Source: Carpediemonas membranifera BICM (taxonomy: Eukaryota; Protista; Fornicata). Taken from it: a DNA stretch of 64,000 bases. Of the stretch, positions 1 through 64,000 are shown in pieces. Positions within the stretch are counted from its first letter, which is position 1; each line of letters begins with the position of its first letter. Below the pieces are notes generated by a model. The model was not told where the DNA came from. It made no database searches and saw only the letters and a list, made by a program, of their open reading frames with translations. A program made the translations under genes and the position numbers. Location of the stretch: positions 289,647 through 353,646 of the forward strand of contig JAHDYR010000009.1 in assembly GCA_019828565.1 (NCBI GenBank). Reading direction: 5' to 3'.

Positions 1-789
1 AAGCCTGCCAATGTCCTATTGTTCAGCCAGGATGTCCCAATCAACGGTGTCGGCTTGACTGCGAAGATCTGCGACTTTGGTGTGTGCCACAAGAAGGAGA
101 AGGAGAAGGGGAGCAACGAGGGCTGGCCAACAGTATGCATCGGCACGCCGCACTACCAGTCCCCGGAGATGATCAGCGGCGAGCCAGTGGGCCCGAAGTC
201 AGACATATGGGCCCTGGGCGCATTGATGTTCGAGATGTGCAACCTGAAACCACCCTTCGACTCGAGCAACAAGTCCGCCATCGCTCTCATGGCCAACATC
301 ATGGACGGCAAGCACCGAGTGGTGTCCACGAAGTATTCCAAGTGGATGCGGCACATCATCCTCGACCTCATGCTCAACCCTGACCCCGCCAAGCGCCCCA
401 CAGCACACAGCTTCGCGGAGAGCATGGCTAAGCGTAGAGACGACCTGCTCTCCCGGCGACACACGCCGACTCAGGCCCGGCAGGTCCGGCCAAGGAGTGC
501 AGGGCCGGTGAAGGTTGGCGGGGCAGGGCCGGTGGGGCTCCGGCAAGGGGCGGGTGAGAAGAGGGCTGAGAGCAAGCCCGAGCACCGCAGCCACAGGCCG
601 GTGAACGTACCCCCGAGCGGGAGTCGGACTGACAGGCCCCGGGAGCGGCGGACCAAGTCGAACGTCGCAGAGTTTATTGCCCGGCAGAGGTCCGTGAGCC
701 AGGCATCGCTGCATGAGGACATCGGCGTGAGCATCTTCACTACCATCCCGGAGGATGTGCTCGAGGCCATGGAGAGTGAGAACGGGTGA
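1..789 (+). CDS. NEK-family Ser/Thr protein kinase, 5' end outside the window
   Basis: Frame is open from base 1 (KPANVLL, end of the catalytic loop), then DFG, GTPHYQSPE, SDIWALG...EMCNLKPPF and PAKRP, typical of NEK kinases, followed by a low-complexity tail. Confidence 0.8.
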   Translation, partial: KPANVLLFSQDVPINGVGLTAKICDFGVCHKKEKEKGSNEGWPTVCIGTPHYQSPEMISGEPVGPKSDIWALGALMFEMCNLKPPFDSSNKSAIALMANIMDGKHRVVSTKYSKWMRHIILDLMLNPDPAKRPTAHSFAESMAKRRDDLLSRRHTPTQARQVRPRSAGPVKVGGAGPVGLRQGAGEKRAESKPEHRSHRPVNVPPSGSRTDRPRERRTKSNVAEFIARQRSVSQASLHEDIGVSIFTTIPEDVLEAMESENG

Positions 790-1612
790 GGACGGTGTGT
801 TGATCATGGACGGGCGTTGACATGGTTGAAGTTACTCATATTGGTGGATAATAATAAAGGTAATGCTGACCCACTTTTTATTATTGGCGCTGATCCTCAG
901 TCAACATGGGTTCGAGGTCATTTGATCCAATCCGCCACAAGCCACACCCATGGACCTCGCTGTGAGTTGGCCTGACTTGAATGTGAATGCCGCACTTGCA
1001 AATAAGTGTTCAATGTCGACCGTGATCAAGATGGCCTCACCGAGTTCGGCGCCACTGAATTCGGATGACACTCAGCCAGAGGCTGTAAGTGGGGCAATAG
1101 CCTTAGATACGTCTAAAACAAAGATTGATGTGGTCATCTTTCATTCTGACACTCCGATGGGTCTACCCACAGTCGATATAGACAGACTAGACTCGACTTG
1201 ACTCGAGCCAACACCCCGCCACCATGAACAAGCCCTTCATCTCACCACTTGTGAGTTCATTCATCCATGAGTCTCAAGATGCGTGAACTCATTCCAATGA
1301 AATCAGGGGTTGACTATACTCCAACCTCATGAATTCAGCGCTGGCTATTCAAATGTTCTGACCGAGTCAGCCTCGTCTTCTGGCAAGCCGTGGCTCTGAC
1401 TGCACACTTGTTCCAGGATAGGGCCCGAGCTGGTCGACCATGGGCATGGGTTTGTTTCCTTTCCATGCGACCAAGCGGCTCTGACAGAAGAGCAGCATTG
1501 TCAGTCACGCATGTGCTTCATTGCTTCACGCATCTGCGTCCAGTTGCCCTGGCTCGAACTTCACCCCCGACAGGATGACGGCCTCATTTCGAGCAAATTC
1601 TCGAACCCGATA

Positions 1613-4600
1613 ATGAAGCCAGAAGCCACCACGGAGAGCATTGGTGGCGCATTAGAGAACAACAGAGCAGAAAGTGATAGAACAAGGTCTGAAATCGGCG
1701 ATATACCCGCTAGCGTGCAGGATTCAACGATCCTACCTGATACCAACGCTACAGAGCAGGAAGAGAAGCAGAACCGCGCGCACGAGCTATTACAGAAGGC
1801 TACACATCATTCCCGCGCCGGCGATCATTCTCGTGCGAAAACCTTTGCTTTGAAGGCGATCGCTCTCCTTGAAGAGACAGATTTCCACGTCGAGCTCGCT
1901 GTAGCGCACCACAACCTCGCCGTGGAGCACGAGTTTCTCAAGGCGTACCATCAGGCAATAGACGAGTACGACAAGTGTGCCAGGATCCTCCACAAGCACA
2001 CGGACGTCACCGACGACGTTCCCGCCCAGTTGCTGCAGGCAAGGAAGGATGCAAGAGCACTGCTGCTGTCCAAGATCACATACACAGGCCCAGCACGGCG
2101 AGCGAAGTCACCCGACCAGACACAGAAACCGTCGAGCTATGGCTTGAAGCGGATGACCGTGCAGCACAAGGTGGTGAGGTCAGCAAAGGCCAGGCCTGGG
2201 TCAACTATCAAGCCGACTCGACCCAGCAGCGGGGGTAGGCCAAGACCACCGAGGACCAAGCGCTCACTCACCCCGGTCCAGGGGTTCTTCGACTCGAACC
2301 CGACTCTGGCCCGTTTCCAGCTGTCGACCAAGCAGACGCCGACCCCGACTGGGCGGAAGTTTGCATTCCCACTGGCTAAGGGTAGCTCTTACGAGCCGCA
2401 GAAGGCGTTTGACGTTACCGTGCCGCTGAATGTGAGTTTGCCAAAAATTGATCGGACGCCGAAGAAAAGTACCGTCAGAAAGCCAGCTACAGCTGGAGCT
2501 AATGGACGAGCTGGCCGTGCGTTACCCAGCGTGCCTAGACGATCGAATGGAGAGCCCGATGAGAACTTCCCAACCCCCAAACCAGTGCTTATTGGGAGAA
2601 AGACTCCAATCAAAGTCAGGGCATGCTCGCCAGTCGTCAGAGACCGTCTTAAGGCCCAACACGAGAGAATAGAGGCCGAGCTCGAATACGGTGAAGAGGA
2701 GCCCCAAGATGATTTGACTGCGTCATTTGATAATTCCCCGAGACCACTCACCGCCTCCCCCGGCACTCCAGTACCGTTGACGAGCGATCGCCCAAGTTTG
2801 AAGGGGACGCCGGTTACTGATTCAGACGCTGATGACAAGTTCACATGGACGACCACAATTAGTGATGTAAGGGAGGGAGCTGAGACTCCGGATAGACTCA
2901 ACAGATTGCCGGAGATTGGAGAAGTGACATCGTCGGTCATTGAATCTGATTTCGAGACTGAGGACGAGTTTTCTGAAGGGATGAGGCAGACACCGCACTT
3001 TGAGGGGCAGTTTGAGCTCAACTTCGAGCGGGTAGCCGAGGGGTACGACCTGGGTGACGCCGACGAGAAGATCGAAGCTGACGCTGAGCAGGCCGACGCC
3101 GACGAGAAGATCGAGGCCGACTCCGACGAGAAGATCGAAGCTGACGCTGAGCAGGCCGACGCCGACGAGAAGATCGAAGCTGACGCTGAGCAGGCCGACG
3201 CCGACGAGAAGATCGAAGCTGACGCTGAGCAGGCCGACTCCGACGAGAAGATCGAAGCCGACGCCGACGAGAAGATCGAGGCCGACGCTGAGCAGGCCGA
3301 CGCCGACGAGAAGATCGAAGCTGACGCTGAGCAGGCCGACGCCGACGAGAAGATCGAGGCCGACTCCGACGAGAAGATCGAAGCTGACGCTGAGCAGGCC
3401 GACGCCGACGAGAAGATCGAGGCCGACGCTGAGCAGGCCGACTCCGATGAGAAGATCGAAGCCGACTCCGACGAGAAGATCGAAGCTGACGCTGAGCAGG
3501 CCGACTCCGACGAGAAGATCGAAGCCGACTCCGACGAGAAGATCGAAGCTGACGCTGAGCAGGCCGACTCCGACGAGAAGATCGAAGCCGACTCCGACGA
3601 GAAGATCGAAGCTGACGCTGAGCAGGCCGACGCCGACGAGAAGATCGAGGCCGACTCCGACGAGAAGATCGAAGCTGACGCTGAGCAGGCCGACTCCGAC
3701 GAGAAGATCGAAGCTGACGCTGAGCAGGCCGACGCCGACGAGAAGATCGAAGCTGACGCTGAGCAGGCCGACGCCGACGAGAAGATCGAAGCCGACTCCG
3801 ACGAGAAGATCGAAGCTGACGCTGAGCAGGCCGACTCCGACGAGAAGATCGAAGCTGACGCTGAGCAGGCCGACTCCGACGAGAAGATCGAAGCTGACGC
3901 TGAGCAGGCCGACTCCGACGAGAAGATCGAAGCCGACTCCGACGAGAAGATCGAAGCTGACGCTGAGCAGGCCGACTCCGACGAGAAGATCGAAGCCGAC
4001 TCCGACGAGAAGATCGAAGCTGACGCTGAGCAGGCCGACTCCGACGAGAAGATCGAAGCTGACGCTGAGCAGGCCGACTCCGACGAGAAGATCGAGGCCG
4101 ACTCCGACGAGAAGATCGAAGCTGACGCTGAGCAGGCCGACTCCGACGAGAAGATCGAAGCCGACTCCGACGAGAAGATCGAGGCCGACGCTGAGCAGGC
4201 CGACTCCGACGAGAAGATCGAAGCCGACTCCGACGAGAAGATCGAAGCTGACGCTGAGCAGGCCGACGCCGACGAGAAGATCGAAGCCGACTCCGACGAG
4301 AAGATCGAAGCTGACGCTGAGCAGGCCGACGCCGACGAGAAGATCGAGGCCGACGCTGAGCAGGCCGACTCCGATGAGAAGATCGAAGCCGACTCCGACG
4401 AGAAGATCGAAGCTGACGCTGAGCAGGCCGACTCCGACGAGAAGATCGAGGCCGACTCGACGAGAAGATCGAAGCTGACGCTGAGCAGGCCGACGCCGAC
4501 GAGAAGATCCGAAGCCGACTCCGACGAAGATCGAAGCTGACGCTGAGCAGGCCGACGCCGACGAGAAGATCGAGGCCGACTCCGACGAGAAGATCGAAGC

Positions 4601-7600
4601 TGACGCTGAGCAGGCCGACGCCGACGAGAAGATCGAGGCCGACTCCGACGAGAAGATCGAAGCTGACGCTGAGCAGGCCGACGCCGACGAGAAGATCGAG
4701 GCCGACTCCGACGAGAAGATCGAAGCTGACGCTGAGCAGGCCGACGCCGACGAGAAGATCGAAGCCGACTCCGACGAGAAGATCGAAGCTGACGCTGAGC
4801 AGGCCGACTCCGACGAGAAGATCGAGGCCGACTCCGACGAGAAGATCGAAGCTGACGCTGAGCAGGCCGACGCCGACGAGAAGATCGAAGCTGACGCAAA
4901 GATCGAAGCTGACGCTGAGCAGGCCGACGCCGACGAGAAGATCGAGGCCGACTCCGACGAGAAGATCGAAGCTGACGCTGAGCAGGCCGACGCCGACGAG
5001 AAGATCGAGGCCGACTCCGACGAGAAGATCGAAGCTGACGCTGAGCAGGCCGACGCCGACGAGAAGATCGAAGCCGACTCCGACGAGAAGATCGAAGCTG
5101 ACGCTGAGCAGGCCGACGCCGACGAGAAGATCGAGGCCGACGCTGAGCAGGCCGACGCCGACGAGAAGATCGAAGCTGACGCTGAGCAGGCCGACGCCGA
5201 CGAGAAGATCGAAGCTGACGCTGAGCAGGCCGACGCCGACGAGAAGATCGAGGCCGACGCTGAGCAGGCCGACGCCGACGAGAAGATCGAAGCTGACGCT
5301 GAGCAGGCCGACTCCGACGAGAAGATCGAAGCCGACTCCGACGAGAAGATCGAAGCTGACGCTGAGCAGGCCGACGCCGACGAGAAGATCGAGGCCGACT
5401 CCGACGAGAAGATCGAAGCTGACGCTGAGCAGGCCGACTCCGACGAGAAGATCGAGGCCGACTCCGACGAGAAGATCGAAGCTGACGCTGAGCAGGCCGA
5501 CTCCGACGAGAAGATCGAAGCTGACGCTGAGCAGGCCGACTCCGACGAGAAGATCGAAGCCGACTCCGACGAGAAGATCGAAGCTGACGCTGAGCAGGCC
5601 GACGCCGACGAGAAGATCGAGGCCGACGCTGAGCAGGCCGACGCCGACGAGAAGATCGAAGCTGACGCTGAGCAGGCCGACTCCGACGAGAAGATCGAAG
5701 CCGACTCCGACGAGAAGATCGAAGCTGACGCTGAGCAGGCCGACGCCGACGAGAAGATCGAGGCCGACGCTGAGCAGGCCGACTCCGACGAGAAGATCGA
5801 AGCCGACTCCGACGAGAAGATCGAGGCCGACGCTGAGCAGGCCGACTCCGATGAGAAGATCGAGGCCGACTCCGACGAGAAGATCGAAGCTGACGCTGAG
5901 CAGGCCGACTCCGACGAGAAGATCGAAGCCGACTCCGACGAGAAGATCGAGGCCGACGCTGAGCAGGCCGACTCCGATGAGAAGATCGAAGCCGACTCCG
6001 ACGAGAAGATCGAAGCTGACGCTGAGCAGGCCGACTCCGACGAGAAGATCGAAGCCGACTCCGACGAGAAGATCGAAGCTGACGCTGAGCAGGCCGACTC
6101 CGACGAGAAGATCGAAGCCGACTCCGACGAGAAGATCGAAGCTGACGCTGAGCAGGCCGACTCCGACGAGAAGATCGAAGCCGACTCCGACGAGAAGATC
6201 GAAGCTGACGCTGAGCAGGCCGACGCCGACGAGAAGATCGAAGCCGACTCCGACGAGAAGATCGAAGCTGACGCTGAGCAGGCCGACTCCGACGAGAAGA
6301 TCGAAGCCGACTCCGACGAGAAGATCGAAGCTGACGCTGAGCAGGCCGACTCCGACGAGAAGATCGAAGCTGACGCTGAGCAGGCCGACGCCGACGAGAA
6401 GATCGAAGCTGACGCTGAGCAGGCCGACGCCGACGAGAAGATCGAGGCCGACGCTGAGCAGGCCGACGCCGACGAGAAGATCGAAGCTGACGCTGAGCAG
6501 GCCGACTCCGACGAGAAGATCGAAGCCGACTCCGACGAGAAGATCGAGGCCGACGCTGAGCAGGCCGACTCCGACGAGAAGATCGAAGCCGACTCCGACG
6601 AGAAGATCGAAGCTGACGCTGAGCAGGCCGACTCCGACGAGAAGATCGAAGCTGACGCTGAGCAGGCCGACGCCGACGAGAAGATCGAAGCTGACGCTGA
6701 GCAGGCCGACGCCGACGAGAAGATCGAGGCCGACTCCGACGAGAAGATCGAAGCTGACGCTGAGCAGGCCGACGCCGACGAGAAGATCGAGGCCGACGCT
6801 GAGCAGGCCGACTCCGACGAGAAGATCGAAGCCGACTCCGACGAGAAGATCGAGGCCGACGCTGAGCAGGCCGACTCCGACGAGAAGATCGAAGCCGACT
6901 CCGACGAGAAGATCGAAGCTGACGCTGAGCAGGCCGACGCCGACGAGAAGATCGAGGCCGACTCCGACGAGAAGATCGAAGCTGACGCTGAGCAGGCCGA
7001 CTCCGACGAGAAGATCGAGGCCGACTCCGACGAGAAGATCGAAGCTGACGCTGAGCAGGCCGACGCCGACGAGAAGATCGAAGCCGACTCCGACGAGAAG
7101 ATCGAAGCTGACGCTGAGCAGGCCGACTCCGACGAGAAGATCGAAGCCGACTCCGACGAGAAGATCGAAGCTGACGCTGAGCAGGCCGACTCCGACGAGA
7201 AGATCGAAGCCGACTCCGACGAGAAGATCGAAGCTGACGCTGAGCAGGCCGACTCCGACGAGAAGATCGAAGCCGACTCCGACGAGAAGATCGAAGCTGA
7301 CGCTGAGCAGGCCGACGCCGATGAGAAGATCGAAGCCGACTCCGACGAGAAGATCGAAGCTGACGCTGAGCAGGCCGACGCCGACGAGAAGATCGAGGCC
7401 GACGCTGAGCAGGCCGACTCCGACGAGAAGATCGAAGCCGACGCTGAGCAGCCCCTCCACCCACGCATCCTACAGGTGGACGGCAGCCCGACCCGCATCT
7501 ACAGCGACCACATCACGAGCACCATCAAGCTCACCGCCGCAGTCGGCACCGCCATCACCCAGGCCGAGCAGGCCGCAGAGCAGGCCGAGGCCATGACGAG

Positions 7601-7886
7601 GAAGCTGTCGCACCCCGCCTTCCCCACCCGATCCTACTTCCTCCCCGCTGCTGACGAGAACGCCGGTAACCACGGAGTCAATGCGGAGTCCCCCGAGCCT
7701 AGTGCCTCAGTGCTCAGTGGCCGGAGCTCCACGATGAGCCAGCACGAGGGATCTCAGTTCATCAAGGACCAGATCCGAAAGACACTCACCAATGCTGACA
7801 AGCTGCTTGAAGGGACTGACGCCAAGGTCACATGGGGCCGGAGTATCGCTGTGCCGCCCCTGCCTGGAAGACTCACTGTTGATTAG
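1613..7886 (+). CDS. Large (~2,090 aa) protein: N-terminal TPR-like helices, basic linker, ~1,460 aa acidic repeat; frameshifted in the assembly at ~4458-4530
   Basis: ATG at 1613 and TPR-like segment ELAVAHHNLAVEHEFL. Three indels inside the repeat (-1 at ~4458, +1 at ~4510, -2 at ~4527; net -2) exactly convert the 1511 frame into the frame of the 7476..7886 ORF. Confidence 0.7.
3056..7451 (+). repeat. Coding minisatellite of interspersed 39-bp (DEKIEADAEQAD[A/S]) and 24-bp (DEKIEADS) units
   Basis: Directly visible tandem array of gacgagaagatcgaagctgacgctgagcaggccgac[g/t]cc and gacgagaagatcga[a/g]gccgactcc. Confidence 0.98.
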
Positions 7887-9637
7887 ACGTGCATTTTACT
7901 TATTTTACTCTTTTTTAAAGATCTCTCTTTCCTTCCTGAACGGGTCGTTGGAGACAGTGGAGGTGATACTGGCTGGTCAACTGGAGTCAAAGTCGCTTGT
8001 GGAGTTTTTACACGAGCACCAGAGCATTGCGTTTGAACATCAATCCAGGGTGGTCTGGTCGTGGAACCCATCAAATCTAGTCTTGACCAGTGGAGACGGC
8101 TACTAGGACTGTTGATGGGATCACTCGGCCGGGCCAACCATGACTCAGGTTGCTGTGCCTGTGAATGTCCTTGCTCTTGGCAATGTCCTTGTTCCTGGCG
8201 TTGCATTGCTCAAATGTCGACCATCCGTGAATCCGATGAGGTCAACCTGTCAAAGTACCACTAATGAGTGCGTGGCATTGGGCCAGCGCGAGCGTGGTGT
8301 TATTTATTTATGAAGACCTGCATTTACAGGCCAGGACTGCGTGCAGCTGGGGCGAGAGGCGACGCGGGCCATGATGATCAGAGACAAGGCTCTTGGAAAT
8401 CTTTATCCCACGCCCCGTACTCCTGTCCCGATATTCACTCACGTAGACGCGGCTATCCATGGGAAAGGCTGCACCTGGATCAGGGAAGGGGGTCTGCAGT
8501 ACAGTCGGGCAGAGTCGTCACTCCGGCCGGGTCGACGTTACCAGGCAATTCACAAAAGACGTCCCGTTTATCCAACGTTCCATTCGCTGATGAGTTGTTA
8601 AAGGGAGCGTTAGTCGACCCGTTGGCGGCGCTGTAGGGCGTCTTCCGACCTCATTCATTGCTTACATGCAACTTCTCATGCGTGGCCACCCAACCCGCGG
8701 CAACCCTTTGCCCAGCCGACGTCACCATCAGTCATCACACTGCCAAGGAACAATATCCAAGCCACGTTCCTCCCGCCAAGGTGATCTTCCTTTTTTTCGC
8801 GCATTTTTTCTCACAACTCATCATGGCATGGTTGTGTGAATTGTGTGAACTCGCGATTCATGCAGTTAGTGATGCTGATTTCGTACTCTTTCTCTCTTCT
8901 ACACGTCTAGATCGCATTTATTCTCGCTATCTTTGTTTCGGTCTCTCCACGGTGCCGAACTAAACAACATCAATCAGGTGCGCCGACGGGACCCTGGAGC
9001 GGCAACAAGGTAAGTCCGCCACCATCATATGATGTCAGAATCCTAGCTGTGCGCCACGGCGTCTTCGGACCCGTGGGATTGCATTGGCCTCTGGCCCTTG
9101 CTGCACACCGGGACAGCCGCGCCACTTTGTACGGCGTGGAACCCGAGTTAGTGCTAGGAACGTGTGGATAGTATGAGACTACCGCGCGACATCAGATGGA
9201 CCTGGGACATTGAGCCTAGATGATACACTTGGACAACCCCGCAGCTGCTGGGACTGGCGAGTGTATGCGGGAGGGCAGCCCGCGGCGTGGAGCCCCCATT
9301 GGAGTCATACCCATGGGGGGTCATTTTCGTCCGAAATCCAGCACGCCAACTCTCTGCCCGGCTTCAGCAAGTCTGCCGTGAAGTAACAACGAGTCATGAT
9401 ATGTGCTATCGCCACGACGACAATGCGGAGTCATTTATCTCTCTAAAGATGATGTTACAGCAGAGACCACCATCAGCCCGAGCGACCAGCGACCCCTTTG
9501 AAACGCCCATAAACGCTGTATTTATGGCGTGCAATGCTGTTTCGCAGGTCTGCGGTGCCAGGAGAGCGTAGCTTAAGGTGCCTCGCCTGAGTCGAGAAGT
9601 CACCATTTTTCGTTTTCCAGAGTGCTGGAAAGCTCGA

Positions 9638-11436
9638 ATGTTTGTCTCGACACCGAAGAACATCCAAGTTGTATTCAGAGCTGGTGCTACCAAGCTGGAC
9701 AACAAGGATATGGCCTACGTGAACAAGATCAACCAGGAGAAGTCTAAGAAATCCTTCTTCGACCGTGTGCTGTTCGTATCTCTCGTTTCAAGCCTTATTA
9801 AGCGACGAATTTGCCAAGATGGAGCGTGATCTCGGCCTTGCACAGCAAGCTACGATGCTGCTCGGCATGGCTCGCGTGCACCACCGAAACACCGAGGATC
9901 TCGCCAGTATGTGCCTACCACCACCAAGCTCACACAGAAGACTCCAATGCCGCTCTCCGCAGAGCTCTCATAGGCGACCAGAACAAGAGGAAGCAGAAGA
10001 AAAAGGCCGCTGTGCTTATTGAGAAGGCTGCCGACGAGCTGTTCGAGTTGATGGATGATGGCATCGACGACCTCAGCGCCTTCGCCAATGCCGGCGACGA
10101 GGTGTACCACGGATTTGCCGCAACAATGCTCAGCTCAAACTACAACGACAAGACGCAAAACACTTCTTCTTTCAGCGCCACTGACCAGAACCCCGGCGCT
10201 GTCCACCAGAGGCTGTACGAGGATTCCATCAACAGACCTAACTTCGATCTCCACGGGGCTGAGCGCGAGTTCGAGGAGGAGGCTGCCCGTTCCACTGTTG
10301 GCGATGATGAGTACGTCAACGACTTCCTCAACGACCAGATAGACGGTATGGATGACCTCGATATGGTTGGCGGAATGGCCGATCTAGGCGATTTCGGGGA
10401 CGCAAACCCCCTGAGCGGTGGTTTCGAGGACCCCGACGCTGATGATGGCACGCAGCCTCTTCCTGCAGAACTTCAGTCCGATGGCGAGGCCGGCGATGGT
10501 GAGGCACCGGCGGCTAAACCTGCGCAAAAGAAGAAGAAGCCTGCCAAGAAGAAGGGGAAGGTGACCAAGGACAAGGCGATCAGCCTGACAGACGCCGAGT
10601 TCCGGTACCAGCTCGCCCACTCCCATCTGACGACGGTGCGGCGCCCCACCATCCTCGACTATGACCCTTTCATCGAGGACAGTGGAGACCTCGTGCCCCT
10701 CGAGTATGACGACTGGCTGCACAACAAGCTCGTGGCCCGGATGATCGCGTTGCATGACCAGCAGGCCGAGCCCAAGATCAAGAGCACCAAGAAGAAAACT
10801 CAGAAGGACAACGGCGAAGTTGCCGCCGGGGAGCTTTCGGAGGACGCCGCGCTCGACGAGATCTTCGGTGCCGCTGCCGTCGACGGCCCCGATGCCGTCC
10901 AGGACTTCGACCTCCCCGAGGACGACTTTGGCGGCTTTGCCCCAGCGATGGACGAGCCTGACTTCGAGGACAACGGCCTCCAGCCCCTGCCCCGCACTGA
11001 ACGCCCGGCCCCGGGCATGTTTACTGATGATGATCTCAAGGCGATGCCTCTGCCCGTGGCGACAACTGTCTTGAGCGATAAGGCGTTCCTCCGGTATGCT
11101 AATGTTGTTGAGACGGAGGACAAGGCAATGGCTGCGGAGATCCAGGAGCGTGTGATGGAGAACGAGGGCAAGAACAAGCGCCATGAGGATGACCGGGCCG
11201 GCATGTACATCGCCGCCGTGGTGAACAGTCTGAAGGATGGCGAGGCGGTCGAGATCGAGAAGATCATCCGCCGCGACGAGATGAAGGTGACCTCTAAGGA
11301 GCAGGCCCAAGACAAGCGCCATGCGACGGCCGTGCTGTTCATGCAGTCACTTCATCTCATCCGTGATGGCACCGTCGGGTACGAGCAGGGGAAGGGGCTC
11401 AGCATGAAGCTCAAGCGGAAAGCAGCCAATATGTAA
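9638..11436 (+). CDS. Cohesin kleisin subunit (Rad21/Rec8 family), probably two short introns
   Basis: N-terminal LAQQATMLLGMARVH resembles the kleisin N-domain helix; C-terminal ATAVLFMQSLHLIRDGTVGYEQ resembles the winged-helix end; acidic middle region. Frames join via an intron at 9907-9937 (GTATGT..CTCACACAG, 31 nt) and a first intron near 9765-9818 with uncertain ends. Confidence 0.7.
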
Positions 11437-11655
11437 ACGGTGGGAGACTTGGATGAGACCATCGCCCTTGCCGTTGCACCATGGGCTGTCACCCCAAGGC
11501 CAGTGCCACTTCCAGATGTCGCCGACTGGGACCTAGCGCGACCTCTTCAACCCTTGTCTGGGCGTGTGGGTGTACAGCATGGCCGTCGTCTGAGTTGATT
11601 CGGATGACTGCAAGATTTCCGAGATCGATCGTATCGATCACAGTTTCTTCAACGC

Positions 11656-12708
11656 ATGCCCGAAAGAAAGGCAAGCCTTCGCGACGCAGTTCGAGCTTGG
11701 GGTGGTTTACTGCTTATCACAGCCCTATGCTTCGGCCTGTTCTACATTGGTCGCCACAACATCCCGTCGTCGAGAATTCAGCGATTCTGCATCATTCTCG
11801 CCGGTGTTTTCCTCATAGGCCTCATATTCATCTCCATTCCCAACTGCTGGTACGCCAACTGCCTCTCGATCATGAACTTGATGTGCGGCGTCACCGCCAT
11901 GTACCTCATGGTGGAATACTCTGGCCAGATCCCCCCACAGCACCCGGACGAGCTCCTGAGGCATCCCCCAGTGCTCTCGCACACACGTATCATGCTGTAT
12001 AAGAAGGAGCTTGTCCTTCTCCTCGTGTTCATCGGCCAGTTCTTTGACCTCTTCGACGGCCGTGCCGCCGAGCAGTGGGGGTCAACCCCCAAGGGTGAGT
12101 ACTTCGACGACGTCGCCGACGGTACAAGCTTCGGATTCACAATTGGTGCGCTCATCTTTGTATCAACAGAGAACCGAGTCGTTGGCCTCTTTGCCGGCGC
12201 CACGCATGCCATTAGCACCCTGTACCGCCTCGTCCGCTTCATCGTCGAGAAGCACAAGGCGGGCCAGACCGGTGGTGTCCTCCAGTTCGACGGCATGCCG
12301 TCCCCCGCTGCCGCTCTCCTCCTCGGCTCTGGCGTGATCGTCTTCTCCCGCTTTGGAAAGCCCGGAGACCTCGCCATTGCCGCTCTCACCGCCCTGTCCT
12401 CCGCTCTCCAGGTCTCATGGACCCCCTACCCCCACCTGTCCCGCGCATTCTTTGCCTGGGTCCCTCGTCGTATGCTCACACTGTGGTTCATTGCCGGGGT
12501 GATCGGCGCGACAGTATGCACTGCCTTCCACCGGGTGTGGGTCCCCGTGTTTGCCGTGCATGTCCTGGTCATTATTTACGCCATTTCACCGCTCATCAAG
12601 GGATGGCCTCTGTTCAGCAGCCCGGCACTCATCAGCGTGCTCGAGGCGCTGTGGCTTAGATCCAAGGATGGCTCCAGGTACCTGAACAAGATGGCCAAGC
12701 AGGAGTAA
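11656..12708 (+). CDS. CDP-alcohol phosphatidyltransferase (PssA/phosphatidylserine synthase-like) membrane protein
   Basis: Signature DLFDGRAAEQWGSTPKGEYFDDVADGTSFG, FDGMPSPAAA motif and multiple hydrophobic helices. Confidence 0.85.
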   Translation: MPERKASLRDAVRAWGGLLLITALCFGLFYIGRHNIPSSRIQRFCIILAGVFLIGLIFISIPNCWYANCLSIMNLMCGVTAMYLMVEYSGQIPPQHPDELLRHPPVLSHTRIMLYKKELVLLLVFIGQFFDLFDGRAAEQWGSTPKGEYFDDVADGTSFGFTIGALIFVSTENRVVGLFAGATHAISTLYRLVRFIVEKHKAGQTGGVLQFDGMPSPAAALLLGSGVIVFSRFGKPGDLAIAALTALSSALQVSWTPYPHLSRAFFAWVPRRMLTLWFIAGVIGATVCTAFHRVWVPVFAVHVLVIIYAISPLIKGWPLFSSPALISVLEALWLRSKDGSRYLNKMAKQE

Positions 12709-12932
12709 ACATGATTTTTTTGACCTCGTCAAATTGAGACGATCTGATCTATTGATGAAGTTAAGACTCTGCATCTCCAGCTGAGATTTATTGAATGCAC
12801 TCTGGATGAAGATCGAAGCTTTGTGCCCACTCCTGTAACCCGATACTCGCCCCCGTATTGTGCTGTACTGACCAAGAGTTTGACTGCGTCATTTCACGGG
12901 AGTCAGGGGAGTCGAGGACTAAAACCCGCCAA

Positions 12933-14516
12933 ATGGCACGAGAGTTGGTGCTAGACAGCAGCCAACGCCATCTGGAGCGATATGAGAAGTATTCCGACAG
13001 CCTCTTCGGAGTTGGGCGCTTCAAAACGGTTTATCGTGCTTTCGATCATGAGGAAGGCATAGAAGTGGCTTGGAACGAGATCCAAGTTGCTGAGAAGAGC
13101 GATGAGGAGATTAAGCGTCTGTTGAGCGAGATAGAGATCATTTCGTCCATCGAACACCCATCCATTATCAACTTCTACGATGCCTGGAAGAGCGACGACG
13201 GTAACCAGGTGGTCTTCATCACAGAGGCGATGACCAGTGGCACCCTGACCGAGTACATCAAGCGTGTGACCCGTGTCAAGGCTATCCGCCCCCATGTTGT
13301 CAAGCGGTGGTGCCGCCAGGTGCTCTCTGGTCTCGACTACCTGCACAAGCACAACCCGACCATCATTCACCGCGACCTCAGCTGCGCGAACATATTTATC
13401 AACGGTAACAACGGCGAGGTGAAGATCGGCGATCTGGGCCTCTCCACATATCTCACGGGATCAAACACAAGCACGAGTATCGGGTCCCCTGGTTTCATGG
13501 CCCCTGAGCTGTACGAGGGTCCATACGACGAGCGGGTAGACATCTATTCGTTCGGGATGTGCGTCCTCGAGATGGTAACGGGGCAGGTTCCATGGGCCGA
13601 GTGCACAAACACAGTGCAGATTTACAACCGAGTCATTAACGACGAGAAGCCCGATGTGTTCGACACCATTCCTCCAGGCCCCTTCCGCTCCATGATCGAG
13701 CTCTGCCTGATGCCCCAGTCCGCTCGACCCACGGCCGCAGAGCTCCTCGCGTCACACTTCCTCGACGACGACCCTGGGTCACCCTGCTCGCAGGCTATAG
13801 CCTCCCCGACGTACCAAGTAGTCAACCTTACAGTGCACATTGAGCGGCAGGAGGATGGTGAGCGTACGACGAGCGAGATCTCTTTCCCATTCGACACTCG
13901 CCAGGACACACCGCTGTCTGTGGCCGGGGAGATGGCGAGAGAGTTCGAGCTGGACACCGGCACCCCCATGACGCTCCAGTTCGCCGAGTGCATCCAACAC
14001 GCGCTCCGCAAGACCATTGAGTTTGTCCGCCTTCACGGACCCGACGTCGAACTACCCGACTCCTGCTGCCCGACCTTCAGGATCAGAGCAGGGTCGCCCA
14101 CCGGGTCTGAGGCCGTGTACTCCCCCGGCAGGGGCCAGAGTCCTGTCAACGAGGGCTCTGACCGCAACGGCCGGGTCATCTCACCCCAGTGCCTCTTCCC
14201 GGTCGACACGCTGAGCGGCGGGGGGAGCAAGAACCCGTCTGGGGCGGTGTCGCCCGTGCCACTCTTGCTCCCGGTCGCACAACACAGTGAGTCACTGTCC
14301 TCGGCCGTTGCGGCCGCGGTGAGCGCGATGGAGCGGGAAAAGCTTGAGAAGAACCACAACCGTAGTCGGAGCGAGGTGCCCTCCCCCAACCGGTCGCTGC
14401 CACTCTCGCCGCACCTTCTGTCGCCGGCGGGGTCGGACAAGATGCGGGTGGCGAACAAGGAGGTGAGTAGCAAGATCACACATCTCGAGGAGCGTCTGCT
14501 GATGGGGCTGCCATGA
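12933..14516 (+). CDS. WNK: WNK (with-no-lysine) protein kinase
   Basis: GVGRFKTVYRAFD (Lys in the glycine-rich loop), EVAWNEI (no subdomain II Lys), FITEAMTSGTL, NIFINGNNGEVKIGDLGL, and a C-terminal EISFPFD...DTPLSVAGEM CCT-like domain. Confidence 0.92.
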   Translation: MARELVLDSSQRHLERYEKYSDSLFGVGRFKTVYRAFDHEEGIEVAWNEIQVAEKSDEEIKRLLSEIEIISSIEHPSIINFYDAWKSDDGNQVVFITEAMTSGTLTEYIKRVTRVKAIRPHVVKRWCRQVLSGLDYLHKHNPTIIHRDLSCANIFINGNNGEVKIGDLGLSTYLTGSNTSTSIGSPGFMAPELYEGPYDERVDIYSFGMCVLEMVTGQVPWAECTNTVQIYNRVINDEKPDVFDTIPPGPFRSMIELCLMPQSARPTAAELLASHFLDDDPGSPCSQAIASPTYQVVNLTVHIERQEDGERTTSEISFPFDTRQDTPLSVAGEMAREFELDTGTPMTLQFAECIQHALRKTIEFVRLHGPDVELPDSCCPTFRIRAGSPTGSEAVYSPGRGQSPVNEGSDRNGRVISPQCLFPVDTLSGGGSKNPSGAVSPVPLLLPVAQHSESLSSAVAAAVSAMEREKLEKNHNRSRSEVPSPNRSLPLSPHLLSPAGSDKMRVANKEVSSKITHLEERLLMGLP

Positions 14517-14654
14517 CGGTGTTTAGACCATATCTGTATACATACTGCATACTAGTCATATAAATAAGAGTAGGGCTACAGGACGACGTTTTCGTTCTTG
14601 AAAGAGCAGTTTATGGCTTAATCTGCACGAAGCTCGAGTTCTCTAAAACTGGTC

Positions 14655-15689
14655 ATGGAAGGAAGGAATGAGGGTGCTTCATCAACCATTAACGCCGTTG
14701 CCAACATCCTTATGTTTCCATATGGCGTTCGGCCGCTGGTATCAGTTCTGGACTCGTTTTTGACACAAAGGAAGTTTCTTATAAGCAGTCAGGACAATCC
14801 ATACGAAATAGACCCCCTATTCTACCCCAATCCACTAGATTTCTTCAACGACGAGCAGCGGAAGATCTACCTTCAGGTTATCAGAACGAAAGACAAGCTT
14901 CGTTCGCCGCTTGGGATGAAAAACATCATAGACCGCATCCAGAACTTCAAATACGTCTTCCTCTGGGAGGTTATCCGCGACATCTACGAGCTGTGCGACA
15001 ATGCCCGCACGTACAACGCCCAGTTCCAGAACATGGTCGACCACGCCAACCAGCTCGAGGTTGCGGCGTATAACACGCTCGTTCGGAACATGCTTCGTAT
15101 AATGCAGTCCAAGAACCTCCTAGACAGTGTGGGTCTGAGTGATTTAGACATTTCAGCGCTTTCCGATGACATGCTGCGGTCCATCGCCCAGGGCTACTTC
15201 CGGAAGATGGAACCGAAGATGCTGCCCTTCACATACATCAGCAACTTCATCATGAGCATGTTTGTGTGGATCGAGAAGCGGTCCGACTTTACTGCTGAGG
15301 TCCTGATGAAGGTTATGAAGCTCTCCATCGCCGAGGCAAAGAAGCTGATCAACGCCGAGAACGCCATCGAGGTGGACATCGGAAAGTACAACCACGACCA
15401 GTTCATCCAGTTTATGAACATCCTCCGGGAGTACTCGACGGACGCCATGTACAAGCACCTCGTCAAGATCCAGAAGCCCGGGCTGCCCAAGACCAAGGGC
15501 TGGGTCCACTACAACAACCAGACCATCGCCAACTTCCTCGGCGAGGGGCAGCCTGACTTGCCGCCGGCGGATTACACGGAGAAGAAGGCGTCGACGAAGG
15601 CCAAGAGGCCAGTGTCGGTCAAGACCGTGAAGCGGACGTCGACGAAGCAGCCGAAGAGGGTCAATATCAAGCTCGGGGCCAGGATCTAA
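14655..15689 (+). CDS. Bromodomain protein with a possible ET/NET domain
   Basis: SPLGMKNIIDRIQNFKY...DIYELCDNARTYN contains the conserved bromodomain Asn; the later IEVDIGKY resembles the ET domain. Confidence 0.7.
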   Translation: MEGRNEGASSTINAVANILMFPYGVRPLVSVLDSFLTQRKFLISSQDNPYEIDPLFYPNPLDFFNDEQRKIYLQVIRTKDKLRSPLGMKNIIDRIQNFKYVFLWEVIRDIYELCDNARTYNAQFQNMVDHANQLEVAAYNTLVRNMLRIMQSKNLLDSVGLSDLDISALSDDMLRSIAQGYFRKMEPKMLPFTYISNFIMSMFVWIEKRSDFTAEVLMKVMKLSIAEAKKLINAENAIEVDIGKYNHDQFIQFMNILREYSTDAMYKHLVKIQKPGLPKTKGWVHYNNQTIANFLGEGQPDLPPADYTEKKASTKAKRPVSVKTVKRTSTKQPKRVNIKLGARI

Positions 15690-16319
15690 GGGCATTTACT
15701 CTGGCTTTAGTAAACGGCTTGTGGTATCTGTTGCTCAGGCTGGGCAGAGCGTCGGCGTGGGGGATCTGTTCGACCAGAGCTCTGACAGCGACATTCAGAT
15801 TCTTCTCAGCATGGGCCAGGAGGTCATTCCAGTGGCGTGAGTCTCCAACGCTTGGCACAGCGAAGCTGGTCGTTGACGTCCCTGTTCGCACGTTTAACGC
15901 GGCCGTTGGCTTTGACGATACGGAGTCGTCACGTGGTGTACAATGTAGTGACGGAGGCAGAGCTGCTGGAAGTCAGCGGCAACGAAGCAAGCAGAGTAGG
16001 CTGGGTGTGCAATGTTTGATTAGTCGACATACAGCTGGAAAAGCTGATACAGCTCGCTGCCGACACAAATTCCGAGTGAGTCATGACCTGAAAGCGCCAT
16101 TACACGAATCAATATCGGAGAATACGCGGACTCCGTTTGACTGCTTAGGGCGCATGACGACGAGGGTGAGCTCACTGCCCGCCACATGACCAAGCGAGGG
16201 GACCCATGATTTATGCGATTACACGAGTGTGATAAGGTTGATATGATGCCGCGACAGCCAGAATCTTCAGACTTCTGTTGACCAATCTCGGCTATTCGAG
16301 TTCCAGAAGACAACAAGCG

Positions 16320-17849
16320 ATGTTCTGTGTCGGTGCCGGTTCTGGTTCTGCTCCCAAGGCTGCTGCCGTGACTTCTTCTAAGAAGGGCGAAGTTAAACTC
16401 ACCGAATACGCCCAGGGCCTTGGCTGCGCCTGCAAGATGCCCAGTTCCATGCTCACGCAGGTCCTCAGCGCTGTACAGCGTGAACAGGGCAACGATCCTA
16501 ATCTTATCATTGGCAATGAGACGAACGACGATTGTTCCGTCTACAAGGTCTCTGACGATCTCGCCATCGTGAACACAACGGACTTCTTCCCCCCAATTGT
16601 CGACGATCCCTACGATTTTGGCCGTATTGCCGCCGCAAACGCGCTCTCCGACATCTATGCGATGGGCGCCGAGCCTATGACGGCCCTTTCGATCTGCACC
16701 TTCTGCCCCGACAAGCTCGACATCTCCATCCTCACCAAGATCCTCCAGGGCGCCAACGACACCGCCACTGAGGCTGGTATCACCATTGGTGGAGGCCACA
16801 CTCTCCGCGACGTCGAGCCTAAGTTCGGGCTGGCCGTCACCGGCCGCGTTCACCCCGACCTCATCATCCGCAACGTTGGCGCCGAGCCGGGCGACGTCCT
16901 TGTGCTCACCAAGCCTCTGGGTGTAGGTATGCTCACCCGCACCGCCAAGCTCGGCATTGTTCCCGACATTAAGGACGCCATTGCTCAGATGACCACGCTC
17001 AATGCCGCTGCTTCCCGTGCTGCCGTCAAGGTCCACACGGACACCAAGGCCGTCCACGCCATGACCGACGTCACTGGATTCGGCCTTGCCGGCCATCTGA
17101 CCGAGATGCTCGGCTCTGCCCGTGACGCCACCGTCACCCACCTCCCCACCCTCCCCGCCGCCGTCCAGGCCCTCGCCGACCACGGCAAGCGTGTCCTCTC
17201 CGGCGGCGCGTACACCAACAGCGGCTCCGTCGGCGACCGTCTCCTGGCGCCCAAGGCCGGTCCCTTCGACCTGGCCCACTTCTGCCTTGACCCCCAGACC
17301 TCTGGCGGCCTCCTCATGTCGGTCGCCCCCGATCAGAAGGACGCCCTCCTCGCTGCTCTCGAGGACGAGGGCGTCTCCGGTGTCGTGATCGGTGCCGTGT
17401 CAGCCGGTACCGGTGTTATCCGTCTCCCTGGCGCCGACCTCGCGCCCTACCGCCTGACCCGCCCCTACACGGCCCCGCCCACGCAGGAGATCGTCAAGGG
17501 CCGCGCCATCTTCGTCAAGTCCGACCTCACCGGGCACGTTAAGGATCCTAAGGACCAGGGTCTCGGCTACAAGCTCATGGTTGGCGCTCTCATGAATCTC
17601 TCGAAGAAGCCGAAGCTGCCCGAGAAGATCATGCTCGTCGGTAGCGCTGCACTCATGGCATGCGAAGGCCACGAGGGCTATGAGGTGGCCCTTGATGCGC
17701 TGAAGACCATGGACGCTGCCGGCGTCGACGTCATGGTGTGTGTGACCTGCACGGATTGGTTCAAGGCCGAGAACGCGGTCGGCCGCATCGTTACGGCAGT
17801 GGATGTGACTGACGTTCTGTCGACCCATGACGTTGTCACTCTAGCTTAA
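16320..17849 (+). CDS. selD: Selenophosphate synthetase (Cys form) fused to a C-terminal DsrE/YedF-like domain
   Basis: LTEYAQGLGCACK, TTDFFPPIVDDPYDFGRIAAANALSDIYAMG, GGHT, TDVTGFGLAGHL and DPQTSGGLL. The extra ~120 aa contain LGYKLM...PEKIMLV...GVDVMVCVTC. Confidence 0.93.
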   Translation: MFCVGAGSGSAPKAAAVTSSKKGEVKLTEYAQGLGCACKMPSSMLTQVLSAVQREQGNDPNLIIGNETNDDCSVYKVSDDLAIVNTTDFFPPIVDDPYDFGRIAAANALSDIYAMGAEPMTALSICTFCPDKLDISILTKILQGANDTATEAGITIGGGHTLRDVEPKFGLAVTGRVHPDLIIRNVGAEPGDVLVLTKPLGVGMLTRTAKLGIVPDIKDAIAQMTTLNAAASRAAVKVHTDTKAVHAMTDVTGFGLAGHLTEMLGSARDATVTHLPTLPAAVQALADHGKRVLSGGAYTNSGSVGDRLLAPKAGPFDLAHFCLDPQTSGGLLMSVAPDQKDALLAALEDEGVSGVVIGAVSAGTGVIRLPGADLAPYRLTRPYTAPPTQEIVKGRAIFVKSDLTGHVKDPKDQGLGYKLMVGALMNLSKKPKLPEKIMLVGSAALMACEGHEGYEVALDALKTMDAAGVDVMVCVTCTDWFKAENAVGRIVTAVDVTDVLSTHDVVTLA

Positions 17850-18851
17850 ATTAGCTTAGTGTTTTACGTGCAGTTTAAAGCGGTGGAGGGGTACCCACAT
17901 CAATGCGGGTGAGGATATACGTGTGTCCTTGGCCCGGGGACGATGAGGTCTATGCAGTGGACTTCCAGCAGTTGGGCTGAGTCGATCACGTCTGGAGTGA
18001 ACTCCACGTTTGGACGGTTTCGCTGCTTAGCACAAGCCAAGGCAGCCCGCGAAGTCGTCATTGATTCACGCCTGGCGTCCTCACGACCTAACGATTACCT
18101 TATGATCAGTGAGCTGTCGCGCATCACTGCCTGATAGCTTGTGGCAGGGTGATCATGCTCCACGCGTCTATCTAGACGCACCACAATGGTCGTCCAGGCG
18201 ACGGTTGGTGAGCTACGACTGATGGTTGAGCGGGACTGGCTACATGCGCCGACTCCCGGAGACTCGCCATAAACTGCACGTTCCAGACGAAAAATGACCA
18301 AAATTCTCTCAGCCTCTGCTGAGTCTGAGGACTCGTATGCCACACACACAACACATAGAGCAGTAGAAAGTTCAGATCTCTGTCCTTCAGATGTTTCGAT
18401 GCGAATGCAGATTGATTCGATCATGTTCCCCGTGCTCTCGTTCATCAAGCATGCAGGAGTAGGAAACCTCGTCGATCGGCAGAAGAGATACCTATCTGAT
18501 AAGACTGGCATTCCTATTTACAAGCCAAACGCCATCGACATCACGAAATCCCGCATCCCGCACCAATCCACCCCGATGGGCGACCGTATGCCCGAGGACG
18601 TCGGCCGGCACATGTACAACAGACTGGAAATAGCAGTAGATGACATCAAGGGCGGGCTGGACTGGACTGTGGCTGATGGGTGTGTCCTGTTTGACACAAA
18701 AGTCTGATGTGCGCAGGTTTTGGCTGAATGGATACATGCGGCAACGAATATGACTGGTCGCCATCGATATGCCCCCCTCCCCAAGCTGACATGCCCCGCC
18801 CTGAATCTGACCGGACAGGATAAGGCACGACGATTCGCTCTTTGCGCCGAC

Positions 18852-19469
18852 ATGCCAATCCAGGTGACGAGACGCAATCAAGCTGCCACTATCCATGTAT
18901 CCGGACTTGATCCGAAGGTTACCGAGGAGCTTTTGTGCGAGCTCTTCATACAGGCCGCTCCCGTCGTCTCGGTTAACATTCCTCTGCCGGACAAGATCAC
19001 TGGCAAGCCTAGAGACTTTGGTAAGTAAGATTGAGTAAGATTGAATTCCGCAATGAAGCCGATGCAGAGTATGCGATGGATATCATGAACGGCATCAAGC
19101 TTTTTGGCCAACCATTGAAGCTGAACCCAGCTGACCGCGACAACACGTCCGCATCCTCCGTACTCGGCGCTAACCTGTTCGTGGGCAACCTGGATGCCAC
19201 TGTGGACGAGAAGATGCTGCAGGACCCCCTTCTCCTTCTCTATGTTCGGCAAGCTTCTGGGCAAGCCCCGTATCATGCGGGACGACTCGATGCGGACGAG
19301 GGGCTTCGGGTTCGTCGTGTTCGAGTCGTTCAAGTCAGCTGATGCGGCCATCGAGGGCATGAACAACCAGAACCTGGGGGGCCGTCGGCTCACCGTGTCC
19401 CACTCGACCAGGAGGGACGGCAGGACGCGGCACGGGACAGAAGAGGAGCGGAAGCTGGTCGACGGATGA
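18852..19469 (+). CDS. SF3B4: Splicing factor SF3B4/Hsh49 (two RRMs); frame broken twice in this assembly
   Basis: RNQAATIHVSGLDPKVTEELLCELFIQA, DAEYAMDIMNGIKLFGQPL, GANLFVGNLD, GFGFVVFESFKSADAAIEGMN and RHGTEEER. Frame shifts near 19021-19040 and 19225-19245. Confidence 0.8.
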
Positions 19470-19940
19470 GGGGCGGGAAGACCAGGGTGGGTTTGGGGTG
19501 GAGGATGCTTGGGAAGGGAGGGTGTTGAAGTGATCATTGCAGTGTCGCCACTGGCCAGGCTATAGCATATTTACAAGGTAAAGAGCACTTATCCCCTTCC
19601 TTTCCTTACACACCCCTGGGTCGCGCCATGAGCGACCCACGAGACATGTTCACCGGCTTTGGCGGCCAAGAGACGACAGGGAAGGTATCTGATGATTTCG
19701 TTGAGACCACCACGGAGAAGGACCGTGCTGCAATGCGAGCAAGAACAAGATTTACCATGCACCTCATCACCCGCCACATTTCCGGACCCCGAGTTCGACT
19801 GGATCGGCCGGACAACACTGCGGCCCCAGCCACCCGCCTCAGAGGCCAGGGAGCCGCGGGCAGACCCCCTCTCGCACATGGGCCCTGGTCTAGGGGGTCA
19901 TCGATTGATCAGGTGTCATTCCTATTCGAAGAACGAAACA

Positions 19941-21021
19941 ATGTTTGGAGGCTTCGGAGCTCAAAACAGTAATCGTGCGTACATTCCTAAGCCTTTATAC
20001 AGAACCTCCGCCTGATAGCGGTGAGACTATGGTTATCTCTTCTCTCGCACTCTTGAAAATGCTCAAACACGGCCGTGCTGGCGTCCCCATCGAGGTTATG
20101 GGCCTCATGCTTGGAGAATTCGTTGATGACTACACAATCCATGTCGTGGACGTCTTTGCTATGCCACAGACGGGCACTGGCGTCTCCGTGGAGGCCGTCG
20201 ACGAGGTATTCCAGACCAAGATGCTCGAGGCGCTCAAGCAGGTGGGCCGCAAGGAGTCTGTCGTCGGCTGGTACCACTCTCACCCCGGCTTCGGCTGCTG
20301 GCTCTCTGGCGTGGACCAGCAGACGCAGCAGATGTTCGAGCAGCTTCACCCCCGCGCCGTCGCCGTCGTCGTCGACCCGATCCAGTCTGTCCGCGGCAAG
20401 GTGGTTATCGACGCCTTCCGCCTGATCCCCCACATGGTCATGATGACTGGCGCCGACTACCGGCAGACGACGTCCAACCGCGGCTTCCTGACGAAGCCGT
20501 CTATCCAGGCCGTCGTGCACGGGCTCAACAGACAGTACTACTCCCTCCCGGTGGAGTTCAAGAAGAACGAGCTGGAGCGGCAGATGCTTCTCAACCTGAA
20601 CGCTGAGTCGTGGGACAGCGTGCTCTCACTGGGGAACACCAGGGAAGACGGGAAGGACACCACGGCTAAGCTCAAGAGCCTCATCAACCTCGCCGGCGTG
20701 TACACAGCGCATCTGACGAAGGAGAAGAAGGACGCCGAGGAATACGCCAAGGAGAAGGCCGAGAAGGAGGCCAAGGGCGAGGAGACGAAGGAGGAGGAGG
20801 CTGACGTCGACATGGACGCCGGACCAGAGCTCAAGGACACGGACGACGCGGACGAGCGGGCGGACAAGGTGAAGGCCCGCAAGGAGGCCAAGCTCCGCCA
20901 GCTGAGGCGCACTGTCGGGCGGCTGGACCCCGTTCGCCACCTCGAGGAGGAGAGCGACGACCTCGCCCTGACGTCGGTGCGGCGGGCGGTGACGATGATC
21001 ATGAACATTGCCAGCATGTAA
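19941..21021 (+). CDS. RPN11: 26S proteasome deubiquitinase RPN11/PSMD14, one short intron ending at 20002
   Basis: [27 protein letters not shown] and JAMM motif [16 protein letters not shown]. The ATG at 19941 joins via a GT..AG intron of 28 or 34 nt. Confidence 0.95.
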
Positions 21022-21389
21022 ATGAAGTATATGGGCAGGGTCCCGCTTAAATGGGCGGGCGGGTCCTAGGGAACTTCTGATTCGAGGCGCGAGACAAGAA
21101 GTAGCTTGCGGATGTCCGTCTTTCGGGCCTCTGCAAGGTCTCCGTGATACTGATCGACTCACCATCGAAGTCAGCCCAAGACGCATTCCAGTCGTGCCGC
21201 GTCTGACACGCGCTGGGTTACCCAGAGGCATATCTGATCTTACCCGATTCGACCTGCGTTACAGAACCCACGCAGAAGACATGATCCGCCCATTTTATAA
21301 GCCAAGGTCAACCTCCCTTCCATGCCCGTCTTGGCACGAGATCGAATCATTTGTGCCGACTTCTGGACGTTCAACCACGGTCAGAGGCG

Positions 21390-23135
21390 ATGGCGTATGC
21401 ATCATTTGTGGAGAAGCTGCAGCTCCTTGCTGTCTACGCCGATATATTATGCAATGAAACGCCCGGTGACGTTCCCGGCTTGCTTCGTAATGCTCTCAGC
21501 CGGTTGAATACGAAAAAGGACGTGGTGCAGCCGCCCTATCAGCTCCAGCTCCCCGATGACTACACGCTAGACAACCTTCGCTCAGATATTCTTGAAGTGA
21601 TGGCCACAGCGATGTCATCGAGCTCTCTGGCGGACCGCATCCTCCAATCCTCCCTTGCTTCAGCGGGAGGCATCCTCTCCACAGGTGCCAACCTCAGCAT
21701 GAACATCCCGGACAACAAGCTGCCAACCGCCATCTACACCCTCCTACAGACGACTATCTGGGCCATTCTGATGCGAGCTGGGGCTGATCCGGCCATTGAT
21801 GCCGTTGACGACGACCCCACAGAGTTGGACCAGACCTGTCCGCATGAGGACGCTGAGGCCATGAAGTCCAAGGCCGCTGACCGCAAGATCATGTGGTTTA
21901 TGTGCAAGAAGTTCCTGTCTACGGCCTTTGCCGCCGAGAGGGATGGGAATAACAGGAGATCGCTGGACGACACCGTCATGTGCTACGGCGGGCGTCTCTT
22001 CACGAACGAAGAGGAGAACGTCGCTCTCGTCTCCGCCCCGTCCTCGGAGCGGCACTTCCACCGCATTCGGGTCCCGGGCGTCGTCGACTACCGCTGGGCG
22101 AACGGCTTCCTCATATCGACCTCCCAGGGCCTCTTTGCTGTTGGAGACAACGACAGCGGCCGCCTAGGCGTTCTCGGCGAGCGTCGTCTCGTCTCTACGC
22201 CCGCCCGGATCACCTTCCCCGCCGCCCCGGACGTGTCAGCCCACGAGGCGTCCCTCCCCCGCCACCGCAAGCACGGCCTGGTGATCGACATGTGGCTCGA
22301 GTGGAACCACTCTGTCATCCGCACCCCGCTCGGCCTCCTCGGGGCGGGGTCGAACAGCAGGACGGAGCTCCACACGGACGCCCACAGACGGGTGCTCCCC
22401 TCGTACATCCACCTCACGTCGTTCCCTGCCTGCCCCGAGTCTGCCACTGTCTTTGTAACTGTCGGCTCGATTGGGATCAAGCCCACGATCGCAGTCGCCT
22501 CCAACGGCCTCTGTGTCGTCCGGGCCCAGGGTCTCCGTCTACCCTCACTCGACCACTCGGGCGAGCTTCCCTTCCACGTCGACCGGATCCACTATGTCCA
22601 CGGCTCATCGGGCATCGCGGCCATGTTCCTCAACCATGCCACGGCCATCCTCTTCGGGCCCGTCCCTGACTTGTTTGTCCCGTTTGTCGGCGCTGAGCTG
22701 CTCGGTACACCCACCCCGCTGTCGTTCCCTTGGCCCATTCGACGCCTGGCCTGCGTCGGGTCATCGTTTTACGCCGAGAACATTGTCGGAGAGTGGTATG
22801 CCATGGGCAGCAACGTTAAGGGCAGGTTGGGCGTCGGGGTGGGCCAGACCCATGTCCCGTGGTGGAAACGCCTCGAGTTCGGCCCTGGTCTCACTCCTGA
22901 GGAGGCATCTGTCGAGTCGGTGTGGAGTTATAACTACAGCATGTGGTTTACATTCAACAACGGTACCACTGTGGGGTTCGGCGACAACATCTACCAGTCT
23001 AGACCGACACTCGGCTGTGGGGCAGAGACTGACACAGTTGCTACCCCCATGAGCGTCACTGGGCGCAGGGTCGTCATCCCTCGGCGTGTGGTGCTGTGGG
23101 AGTTGGACGCTGACAAGCATACTGTGGTCGGGTGA
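21390..23135 (+). CDS. RCC1/BLIP-II-like repeat protein
   Basis: GLFAVGDNDSGRLG, YAMGSNVKGRLG and VGFGDN repeats. Confidence 0.6.
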   Translation: MAYASFVEKLQLLAVYADILCNETPGDVPGLLRNALSRLNTKKDVVQPPYQLQLPDDYTLDNLRSDILEVMATAMSSSSLADRILQSSLASAGGILSTGANLSMNIPDNKLPTAIYTLLQTTIWAILMRAGADPAIDAVDDDPTELDQTCPHEDAEAMKSKAADRKIMWFMCKKFLSTAFAAERDGNNRRSLDDTVMCYGGRLFTNEEENVALVSAPSSERHFHRIRVPGVVDYRWANGFLISTSQGLFAVGDNDSGRLGVLGERRLVSTPARITFPAAPDVSAHEASLPRHRKHGLVIDMWLEWNHSVIRTPLGLLGAGSNSRTELHTDAHRRVLPSYIHLTSFPACPESATVFVTVGSIGIKPTIAVASNGLCVVRAQGLRLPSLDHSGELPFHVDRIHYVHGSSGIAAMFLNHATAILFGPVPDLFVPFVGAELLGTPTPLSFPWPIRRLACVGSSFYAENIVGEWYAMGSNVKGRLGVGVGQTHVPWWKRLEFGPGLTPEEASVESVWSYNYSMWFTFNNGTTVGFGDNIYQSRPTLGCGAETDTVATPMSVTGRRVVIPRRVVLWELDADKHTVVG

Positions 23136-23397
23136 GGGACGCGTGTAAATCATGTTACGTGGCGCACTGGTCTGAGTTTCAGTGGTTGAACCTGCTGCAA
23201 TTGGTCCGACAGAAGCACTCACGAGCACCTGCTCAGAAACGGCGCGGGTGGAGGGGCGCGGCTCGTCACAGGAATACATAGTGTAATGCTCAGTACTACA
23301 GCCACTGCGCTCAAACTCCTCAGTTCTTGAGTTTCACTTTCGTTCATAGCCGCTTTACGTAATTACGTGAAGGCGCATAAAGGCATTTGGAGACGCC

Positions 23398-26085
23398 ATG
23401 GATCTGTACCGTGTTCACGGAGTTGTGACGAATGAGCTCCCATTCTCGTTCTTCAATCTCGGTACGGAGCCGTTTGTGACGGTTTCCACCGGTCGTTCTT
23501 TCTCCATCTACAAGGTAAGGCTTCTTTCTCTCATTCTTACCCAGATCTTTGATCAGAGCCTCCAGTTCGTTTCTCCTAGCCATGAGAAGCCCATCGAGAC
23601 ATTCCAGAGCTGCGGTAAGTTCGTCGTTACCTCTGTAGGCGCCACTCTCCGTGTATTCCACCGCACGACCCAGGTGAATGAACTATACCTGCCAAACTGC
23701 CCCAAGGTGAAGCATATGCTGGCTATAGGCGACCATGTACTCACTATAGACACCAACAACCGCTGCAGACTCCACTCTGTACCCGACCTCGAGCCTGCCA
23801 CCGACGATGACGCCGGGTTCCTCTTTACTGGCGACGTAACGAGCATCTCCCACCCCAACACCTTCGCCAATGAGGTCGTCGTGGGTATGGCCGACGGTAC
23901 AGTTGAGCGCTGGAACATGGTGACCGGCGCCATGCTCCACACGGTCAACTTCATTCCCCCGGGCCCCATTGCCGTCTCGTGCCTCGAGCAGTCTCCCTTC
24001 CCGCAGGTCTACGCCATCGGATTCACCTCTGGACACGTTGTTCTCGTCGACATTGTCGCCAACGGGACCATCGGCACTGTCCGACACGAGGGCGAGGGCG
24101 CCGTCCTCTCGGCGTCCTTCAGAGACGTCGGCACCACCCCAGTCTTCGCTACCTCCACCTCCACGGGCGCCCTGGCCGTCTGGGACCTCAGTGGACCTCG
24201 CCATGTCTACTCGCAGCCCGCCCCAGCAGACTCTGGCGCCATTCCCTCGATCCAGTTCATCAAGGGCGAGAGCATCCTTCTCACCTCCCACGCGGACAAC
24301 GCGTTGCGTCAGTGGGTGTTCGACGACTCCACATGCGCCCTAGTCCCCCTCAAGGAGCGGGCCGGCCATCGGGGCATCCCCTCATTGGTGCAGTTTTACG
24401 GTGCTGATGGTGCCGTTGTCGGCCAATCGCTGCACTTCCTGATCACGGGCGGCAGCGAGGGTGTGCTCAGGGCTACTAACACCATCCTCGAGACCCAGAA
24501 CGTGGAGTTCTCCCAGGGGCAGGGGCTGCTTAAGAAGGCCGTGGCTAGAGGCGTTGGCCGCGACGATGTCAAGCTACCCGCAGTTACAGCGGTAGACACC
24601 AGCAGACTGCACGAGCATCGTGTGCCCTCCGTAATCACAGCGCACCTCGGCCTCAACGCCGCCAGGCTCTGGTGGTTCGATCGCAAGGCCAAATCTGACA
24701 AAACCCTCCGCACATCCGACCGGAAGCCCGTCTCCGCCGTCTGCTTCACGGGAATGGGCGACTCGGCGCTTGTGGCCTCTGTCGGCGGGAGTGTGGACAT
24801 GTACAACGTCCAATCCGGCCGCCTCGTGGCGACTCTGCCTGGGTCAGTTCCAGTCGTCGCAGTCAGACCCGGAGTGGATAACCGCGCCGTTGTGGTAAGA
24901 ACGGATGGTACTGTCGAGGTCTACGCTTACTTCAGGAAGCTGGATCCGGTCGCCACTGTCAAGGCGGGCGGAGACGGTGTTACTGCAACCCACGCTGCCA
25001 CCCACGGCAACCTTGTCGCTGTTGTCACGGGAGACAGACAGGTTGTGGTCATTGATACCGTCCTCAAGGGTGTCGTCAGAAGATTCGAGATTTCTGCACC
25101 AGCATCCGATATTCACTTCGCTCCCCGTGGATCTCAGATTATTGTATCAGACATGGATGGCGGACTTACCACATTCGATCTCGCAGAATCTCGTGTGGTC
25201 ACTCAGATCCAGTTCAATATTCCTGTCACCTCTTTCGGCTTTATCAACAACGGGTACCTCGCCACCACCCATGTCGGCGAGCAGGGAGTCTTTGAGTGGG
25301 TCATCAGACGTGAATTTGTAAGAGATACGGAGGTCGTCAAATCTCCATACTTCATCGAGCTCCCAGTCCCGACCGTCGATGTCACCGACGACGACGATGA
25401 GGCCCGGCCCCGGTTTGACGGCGTCACTGCCGATCCTAGCATTCTGTGGGCCCGCCTCGCCTTTTATGACGAGATCAAACGGACTACGAAGACGAAGAAG
25501 GCCGCCACAGCCACCAGTGCGCAGCTCCCGTTCTACCTTGTCGCGAAGGAGAGCCTCTCTCGGGACGTCGAGTTCGACACGACTGATTTCGTCGAGGCTC
25601 TCGCAGCCGAGGAGCTCGCCTCTGAGCAGGCAATCGCTCAGGCCCACAGCAGACGTGTGGCCGCTCGTCTGGGCAGAGGGGAGTGGTGTGGTGCCGTTGT
25701 CCCGGTATTCCTGGCCAACGTCTACGCCGCACTCGACTCCGGCGACTTGGGTCCGGCGCTCCAGATTAGCAACCCGGCTGCCGTTATGGAGGCGATTGCC
25801 GCGTTATCTTGGGACGATTCTGTCGAGATCGGTGGCGATGAACTCTCCTCGGCCGAAGCAGTCGGCAAGTTCATCCTTGCGGCACTGGAGCTAGGCCAAT
25901 CCTTCGACTTCGTCCAGGGTCTGCTTCGCGTTTATCTGGCCCGACTGGGCGAGGAAGGCATGGTTGAGGCTGACCCGGACCTGATGTCACAACTGGCTGA
26001 CGCCCAGGCTGACCGGTGGGATGGGCTGCGGGACCAGGTGCAACGGTGCGGTGTCGGCCTGAGGTGGGCGATCGACTTGAACTGA
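23398..26085 (+). CDS. UTP21: U3 snoRNP WD40 protein UTP21/WDR36; probable in-frame 30-nt intron at 23515-23544
   Basis: N-terminal GVVTNELPF..FVTVSTGRSFSIY, DNALRQWVFD, ERAGH, SQG, C-terminal LPFYL and FDFVQGLL, plus WD repeats. GTAAGG...CCAG intron-like segment. Confidence 0.85.
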   Translation: MDLYRVHGVVTNELPFSFFNLGTEPFVTVSTGRSFSIYKVRLLSLILTQIFDQSLQFVSPSHEKPIETFQSCGKFVVTSVGATLRVFHRTTQVNELYLPNCPKVKHMLAIGDHVLTIDTNNRCRLHSVPDLEPATDDDAGFLFTGDVTSISHPNTFANEVVVGMADGTVERWNMVTGAMLHTVNFIPPGPIAVSCLEQSPFPQVYAIGFTSGHVVLVDIVANGTIGTVRHEGEGAVLSASFRDVGTTPVFATSTSTGALAVWDLSGPRHVYSQPAPADSGAIPSIQFIKGESILLTSHADNALRQWVFDDSTCALVPLKERAGHRGIPSLVQFYGADGAVVGQSLHFLITGGSEGVLRATNTILETQNVEFSQGQGLLKKAVARGVGRDDVKLPAVTAVDTSRLHEHRVPSVITAHLGLNAARLWWFDRKAKSDKTLRTSDRKPVSAVCFTGMGDSALVASVGGSVDMYNVQSGRLVATLPGSVPVVAVRPGVDNRAVVVRTDGTVEVYAYFRKLDPVATVKAGGDGVTATHAATHGNLVAVVTGDRQVVVIDTVLKGVVRRFEISAPASDIHFAPRGSQIIVSDMDGGLTTFDLAESRVVTQIQFNIPVTSFGFINNGYLATTHVGEQGVFEWVIRREFVRDTEVVKSPYFIELPVPTVDVTDDDDEARPRFDGVTADPSILWARLAFYDEIKRTTKTKKAATATSAQLPFYLVAKESLSRDVEFDTTDFVEALAAEELASEQAIAQAHSRRVAARLGRGEWCGAVVPVFLANVYAALDSGDLGPALQISNPAAVMEAIAALSWDDSVEIGGDELSSAEAVGKFILAALELGQSFDFVQGLLRVYLARLGEEGMVEADPDLMSQLADAQADRWDGLRDQVQRCGVGLRWAIDLN

Positions 26086-26416
26086 GTCACTGTAAATGAT
26101 GCGGATTGGTGCAGCTGGTGGAACCGTTTTCGCCGGATACGGGAGGGTGGAATATGAAACTGTGATTGAATAGTCAGCCAGAAGGCTCCCACTGGTCAGT
26201 CGACTGGGTGGTTACTGGGACTGTCTGGGACGGGGTCCAGCGGAAAATGTTGAGTTTAGCAAAAGGCAAGCGGCGAACCCCTCGCTGCAGCAACTGCCTA
26301 ACTAACCTCGCAGCCGCCTTGCTCACCGAAGGCAGCAGCAAGAGCCACTGGCAGACCTTATGTAAACACGGAAATTGATGTCGTCATTCCGTCGTCGGCT
26401 TCAATGATCTTCGAGA

Positions 26417-27469
26417 ATGAGTGCAGCGCCAAGACCCTCGCAGTGGTATTTCACCGTGCGCTCAAAGGGGTCTGCGTGTACTTCGTACCTTGAGGCCCTC
26501 ACGCAGTACTACATGCCTTCTCACATCGCCCTGTCGTCATCGATCAAAGATGAGATGGTCTCCTTCAGCGAGGCCAGCAAATACGCACTGATCGACGAAC
26601 TGCTCATGTTTGAGATCACGCGCGTTGATTCCCTTGAGCCTATGCGCTTCATCAACGCCTTTGTGAACTACAAGGCGATCCCAACTCACCTCAACGCTGT
26701 CCGCGCCACGTGCTTCTTCACTCTCGACGAGTCCCTTCTCATACTCCATGGAGACTCTCGCGTGGCCTCGTTTTCCGACTTTATGGTTACTGTCCCGGGT
26801 TTCGCTGCCGTGCTTCGTCGTGACATGGACGGAGCCGCACTAGCTGGCATGCTCGACCCCCGCCCCGTTCCTGCAGTCACCCGCCTCCCCCAGATGATGG
26901 AGAAGGAGCTGTCTAGGGGCAAATTCGTCCTGCACCGTACGATGGCCGACCACAACTTTACTTCGAAGATGGAGCATTTCTGCGACGGGAATAATGTGTC
27001 TGAGGATGCAGTGTTTACTGCAATCATTGCTGCTGTGCTGAAAGACATGTTCGAACTGCCCAGAGTGCCTATCAATGTCGTCGACGATGAGTCGATTGCC
27101 GAGCTCAGCCTCAGGCCGGGCCCAGTCAGCGTCGCTTCAATCACAGCGCTGAGCAGAACAGCGACCAAAATGCTCAAGGTGGAAAGGAAGCCCGCGACGA
27201 TTAGGATTGAGGTGGAATCTGGCACAGCTGCTGTCGTCCGCATGCTTGAGTCGACCAGGAGCAGGGCGCCAGTTACTGACGTGTACGCCGGTATCCTGGT
27301 CAGTGGAGCCATCAGTGCCACGTTGACGAGGGTCGATAACAACATTTATCTGTCCGTCGCGTCTGACGTGCTCAGTGAAGAGCAGGCCATGGCGCTGGCA
27401 AAGCTGACTATTGATAACGCCATGGGGGTGTTCCAAGGCAGTGTCGGGGACATTGAGGGTGCTTTGTAG
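26417..27469 (+). CDS. Hypothetical protein, weak resemblance to the CoA-dependent acyltransferase/condensation fold
   Basis: 350-aa ORF in the same orientation and codon style as its neighbours; FCDGNNVSEDAVFTAIIAAVL segment. Confidence 0.5.
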   Translation: MSAAPRPSQWYFTVRSKGSACTSYLEALTQYYMPSHIALSSSIKDEMVSFSEASKYALIDELLMFEITRVDSLEPMRFINAFVNYKAIPTHLNAVRATCFFTLDESLLILHGDSRVASFSDFMVTVPGFAAVLRRDMDGAALAGMLDPRPVPAVTRLPQMMEKELSRGKFVLHRTMADHNFTSKMEHFCDGNNVSEDAVFTAIIAAVLKDMFELPRVPINVVDDESIAELSLRPGPVSVASITALSRTATKMLKVERKPATIRIEVESGTAAVVRMLESTRSRAPVTDVYAGILVSGAISATLTRVDNNIYLSVASDVLSEEQAMALAKLTIDNAMGVFQGSVGDIEGAL

Positions 27470-27553
27470 GAGAAACCAATTGATTGATATTTGATTGATG
27501 TGCAGTTTGTCACGAGGCAGGTAACTTGTCAGTTCCTCCAGTTCTTCACCGTC

Positions 27554-27970
27554 ATGCCCGAGACTTCGTTGATCTTTGAGAAGTTTTCCATTGATTCTTC
27601 TATTGTCATATTTGAAGACGAGCTTGCTTTCTGCACGCTGTCATTCAAGCCCATCACTCCTGGCCACATCCTGGTAATCCCAAAGCGAATTGAGCAATAT
27701 TATGATAAGCTTTCTGCAGATGAGGTTCGCTCAATGGCAAAGCTCGTGACTAGATGCTCAGGCGCCCTTAAGCGAGCCTTAGGCTGCAAAGAAGTCACCT
27801 TTGGTTGCCAAGACGGCCCCCATGCGGGTCAAACTGTGAAGCACGTCCATATCCACGTTATCCCGGCCTACGACGGGGGTCTCATTGATGACGATGACCG
27901 AAAGCAGTGGTCTGTTGAGAAGATGGCGAAGATGGCCCGGCGCATCCAGGGCGTTGAGGTTGAGCCATGA
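27554..27970 (+). CDS. FHIT: HIT-family hydrolase (FHIT/Ap3A hydrolase-like)
   Basis: KPITPGHILVIPKR and the histidine triad QDGPHAGQTVKHVHIHVIP. Confidence 0.85.
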   Translation: MPETSLIFEKFSIDSSIVIFEDELAFCTLSFKPITPGHILVIPKRIEQYYDKLSADEVRSMAKLVTRCSGALKRALGCKEVTFGCQDGPHAGQTVKHVHIHVIPAYDGGLIDDDDRKQWSVEKMAKMARRIQGVEVEP

Positions 27971-28679
27971 AGCAATGGCGTTGGATGCTCCTTGTATTGT
28001 AGTTACGCATTTAAGGTTAGAGTCGGGTGGTGCCATATGTGCGCGGAGGCAGGCACGACCATGCCCAGTAGCGTCTAATCGGACTCTTGGCCATCTGATA
28101 AAAAAGTAAAACACTCTGTCAATGAATAAGCTCGCCAACAGGATGGACATTTAGTGGAGGGCCTTGGTCAGCTTATCCTTGCCTTGGGGTCCTGATATCT
28201 CCCCTGTGAGTTGGTCCAACACCTTGAACATGACCTTGTCCTTGCCGACCAGAATCTTTCGTCGCGACCATGGTTGTCGCATGTGAGGTAGGCGAGGAAG
28301 GCGTTGGACGCTGGTTACGTCCACCCCGAGGAGAGTGGTGGCTGCGGCCATTGACTTGACAACGGACAGGTCGACCCCCCCCCGGTCCTTGGCCTTCGCA
28401 GTTGCTTCTGTCCTCTGGTCTACGAGTGTTCCCGATCAGGCGGGCTGTTTTCTTGACCTTGGCCTTCTGCCAGCCCGCGCCGTGCCGCGCTAGGTCGACC
28501 TCTGCCCCCGATTTCCTTATCAGGTCGCTCTTGAGACACTACTGGCGGGCATCGAGCCACTCCTCATGCGTACAGTGACGGCTCGGGACTCTGGTTCCGG
28601 CTCATCGATCTCGGTGTCCTCGTTGTTGACGTAAAACACAGCGGCCTCTTCTCTGTGCAGCAGGTCTTGTATGGAGACT

Positions 28680-28799
28680 GTCGCCCCGAGCTCCGGCTCG
28701 GGTGACTATGGTGCGAGCAACTGGTGAGTCTATCGCCTCAGGGGACATGACTGCCGCCGGATGCACCATAGTCACGCCCGAACCGGAGCTCGGGGCGAC
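28680..28799. repeat. ~35-bp inverted repeat with a ~48-bp spacer
   Basis: gtcgccccgagctccggctcgg--gtgactatggtgc (28680-28714) pairs with gcaccatagtcacgcccgaaccggagctcggggcgac (28763-28799), with one mismatch and a 2-nt bulge. Confidence 0.9.
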
Positions 28800-28838
28800 C
28801 GTTGCCATAACCTGCGCGACTCGCCCAGATGAAAAGCC

Positions 28839-30242
28839 ATGAGAAAGAGTGCAAAACAGCGCAAGGCTGAGCTTAAGCAAGCCAGACAGAAGAAGCAAGA
28901 GCTAGATACCGAGGATCCGTACAAGGACATCCGTGTAACGGAAACAGGACAAACAGTGCGCCGTGTTCACACAATCAAGGCCAATGAGCGCGCATTCATG
29001 CGTTTCATCCCCGAGGAGGCATTTGAAGTCGATGCCCGCAAGACGGAAGGCACTGAGGTCCCCTTCTCCCCCTCACCGTCTTCCTCCATCGTCCGCATGT
29101 ACCTAGACCGTGAGCACACGCCAGCCATCCCCTCCCGCCCCAACTGGTCCTGCGACATGACCAAGGAGGAGCTCGTGAAGAACGAGACTGACTACTTCCG
29201 CCGCTGGCTGCATCAGTTTGGTGTTTACGAGGAGGGCCAGGAGATCGACTACGACGCCCAGCCAGCCCTGCCAGCAGCCGAGTTTAACTTCTTTGAGACC
29301 AACCTCGAGGTGTGGCGCCAGCTGTGGCGGACGGTGGAGCGGGCCGACGTCGTTGTCATCATCGTCGACGCCAGATTCCCTATCGCCCAGCTCCCTCGGA
29401 ACCTGTACACATATGTATGCGAGGATATCAACAAGCCTGCTATATGCATCCTGAACAAGGCAGATCTGATCGAGCCCAAGTACTTCAAGGAATGGGTTCG
29501 TGTCCTCAAGCAACTCTACCCCAACCTGCTTGAAGTCATCCCCTTCAACGCTTTCGACGTGGTCGACGGCCGTAAGCAGGCCACATACGAAGACGGCGAA
29601 GAGCTCCTCCATACGATCATTGAAATCGCCCAATCGTACCATATACAGCCGAACCCGCTCAAGAAGAAGGACGGCGAGCCTGCAGAGCTCGAGTTCGGCT
29701 TCGTGGGCCACCCTAGCGTGGGCAAAAGCTCGGTTATGAATTCTGTGCTTGGTTCTAAGAAGGTCAGCGTCAAGCGGACACCGGGTCACACCAAGCACTT
29801 CCAGACCCACCATATTGTCAATAGAGGGGATAAGGTGGTGGTTTGTGACTGTCCAGGTCTGGTCATCCCTGTCCACGGAATGCCCAGAGCACTGCAGGTC
29901 ATTACTGGTGTGTATCCACTGGGGAGGGTCCGAGAGTTTTATAGCAGCATCAGGCTGGCTGTGGAGCTTGTCCTCGGCAGCTGGGCAGAGCTACGAGAGG
30001 GATTCTTGGCTAACCTGACCCGGTTGGCCGGTGCGGAGTTCAGCAAGTTGTTTGCCGAGCAGGCAGACAGTGGAGAGTTCACTATCACTCCGTATGATCT
30101 TATTGCTGCTGTGGCGGAGCAGAAGGGCATGATGACCAAGGGCGGTCGGCCCGACGTCCACCGGGCAGGCAGAATCGTGCTCCAGGAGGTCGTGGACGGC
30201 AATATTTATGTGTTTATCAGACCGGAATGGGTGGCTCAGTAA
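28839..30242 (+). CDS. GNL1: Circularly permuted GTPase of the GNL1/Lsg1 family
   Basis: FFETNLEVWRQLWR, DARFP, G4 NKAD preceding G1 GHPSVGKSS, TPGHTKHFQT, G3 DCPG, and PDVHRAGRIVL. Confidence 0.85.
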   Translation: MRKSAKQRKAELKQARQKKQELDTEDPYKDIRVTETGQTVRRVHTIKANERAFMRFIPEEAFEVDARKTEGTEVPFSPSPSSSIVRMYLDREHTPAIPSRPNWSCDMTKEELVKNETDYFRRWLHQFGVYEEGQEIDYDAQPALPAAEFNFFETNLEVWRQLWRTVERADVVVIIVDARFPIAQLPRNLYTYVCEDINKPAICILNKADLIEPKYFKEWVRVLKQLYPNLLEVIPFNAFDVVDGRKQATYEDGEELLHTIIEIAQSYHIQPNPLKKKDGEPAELEFGFVGHPSVGKSSVMNSVLGSKKVSVKRTPGHTKHFQTHHIVNRGDKVVVCDCPGLVIPVHGMPRALQVITGVYPLGRVREFYSSIRLAVELVLGSWAELREGFLANLTRLAGAEFSKLFAEQADSGEFTITPYDLIAAVAEQKGMMTKGGRPDVHRAGRIVLQEVVDGNIYVFIRPEWVAQ

Positions 30243-30463
30243 ATGCTCCGACAGATCATCAGTTGAGTGGCCTTGGCAAGTTGTTTTCTCCATGATTCCA
30301 TCACCATCGAGCTGACGTCATTGCAAGGTTGGAGTTTTTTGGATTTATTAAATTCGGTCGGGTCGACCGAATGCAGTAGTGCAGGCTGTCTGCGCCGTCT
30401 TGCGGGGGCAGCACGACCCAAGTTCAGTTTGCAGTTTAAGGTTTTTGCTTCGTTTTTGCGCTG

Positions 30464-31332
30464 ATGACTGGAAGAGCGTCAATGCGGCTCCAAGTATATA
30501 TTGATGGGGAGTATAGCTACATCTCGGAAGTAGAGAACCTGAATATGACTGTTAAGGCGTTTATCAAGCAAATTGAGAACGAAATGAGCACCATCTTTGA
30601 CGACTCGATCCCCGTGAAGATTGCAGCGTTACAGACGCAAGAGGTTAGTTCATCAACATCACTGTTACACAGAGGTGCGATGTGAATCCCAATTATCCCG
30701 TATCCGCAGTCTTTAAGGACAACGACTTTGTCTTCATTCTCCGAGCCCTGACGAGGACCGTAGACGACCGTGTCGAGCCCATTATCCTAGAAATACCCGA
30801 GCGCACCACAGCAATGCACGTCAGCGAGCTCTCTCAGATGGATACGCTCGACGGCGACCAATCCCTGCGCCTCATCTCTGACGACATGTCCCCAAAGGCC
30901 TCCCAGCCCGTCCCTGTCCAGCCCCTGGTACCTAAGCCAGCCCCTCCCCTCCCCGCACAGTCGGATCGTGCCCCGCCCTGCCAGCCCTACTGCGAGCTGA
31001 CGGCCTTTGGTCGAGGCACCGACCCATGTCCCAAATGCGGGGAGATGCGGCCCTACCTTCCCATCGAGGGCCAGTATTGCACCGAACTCTGCGTCATTCG
31101 CGCCAAGCAGGGCACCGGCTATGTCCGTAAGATGAAGTCGCAGGGTCTCGACTTCTGTAGCATCTGTATCTCCCGGTACCGCCACAGGAAGTACACGGCG
31201 AGACAGCAGCACCAGTGCGCTGAGTGCCACAGGCCTTGGCTTATCCTCAACGAAGCCGGACTTTGCAGGACGTGCCACGTCAAGCTCGCCGGGCGGCCGA
31301 GCGCGAGGAAGAGAAAGAACGACGGCTATTGA
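30464..31332 (+). CDS. Protein with an N-terminal ubiquitin-like (Net1/Cdc14-binding-like) domain and a Cys-rich C-terminus; intron 30644-30672
   Basis: A 29-nt GTTAGT..CACAG intron joins two ORFs to give IAALQTQERCDVNPNYPVSAVFKDND; several CxxC pairs follow. Confidence 0.6.
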
Positions 31333-31424
31333 GCTGCACGCCGAACTGCTACTACTACTGTACATAAACTGCCGCAAAGCGGTTGAGCGATTGACTCGGC
31401 GCAGTTTTAGACCGATCGCGAGCA

Positions 31425-32246
31425 ATGGCGCAAAGTGAAACCGTCGTGGAAATTGCGCCGAATGATGAACAAGCATCAGTTAATACTGAAGATAATATCA
31501 AAGAAGAGTCTGCAGCCGCGCCACGCCAAAATTCAGCCGACAACACCAGTGAGGAGCACGCACAGCCCGCTGAAGCGCCAGAAATGGATATGAGTGATGA
31601 TTGGATCAATATTAGCTATGGAGCAGCGGATAAGGAAACGCACAAGTTCGTAGCGAAGCCTGGGGTCATTGTCCGCAACCGACACAGCCCCAAACGGGAC
31701 GAACAGGCCTACGAAACCGCCATTGAGTACCTCACGGCACTATCAACATCAATGCACTTCGCCTCATTCGACGAATTCTTGAAATCCATGCAGATTCCCG
31801 ACGAAGTGAATCGCTTCCGAATGGTCGAGCTAAAGGGGGAGATCATCAAGCAGCTGATCATAATCAACCTGGCTGTGTACGGCGTCAGGTTCAGACTCAG
31901 CCTGACTAAGCCAAACAAGCTCAAGGCGACCAAGTCTGAGCTGATTGACATTATTGTCTATCTCACAAAATTCTTCGTTAACCCGACCTCGGTAGGCCAT
32001 TTGCCCAGTATACACCTTTGCGACGAGACTTTCTGTGACCTTGACGGGAATTATCCAGTCTCTCCGCAGTTTAACGGGGCTGGGTACATCAGAAAGTTTA
32101 TTAGAAATGGCAAGTCGCTGGATAATCCCGAGCGACAGAGGTTGCAGTTTTATATGCGCAACGACGCTCTCCCGTTTTTCAACTTTGCCATGGAAATGGA
32201 CGAGCACCACAGCCAAGACTACTGGAACTACAAGCGCTGGTGTTGA
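31425..32246 (+). CDS. Hypothetical protein
   Basis: 273-aa ATG-initiated ORF filling the space between genes; no recognisable motif. Confidence 0.55.
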   Translation: MAQSETVVEIAPNDEQASVNTEDNIKEESAAAPRQNSADNTSEEHAQPAEAPEMDMSDDWINISYGAADKETHKFVAKPGVIVRNRHSPKRDEQAYETAIEYLTALSTSMHFASFDEFLKSMQIPDEVNRFRMVELKGEIIKQLIIINLAVYGVRFRLSLTKPNKLKATKSELIDIIVYLTKFFVNPTSVGHLPSIHLCDETFCDLDGNYPVSPQFNGAGYIRKFIRNGKSLDNPERQRLQFYMRNDALPFFNFAMEMDEHHSQDYWNYKRWC

Positions 32247-32491
32247 GCAGAGCTGGCACGGGCAAGGTCATTGAGACTGCAAATGCTCCGATTTACCTAT
32301 GTAGCACATCACATAAATTTATGGATCGTTGTTAGTTGGACGAAAGCAATGGGTAGTCCGCAGGTCCTCCGCAAGGCGAGTAGGCTGAGCCCGCACATTA
32401 ATGGGCTGCTGAATCCCTCCTGCATCGCGCACGAGCCTAGAGGGCCACTCGGACCAGGTCTGGATGATTTACGTTTACATAAACGGCAGAG

Positions 32492-34546
32492 ATGCAGAAA
32501 AAAAAGAATCTAGCATTCGACGACCCGATGGCGGACGAATATGCCTTCTCGTTTGCAGAAGTGCATTCCATCGGCAACCAATCGATCATTTCAACGTTAT
32601 TTTCCGTCATCAGCTGGAAGCGGCTCTTCTGCTGCTGCGGCTCGTGCGGTAACAGGGCCCAGTTCAGCTACGTGACCTCCGATCAATCTACACGAGCCAA
32701 GAGAGAAGAACATCGCAATGCTCAGAAGAACCATGGCCGTTTCATCTCCCTACTTCAGTTGGCGAACCGTGACCTCTGGCTGATCACGCTCGGCACGCTC
32801 TTCGTCATTTTCGGCGCTGCTTTTGACACAGCCAGCACAGTTTTTCTTGGCAGCACGCTCGACGTGTTGTACTCGTACAGCGCGTCGAAGTCTGTCCAGC
32901 TTGAGGAGTTCATCGACCTGCTTCCGTACTTTGTGATCTTCTTCTTCATTTACGTCTTCGAATCCGTGATGAGCTTCTTCAACACAGTCTGCTTTGGCCT
33001 AGCAGCGCGGCGTATGATCACCCGCACCCGCATCCGGCTTCTTTCGTGGATGATGATCCAGGACATCTCGTTCTTCGACAAGAACAGCACCGGCCACCTC
33101 ATCTCCCGCCTCAATGTGGACGTGACGAAGCTCAACACCATCGCCACTGCCGCTGCTTCGCTCCTCTCCGCCCTATTCCGCATTATCGTCGGCATCGTCG
33201 TGATGATGGGCATCTCCTGGCCACTCACACTCCTCTCCATCGCTCTGGTGCCCCTGTCCGTGCTCATCTCCCTCATATATGGCCGCGTCATCCGCTCACT
33301 CAGCAAGAAGATCGTGGACGGACTTGCAGACTCTAGTAACGCGGCGACGTCCTGTCTCCAAAACGTTCGTACCATCAGGGCGTACGGCCAGGAGCAGACG
33401 CAGACGTCGAAGTACAACCGGCACATCAAGCGCGTCTACCACCGCGGCCGCCTCCTCACGTTCCTTGGCGCCGGCTTTAGCTCTGTGACGATCTTTATCG
33501 GCGGGCTGACGACTATCTCTCTCATCTTCGCTGGGTCTCTGCTCATCAAGTACTGGGACTACTACCGCCCCTTCGGCCTCTACATCATGACTGAGCTCAC
33601 CGTCGGCCGCCTTATTTCATTCCTCAACACGGCACAGACGGTCGAGGGCGCCATGAGCTCACTCTCGTCGGTCTACACGACGCTGATGGAGGCGTACGGC
33701 GGCACACACAGGCTCATCGACATCCTCAACCAGAAGCCCACACTCCTTGTCGCCGGAAAGGGCGGCGGTACCTTCCAGGAGGCCGCTGCTATACAGCCGA
33801 CGATCCAGCTGGCCAACGTCCACTTCTCGTACCCCACCGCACCCGACCGGAAGATCCTACACGGCGTCAATCTCAAGATCACCCCGGGACAGTCTGTCGC
33901 CCTCGTCGGCTCCTCTGGCAGCGGCAAGTCGACCATCTTCCAGCTCCTGCTCAACTACTACAAGCCAGTAGACGGCAAGGTGCTTGTCGCGGGTGCGGAC
34001 GTCTCCCAGGTCGACCCGGCTCACCTCCGATCCCTCATTGCATACGTCCCCCAGGACCCTGTGCTGTTTGAGGGGACGATCCGGGACAACATCCTCTTCG
34101 GACAGGCCCCGGGACACTACTACACACAGACGGACATCCAACGCGCCGCTCAGGACGCGTTCGCCCACGACTTCATCATGAGCCTGCCCAACCAGTATGA
34201 GAGCCGCGTCGGCGAGCGCGGAGCCAACCTGAGTGGCGGCCAGAAGCAGCGGATCGCCATCGCCCGTGCCTTTCTCCGGCAGCCGAAGATCCTGATGCTG
34301 GACGAGGCTACATCCGCCCTCGACACTCATTCAGAGGTTCTGGTGCAGAGGGCAATCGACCGGTTCATCTCCCAGGGCAAGAGCACCGTCCTCGTCATCG
34401 CCCACAGGCTGTCAACCGTGGCCAAGGCAGACGTCATCGTAGTGATGGACCGCGGCGACATTGTCGAGCAGGGAACCCACGACGAGCTCGTGGCCAAGGG
34501 CACCGTGTACGCCAGGCTCGTGCACGGGCAGCAGGTTAAGGGGTAG
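32492..34546 (+). CDS. ABCB-family half transporter (TMD-NBD; TAP/ABCB10-like)
   Basis: QDISFFD..TGHLISRL, Walker A GSSGSGKST, LSGGQKQRIAIARA, Walker B LMLDEATSALD and IAHRLST. Confidence 0.93.
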   Translation: MQKKKNLAFDDPMADEYAFSFAEVHSIGNQSIISTLFSVISWKRLFCCCGSCGNRAQFSYVTSDQSTRAKREEHRNAQKNHGRFISLLQLANRDLWLITLGTLFVIFGAAFDTASTVFLGSTLDVLYSYSASKSVQLEEFIDLLPYFVIFFFIYVFESVMSFFNTVCFGLAARRMITRTRIRLLSWMMIQDISFFDKNSTGHLISRLNVDVTKLNTIATAAASLLSALFRIIVGIVVMMGISWPLTLLSIALVPLSVLISLIYGRVIRSLSKKIVDGLADSSNAATSCLQNVRTIRAYGQEQTQTSKYNRHIKRVYHRGRLLTFLGAGFSSVTIFIGGLTTISLIFAGSLLIKYWDYYRPFGLYIMTELTVGRLISFLNTAQTVEGAMSSLSSVYTTLMEAYGGTHRLIDILNQKPTLLVAGKGGGTFQEAAAIQPTIQLANVHFSYPTAPDRKILHGVNLKITPGQSVALVGSSGSGKSTIFQLLLNYYKPVDGKVLVAGADVSQVDPAHLRSLIAYVPQDPVLFEGTIRDNILFGQAPGHYYTQTDIQRAAQDAFAHDFIMSLPNQYESRVGERGANLSGGQKQRIAIARAFLRQPKILMLDEATSALDTHSEVLVQRAIDRFISQGKSTVLVIAHRLSTVAKADVIVVMDRGDIVEQGTHDELVAKGTVYARLVHGQQVKG

Positions 34547-34739
34547 TGTTTTTAAATATTCATAGGAGGATTTAAATATTCATTGGAGGACCGGTGCCGT
34601 TGGCTGCATCATTCCTCCTGTGAACCAAAGAACCCGCGAGACGGGCATGCTCTCACCCAATAGACCATCAGTCACGATGCTGAGGGTCACGATGCCGGCC
34701 GTGACTCCGGGCTGGAGTCACATCATCATAAGCCACCGA

Positions 34740-35870
34740 ATGACGGTTGGTGCCATTAAGGAGCAATTGGCAGTAGTACTGGATGTTCTTATGCAAGATG
34801 GTGAGGGAACTATTGAAGAATTGATCCAGAACCTCATGGACGGGGCAATGGGGATTCCTCCGACTGTTGTCGGGACGCTAAGCCAGATCATGGCCTACAA
34901 CCTCGTCGGTGGCAAGTTCTGGCGCGGTGCTTTTGCCTTCATCGCCACTGCTGAAGCCGCGGGCGTCGATCTCACCTCCAGCACTCTCACTCCCTCCGAA
35001 GAAGCGCTCAGGCACCGCGCCGTCCTCCTTGCGTGGGCCCTCGAGGCTCTCCAAGCAGTCTTCCTCGTAGCAGACGACATTATGGACAACTCTGACCTTC
35101 GCCGCGGCAAGCCCAGCTGGTTCAAGGTCCCCGGGGTCGGGCTCCGTGCCATCAACGACGGGTTCCTGCTTGAGTCTACCTGCCTGGCTACAGTTGCCAG
35201 GATCGAGGAGGAGATCGAGATGGGCGGCGACCTGACTCGTTTGATCCAGAAAGTCATCAGATATACCGAGATTGGGCAAATGGTCGATATTGAGTCGGAT
35301 TTGGACGGCGAATCTTCGATATTTGACTCTCTCGAAACTTCCATGAAGTTCCGCGATGTCTACGAGTCCATACATCAGCACAAAACGGCCTACTACACAG
35401 TCCACCTGCCCATCGCCGCGGGCCTGATGCTCGGCACCCACTACGCCACCAATAAGTCACTTGTGCGTGGGTTCGAGTCCCAACTGGCCAGCGCTACTTT
35501 GCCGATCGGCAGATATTTCCAGATCCAGGACGATTTCCTGGATATGTTTGGATCGATCGAGAAGCTCGGCAAGCCCGGTATGGATCTGGCTGAAGGCAAG
35601 TGCGGGTGGACCCTGGTTGAGGGGGTGATCAAAGCCCATGAGCTGGGCGACTCGGACGGGGTGAAACAGATCCAGGCCAACCTCGGCCGGCCCGACGCCG
35701 ACTCCGCCTCTGTCCGGGCTGTCTACACCAGACTGGGCCTGCCCCAGCTGTACACGGAGACTTCTTGCCGGTTAGAGACAGTGATCGCCCAAGCTGTGAG
35801 CACCCAGACCCCTGTGGCCCGGTCCTTGTGTGATAAGATGATGGCAGCCCTGGTTGGGCGCCAGAAGTAG
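34740..35870 (+). CDS. FPPS: Farnesyl diphosphate synthase (trans-isoprenyl diphosphate synthase)
   Basis: GGK, FARM FLVADDIMD..LRRGKPSW, GQMVD, KTAYY, SARM FQIQDDFLD and GKCGW. Confidence 0.9.
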   Translation: MTVGAIKEQLAVVLDVLMQDGEGTIEELIQNLMDGAMGIPPTVVGTLSQIMAYNLVGGKFWRGAFAFIATAEAAGVDLTSSTLTPSEEALRHRAVLLAWALEALQAVFLVADDIMDNSDLRRGKPSWFKVPGVGLRAINDGFLLESTCLATVARIEEEIEMGGDLTRLIQKVIRYTEIGQMVDIESDLDGESSIFDSLETSMKFRDVYESIHQHKTAYYTVHLPIAAGLMLGTHYATNKSLVRGFESQLASATLPIGRYFQIQDDFLDMFGSIEKLGKPGMDLAEGKCGWTLVEGVIKAHELGDSDGVKQIQANLGRPDADSASVRAVYTRLGLPQLYTETSCRLETVIAQAVSTQTPVARSLCDKMMAALVGRQK

Positions 35871-36076
35871 CGTAGGGATGGTGATAAAACATGTCATGTT
35901 TATGTCCTTCGTTCGGCCGATGATATGTGATGATATATGCGGCAGACTTAGCTGCATTTGAGTGACTCAGAGCGCCAGACAGACTCATTTATGGCTGCCT
36001 CATGTAACAATGTTTTCTGCGACCCACATCGGCATTGACGACGAGAAGGGTTCCTACAGAGCTTTGACGCCAGAAC

Positions 36077-36907
36077 ATGATCATTAACAACATATACGAC
36101 CGTTTTACGCAATATAGGCAATCAACACAAGCGCCAGCACTGCTTGGGGATACAGAAAGCGAGGATGACGCCAGGTTCATCTCCAAGTACCCAGAATGGC
36201 ACGACATCGTACTGGAGATCAGAGACTCCATTCAGCAGCACTACAGCGAGATCGAGGCGCTCCAATCGGCCCAATCGAACTACATTAGCCGGCCGTCCAT
36301 GACAGACGAGGATCCCCTCGCCGCGGTGGAGGAGCGGAGCAAGCGGGTCGCACGGAGGCTGCAGGACACACACAATAAGGTGCTCAGGCTCAGTAAGAAC
36401 CACTATAGCACGAACTTCCCGATTGAAAACACGATCATTCTCCGAAACGTCCAGACGAAGCTGGAGGGCGAGATCAAGGTTACCATTGGCCTGTACAGGG
36501 TCGTACAGAACGCATTTGCACAGCGGCTGAAGGACCGTGACGATCGGCTGGGTCGGTTCTCCATTGAGCCCGACGAGGACGACTTGTCCGAGCAGGAGGG
36601 CATGGTCGACGTACACAAGGCCATCGCCCACGACAGGAAGCAGGGCATCATGACCATCACACAGACTATGCATGAGCTGAACGAGATGGCGAAGGAGATG
36701 GCCGTGATGGTCGTCGAGCAGGGCACCCTCCTTGATCGGATCGATTACAACATGGACGTGACCGTGGAGACCGTGGAGAAGGCCGTGAAGGACCTGGCCA
36801 AGGCGAATAAGCACCAGAAGCGGGGCTGGATCTTCCAGGTCATCATCTGGGGCCTAATGATCGTGGCCTGGGTACTCATGATTATTTATATCCTGCGGGT
36901 AGCGTAA
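36077..36907 (+). CDS. STX16: Qa-SNARE syntaxin 16/Tlg2-like
   Basis: SNARE motif VVEQGTLLDRIDYNM and a C-terminal transmembrane anchor. Confidence 0.8.
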   Translation: MIINNIYDRFTQYRQSTQAPALLGDTESEDDARFISKYPEWHDIVLEIRDSIQQHYSEIEALQSAQSNYISRPSMTDEDPLAAVEERSKRVARRLQDTHNKVLRLSKNHYSTNFPIENTIILRNVQTKLEGEIKVTIGLYRVVQNAFAQRLKDRDDRLGRFSIEPDEDDLSEQEGMVDVHKAIAHDRKQGIMTITQTMHELNEMAKEMAVMVVEQGTLLDRIDYNMDVTVETVEKAVKDLAKANKHQKRGWIFQVIIWGLMIVAWVLMIIYILRVA

Positions 36908-36922
36908 ATATGGACCAACATA

Positions 36923-37522
36923 TGTAACTAGACAGGAGTGATGGTCTGCTGAGGGTCTGGTAGCGTCACAGATCCTGGCATAATCTGCACCACTATGAAA
37001 AATACTGTCGCCACAATGGACTGATTTTTGAACAGGTGCAGTTTATCTCTCACTACATTCCCCTCCAGAGGAACTAGTCCAGTCTGTTGGCACGTCTGTG
37101 ACCGGACTGAGGCTTGGCCTCGAAAGCCTTGATCGCACGGTCAAGGTCAGGGTGAGATGAACAGTAGTGGGTGAGAGCGGAGAGCGTCTTGATCTCAGTG
37201 TAACGCCGCTCGCTGTCCTCATCTGATTCATGACCAAGCCAGTGAACAGTCAAAACTGGCTCGAGAGTGTCGGCTTCAAGACGCCAACCCACGATAGAGT
37301 CTACGACACCCCAGACAGTGTCGGACATGAATGCAACCTTGGCCTCTCCAACAGAGGGCTTATGAGGAAGCTTAGCGAGTCTGTTCGCATGACGCTTGAT
37401 GATGACCTTGGTCACTGGATTCATCAGGCTGTAGGTATCAGGACCGTCAGCTGATCCAGTCACCAGATAAGGTTGTGGTGACCAATTGATTGGGTCATAA
37501 TCCCCCTGCACCCCTGAGTCAA
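36923..37522 (-). mobile_element. E7: 3' end of a chromovirus-type LTR retrotransposon (integrase C-terminus plus chromodomain 37074-37522, PPT 37058-37068, 3' LTR 36923-37057); outermost element of the nest
   Basis: Chromodomain WGVVDSIVGWR..LTVHWLGHESDEDS; minus-strand PPT CTGGAGGGGAA followed by TGTAG...TTACA. The partner LTR is outside the window, so the LTR end is inferred. Confidence 0.7.
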
Positions 37523-37778
37523 TGTGCAGTTTATGTAAAGTAGTTATCGGAACTGCAGTATCACAGATGAATTCATCTGACAACACTACGAAAAGCACCG
37601 GAGAGGTTAAGCTATCGATCCCTGCCATCGAGGCAGTGGAGAGGCTCGTGCTGGGCCGCGATCCCGTGGGCGTGGAGCCCCCGAAGCTTACCTGCCTCAA
37701 GGCCGCGCAGGTTGCGGCTTTCTTGCGCGCTTATGACGAGTATGTCGCAAGAAAGGGCGTGCGAACCCTCGTAGACTG
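37523..37778 (+). mobile_element. E6: 5' end of a + strand LTR retrotransposon (putative 43-bp LTR 37523-37565, palindrome 37564-37579, gag start 37567), inserted in E7 and interrupted by E5
   Basis: TGTG...CACA segment followed by GATGAATTCATCTG. The ORF PPKLTCLKAAQVAAFLRAYDEY resembles the E2 gag N-terminus (APILKGTSVAELVTFVEALQDY). Confidence 0.6.
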
Positions 37779-38317
37779 TGTGCCGTGCCTTTGGGGCGTG
37801 CTAGCAAAACCTGGTGAGGAAGTATTTAATAGATTGCGATACGGTGCCGCGGGCCAGCCGGGACCGTATCGTATCGGCTAAAAATAAATACTGATCGAGC
37901 CTAGAGTGGCATCAGCCATGACACTACCCCTCCCAGAGCGTCAGCTCGCATGTGCATTGGCATCTCTGGGCGCGTTGGGCTGTTACATGTTTTGTTGTTG
38001 GTTAGGCTAAAGTGCAGGCTAAGGTTTCGCAACGGGGGGCATACGAAGGTGGGGACAAAAAAAATGAACAGCAGGGCAATCCGTCTAGGCTTGTGTTGTA
38101 GTGCTGTGGTGACGTAGATGGTTCTTGGTTGGGCCTGTAGCTCGAGTGAGTGACGCTAGCGTCGTCGATGATGAGTGAGGTGAACTCCTAGAAACCTCGT
38201 GGAAGTTGAAGTAGATAGTTCTAGTAAAGGTACTGTATCTAGTTGCTTTGGCGTATAAAGCGCTGTGGATGGTACTTCATTTAGATTAAATACACACACT
38301 AAATACACATCAACTGA

Positions 38318-38790
38318 TTACGAAATCACAACACCTCCGTCTTCTCCAAAGAGCTTGCCGCGCAACTTGTGTGCGTCGATATACGACTCAACTTGTTCGT
38401 TTCCTCTCACATCCTCATCATAGCACTGATAAGTATCTTCTTCAGGCTCGTAACCGCTCCAGCGTAGTCTGAAAACGATGTTCCCGTCCTCATCGGTCGA
38501 ATGGCTCACTACTGATTCGACAACGTATAATTCATCATCATCATCAAACTTGGCGAGCTCAGATATCTCCTCCTCAGTTAAGAAGGATCGATGGAACCTC
38601 CTCAGACGGTGTACATGTGACACCAGCTCCGCCCTCCCTGAAAAGGCCTGTAAGGCGTATTGGTTGTTCGGAAGCGAGTCTTTCACCATGAATGGGCCTC
38701 GGTAATTCGGGAGCGTCTTGCTACGCGGACCCTTAGGTGGGCCAGCAGGACATAGTCGCCAGGCTTGAAGACATCAGGCTCTACTGAGGG
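38318..38790 (-). CDS. E1 integrase C-terminal fragment (GPF motif plus chromodomain)
   Basis: FKPGDYVLL (shifted frame), KTLPNYRGPF and YVVESVVSH...FRLRWSGYEPEEDTY. Confidence 0.8.
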
Positions 38791-39650
38791 GTAGTCCAAG
38801 GCAGAGGACTGGGTGGCTCTGACTCAATGAGTCGAGCGCGAGTATCCACAAGGACGCGAGCATCTTCGAGTCGTTCCTCGTTGGCGACCATGTCTGCCAG
38901 GATTTCATCGAAAGCAGACTTGCCTAAACGGGCAATCCGGGACCAATGGGCTTGTAGGGTCTTCGGCAAGGTGGCCTTGATAACAGAGGAGAGAGCCTTC
39001 TCGGAGTAGGAGTCTCGCATGCCTAGGATGCGGACGATGAGTGATACACGGTGCGCAAACTTCGCAAGGGCGATCGAGTTGGCGGTTGCTGAAGGCTTAG
39101 CGGCTTCCAAGAACTTGGAGAGCCAAGCCTCGACGATGAGATTGTCGTCGGGCAACACGGCCTGAGAGATAAGGGAATTCAGAGCTTCGTTCAGACTGTC
39201 CCGAGCTTGGGTGTAAGTGACCTCACTCTCCGGAGTGACGTAAGCCTCTTTGCCCTGGGCGAGCTTAAGGACGGCAGAGACCCTGGTGAATTGAGGCAGT
39301 AGGGAGATGGTCCCCAAATGAGGGAGCAACGAAGCGGCGATCGAAGCAACATTGGGATGCTTGATAAGGTGTGCGTCATAGTCGAGGATCAAGCGGAACC
39401 ACCCTTCCTTCGAGGAGGGGAGAGCGCAATGGAAAATCTGGCGTTCGATCGATCCCGGCTTGAAGTCGCAGGGGAAGAGCTTAAAGATAGTCTCGAAAGA
39501 CTCAAGGCATGAAGAATCAAGCGTGGAATCCGAATCAGGGACATCATGGGCACGAACATCGGGCTTCTTCGCGAGAGAACTCACGAGAGTGACCAGATTA
39601 CCTATAGTCTCTTCTAGTGCCGCTATACGAGCGTCATAATCGGACTGCAT
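38781..39650 (-). CDS. E1 gag-like protein
   Basis: 289-aa ORF starting 16 nt after the 5' LTR with an N-terminal coiled coil; the call is positional. Confidence 0.6.
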   Translation of the reverse strand: MQSDYDARIAALEETIGNLVTLVSSLAKKPDVRAHDVPDSDSTLDSSCLESFETIFKLFPCDFKPGSIERQIFHCALPSSKEGWFRLILDYDAHLIKHPNVASIAASLLPHLGTISLLPQFTRVSAVLKLAQGKEAYVTPESEVTYTQARDSLNEALNSLISQAVLPDDNLIVEAWLSKFLEAAKPSATANSIALAKFAHRVSLIVRILGMRDSYSEKALSSVIKATLPKTLQAHWSRIARLGKSAFDEILADMVANEERLEDARVLVDTRARLIESEPPSPLPWTTPQ

Positions 39651-39679
39651 AGCTCAAATTGATCAATTTGGCGTATAAA

Positions 39680-42600
39680 AATGAGTGGAATTGAAAACTC
39701 ACCACAGCGAGGGCAAGGCGAGACGAATGCCAACGACAGCAGGCCAGTATCCGAAGCAGCACCGCTTCCCGAAGGATGGGCCCCGTGTGACGATTATTCA
39801 CCGGACAAGCTTGAGATATTCCTCGCTAGGCGCCGGTACTTCTCCAACCCGCCAGCTGATGCCCTGCGAAACTTCACCGACAAAGCGCTGATAAGCCTCA
39901 GAGCCGCTGGCCTGATGAACGACATCTCTGACCTATTTGAGAATGTCGTTAACAATATCAGTCGCTCGAGAGCTCTTAGCGTGCAGGACAGGTTCGTGAA
40001 GGTACAAAAGATGCGCCCCATCCCCAGAGGCGCTCTCAGTACCGCTAACACAAGGTTCGTCACCGACCTTCTGACCGGTGGCGATCCTGCCCTCGACGAC
40101 CGCCAACGAGGCGACATGATGCTCCTTATGTGCGGGAAGCTCAAGTCTAAGACTGCCGCGAGCAGTCTATCGGCGCTCGTTCATGCCGAGATGCCCGAGG
40201 CTACGCAGTTCATCGACTCCCCTACGCTCCGCGCAGGCTAGGGACGAAGAGCTACTCACCGCCGAAAGGCAGACGAGCAAGCCCCTCCAGGCTGAGATCG
40301 AGAGCCTGAAGGCCAAGAACAAGGCGCTTGCGGCCAACCAAGTGGGCCAGCGGCGTCGTACGCGAGGAGGGAGGGGCGGTCGGAGCCGGCAGGCGAGTGG
40401 GAAGGATGTAAAGAGTCGTAAGTACTGTTCCTTTAATAGTCAAAGCGGGACTCAGACTCCCCCACCATCCCCCCGGGCTTCGAGCAGGTAACCCTCGCCC
40501 GCCTGACTCAGGTGGAGTCCGCCCGGAGGCCGGAGTCCACGCCCGCACCCGCGCCCATGCCCGCACCCGCGCCTGTGCCCACGCCTACGCACGCGCCCAC
40601 GCCCGCACTTACGCCCGCGGGAAACAATGGCGCGCCAGGAAGCCCAGCGGCAGAGGCACCAGCCTCTGCTCAGCGAGCACGGAGACCGGTCCGAGCGAGG
40701 AAGGTCAAGCTCCCGTACACCCCACCCTCGCCCCGCCGAAGAGCTCCGCGGGCGGTTGGCATCCCGGTCGCCCGGTTGACATCGAGGGCAGCAGAGGGCG
40801 ACCAGGCACACGCAGCCCGTGTCGAGCTTGGGGCGTTCCTGACCCCATCGCCCAGGCCAGACCTCCACCGCATGTCCCGCACATCCAGCCCAACGTCGGA
40901 TTACGAGTCCTCGTGGGGCGGCGAAGGTGAGGAGACAGACTCCGAGGCCACGGTGATAGACCAGAGCGCATCATCAGAGGACCCTGACGATGATACGGAG
41001 GAATATGAGGACCCCCAAGCCTCCCGGTCTGGTCCTGACGGAGAGGCACACACGGGCGGGAACCACACTGAAATGCCGGAGGAGCTTGAGTTAAGCCCCG
41101 ATGAAAGTGACAGCGGCGATGACGGCGGACAGGAGTATTACCCTACTGACGACGCCCCCTCAGAAACCGATGAGGTGAGCGTAACAGAGCCTGACGCTGC
41201 AGGCTCGGCCACCGAGGCCCCAACCTTCATCCTTGGCTCTGACGAAGACTACGAGTCCTTGTCGGGAGGCGGGGCAGAGGGGTCCAGCGATGACGAGCCC
41301 GACTTCACCTCCGCGACATGCCCCATACGCCTGCCGGGCGTACCAGACGCCGCAACCGGCAGGGACCTCCGACACCTGCTGGTGGCTGCGACGGCGGACC
41401 AGATTAGCAGATACTGCGGGTGCCAGGAGTTACCACGCATCTGCAGAGAATGCGGGATGGTCTTCCGCCATGGCGGCCACGCAATCTGGCGCCGGCACGT
41501 CAATGTGGATCAATGTGACGACAGCAGGCTCGCCAACCGCATCACAGCAGCGTCCATACAGCTTGAGATGGCGGCGAGAGTCGGACACCGAGCCCCACAT
41601 ATGGCCCAGACCCACCTGCCCCAGAGACCACGCGGCGTCGTCCCCCACAGCGAGCTCGCACCAGCAGGCACAGCGCTGGCCGGGAGATCCCTGGGTAGAG
41701 CACGCATGCTCGGGAGCATGAACCTGTCTGCAGACAGCAGGGCAGTCATCACCTCGAAATTGAGTCAGCTCAGAGCGTTCATGGCGGGACACCCACAGGA
41801 GGGCGTCGACCGCGCGATGGAGACGGTCGCAGTGCTCATCAGGTGCCTGCCACACAGCGGGAAGTTCGCTGCGGTCGGCTTCCGAAATGCCATCAGACGG
41901 GTAATCCGCAACATCCCTGCCACCCCCCGCACCGCCGCATCCCGGCAGAGGAGACAGGTTGAGAAGGCAGTGGACTCTTTCATGCTTGGACAGGTCGGAA
42001 AATCACGGAAGCTTCTGGCACCACGCCATGAGTCGGCATGGTCGGAGGACCAAATAGTGGCGGAGGTCCACAGGCTCTTCCCGGCAGACCGTGCTGATGA
42101 GATCGTACCCCTCCCACGCACAACGGTGGCTCGAGCGGAGTCCCTGAAATGGGCCAGCCCACCGCCCACACTACCGAGGGACCTGCCGACCCGAGAATGC
42201 GAGGAGATCATGACCGGCCTGGACGGCACCAAAGCGGCGGGACTGTCAGGATGGTCGAACAAACACATCTTACAGCTCCTGGGCCGGCATCTCGCCACCG
42301 ACACGAGGAGGAACGCCCGACGTCTGAGGCCAGCCGACTCCAACAAATCGGTAGTCAGCGCAATGACCGAGATTGTCTCCTGCATCGTGAGGGGTGAGTC
42401 GTCCTGCAGACCGTTGACGCAGGCATACCTCTCGATGCTGCCAAAGCCGAACGGTAGCCTGAGGCCAATAGGGGTGAACGAACCGTTCTACGTGATCGCA
42501 GGCAAATACCTCGCTAAGCTTGCTCTCGGGCACCTGAAGCCAGACGACAGCGGGGACGACCCGGCCGGGGCACTGCCGGACTGGCTGCCGGAACAATATG

Positions 42601-44655
42601 GCCTGGGCGGCCGGAGCGACGTGGAGAAACTGATCGACCGTGTCGACAAGGCATACCGGGCTGGGAAGTATATCGTCATAGCGGACTTCACGAACGCCTT
42701 CAACGAAGCGAACCGTCACACGATGAAGGCCATGGTTCATGAGTACGCGCCGGCCCTTACTGACTTTGTCGACCAGTTCTACGACGACCCGCGCCTCTAC
42801 TACGAGACATACGGCGCGGCTGGCACAACCGCGCGGTGGGTGGACGTCAAACGCGGGACCATCCAAGGAGACGCTCTTGGCCCGCTGCTGTTCTCCTTCG
42901 TCATGCGCTGCATACTCGACGAGCTCACCGAGGCGGCTCCAAATGAACGCTTTGCGTACCTGGATGATGTCGCCAGTATCCACAGCACGGCTGGCGACGC
43001 CACGGCTGAGATCGCCACGCTCACGCGCATCGCGTCGAAGTATGGTCTCCGCCTGAACATGGCGAAGACGGTGATCCTCGCCCACCCGGACGTACACGAC
43101 GCAGGACACCCATTCGTACATGCGTGGGAATACCTCGGGGTGACCATCGGCCCGACCACGAGCCGCGTTACAGCGGTGCAGGTTACGGCTGAGAAGGTTA
43201 TTGACGAGCTCAGCTGGCTGTGTGGAATTATCGAGCAGTCGACGGGGCACGCGAAAAACCAGGTGTCCTGGATGTGTCTGCACATCATCCGCAAATGCAT
43301 CAGCGCGGACCTGAATTTCATGTTCAGGACGAACGCACCGAATGTAGCCATCGCTGAGAGGTTAGAAGCCAGCCTCATCGAGGTGGCGAGGGTCATAGCG
43401 AACTCCCCAGCCGGCTGGGAGAGCGCGAGGTTAGATGCACTGTGGCAGAAGCCGAGTGACAACGGCTGGGGCTTCAGGCACCCACTCGACCACTGGGTGG
43501 CAGCATACCTTGGCGCCAGGAGTGATCTCATACGCATGGGCGGCCCTGGATACACCCCTGTCTGCGACACAGTCCCGCCCATCCCCCACATGGCAGGCTC
43601 GGACCCGGAACTCATGATGCCTAAGGCGGACCGGCCGCAGTGCGTTTTCTCCGAGCACATATACCGCGCCCGTCACAGGACGTCGAGGATTCCGTACGGC
43701 GAACTGCTGGCGGCCTGCCTCAACACGGCGGTAGACGACCAGTACGCGACAGCACGACCGGTGATAGCAGCCTATAGGGCGGTCCTCGGGGTTGGCATGA
43801 TCTCGGGGCTCCCCAGCCCAGTGGCACGGCGCCTCCAGGACGGGAACACGGCACTCTTCTGCCCCTTCTGCGGCAAAGGTGTAACTAGAGGCACGTGGGA
43901 AGACCATGCCATGCTCTGTAGCGCGAAGCGCTGGTTCCCTCAGCGGAAGAGGAACCTTTTGCACCGCCACGACTTGGTGAAACACGGAATCGTACAGCTG
44001 CTTAGCACGACCTCGACAGAGGTCCTTCATGAGGAACCCCTTGATGATGGGCTCCTAAAGGACGAGAAGTACCGAGCAAAGGTTGCATACGACGAAATGG
44101 AACGCCTGCAGAAAGCAAACAGGCCTATTCCGCAAGCAATCGCTGATCAGGCAAGTAAGATCACGCAGGCACGCGCAGATATCCTGATTAATGAGCCTCT
44201 GCTCCGGAACGGCCGTCCTCTAGTGATTGAGGTCACAGTCGGCAAGTCTGACTCGGACTCATTCATCCAGAAGAAGAAGGACCAGTACGCCGACTACAAT
44301 GTTGACGTCATCGTCGTCGCACTCACTCCAACCGGCAGCCACATCGAGTCAGCCGCCAGGAGTCTGGTTGAAATCGGACAGGAAATCTGCACGATCACTG
44401 GCGCAGAATGCTTTACTGACCGCCGAGCTCGGTCGGTTCTCGCGATCGCACTGATGGGCTGGCTACTGAAGAAGTCATTCGAGCTCCGCAAGGCACACCG
44501 CCTGCTCCATCTGGCCACGTCCGTGATCAATCCTCCACATCTCCCCCCACCCCCTCCCACCGCCGCCATCCAGCGGAGTCAGCGTGGAGGCGCTTCGGCG
44601 CCCCGCAATGGCTGAATAATGGTATGTACATGTTTACATACAATCGAGTAAATTC
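39680..44655 (+). mobile_element. Non-LTR retrotransposon with restriction-like endonuclease (CRE-like), inserted in the E1 5' LTR; TSD about ATAAA
   Basis: Comparison with the intact E1 3' LTR places the insertion at GCGT-ATAAA-GCGC; ATAAA occurs at 39675-39679 and 44656-44660. Confidence 0.9.
39681..44615 (+). CDS. RT-RLE polyprotein (main ORF 40512-44615; upstream ORFs 39681-40241 and 40183-40491 probably join via 1-nt homopolymer indels)
   Basis: C2H2-like CRECG..H; RT motifs LPKPNGSLRPIG, QYG, DFTNAFN, GTIQGDALGPLLF, YLDD and YLGV; CCHC CPFC..HAMLC; RHD, RADILI, IEVTV and KKKDQY. Confidence 0.9.
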
Positions 44656-45778
44656 ATAAAGCGCTGTGGATGGTACTTCATTTAGATTAAATACACACAC
44701 TAAATACACATCAACTGATTACGAAATCACAACAGTTGCGTTGTTGTTCTCGTGATCCGAAGGGTATTTGCTGAGATATTCGACGTTTTGTCAAATTTTG
44801 CTGAGAAAATGGGAAGATGAGGTCGCTATGAGGTTGGTGATGGAGATAGGGGAAATGTGATCGTGGATTTGAGAAGTAATTACTTTGTTGTACGGTTCTC
44901 CATGACCTTTTCCGCGTCAAAGGGCGTATAGCTTGTGGGGTGATGATCGTTCGATTCTGGAAATGAGCTCGTCATGCGTCAGAGTCGATTCACGATGAGA
45001 GCAGTAAGAGACCGGGGCATACGAGCTGATTGCCGGTCCTGGACCGGTTGAGAGCCCCTTTGGGGGGTATTTTGACCAAGTCGAAAAGCTTCGAAATGGT
45101 TCAATGACGGTGGTGTAGTGCGGTAATGTGGCTTAGAAACCGTTGTTGAGGGTGAAACGTCTTGATTAAATGACATTTGTTGTGTTTGTCTGCTTCTGGA
45201 TGGTTCTTCAGCTCCAGAAATAAAGTGTTGTGTGAGTGAGAATAAACGAGGGCCTTTGGGGCCGTTTCATGAGTGATTTGTGATTGTTTTGGCGGCTTTA
45301 TGTACACTTACGCTTGCCAGCCTTTCTTTTTGATGTATCTGTTGATCTTTGGTGCCTCTGAGGGGTGGGACTTGAGATATGAGTCAAGGGCCTCGAGACG
45401 TGAGTTTGCGTTGTTGAGCGGGATGTCACTGTCCTCGGCCGTCTCGTAGCCGAGCCAGTGGACTCGCAGGTTGTAACCGCGGCTCGTCTTGATCACATCC
45501 ACAATGCTTTCGACAATGTACTCGTCCTCGCCCTCGGCTTGGAGTTGGAGTAGCTCGGCGTCGCTGAGCGTGCCGCGTATGAATGGCTTCAGGCGATGAG
45601 TGGCGACTGTCATGGCGGCCTCAGGGTCAGATAGGGCCTCAATCGTCGTGGTGTTCGAGACAGTGCCCGGGCCACGTACCTTGAAGGGGCCGCGGTAAGG
45701 CCGTTGGAGCTTGCTGAACTTGATTCGTTTGAGCAGGACGAGGGAGCCAGCCTGGGGTGCCCAGTGTCCCGTGGGTGC

Positions 45779-48700
45779 TGTGGTCATCCTACGGCAACTA
45801 ACGAGTGTTAAACCATTTAGAGCTGAAACTGAGTCTTATCCTGCGGGTGCAGGATAAGTACCCGATGATAAATAGATGAGCGGATGACACTGCCCCTCCA
45901 AGACCCGATAATGGCTTGTGACAGGGGAGGGTCTTGACAACTAAATGGATGTGCTGGATATCAGTCCTTGTGTGCTTAGTAGAATCAGAGTTCAGGCTGA
46001 ACTCTCACGTGCCTCATGCGTCAAGGCGATAAGATTTGCCGCGGTGTGTTCCACGCTTCGGCATTCGACCTAAGTGAGGTCAGGGACATGTGGCTTGCTC
46101 TTGTGAGGAAGAAAAACCCGGTGGGAAAAGACTCTCAACCACTGCCCCTCCACGGCCGCATCAGTGAAATAACGCGCCGTATCCAGGTAATGTCACGGGT
46201 TGACATTTGTGACACGATGCTTGATCGGCGATCAGAGGATAAATGTCACGTCAGGTGCTGCGACTGTGCCTAGCTGCGAAGCACTGTGATACTGTGATAC
46301 TATGTTAGATGACGCGACGGCACTCCGTCGACTTGAAAGACACTCAGCCTCGTCTCAAGTGAAAAGCTTAAGATGACTGCAGCCCTCTCGCATTGCTCTG
46401 CGGTACAGGGACTTATCGAAGCTAATCCAAGCTTCATGAAGACAACTTGGCATCATACCGTCGCCACCAAGTGAGAGCTTGGGGCCGGTTTGACCGTCCA
46501 GCGGACTGGGACCGGGTCGACTCGACTGTTGCTAGTCGGTATAAACACTATAGAGCCTGACAGGCTCACCAACCATTCGCATGATGGTACAATTAACACA
46601 CAACCGTTTCAACGGAATGACGTGTGATCGTGGGACTTGCTCCATGGCCTACTGACATAGTGAGGCCATGTTCTATCACATTATGCCTGCCGTGTACCAG
46701 GACTTATTTGATCAGGTCGCAGCGAACGCTTCTCGACCTCTCCACCAACGAGCATCATATATGACAAGGCTCACAACTGGCTGAGACAACTACTGGACAA
46801 CGAGCACCCGTGCGGGTCTGGCTCTAACTCGTCCGTAGCGTGACCTTTGCACCGTCGCCGCCAAGGGAAAGCTTGAGGCCGGATATGTATAACGAGACTC
46901 GTGATATCTCACTGACGTCTCTCGCTTTGGTGTACATGCGCCCGTCGGCACGGCATCCAAGACCAAAACCTTCTGACAAGCTCCATCAGTCTCAGATCTG
47001 CGCGTCGATGAGGATTGGTTGGCCGGCCGCACCTACACCATACACAGAATCATCAACCCTTCTGCAAGTCAGGGACTACTCGCTCTCCTCCCGTCGGATT
47101 CGAACCTTCGAGCAGCCGTCACACCGCTATTACCGAGCGGTGCCCTCGCTGGACTACTGCCAGATGCGCAATATAAACTACGGGATCCCTGTGTGAAAGA
47201 AACTACTAGTGGCTACTGCTCACTAGACTCGGTAACGACCGAACGGTCAGACTACCGTCATGCTATAGCTTACCCGTCCATGCAACCCACCGTCAGCCTA
47301 CTCGCCGCAGCGTTGTTCAGCGACCTGGTGGCTACAGGACACGTTCTTATGCCAGAGGACCGGACACAGCTACTGCTGGCTTTCTCATGGTGTTCGATGA
47401 ACGATGAAGGAGCGACCTCCATATGCTAAACTCACTCTAGACTAGACATACTAGACTAGACTCAATTGAGACTTGAATTCTTTGCGGTATACCTTGGCAC
47501 TAGTGCATAGTGATGACTTGAGTGTCCTGGGACAAGATACAAGCGTTTCGGTCCGACCATTTCGCGATGGGACGGCTCCATGTCGATGTGCAAGCTGCCG
47601 TGCGAACCATTGCTACGGCTCGGGTGTACGAGGAGAGATCATGCCGATCGTGCATGATGGACTTGCGACACAGGTAAGGCTTCACAGGGCCTGTCTGGGC
47701 AGACCCTGAACAGGAGGTTTGGATCTCCAAACATGTGTTGTGGGGTGGTACTCTTGTCAACCCACAGTGTCAAATGTTCTACGTGTGCGCTTGACACGCC
47801 TCTAGGCACACTGCCGGGCACCACCACACGGTGTTACGTCGATAATACTCTTACGGTCGGGGCTACTGGCACCGTAGACCTGGGCTGTGATGTGTCTGAG
47901 TCTGGCAACGAAGCCTCATTGTTGCTCAGGTATGTCTGCCAGGGAGAACTGGCTAGCTCACGCGATCATGTAGGGGCGACACGGGTATATCGTACATCTA
48001 GTACGACTAGCAGGGGATGTATCGCGTCAATGTCAGTGTCACTACGACACTGCTCTAAGTTACGGAGTTAGTAAGCCGTGGGAAAGACCACACTGGCCCT
48101 TTTGTGTGTGGGTCTGAGTCGTGCAGGAAGCAAGCAACGCGGGCTGGACCCAGCTGGGGTAGCACGACCCACTACAACAGCTACCTTCTGAGCGCACACG
48201 ACATGCGTCGCTCGCCTTCTAGCAGCATGGGGTAAGCTCATGCATCGATCGTACGCGCTTATGTGCCGTTAAAGACAACTGTCGATCGTGTTCGACAGGG
48301 TGTGCGGACATGGTGACCACCATGGCACGATCTCGGACAATGAATAGGTGCCTATGCCATCATGGCATGACGGCGTTAAGGACACCAGTCGATGGTAGGC
48401 TCGACCACCTTCGGTCGGGCTGAAGCTGTCGTTGAGCAATCTCGTTCAGGCAACGTATCCATGGGGGGAAGAAAGGGCCTCTCCAAAAAGGGTACTGTGC
48501 TACATTCTGTGGGAGAAATCAATATGCATTGGCTGTTATAGATCTAAGTCACAACCCCATGGGGTTGATAAGCGGTAAGGCAGACGGTCTGTCTGACTTG
48601 GCACAGCAAGGTTGACAACTAGGTTGACTGGCCTGTCGGGATAAAGCTCATCTCGGTGTACATTAGACAGTTACTAGGCGTGGGGCGTCGTCTACCTCGC

Positions 48701-50910
48701 CCTCGGCTATGTTATGCTTGCGTAGCTTAAGCAAGACATCAGACCTCTACTCTAAGGCATGTGTCGTTAGGCCTCGCCTTGTAGAATGGACAGGCTCACA
48801 CTGTCCTCGCACCGGGCTGACACTAGGGCAGACCTTGCCCTGGTCTTGGCAAATGTAGTCAGCGCGGCTCTTGTATTCGGTAGATCAGTTTGACACCTGG
48901 CAGCAGAGCCGCCTTGGTTCATTGGGGGAAGCTAGTCAGTCAGCGACGGTAGAGGGACCGTCGCTATATGTGTACAGCTTCAACAGGGAGTTGACAGTCA
49001 TCACTCCTGCCTGCCGGCTCGTAACACCTTCAGGCACTACTGTGTGCTGAGACTGGGCATGATCTAATAGGTCTACTGCTGACCCTAGAATAGAGGAGGA
49101 ATACGGTTGTGGAGGTCGTGATGTGGCACGAGTCTCCCTCGGCACACGATCGTGCACGATCTTGATGGTACTGTTGATACACGAGCTTCTACACTCGCGT
49201 GAAATGACAATCTTGGAGCCCTCATAGAACAAGTTACTGGATGCAGGTCCTCGCCTAGGCCAGGCATGCGAGCTCGGACTGGGGCTCGCCCTGAGGTGCC
49301 TTACACTCGGCCTTGTTACGGCAGAATCGGGAGAGTTCCCACCAACCACAATACGTTGGGCTCAAAATGCAAAGTAGATGGTGGTAAACGCATTATGGCA
49401 TTCAACGCTCGGCTAGCGTTGCGGTGTAGCATGGCTTCGATGTGTGGATGTCGTATGATGATGGCATGCGCTCTCCTGCAGCACCCTAGATGCTGCGGTG
49501 TCGCGGCGAACAGCGCTACGTGCCGCCGTTCGAGGATCAGGTGATCAGAGGATTCATCGTCGCACCTTGCGATGATGTTATAGCTAATGTAGTGTAGGAT
49601 TTGCAGCGCGCGGACTCCATGGGCGCGACCACACAGCGGTGAAGATGCTTGAAGCCTGTGACGGAGTTACGCGAGAGGGGTTACGCTTGGACAACCTGTA
49701 CGAGCAGTCTAGTGAAAGAACTTGTGATCGGTAGCTATAGTTGCTGCTGGTAGGTATGGGTTAAAGAAGGCACAATGAAGCTACTGTTGATGATGTGGAC
49801 AACTAATGATGGTGGGTACCGGCCGATACAGGCTCTGTCCTCTTGATGATCAGGGGTCACACTCAGAGTGAGCCCCTCAGGGCCATTGCTGATCGAGCTG
49901 ATCGAACAATACAAAAAGCGTGGGTCAGCTCGGGCCTGTCTGGCTCCGGTTGACGTGTGGATTATAGGCCGAAGAGGTCTTCTGTGGGTTCCTCAATCGT
50001 CATTTGAATGAGATCATCATTGGAGTTATCAGTTGATGAAGGTGGGGTCGACTCTGGCCGCCAGGGCTCAGGTCATTAGATGATCGCCGAGTCTCCTGCG
50101 CCTGCGGCGCAGGGCCCATAACATCTCTTTGTCGTCTTCAGGCTTGATGTGATCAATTGATGATGATGCGGGGGCGGGTCCGGCCTGCTGAAGGGTCGTC
50201 ATGATCCATACGCTCTGCGGCGCGGGTCTATAGCGACGTTTGTGGAGGTAGAGGTTGACCGACTGTTCGGGAGTTGTGGCGACGAAAGACGTCCGTCGAC
50301 GCCCGGTCGTGAGAGCTGGTATGGCGCCAAATGAGTATGAAAACCCCTTAGGCATCGACCGCTGGTGTCGATGTATCAATTAATCGCGTTCCGATTCGCA
50401 GTGATGCTCGGAGCCGTCGGAGCTTACTCAGTGTAGCTGGCTCCATGAACTGACAAGAGAAAGCGGTATGGTGCCGTAATCTGGATAGAAAATAAGTTGT
50501 TTTGGCCGTGGAATATCGATTCCAAACGGCGTTTCTACCAAAACGTTCTATCTGGCTCGTTCTGAGCACATAAAATGCTCGCGACTGGTTCATGGCCTTT
50601 GGAGGCCCTAGCGCGGAATACTCTACTAATATGCAACCTGCTGTCGCTACTGGACATGTTGTGCGCGGTCTGAGACATGTTTTGACCAACCAAGACACGA
50701 CAAGAATTCGTTTGTGTTTGAGAAGACTGATGTTGATTATATCACTCGCTAGCACCGCAGGACGTTTGATTCTCATCTCCCCGGGAGAAATGATATCATT
50801 GTGGTCATCCTACGGCAACTAACGAGTGTTAAACCATTTAGAGCTGAAACTGAGTCTTATCCTGCGGGTGCAGGATAAGTACCCGATGATAAATAGATGA
50901 GCGGATGACA
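45779..50910 (-). mobile_element. E3: 5.1-kb non-autonomous LTR element (LARD-like), identical 111-bp LTRs, 4-bp TSD GTGC, no pol
   Basis: LTRs at 45779-45889 and 50800-50910 (TG..CA); TSD at 45775-45778 and 50911-50914; PPT TTGGAGGGGCAG at 45890-45901; no internal ORF over ~140 aa. Confidence 0.92.
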
Positions 50911-52583
50911 GTGCCTTGCGCTTGGCTGCTGTGGTGTATTGAGCGATGTTGTCGCGTACCGCACGCAGTATGCCCGTCAAATCCTCTCTTCTGGCCTCAT
51001 AGTGCGTGTGTTCGAGGTGGGGGAAAAGGATATTGAGTGGAGTGCGTCCCGTCGTCGATGATGCGGTGTTGTTGATGATGAGCTCGACTTGGGGAAGTAG
51101 ATCAACCCAGTCGCCGTGGTTGAGCAGTGGTGTGAGGTGCTTGACGATCTCTGCGTTCATTCGCTCTACTATGCCATTGGCTTGCGGCCTGTATGGAACT
51201 GAGAAGCGGTGGTTGAGCGTGAGCCTCTTCGTCAACTCGGCAACGAGCTTATTGTCATACTGCGGGCCGTGATCGGTCTGGATGGCGCTCGGGACGCCAA
51301 AACGGCCGCAGAATTGGTAAATGCTCTTCGCGGCACTCGCAGCATCCGTAGTGTGCCGTGCACTCCCGGGTCATTGCTGTCAGGGTGGGGTCCTTGTGCT
51401 TAGCTGCACACTCGCTACAGGCGGCGAACGTGGCTTTTCTTATGGTCTTCTGTACCTCCTCTACCCAGATGGCGGTGAGGTTGTCGGTCTTCGTTGTACG
51501 GGCTCGTGCCGCAGTACTGGCAGAGCTTGTGTTCGCCGCGCGGCGAGCATCGGAATCGGACAGAACGGTTCGTTGTAGGTCCTCGAAAGTGTCAAAAAGA
51601 GTGGTTGGGCGCCACTGGGCGCGAAGTTTTTCTGTTGTCTCGGGGGACAATGTAGCCTTATGGCTAGGGAAAGATTGTTTAATATAAGAAAACCCATGAT
51701 GTGGTGAATATGGTCAATACTATATAAATCTATGAAATGGTAATCCTATGTAACATTGGGTAAGACCCACTGCACTGCCCCTCCAGTGCCTGTAAGGCAC
51801 GACCTCAAGCAACGCATATATATGGTCGGCAATAGCCGATGAGGATTAGTGAAGTGACAACCGCTTCGAACGTACGAGAGCCACCAAGTACGATCGAAAC
51901 AGTCTACTCTATTGGCGGTAGAGTAGGCTATGTCTGCCCTTCAGGCCTTGATCTACGAGCTTAGCCAGTATTATGTAAAGATATGGTTGATACTATTATT
52001 CGAATCTGTATCTATAAAAATCTTGTGGTACCACTATATAAACGCGCGCGCTAAGTTAGGTATAGGGTATCTTACATGTCCCTGCCCCTCCACGGCCGGA
52101 ATACGGCCGTGATTGTGGCGGTTTGGTTCGGCTGTGCATTTTATGGCACAATGAACCGCGGTTTCGAAAGTTTCACTATACGCGGTATGCAAAGCGCTAG
52201 CCAGCGTATAGTTGTCAAAAATGGGGTTTTCAGCCCTCAACGACGACTTCGTTGGCGAGTTCTGGACGTTTTTCTTTTTCGGTGCCGAATGAAGGTGCTG
52301 CTCTGCGCTACGTGTGTCCTTCATGAATAACAACATCAATACTTAGTAAAAGCCTTCGTTGCTGCACTGTTTGTGGGATATTGAGGAGTATCTTCACGAT
52401 TCTCCTCAAGGCTTCATGAGCGTCATCGAATCGACCTCCTGCGCCCAGGCTCCGGTCATGATCATGGCTGCTATGGTCTGCGGGTTAGTCAGCTAGGTTG
52501 CAGTAGTTCCCATAAAAGTACGATAATTACGTCAATGCATGTAAATGCTGCTTTGAAGGATTTCAAAGCAGCCGTTTGAGGAT

Positions 52584-53525
52584 ATGGAGAATTATACCGC
52601 CGCAATGAAGGCTATAATCGAGGAACTAAGCGATGACGATGACATTGCCGCCCTCAATCGCGTCTTCCGCCACGTTATTCGCAAGCGTGCTCGTCGACGC
52701 GTTGGATCTACCGCCAACTCCGACAACACGACTAATCAGTCCTCCATTGATGCTTCAACAACCGCTACGGGCTCCACAGTCAACGATCAGGAGCGCCAGC
52801 CCGATTCCAGCGTGGTTCCGGCAACCGTCGTCGGCGATTCGCGTCCGTCTCGCCGTGCTAGAGGCAAGCGCCGTATCGGCGTCCGTGATCGAGTTCTCCC
52901 GCCGGCAGTCACGGGCGCGGACGTGGTGTTCGAGCCTCCCCGCATTGATCGCGCCACACGGCTGCGGGGTGAGCTCGATCACGTCATCTCGACGGTCACG
53001 GCGACGTTATCGACATTCTCATCGCATCTAGAGCTGTCAGTGCAGCCGTTCCTCGATGTGTTGATGAGCGGTGCGCTTAACCAGGCATCGCTGACCTCCG
53101 TTCAGCGCCTCGACGGTGGCGTCATCGCTCTGTCTGGGGCAGTCGATGACTACTATCTGCTTGTCGGCTTCCGCAAGTACTTCGATCTTGGCTCCGGTGT
53201 CAGCGACCGGGAGATCATGAACCAGGTATTCAACGGTCGCCGTGCCGGCGATATCCGCCGGGAGGTCCTGGATGAGGCGGCACGCCTTCTTGCCGTTGGG
53301 GTCGACACGGCACGTAGCCACGTCCGCCGGCTCTATCTTCTTACGCATCATGTTTCGTATTATGCAGTGCTACAGCACGCGATCTGGAGCCGGGTGCTGC
53401 AGGGCCGGCAGTGCCTGTATCGATTTGCCAATGACTGCTACGCCCTTGCCTGCGCCGAGGAGCTGCCGACCCTCAGCCTCCCCCCCGGTAGGTACCCCGG
53501 TTTCTTCGTCTTACACAGGATATGA
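52584..53525 (+). CDS. E2 antisense accessory ORF A (313 aa, unknown function)
   Basis: ATG-initiated long ORF between pol and the 3' LTR, on the opposite strand and not overlapping pol. Confidence 0.7.
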   Translation: MENYTAAMKAIIEELSDDDDIAALNRVFRHVIRKRARRRVGSTANSDNTTNQSSIDASTTATGSTVNDQERQPDSSVVPATVVGDSRPSRRARGKRRIGVRDRVLPPAVTGADVVFEPPRIDRATRLRGELDHVISTVTATLSTFSSHLELSVQPFLDVLMSGALNQASLTSVQRLDGGVIALSGAVDDYYLLVGFRKYFDLGSGVSDREIMNQVFNGRRAGDIRREVLDEAARLLAVGVDTARSHVRRLYLLTHHVSYYAVLQHAIWSRVLQGRQCLYRFANDCYALACAEELPTLSLPPGRYPGFFVLHRI

Positions 53526-53824
53526 CCCGCTTTCAGGTCTACGAGCGCGACCGGTATTATCGCGTGCTGGCTGTGCGTGGTCACTGGTGGCTGTTCGTTG
53601 AGCAGGCCTACCGTGGTCGCGCTGGCTCCTTCTTGCTCCTTGTCGCCTACGACGGGTTCCCTGAAGCAAGTCTGACGCCGGTTAACGCAGACCTTGTCCG
53701 CGTGGCTGTGGTCAACCAGTACCTCAGGGCTCATTCCGAGCTCTGGGACGTTCTGCCTGAGTCCCTGCAGGTAGAGTTGGAAGAAGTGGTGACCAGTGAC
53801 GAGGAGTCTGCCGGTGACGAGTAA
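53522..53824 (+). CDS. E2 antisense accessory ORF B (100 aa, divergent stand-alone chromodomain-like protein with acidic tail)
   Basis: YRVLAVRGH..FLLLVAYDGFPEASLTPVNADLVRVAVVNQYLRAH parallels the E5 chromodomain YIVESIVDV..LRVHWLGYETAEDSDIPLNNANSRLEALDSYLKSH; ATGA overlap with ORF A. Confidence 0.6.
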   Translation: MTRFQVYERDRYYRVLAVRGHWWLFVEQAYRGRAGSFLLLVAYDGFPEASLTPVNADLVRVAVVNQYLRAHSELWDVLPESLQVELEEVVTSDEESAGDE

Positions 53825-53887
53825 ATGTTCTGATGATCTTGGTTAGCGCCTTGATAGTCCGTTATTTACACGGCTATGTACAAGGGC

Positions 53888-56800
53888 TATCCGTCTGTAT
53901 TGTTCGCCAGGAAGATGTCGAGAGCTGCGCAGTCCTTAACGTTCTTATATGGTTCCCACGTGGCTTCTTCGTCCTCAAATCCGGCCCAGTGCACGAGGTA
54001 CTTCTTCTGCGACATGGTACCTGACCCGCGTGCTGCTGAATGCGGTCGACCAACCACTCGTCCCTGCTAGTTGCAGCGAGTTGCTGGATCTGGTCGTCAG
54101 TTAGTGTACCGGGGTTGAACCTTCGCACTCGTGCGGCATCGACCTTGATGGTCTTACCATTCGTGGGTGACTCTGCCATGTCTTGGACTTCATATGCCAC
54201 GGTGACGCCTGATTGCTTGATGCTCTTAACGCGCCTCATCGGGCCTCTCCACCCTGGTGATAGTTTGTCAGGTGGGCGAGAGGGGTACTTGACCAAGACG
54301 TAACGACTCAGGATCTCCGTACGCGACGAGACGGCCTTCGACCACGCGTCCTCCTTCATCGCTTGGATGCGAGCCTTCGCCAGCTGAATTGCCGCGTCGG
54401 CGGCTGCCCGGTGTGATTGCTTGGCGCTCGCTGACGCTTGCTTGGTAACGTATATTGAGCTAGGCACGGTGAGGTTATATCCCAGGACGATCTCAGCCGG
54501 TGATAGGCGGGTTGGGACTCGCGGCGTGGCGTTGATGATAAAGCTCGCGACAGGCAGGTGATGTATCCAGTTAGAGTCTCTTATGTGGAACTTGCGTGCC
54601 TTCAAGATGCGTAACACCTCCTTGTTGGCTCGCTCCACCATCCCGTTTGACTGTGGATGGTGGGCCGTAGTGATGTGCGTATCAAAGCCCAACTCCTTGG
54701 ACAACCGTTGGAATAGCTTGTTGTTAAACTCTGGCCCTCCATCGGACTGTAACACCTCTGGGCACCCGAAGCGCAGTACCCAGTTGTTGACGAATGCGTC
54801 AGCTGCTGCTTCGGCTGTGGTCCCGGAGACGGCAACCAGCTCGGTCCACCGTGAGCACATGTCGACCATGACCGTAATGTGCGTCATACCGTCCCGCGTT
54901 GGGAATGGCCCCATAGTGTCGATCGCTACGCGTTTGAACGGGGTCTCTACAGCCGTATGTAACCCGGCCACAGTCTGCTCGGGTGGTCGTTCTAGCACTT
55001 GGCACGTGGGGCAATGAGAGATGAACTCGTCCACAGCTGAGCGGGATACGCTCAACCCGTCGGCTCTCAGTCTGTCGATTGTCTGTCTTCTCGAGAAATG
55101 AGCGCCTGCCATCTCGTGTGCCTTCTTAATCTGATCAGTGGTCGCCTGGGAGCGTACGGTGAAAACTCTCGATAGTCCGTCGGCTCCGGCGTTGTCTAAA
55201 CCTGCAACGTGCTCAATACCGAAGTCTAAGTCGGACAGGGTGTCAGCCCATCGCTTGACCTTGGCGTTAACGCTCCGGAACATGAACAGGAGGTTCCTGT
55301 GGTCGGTCAGGATTGTGAAATGGCCCCAACTGAGGAACTTGCGCCAGCGTTGTACGGCAGCTATAATGGCGTACGCCTCCTTCTCACTGGTAGACCATCT
55401 CGACTGCACCTCATTAAAGGCCTTACTCATATAGCATACTGGCCTACCCTCTTGGAGGAGTACTGCACCGTAGCCGAGCCCTGAGGCATCGGTCATAATA
55501 GTGTGCTCCTTAGTCGCGTCGAAGATGGCGAGTGCGTCCGCCGATGTGAGAGCATCCTTGATCTTCTTCAGCGCTGCGTCCTGTTCAGGCTGGCCGATAG
55601 GCCTGCGCCCGGCCATTGCCTCAGTCAAGGGGAGGGCGATCTCGGCGAAACGGTCCACGTGATCTCTGAAATAGTTCAGAAAGCCTACTAAGCCCTGCAT
55701 CCCACGGACGCTCTTGGGCAACTGGAGCTCTGCAATGTCGGCTACCCGGTCGGGGGGCGATGTGTTTCTGCCCCTCGGAGATTACCCAACCTAGGAACTC
55801 GACCTCGGCACGGCCAAACTGGCACTTCTCCCTATTGAGCTGTAACTTTGTCTCGCGTGCGCGAAGGAGGACCTTGCGGAGATTCTGGAGATATTCCTCT
55901 TCGCTTGCCCCGAAGATGATGATGTCGTCAATGTATATATAACAGGCTGTGCCGACCAGCTTCCCCGGAAGGCGGACTCCATAGCCCGCTGGAAATGGGC
56001 TCCAGCATTGCGTAGCCCAAAGGGCATCCGACAGTACTCGTACTGCCCCAGAGCCGTAGTAAATGCGGTGTACTGGCGGCAGCGCTCGGTCAGCTCGACT
56101 TGGTGGTAACCGGCGGAGAGGTCGAGGGTTGCGAAGACCTTCTTCCCCGCTAGCTGGGAGATAACCTCGTCAATACGAGGTATGGGGGTAGTTGAAAGGT
56201 TCGGTGATGTCGTTAATTTGTCTGAAGTCAACTACGAATCGGGACTTACCCCCTTTCTTGGGTACTGTCATCGCGGGCGAAGCGTAAGGCGATTGACAGG
56301 CACGGATAAATCTCTTCGCCAGGAGAGCGTCAATGTGCTCCTTGACGACGGCTACCTTCGCCGGGGGGATGTAGTATGGTCGCGCGTTCACGACCCTGTC
56401 ACTCTTCAGGATCAAGTCGTACGGTTCGAGCTTGCTTGGCTCGTTGCGATCTTCGAACACTGCGCTGAACTCCTTGAGAACCTTGGCCTGTGTATCGCTC
56501 GTAGTGGGGTTCAACTGGTAGACGGCAGCGTCGAACTTGGCGGGCGACGGAATGTCCAGCTCGTCGCTACCCTCCTTGTTCCACTCAGCCTGAGGGAGTA
56601 TACCCAACTCAACCATATGGGGGTACCCTAGGATCAGGTCGAAGTCGGTGTCGAGTAGAAGTAGCTCGGCGTTAAATGTACAAGTGCGCGGGGTGAACGA
56701 TGATGGTTGCAGCTTAATCGTAGCGTTGACTCGACCCTGTGACTGTTTCTCGCCGCCTGCTGTTGCGACACGCTCCTGCGTGGTGGAGATGACCTCGAGC

Positions 56801-57822
56801 TTGGCTGCGTGGCGAGGGTGGATGCTTGACACGTTAGCTCCCGAGTCTAATAACGCTGTCAGCTTCTGCTTGCCTACTGAAACCGGAACGAGTGGTAGGT
56901 TGATCTTGGACTTGGACTGATCTGCACTGATAGAGAGAGAATATTGCGGAGATTTATCCCGACAATATCTCTCCAGGTGACCAGTCTTCTTGCAGATCGA
57001 GCACGTGTGCTTCGGCTTGGGGCACTTGTGCCATGCGTGCTTGCCGCCGCAGTTCCAGCAGGTGTAGTCGCGCTTCTTGTCAGTGCTACTGGGATGGGGC
57101 TTACGCTCTGACTTATCCCGGTTCAGCGTCTTGTTGCTTCCCTCCTCAGACGGCAGCGGCTGGCGATAAGGATGGCCGTTGCGGCCTGCTCTCTTTCTGT
57201 TACCGCTAGGATGGCCGCCTGTCGGGTGAATGCTCTTGGGGTGCTTCTGTCCGTCTCCTAGGTACGCTTCTCTCAGCTCTTCGCCGTCCCGCAGCTCGGT
57301 GCTAATGGCGAGTACCTGAGGCATGGCATCACTCAGAGTGGAATCTTCGATCAACTCTTGAATGCGGTACATAGTTCTGCCTGTTCCCTGCTTGAAGCAG
57401 CGGGCGTACGTCTTACACAGTGTCTCCTGTGATGACTCGGGTTGCAGAATAGCCAGCAATGTCTGAAAGCGCTTGTTGATGCGTACCACCTCGCTAGGCG
57501 TGAAGGATGTGGCGTTCAAGCGGAAGTATTCAAGCCTTGCTACCTCGTGGCGTGGTCTAAAGGCCTTGCCGAGACGCTTGACACAAGCGATGTCTTGTTC
57601 GCGCCGGCGTGTAGTCTTGGTCTTGATGAGCGCCACGGGAGGATCGTTGTCGTCCGTGCCGAGTACTCCGTCAACGTAGTCACGGACGCAGCTGTCTATT
57701 AGGCGGTCTGAGCGCTGTTTTCCGCCGAGTGCTCGATAATCTTGGAGCGCTTCCACGAACGTGACTAATTCAGCCACGGACGTGCCCTTTAGTATCGGCG
57801 CTTTGGTCTTCCCGTATACCAT
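53888..57822 (-). CDS. E2 Gag-PR-RT-RNaseH-IN-chromodomain polyprotein (several small frameshifts)
   Basis: Two CCHC knuckles, LLDSGA protease, LDLSAGYHQ, MPFGL, YIDD (~55925-55936), TDASG/EKEAYA/TDHRNL RNase H, HHCC plus D,D(35)E integrase, WRGP, and chromodomain YLVHWAGFEDEEATWEP. Confidence 0.93.
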
Positions 57823-59023
57823 GTTGGTGGAATTAGTACTAATGTAGCCTTATGGCTAGGGAAAGATTGTTTAATATAAGAAAACCCATGATGTGGTGAA
57901 TATGGTCAATACTATATAAATCTATGAAATGGTAATCCTATGTAACATTGGGTAAGACCCACTGCAACAATGCCCTAAAGAACGAAATTGGATTCTTCTC
58001 GTGGGGCATCGCCGAGAGGTACTCCTGGAGTGCTCTCTCGACGGCGAACGGGGTGTCAATTGTAAGAGTCTTCATTTGAATCGGCAGTATCGATACTGTG
58101 CCGTGCTAGGGCCCAGAAATATGATAAAGACTGTTTTACGAATTCCGCAGGTTAAGGGCACAGTAGTGTGTGCCGGGAATAGTGAGACGTGCTTGCTGAA
58201 GCCGTCTACTGCTGCAATGATATATTTTGACCCGTCAGCCGACTCAGGAAGTGAAGAAAGAAAGAAAATCTCGTGCCTGGTATCGGGCCCCGGTTACTTA
58301 GGCTGATCTCCCTTATTACTGGAGCCGAGTTCCCCGGGGCGCTGCCTCCTCCCTGCGATTGAACTTGTCAGCTGCGTCCAACGAGCGATTCGGTGCTACT
58401 GCTTCCGCTCACTCCCGATTTCACTTCCCCCCATAGGCCTTCGCCATCTCCGTGCGCTGAGCGCTTTCCTGTCTCCCTGTAAACCCGGCAGCTTCCAGGG
58501 AGCCTGGGGGTCTGTCCTCGGTGCTTCCACAGGCAGGTTTGTCCTGCAAGACCTTCTCTATAGCACTCCCTGATTCCCTGCAGTCCCTACGGGGTCGTTC
58601 AAGCATGGCACCCTCTCCTCTTTCCAGATTCCCTGTTCAGTGCCCCCACGACCCTGTTAAGTGGCCTACCCGTGGGCGGGGAAAGCAACTAAGTCCCTCT
58701 CATCTACCCCCTGTTAGGCGGCGTGGGTTAGGGCTAACACAGACTCTAGATCTGCAAGGCCTAGTACCCCTTATGATAGTTCTCTTGTGCTACACTTCCC
58801 AGCGTCCCTCTATCGTTCACAAGGGCGGCGGGGACGTCATGTCCCCCCGTATCCCATGCTCAGTCCCTGCAGTTTCCTTAGGTTCACCGCGAGTGGTGCA
58901 ACCATCCAATTGATGGGTTTCCTCTGTCCCTGGCCCTGCCCTCTCCCTGGGAAACATGGGGGTCTCCCCTTGATCCCAGAGTCTATGCTTCCCTGCCCCC
59001 TTTCTGGATGTGGTGTTCCTTAT

Positions 59024-59804
59024 CTATCCATCTATTCTATAGCTATCATAGACCTTTGCCAGGGCTCTCAGCCCAGCTCGCAGTCCTTCCCATATCTCTT
59101 CCGACCCTGTTAACACTAGTTGTTGCACCTCTAAGATTGGCCTCTTCTCATACCACCTCCCATTCGGGCCTCTTCTGACTTGCAATTCCCTGGTCCTCTC
59201 CTTAGCTGTCTTCCATATCTTTTCCCAGTCATCTCCTCTTTCAACCTCTGGGCACTCACACATAATGTGGGCCGCCGATCCCAGCGGCTGACCCCTTACC
59301 CACTCCCTGATTAGTGCCTGCTTCCTGGCTTGGTTTGGCTGCTCTCTCGCTATTTGCCACAGCCAGTCACACCTATGGGTTCTGAGTATGCTCACCTGTA
59401 TCCTCCCTGATAAGCTATCTGTGATGCCTACGTCCCAGCTCCCTCTTGCTCTTGGGTTGATGATTGTGCCCACTCCTTCTCTAGTACCCCTCGTCCTGGG
59501 CGTCCGGCTACTGCTCCCTGCTATGCCCAGCTGGGCATCTATTCGGCGCTGGCTTTGGGCTTCTTTCTTCCTCCTCTCGTTGTCCATAGCTAGCTCCTCC
59601 TCTGTTTCCTTCCCTGCCATTGCGTAGTCGAAGTCTATGAAGTTGTGTACCCTCGTATTCGCCGTCCTCCACGTTTCTTGGATGCATACTGCATCTGTGT
59701 CGCTCAGTTTCATCCTTATAGCCGTTGCCATTGAGGCCGTGAAGTCCTTTCCCTTCCCGATGTGTCCCTCAGTGTTCAGGGCTCGCTATCTTGATCGTTT
59801 CCAT
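59024..59804 (-). pseudogene. Internally deleted ORF2: APE endonuclease N-terminus joined to a C-terminal zinc-knuckle-like end; no RT
   Basis: METIKIAS(+1)LNTEG..DAVCIQETW..GVG..GRI (APE), followed directly by SAAHIMCECP. Confidence 0.7.
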
Positions 59805-60122
59805 TCTTGTACTCCGTCTTTCCTATCCTGCGAATTTTCGGAAATTCCCTGCAATCTGCCCTTGTCCCGTCACGGGGCCTTCGTGCCGGCTCCGGTTACC
59901 CATGGCGGGCCAACTATGGGTTACCCTGGTGACCATCCTTACCTTCGGGCAGGGATACTTAGGAGGGGGCGCATTGGCGTGACCCCCCCTTTGGCTGCCG
60001 CCACAGCCCACCGGCAGTGCATTTCAGCTAATGCCGGACCCTGGGTGGGAGCCAGGGTTGGATTAAAAGAAAAGAACTCACAACTGTCACTATCACTCTC
60101 AAAGAATACCACTTTACCCTGC

Positions 60123-63100
60123 TTAATCGGTCTCCGTTGAGTTGTCACTGTCACTGCCATCATCGCTCTGGTTCTCGGTTGCCATCCCCTGTTGTTGCTG
60201 CATGGTCTTCATCACCGTTGACACGATCTGGGCCACTAGCTCCATCTGGTTTAGCTGTCTCGGCTTGCGAGACCTCTTTGTCCGAGTCCTCTTCTTGTGG
60301 CGGACTACCCTGTGCTCCTTGCCGGTACCCTGGTTTCCCTGGGTGTCAGCCGGTGCTGGGGTTGGCGTCGCCTGCTCCTCCCTCCCTGCTGTCCCTGGCC
60401 CTGAGTGCGAGAATCAGCTTCTTGGCTTCATCAAGTTCCTTCCTGAGTTCGTCCCTCTCCGCGTCGCTGTCACTCGACTGTCTGCTTCCAGCCTCGTAAC
60501 GGGCGTCGCCGTCGAGCTTGCCCCTCTTTCCAGCCCCTGTGTAGCTCACCGCCCTGTCCTTGCCACTCCTCTTGCCGGTCCCATGAGGGGGTGAGCGGCG
60601 TCTGCTCTCTCCGGAGTCTCTGCCCTGATCGTCCCTGCGCTCTCTGTCCTCATGGTGAGGCCCGTCTTCCCAGCGTCCTCTGACCTCGCGGCGAGGCCCG
60701 TCGTCCCTGCGCTCTCTGTCCTCATGATGAGGCCTGACGTCCCTGCGCTCTCTGTCGCACCGATGGACGCCGTTGTTTCTGGGCTCTCTCTCGTCTCTGA
60801 GGGTTCCGTCGGCTCGGCGGTTGTTGGTATAGAGGTCATCTCGGCCTACTGGCCCGACCGGCGTGCCAATCATCTCGGTGAGCCGTCTGATAGATCCCTC
60901 TATGCCCATGTCCGAGTAATCGACCGTGTAGGGTCTCTCCTCCTTTCCATCTCTTGACGGGATGTACTTAACCGTCGGCCTCTGGGTGATCTTGCAGTTA
61001 TCCTCTGGCGGGATGGTCGTGGACACCATACGGGTCCCCACCTTCTTCATCCGTCCCAGTGTCGTCCCTGCCTCTCTGACCCTGATACAGCCCCAGTCTC
61101 TCGGGATGAAGGCCGCTCTGATGGTTGCGCTATACCCTGGGGGTGCCCTGACGTTCGCTATGGCTTTCTCCTCGCGTCTGACGCTCTCTGCCAGGTCGTG
61201 GACTCCCGGCTGACCCTGATGAGCAGTATCCTCCCTTGAGGGCCACCAGCTGTAGACCATCGCGATGGTGACGATGTCCTCGTCCCTAGTAACTGCCCTG
61301 CCAGCTCTTCCCTGCAACGTCAGTCTCTGAATGTGGGTCGTGTTCTCATGGATCGACCATATGGGGACTCTCGTGGTGACTCCTCTCTCCATGACCGTGG
61401 TTGGGGCCAATAGAATGCCCTTCATACCCTTAATGACCTCGCTGAATCCGAAGCCGATCCCATAGCAGTGATCGTTGTCCGGGACCACTAGGATGCGGTC
61501 GCCCTCTTCCCTGCTTAGGTCCCTGCTGTTGCCGTACGGGTGCCCTCCGAAGATGTTGAAGGTCTCACGCCTGTACGCTACTCCGTTGCCTCCGCAGAGG
61601 TCGTCTCTGATCCCTGCGTCCCTGACCGTGTCATACATGCTGTTGAAAGCGTTACCCATCGCACTCTCCAGATCCGGCGTGCTCATCTTCTTCAGCATCA
61701 TGCCCCACACCTTCGCCGCGAACAACGTTGCATCTGCCAGCGCACAATGGTAGCACCCTGCAGTGTGCCTGTGGTACGGACAGGCCCCCTTCGGGAGCTC
61801 CCTGCGCTGCCATTGGCTGGCCCATATATCTGCCATCTCCCTGTAGTTCTTGATCTCGTAGTTTGCCCTGTACTCTCTTGCCTTATCCGGGGCGAGCTCC
61901 TCGATGGCGTCGGCCAGCTCGCTATCGTCCACCAGCCTCATTCTAAAAGAAGTCCCTGGTGTCCATGTTGAGCCCGTTGACCTCGTTCGTCAGGAGGAAC
62001 TTCTCCATGTGGACGCCCTTGGCATGAAGGACTAGCTTCCAGTTCTCCCTGGTCTCTCTGTCTCTCAGCTTGGCTGCGAGCCGCGTGGCCCACTCTCTAA
62101 ATCTGCTGAAGTGCTGCTGATAGTCCATCGGCACCTCCCCTGTGTCCACTTCCACGAACGTCGCTGGGGGAATCCCCGTCACTGCCCACGTCGCGTATCT
62201 GCTCTGGTCCACCTTGTTGGCCGGCAGGTTGGGCTCATAGAAGAGGCCGTGGCCATGGCCAACGACCTCCCCCGTCTCGACGTCCACTAGCACGAGCCCC
62301 CCCTCTGTCGGCACCGCACTGATCCCTGCCCTCTCACTCCCAGGATCTCCACACTCGAAGTCGATAGAACCGAGGATGAGCTTCTTCTGACCCTGACTCT
62401 GCAATGCCTCCGGTAGGCTCCCTGCTGATGCACTTCCCTCTGATGCTCGGGGTATGCTCTCTTCTTCCTGCTGATCAAGCTCGGCTCCAAGGCCCCTTCT
62501 GGCGCTCACTCCTTCCGCTTGTGTCAACACGACCTTGGGTTTGGGGTCTTCCTCTTGGCTGGTCTGTGCGCCGCTCTCGTTGTCTGACTCTTCTTCCCTG
62601 TCCCTCTTTTGGCGGCGGCTGGTGGCATTGATCACCCTGGCCCTGACGTCAGAGAAGACGAGCTTGTTGCTGAGCGGCGTCTCCTGTCCTTGTGCCCTTA
62701 TTGCGCCTCTGCCCTCCGTGTTGACTCCTGTCTTGCACCAAGCTGCCTGCCAGACCGCCGGCGCCTCCGGGGCCTGCAACCTGAGGATGTCCCTGCCTTC
62801 CTCCATGAATCTGGTGATCTGCCATGCTCTGCAATCTCTGATGTCGATGAGGACCTTGTAGGTGCCATCTTCCTGCTCCATAGCGATCCTGGTGACCAGG
62901 CCCTGGTTAGTGGGGTCCCACACCTCCTCTCCTGCGATGGCCTCGACGGCTTTCTCATCTCCATACCCTGATGTGAGCGTGAATGTGCCCGTCTCTCTGC
63001 CCTCAATGCTGTCTCTCTCACTGTCCCACTCGATGTTGCTCTGTTCTCTCGGTTGGAGGATGGCCTCTTCGATCTTGTGGTCGGAAGGCCACTTGCTCAT

Positions 63101-63478
63101 GTCCCTGTGCCCTGGTTGGATGGTGACGTTCTCCTTGGCCTCTGCTAGGCGCCGTTCTTCGTCCTCTCTCGGGTCTAAGGCCTCTGTCATTGCGTAGAAG
63201 ATGTCTCGAAGCCCTAGGATTCCGTTGGGGTTACGGAGGATCTCGTCTCTGTTGTTGGTGATCCCTGCGGCACGTAGCACTCTCCTCGCATTCAGTATCA
63301 CCTCTTTTCGTGCTCTGGAGCTAGCTCTGAACGATCTCCCTGAAAAATCTTCTGCGCGACGCAGTAGTAGCGTTCTGGTGCCCTTCTCTTCCATCAAGTA
63401 GTCCGTTAGTAGCTCTCTAATCGTGTCCCACTCTTTTTGAGCGGATTCCCTGATCTTATCTGGTATCTCCACTCTCAT
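60123..63478 (-). CDS. ORF1 (~1,100 aa once two 1-nt indels are corrected) containing a Maelstrom-like DEDD/ECHC nuclease domain
   Basis: ORFs 63478-61943 and 61941-60346 join by removing one T in TTCTTTTAGAATG. Motifs IDFE, PTEGG, VTGIP, AKG..ME and CPYH..HCALAD; the coding-like tail continues to 60123 in a shifted frame. Confidence 0.7.
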
Positions 63479-64000
63479 CTGGTTGCCGACTCAGGAAGTG
63501 GGCCGAGTGTGTCAATAAAGACGACCTCGAACGGGTTGGCGGGCTGAGTGCTGTGGTATGGGACGTCCGTGTCGGCGCTGCGCCTCAGCTGACAGGTGGG
63601 GCACGCTTGGATGAACTTCTTTGCGTCTGACTGCATCCCCGACCAGTTGTGTCCACCGGCGCGGATGGCCTGTACGGTCCGCCGGATGCCATGGTGACCG
63701 ACAGCGTCGTTGTGCGCACCTTGCAGGATGTGCTGGTGGCTGTCGTCGAGCGCGGAGACCTCTGCGTCGGTCTGAGGAAGGGCGCGGGAGAGAGTGTCCA
63801 CAACGACGTTCGACGCGCCCTCAATGTGGACGATCGTGGGGTTGTAGTCGCTCAGGATCATCTTCCATCGCGCGATCTTCGCGTTCGAGGCTGACTTTCG
63901 GAACAGGTAAGTGAGGTTCCTGTGGTCCGTGAAGACCTTCCAGTCTTGTTTCAACCGTAGGATAGCGGAGAAGTCCGGACGCGTGAGTGTATATAGGATC

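Follow-up and report, generated by a model that had tools for sequence, protein, structure and literature searches.

Family-specific palindromes at the 5′ LTR boundary of chromovirus-type retrotransposons in Carpediemonas membranifera: a candidate tRNA-independent priming site

The locus and its elements

The window, by which we mean the whole 64,000-nt stretch of Carpediemonas membranifera DNA analysed here, contains a nest of chromovirus-type Ty3/gypsy elements with short LTRs (85–124 bp). It contains three LTR pairs, all on the minus strand, and the elements that they delimit (X, E3 and E2) each possess both LTRs, target-site duplications and canonical polypurine tracts. Pfam matches in E2 and tblastn maps reveal the chromovirus gene order, that is gag-protease-RT-RNase H-integrase, with a chromodomain at the integrase C-terminus; since the integrase follows the RNase H, this is not the order of Ty1/Copia elements, where it precedes the RT. 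The protein P0125 features zf-CCHC, protease, RVT_1, RNase H, rve and Chromo domains, and its closest solved proteins are the Ty3 Gag-Pol (7q5b, 1.6e-78) and the Ty3 RT (4ol8, 4e-64). An exact-protein look-up with the E2 gag-protease gave no record. While an earlier note on this DNA had regarded the families of the window as unrelated, they are distinct families within one chromovirus-like clade. The features of E3 and E2 are as follows:

45775–45778 and 50911–50914: E3 target-site duplication, GTGC (plus strand)
45779..45889, minus strand: E3 3′ LTR
45890–45899: E3 polypurine tract, GGAGGGGCAG
50789..50800, minus strand: E3 palindrome, AATGATATCATT; the LTR ends on its initial A
50800..50910, minus strand: E3 5′ LTR, TGTCATC...GACCACA
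51647–51650 and 57967–57970: E2 target-site duplication, ACAA (plus strand)
51651..51774, minus strand: E2 3′ LTR
51775–51784: E2 polypurine tract, GGAGGGGCAG
53874..57822, minus strand: E2 coding region (gag-protease 56170–57822, RT, RNase H-integrase 53874–55721)
57832..57843, minus strand: E2 palindrome, ATTAGTACTAAT; again the LTR ends on its initial A, and the gag ATG comes 9 nt later
57843..57966, minus strand: E2 5′ LTR, TGCAGTG...GGCTACA

The 5′ LTR of X is split by "E1", an R2-like non-LTR retrotransposon, and the window copy of X is missing about 3 kb compared with an intact copy in another locus (L003, 16015–20534). This intact copy shows that the palindrome at 39655–39670, which had previously been assigned to E1, belongs to X and lies on the minus strand. 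E1 itself has no LTR, the best match of its ORF2 is the Bombyx R2 reverse transcriptase (8gh6), and it is not part of the palindrome system. We also considered and rejected a head-to-head pair around 39655–39670, composed of the minus-strand gag and the plus-strand ORF: the two proteins are unrelated, and the arrangement is that of a non-LTR insertion in the X LTR.

38242–38246 and 44735–44739: X target-site duplication, GCAAC
38247..38333, minus strand: X 3′ LTR, TGTTGTG...CGCCAAA on the minus strand
38334–38347: X polypurine tract, GGAGAAGACGGAGG, adjoining the X 3′ LTR
38334..39654, minus strand: X interior, window copy (gag ORF 38781–39650; chromodomain remnant 38435–38737)
39655..39670, minus strand: X palindrome, CAAATTGATCAATTTG, overlapping the last 4 nt of the 5′ LTR; the gag ATG comes 4 nt later
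39667..39679, minus strand: split X 5′ LTR, proximal 13 nt (L003 16089–16946 equals window 39679–38822)
39675–39679 and 44656–44660: E1 target-site duplication, ATAAA (5 bp)
39680..44655, plus strand: E1, R2-like non-LTR retrotransposon inside the X 5′ LTR (ORF1 39681–40241, ORF2 40512–44615)
44656..44734, minus strand: split X 5′ LTR, distal part

Two further elements, E4 and E6, are represented by a palindrome behind a putative 5′ LTR. Both LTRs end in ...CACA, as is typical of the clade, and a second copy of either was found neither in the window nor in any fetched locus; the E4 gag is broken by E2 at 57966/57967. For the E6 LTR, the start proposed earlier (37523) would leave just 43 nt, and 37474 (TGTGGTG) is the more likely position. 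Apart from these, three extra palindrome sites are listed below.

32312..32323, plus strand: extra site beyond the range covered by the earlier note, CATAAATTTATG, preceded by ...GCACATCA
37474..37565, plus strand: putative E6 5′ LTR, TGTGGTG...TATCACA, read from the sequence
37564..37579, plus strand: E6 palindrome, CAGATGAATTCATCTG, preceded by ...GTATCACA; the ATG of the gag-like ORF lies inside the palindrome, and the LTR is unpaired
44874..44885, minus strand: extra site, AAGTAATTACTT, directly after ...GTACAACA; the family L002a has the same palindrome
48552..48567, plus strand: extra site inside E3, CAACCCCATGGGGTTG, preceded by ...AAGTCA; probably the 5′ terminus of a further nested element
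58085..58098, minus strand: E4 palindrome, CAGTATCGATACTG, preceded by ...GCACGGCACA; the gag ATG comes 9 nt later
58097..58162, minus strand: putative E4 5′ LTR; its end matches the clade motif, its start is putative

All five perfect palindromes reported before (37564–37579, 39655–39670, 50789–50800, 57832–57843 and 58085–58098) are thus present. That each of them stands behind a 5′ LTR holds for X, E3 and E2 by virtue of their LTR pairs; it does not hold for E1, which has no LTR, and for E4 and E6 the LTRs in question are those without a second copy.

Palindromes at the 5′ LTR boundary

In X, E2 and E3, a perfect palindrome of 12–16 nt begins on the last 1–4 bases of the 5′ LTR. The ends of the LTRs could be fixed independently of the palindrome in six C. 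membranifera families (X, E2, E3, E9, L002a and L004a), namely by LTR pairs of 99–100% identity, by target-site duplications of 4–5 bp and by polypurine tracts (GGAGGGGCAG, GGAGAAGACGGAGG, GGGGGGGAAG and others) that abut each 3′ LTR upstream. Without exception, these six families have a palindrome of at least 10 nt starting between positions −4 and 0 from the LTR end, for which the chance is about 0.6% per junction; the control junctions on the polypurine-tract side of metagenome LTR pairs have no such palindrome. A seventh family, E12, whose LTR start is fixed by two copies, likewise carries a palindrome at the LTR end. Repeats of 956–1229 bp in L001, L005 and L006 were rejected as LTRs, as they are duplicated pieces of nested elements, and for the Rhodosporidiobolus relative (L087) no LTR pair was found within the flanks.

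The mere number of palindromes is a weak indicator, with 24 perfect palindromes of at least 12 nt seen in the window and 17.9 expected, which is only mildly above expectation, and enrichment was therefore tested by position. It is the position of the palindromes, not their number, that constitutes the signal. The motif [CT]AC followed by an A-initiated palindrome has 62 sense-strand matches, found in 50 of 80 related metagenome loci, against a background of 5 antisense matches and 6.7 matches in shuffles, so that the observation made in the window extends to relatives. In C. membranifera DNA, it occurs 25 times versus 2.1 expected. The motif is spread through all subclades of the RNase H-integrase tree, and the Closterium outgroup has a normal tRNA-Met-type site, TGGTATTCAGAGC.

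The palindromes themselves are family-specific, with more than 20 different sequences of 10–16 nt, many of them sharing an AGTA...TACT flavour. They include the final A of the LTR in E2, E3, E9, E11, E12, L004a and most metagenome sites. The distance to the gag ATG is 0–14 nt in most C. membranifera families, and at the sites of the earlier note, which had pointed to an ATG soon after each palindrome, it lies within 0–12 nt. Given that most of the extra sites were found via the palindrome motif, a covariation count over all sites would be circular. In the related families E2, E12 and L007, however, compensatory changes are seen at 3 of 6 pairs, and in a diverged E3-like copy, a 22-nt block around the palindrome is invariant, while its surroundings are only about 55–60% identical. 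Both observations agree with the earlier proposal that symmetry and position are kept while the sequence changes.

Primer type and RNA pairing

The sites lack the TGG that would be expected of a tRNA 3′-end site (0 of 28, relatives included), as had been noticed for the window. Neither tRNA genes nor other Rfam families were detected in the window, and the only tRNA (His) that occurs across the six C. membranifera loci has a complementarity of at most 5 nt to the sites, that is no match. Cis priming of the Tf1/sushi type was rejected as well, since the longest complement between LTR and site is 4–7 nt in the 12 elements compared, the same as for shuffled LTRs. The earlier statement that neither of these two layouts fits is thereby borne out, and the tRNA independence of priming is well supported. 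Moreover, a search of 8 complete elements that tolerated up to 2 mismatches found no further copy of the palindrome in any of them, so that its absence from the LTR, already remarked upon, extends to the rest of the element. A weak match (8 of 9) about 50 nt downstream of the palindrome occurs in E3 alone.

In cofolding predictions for 28 leaders, the most stable homodimer of 24 is joined through the two palindromes. By contrast, 21 of the 28 palindromes gain nothing from folding on themselves, with a predicted hairpin energy of 0 kcal/mol; the GC-richer 16-nt palindromes of E6 and of the site at 48552 reach −5.7 and −7.2 kcal/mol, respectively. Judged by these models, intermolecular pairing is thermodynamically favoured and the hairpin is not, which weakens the snap-back alternative that the earlier note had offered. 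Head-to-head inverted duplications centred on the palindromes, as expected from palindrome-mediated DNA self-priming, were not found. Taken on sequence grounds, dimer-based priming would be the best-fitting inference.

Discussion

A tRNA-complementary primer-binding site (TGG...) is usual in Ty3/gypsy elements, but not strictly defining. Ty3, which provides the closest solved proteins and has the same gene order, a polypurine tract and target duplications of 4–5 bp, uses tRNA-iMet, annealed to a bipartite primer-binding site, as its primer, and the tRNA bridges the Ty3 RNA dimer; the C. membranifera clade instead has a palindrome and no tRNA site. The Tf1 transcript pairs in cis: its 5′-terminal 11 nt, which belong to the LTR, anneal to a site that is not palindromic, and RNase H cuts the duplex. 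Like Tf1/sushi, Tcn1 and TAR, the elements described here are of the chromovirus type, have no tRNA primer-binding site and, as we propose from their sequences, may derive the primer from their own RNA. Unlike in Tf1, however, their LTRs hold no complement to the site, so that the partner would have to be the same site on another molecule.

Self-complementary 5′ leaders that pair two genomic RNAs are also found in HIV-1 (DIS), MMTV and Ty1 (PAL), and a pairing of this kind is predicted for the C. membranifera clade. Retroviral and Ty1 dimer palindromes are usually 6 nt long and located in a hairpin loop, and a tRNA primer is still used, its site being separate or overlapping. Whereas the retroviral DIS accompanies a tRNA primer-binding site, the C. 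membranifera sites have no TGG and little room before the gag ATG. In MMTV, the dimer palindrome lies within the primer-binding-site region (PMC8096270). The Skipper chromoviruses of dictyostelids likewise have neither TGG nor an LTR complement (PMC5006619), but carry a degenerate polypyrimidine stretch where the C. membranifera clade carries a palindrome.

The closest parallel to the sites themselves qualifies the novelty implied by the earlier note, as a similar palindrome was published in 2017 as the Conserved Hairpin Site of GalEa, a fungal Ty1/Copia lineage (Donnart et al., 2017; PMC5445492). GalEa elements have no tRNA primer-binding site and no complement in U5 or the LTR; the sequence after the 5′ LTR is palindromic together with the final A of the LTR (ACTGATCAGT, ACTAATTAGT), and the authors proposed that the palindrome replaces the primer-binding site (PMC5445492). 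A palindrome that takes in the terminal A of the LTR and stands where a primer-binding site would be is likewise seen in several of the C. membranifera families named above. Nevertheless, GalEa elements are Copia elements of Pezizomycotina, whereas the palindrome clade is Ty3/gypsy chromovirus-type and found in a metamonad and environmental eukaryotes. GalEa further has CHSeq2, a nearly complementary 9-nt arm 12–41 nt downstream that forms a hairpin, while the C. membranifera elements have no second arm. Finally, the GalEa sequences are nearly fixed, with two variants making up 85% of families, compared with more than 20 palindromes in the C. membranifera clade.

In the standard replication of LTR retroelements, minus-strand DNA synthesis begins where the 5′ LTR gives way to the interior, and here this boundary falls on the first base or bases of a perfect palindrome of 10–16 nt. 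Our main reading, to which we assign a probability of about 45%, is that the palindrome may be the minus-strand primer-binding site for a tRNA-independent, element-supplied priming common to this clade of short-LTR chromovirus-type Ty3/gypsy elements. As nothing else in the element is complementary to the palindrome, its partner would be the same palindrome on a second genomic RNA. The two RNAs would pair antiparallel in a duplex of 10–16 bp (mean −12.7 kcal/mol), one of the strands would acquire a 3′-OH at the palindrome's 3′ edge, with the element's RNase H as the most plausible enzyme by analogy with Tf1, and the cut end would then be extended across U5-R of the partner RNA. One primer ribonucleotide would stay behind, which would account for the palindrome usually including just the terminal A of the LTR, and the RNA duplex would also provide the dimer linkage. 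The duplex length is within the range of working primer-binding sites (8 nt in Ty3, 11 in Tf1, 18 in retroviruses), which counts in favour of dimer priming. On the other hand, the rule of an edge cut with one ribonucleotide kept misfits some families, as the palindrome overlaps the LTR by 4 nt in X and by 0 nt in L002a. A palindromic primer-binding site should also permit unproductive self-annealing of strong-stop DNA, and the lack of head-to-head products counts against the model, as does the AGTA...TACT flavour of many families, which hints at a sequence preference beyond symmetry. Lastly, cuts in both partner RNAs would block the second strand transfer, so that the model requires an asymmetry that it does not explain. 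More tentatively still, the palindromes might represent a third mode of minus-strand priming beside host tRNA and the Tf1-type cis mode, an obligate-dimer self-priming in trans in which the partner RNA, cut at the duplex edge, is the primer; such a mode could go back to the ancestor of a large chromovirus clade found mostly in protists, and could have arisen convergently in the fungal GalEa Copia elements.

Several other explanations have to be weighed. The palindrome could be only a dimer-initiation or packaging signal, similar to the retroviral DIS or the MMTV primer-binding-site palindrome, with priming left to, for example, a host RNA fragment at the LTR edge. Palindromes near or in the primer-binding sites of MMTV and Ty1 indeed act in RNA dimerisation (PMC8096270, PMC6844567), so few nucleotides separate the LTR from the ATG that signals must overlap, and a common primer ending in ...UACU could pair with the AGTA start of many families. 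Yet the 3′ end of a primer pairs at the LTR/interior boundary, which is the palindrome's first base; the first halves vary by family (AGT, AAT, ATT, AAG, AGA, CAA), which argues against a single host primer; TGG is absent throughout; and the short gap to the gag ATG is too small for a separate primer-binding site. We thus consider this explanation unlikely, though conceivable. Distinctly unlikely is a priming in trans by short element-derived RNAs annealed to the full-length RNA, such as premature R-U5-palindrome transcripts or products of dsRNA nucleases. The sequence evidence for dimer priming applies equally here, and RT-RNase H would no longer need to cut an RNA:RNA duplex, but a host process would have to make precise 3′ ends at the palindrome edge across many hosts.

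It is improbable that the palindrome acts at the level of double-stranded DNA, either as a site for a dimeric protein (a host factor or the element's integrase) or as a promoter or initiator element. Each of the more than 20 sequences would require a co-evolving protein of its own, there would be no explanation for the precise alignment with the final base of U5, the palindrome is missing on the 3′ LTR side and hence is not an integrase end signal, and the elements would be left without any primer-binding site; in favour of this idea, the palindromes are short and rich in AT, their cores resemble restriction sites, and their place just upstream of the gag ATG would suit an initiator where 5′ UTRs are very short. 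A hairpin within one RNA that is cut to yield a cis primer is formally possible for the GC-richer 16-nt palindromes mentioned above. It appears very improbable nonetheless, considering the zero hairpin energy of most palindromes, the central cut in a loop-less palindrome, which leaves no template 5′ of the primer end, and the lack of a downstream second arm such as CHSeq2 of GalEa. Half-tRNA priming is known in Copia lineages (PMC6317226), but a pairing of our sites with a host tRNA, tRNA half or tRNA fragment is hardly credible. Besides the missing TGG and the window being free of tRNA and other Rfam families, complementarity does not exceed 5 nt to tRNA-His, the single C. membranifera tRNA compared, and a perfect palindrome that differs per family cannot match a conserved tRNA segment.

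The first primer of reverse transcription is a defining step for every retroelement, and to our knowledge, only few solutions have been described, namely the 3′ end of a tRNA, a tRNA half and the cis self-primer of Tf1. That an entire clade carries a family-specific palindrome at the start of DNA synthesis points to an undescribed kind of element-supplied primer, which would link RNA dimerisation directly to priming and offers a mechanism-level hypothesis for the unexplained GalEa observation of 2017. Tools that seek tRNA-complementary sites would miss or mis-orient these elements, whereas the signature ...[CT]ACA plus palindrome provides a simple search handle for protist genomes and metagenomes.

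Palindromes at independently fixed LTR ends

Perfect palindromes are common per se, with 24 of at least 12 nt in the window versus 17.9 expected from second-order Markov shuffles; the signal lies in their position. Six loci of the same genome were fetched via annotated retroelement proteins. For six families, an LTR pair together with its target-site duplication and polypurine tract locates the LTR ends independently, and all six carry a perfect palindrome (10-16 nt), which starts 4 nt before the LTR end in X, 1 nt before it in E2, E3, the E9 family and L004a, and 0 nt before it in L002a. By chance, a palindrome of at least 10 nt would start within a given 6-nt interval at about 0.6% of junctions. 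In a seventh family, E12, whose gag is 50% identical to that of E2, the LTR start is fixed by two copies, and ATTAACGTTAAT lies in the corresponding place.

In the window, which is DNA of the free-living metamonad Carpediemonas membranifera, the region from ~37 to 64 kb consists of retroelements nested in one another. Self-comparison yields only three LTR pairs, those of the short-LTR Ty3/gypsy elements E2, E3 and X, and all three complete elements lie on the minus strand.

LTR elements and additional palindrome sites in the window
E2, minus strand: 5' LTR 57843-57966, 3' LTR 51651-51774; termini TGCAGTG...GGCTACA; target-site duplication ACAA (+ strand); polypurine tract GGAGGGGCAG; 5' LTR followed by TTAGTACTAAT
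E3, minus strand: 5' LTR 50800-50910, 3' LTR 45779-45889; termini TGTCATC...GACCACA; target-site duplication GTGC (+ strand); polypurine tract GGAGGGGCAG; 5' LTR followed by ATGATATCATT
X, minus strand: 5' LTR split into 44656-44734 and 39667-39679, 3' LTR 38247-38333; termini TGTTGTG...CGCCAAA; target-site duplication GCAAC; polypurine tract GGAGAAGACGGAGG; 5' LTR followed by TTGATCAATTTG
Three additional like sites: 32312-32323; 44874-44885 (minus strand); 48552-48567

The E2 palindrome, ATTAGTACTAAT, arises when the post-LTR sequence is read together with the LTR's last A; the gag ATG comes 9 nt later. The ORFs of E2 encode protease, RT, RNase H and integrase. A 5-kb stretch of the window (51651-56660) matches contig JAHDYR010000019.1 of the C. 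membranifera assembly GCA_019828565.1 at 99.6% identity, which identifies the window as DNA of this species. About 2.1 kb separate integrase from the 3' LTR (51775-53873, likewise in the L001 copy); this stretch contains an antisense ORF of 313 aa without a Pfam family (52584-53525). Behind a second polypurine tract in it comes an LTR-like segment that includes a TATA-like box; this arrangement (about 51791-52078) looks like a captured or tandem LTR.

E3, with the palindrome AATGATATCATT, has LTRs that are 99% identical. It also has a target-site duplication, a polypurine tract and the palindrome, but its 4.9-kb interior (45890-50799) contains no ORF of at least 150 aa and an opposite-strand LTR-end/palindrome site (48552-48567); it is therefore either non-autonomous or a nest.

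The palindrome at 39655-39670 had been assigned in the earlier note to an LTR element, 'E1'. An intact 4.5-kb copy of X on another contig (L003 16015-20534; LTR 87 bp, target-site duplication ATCAC), which encodes a full protease-RT-RNase H-integrase-chromodomain polyprotein, leads to a different assignment. Its alignment to the window shows that 'E1' is a 4976-bp insertion (39680-44655) that splits the 5' LTR of X, flanked by a 5-bp duplication, ATAAA (39675-39679 and 44656-44660); the palindrome is therefore that of X, read on the minus strand. It shares 4 nt with the end of the LTR, and the gag ATG lies 4 nt further on. The insertion itself has no LTRs and is a non-LTR retrotransposon with an ORF1 of 186 aa and an ORF2 of 1367 aa, the RT of which has the Bombyx R2 reverse transcriptase (8gh6) as its best match; Pfam recognizes no endonuclease domain in it, and its 3' end carries no poly(A) tail.

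Relative to the L003 copy, the window copy of X lacks about 3 kb of its interior. In the window copies of X (38334-39654) and E4 (50915-51650 / 57967-58084), the gag start is fused to integrase or chromodomain remnants, and the LTRs of X are 100% identical despite the interior deletion; deleted copies may have been mobilized recently.

E4 and E6 each have one putative LTR, of which neither the window nor any fetched locus contains a second copy; their palindromes come after ...CACA, as in the other elements. The LTR of E6, previously placed from 37523, probably starts at 37474 (TGTGGTG).

Distribution across the clade

With an RNase H-integrase profile, 80 related loci (26-51% identical) were retrieved from metagenomes. 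The strict motif sought in them, [CT]AC directly before an A-initiated perfect palindrome of at least 10 nt, gave 62 sense-strand matches in 50 loci, versus 5 on the antisense strand and a shuffle mean of 6.7; C. membranifera DNA (193 kb, counted on both strands) gave 25 matches versus 2.1 in shuffles. Nearly all sense-strand matches are confined to two locations. One of the two lies ~2.2-2.7 kb downstream, at the end of the 3' LTR, where multi-copy metagenome assemblies pass from the LTR directly back into the interior. In a separate count based on putative gag starts, a palindrome lies at most 55 nt upstream of the ATG in 13 of 36 loci, versus 6.8% for control ATGs. With the corrections given above, the palindromes reported earlier at 5' LTR ends are real, and the observation is stronger and broader than could be seen from the window.

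In a FastTree of the RNase H-integrase region, which is rough and built without reference elements, the 57 motif-bearing rows are scattered over all subclades of a 95-row ingroup, and most of the 38 motif-less rows are either truncated contigs or almost identical to a motif-bearing row. A Closterium relative falls outside this ingroup (local support 87); its LTRs are 770 bp long and its site is of the normal tRNA-Met type (...TTACA T TGGTATTCAGAGC). The palindrome is a clade-wide trait.

Symmetry is retained while sequence changes. E2 (ATTAGTACTAAT), E12 (ATTAACGTTAAT) and the metagenome locus L007 (AGTATTAATACT) align at the site and keep a TCC after the palindrome; at three of six pairs both partners are altered, the compensatory substitutions that had been suggested as a check. 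A diverged E3-like copy (L004 22322-22530) is ~55-60% identical to E3 around the site, and a 22-nt block, TGACCACAATGATATCATTTCT, is unchanged between the two. Identical palindromes (AAGTAATTACTT, AGTAATATTACT, AGTAATTACT) also recur across elements with different LTRs (window 44874-44885 and L002 3100-3111; L011 and L027; L004 16074-16083 and L038), and an AGTA...TACT pattern is discernible at many sites. These points suggest that sequence is preferred as well as symmetry, and that families could cross-pair.

Known priming modes and a candidate mechanism

The claim that these sites are tRNA-independent is well supported: none of 28 has the TGG that would pair with a tRNA CCA end, and the palindrome is different in every family. 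The window contains no tRNA genes or Rfam matches, and the sites do not match the single C. membranifera tRNA compared. Self-priming in cis, predicted for the Tf1/sushi and Tcn1 lineages (PMC6317226), was likewise said not to fit, and we agree: across 12 elements, the longest complementarity between LTR and site is 4-7 nt, no better than with shuffled LTRs.

The closest precedent is found in the fungal GalEa Copia elements (Donnart et al., 2017; PMC5445492), in which a tRNA site is missing and a 9-nt sequence becomes palindromic once the final A of the LTR is counted in. There, a second arm forms a hairpin with this sequence, and the authors found no fitting model. In a test for a GalEa-type hairpin, no second copy of the palindrome (at most 2 mismatches) was found anywhere in 8 complete elements here; the earlier note had seen none in the LTRs. 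Skipper chromoviruses have neither a TGG nor an LTR complement, but possess a polypyrimidine stretch rather than a palindrome (PMC5006619). In MMTV and Ty1, palindromes in or near the primer-binding site serve dimerization, but alongside a tRNA primer. No paper about a 'palindromic PBS' or about LTR elements of C. membranifera turned up in full-text searches. The observation has a published analogue in another superfamily; for Ty3/gypsy elements it is not described in the literature searched.

On its own, the palindrome has a hairpin energy of 0 kcal/mol at 21 of 28 sites, versus a mean of -12.7 kcal/mol for the palindrome:palindrome duplex, and the lowest-energy homodimer joins both palindromes in 24 of the 28 leaders.

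In LTR retroelements, the 3' boundary of U5 is set by the position at which the 3' end of the minus-strand primer pairs. At almost every site, the palindrome begins with the LTR's terminal A and ends in T, so that pairing takes in the last U5 nucleotide. As the U5 boundary is the first palindrome base, the palindrome would be the primer-binding site; as it differs in every family, the primer would not be a common host RNA; and as it has no other complement in the element, its partner would be the same sequence on another molecule. We infer this strongly, with a probability of about 0.6.

The best available model, and a candidate mechanism, is the dimer-based priming already proposed. Two co-packaged RNAs would pair. 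A cut in one of them at the palindrome's 3' edge, for which Tf1 suggests RNase H as a candidate by analogy, would leave a 3'-OH to be extended over the U5-R of the partner. The usual 1-nt overlap with the LTR would be accounted for if one ribonucleotide were kept, as happens when the tRNA is removed in HIV-1; X (4 nt) and L002a (0 nt) depart from this simple rule. The model also requires that only one partner be cut, an asymmetry for which it has no explanation.

Further observations

Giardia-like poly(A) signals (AGTAAAC, CGTAAAC, TGTAAAT) lie 16-21 nt before the LTR end in the E9 family (L003 9500-9583), L007 and E11 (L001 about 17735-17804). With signals so near the end, U5 may be almost absent in these elements and R may nearly reach the palindrome. 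All three E9-family copies (L001 13017-13028, L003 15159-15168, L006 12463-12472) also contain, ~290 nt before the 3' LTR, an LTR-end-like sequence, TATA-like ...TTATACA with the palindrome GGAGCTCC and then an ATG; it resembles an internal start or what is left of a different element's 5' end.

On the minus strand, an RNase H/integrase zinc-finger fragment (63475-63954) is followed downstream by two long ORFs (531 and 511 aa; 60346-63478), neither with a Pfam match, and 36-nt tandem repeats are present at 60629-60790. An intron-less host gene with a SNARE domain (36077-36907) adjoins the nest. Finally, a long periodic array of 39/24/15 nt (2912 to about 8000; 159 overlapping 300-nt matches), A-rich and with about 60% GC, is probably a repetitive coding region.
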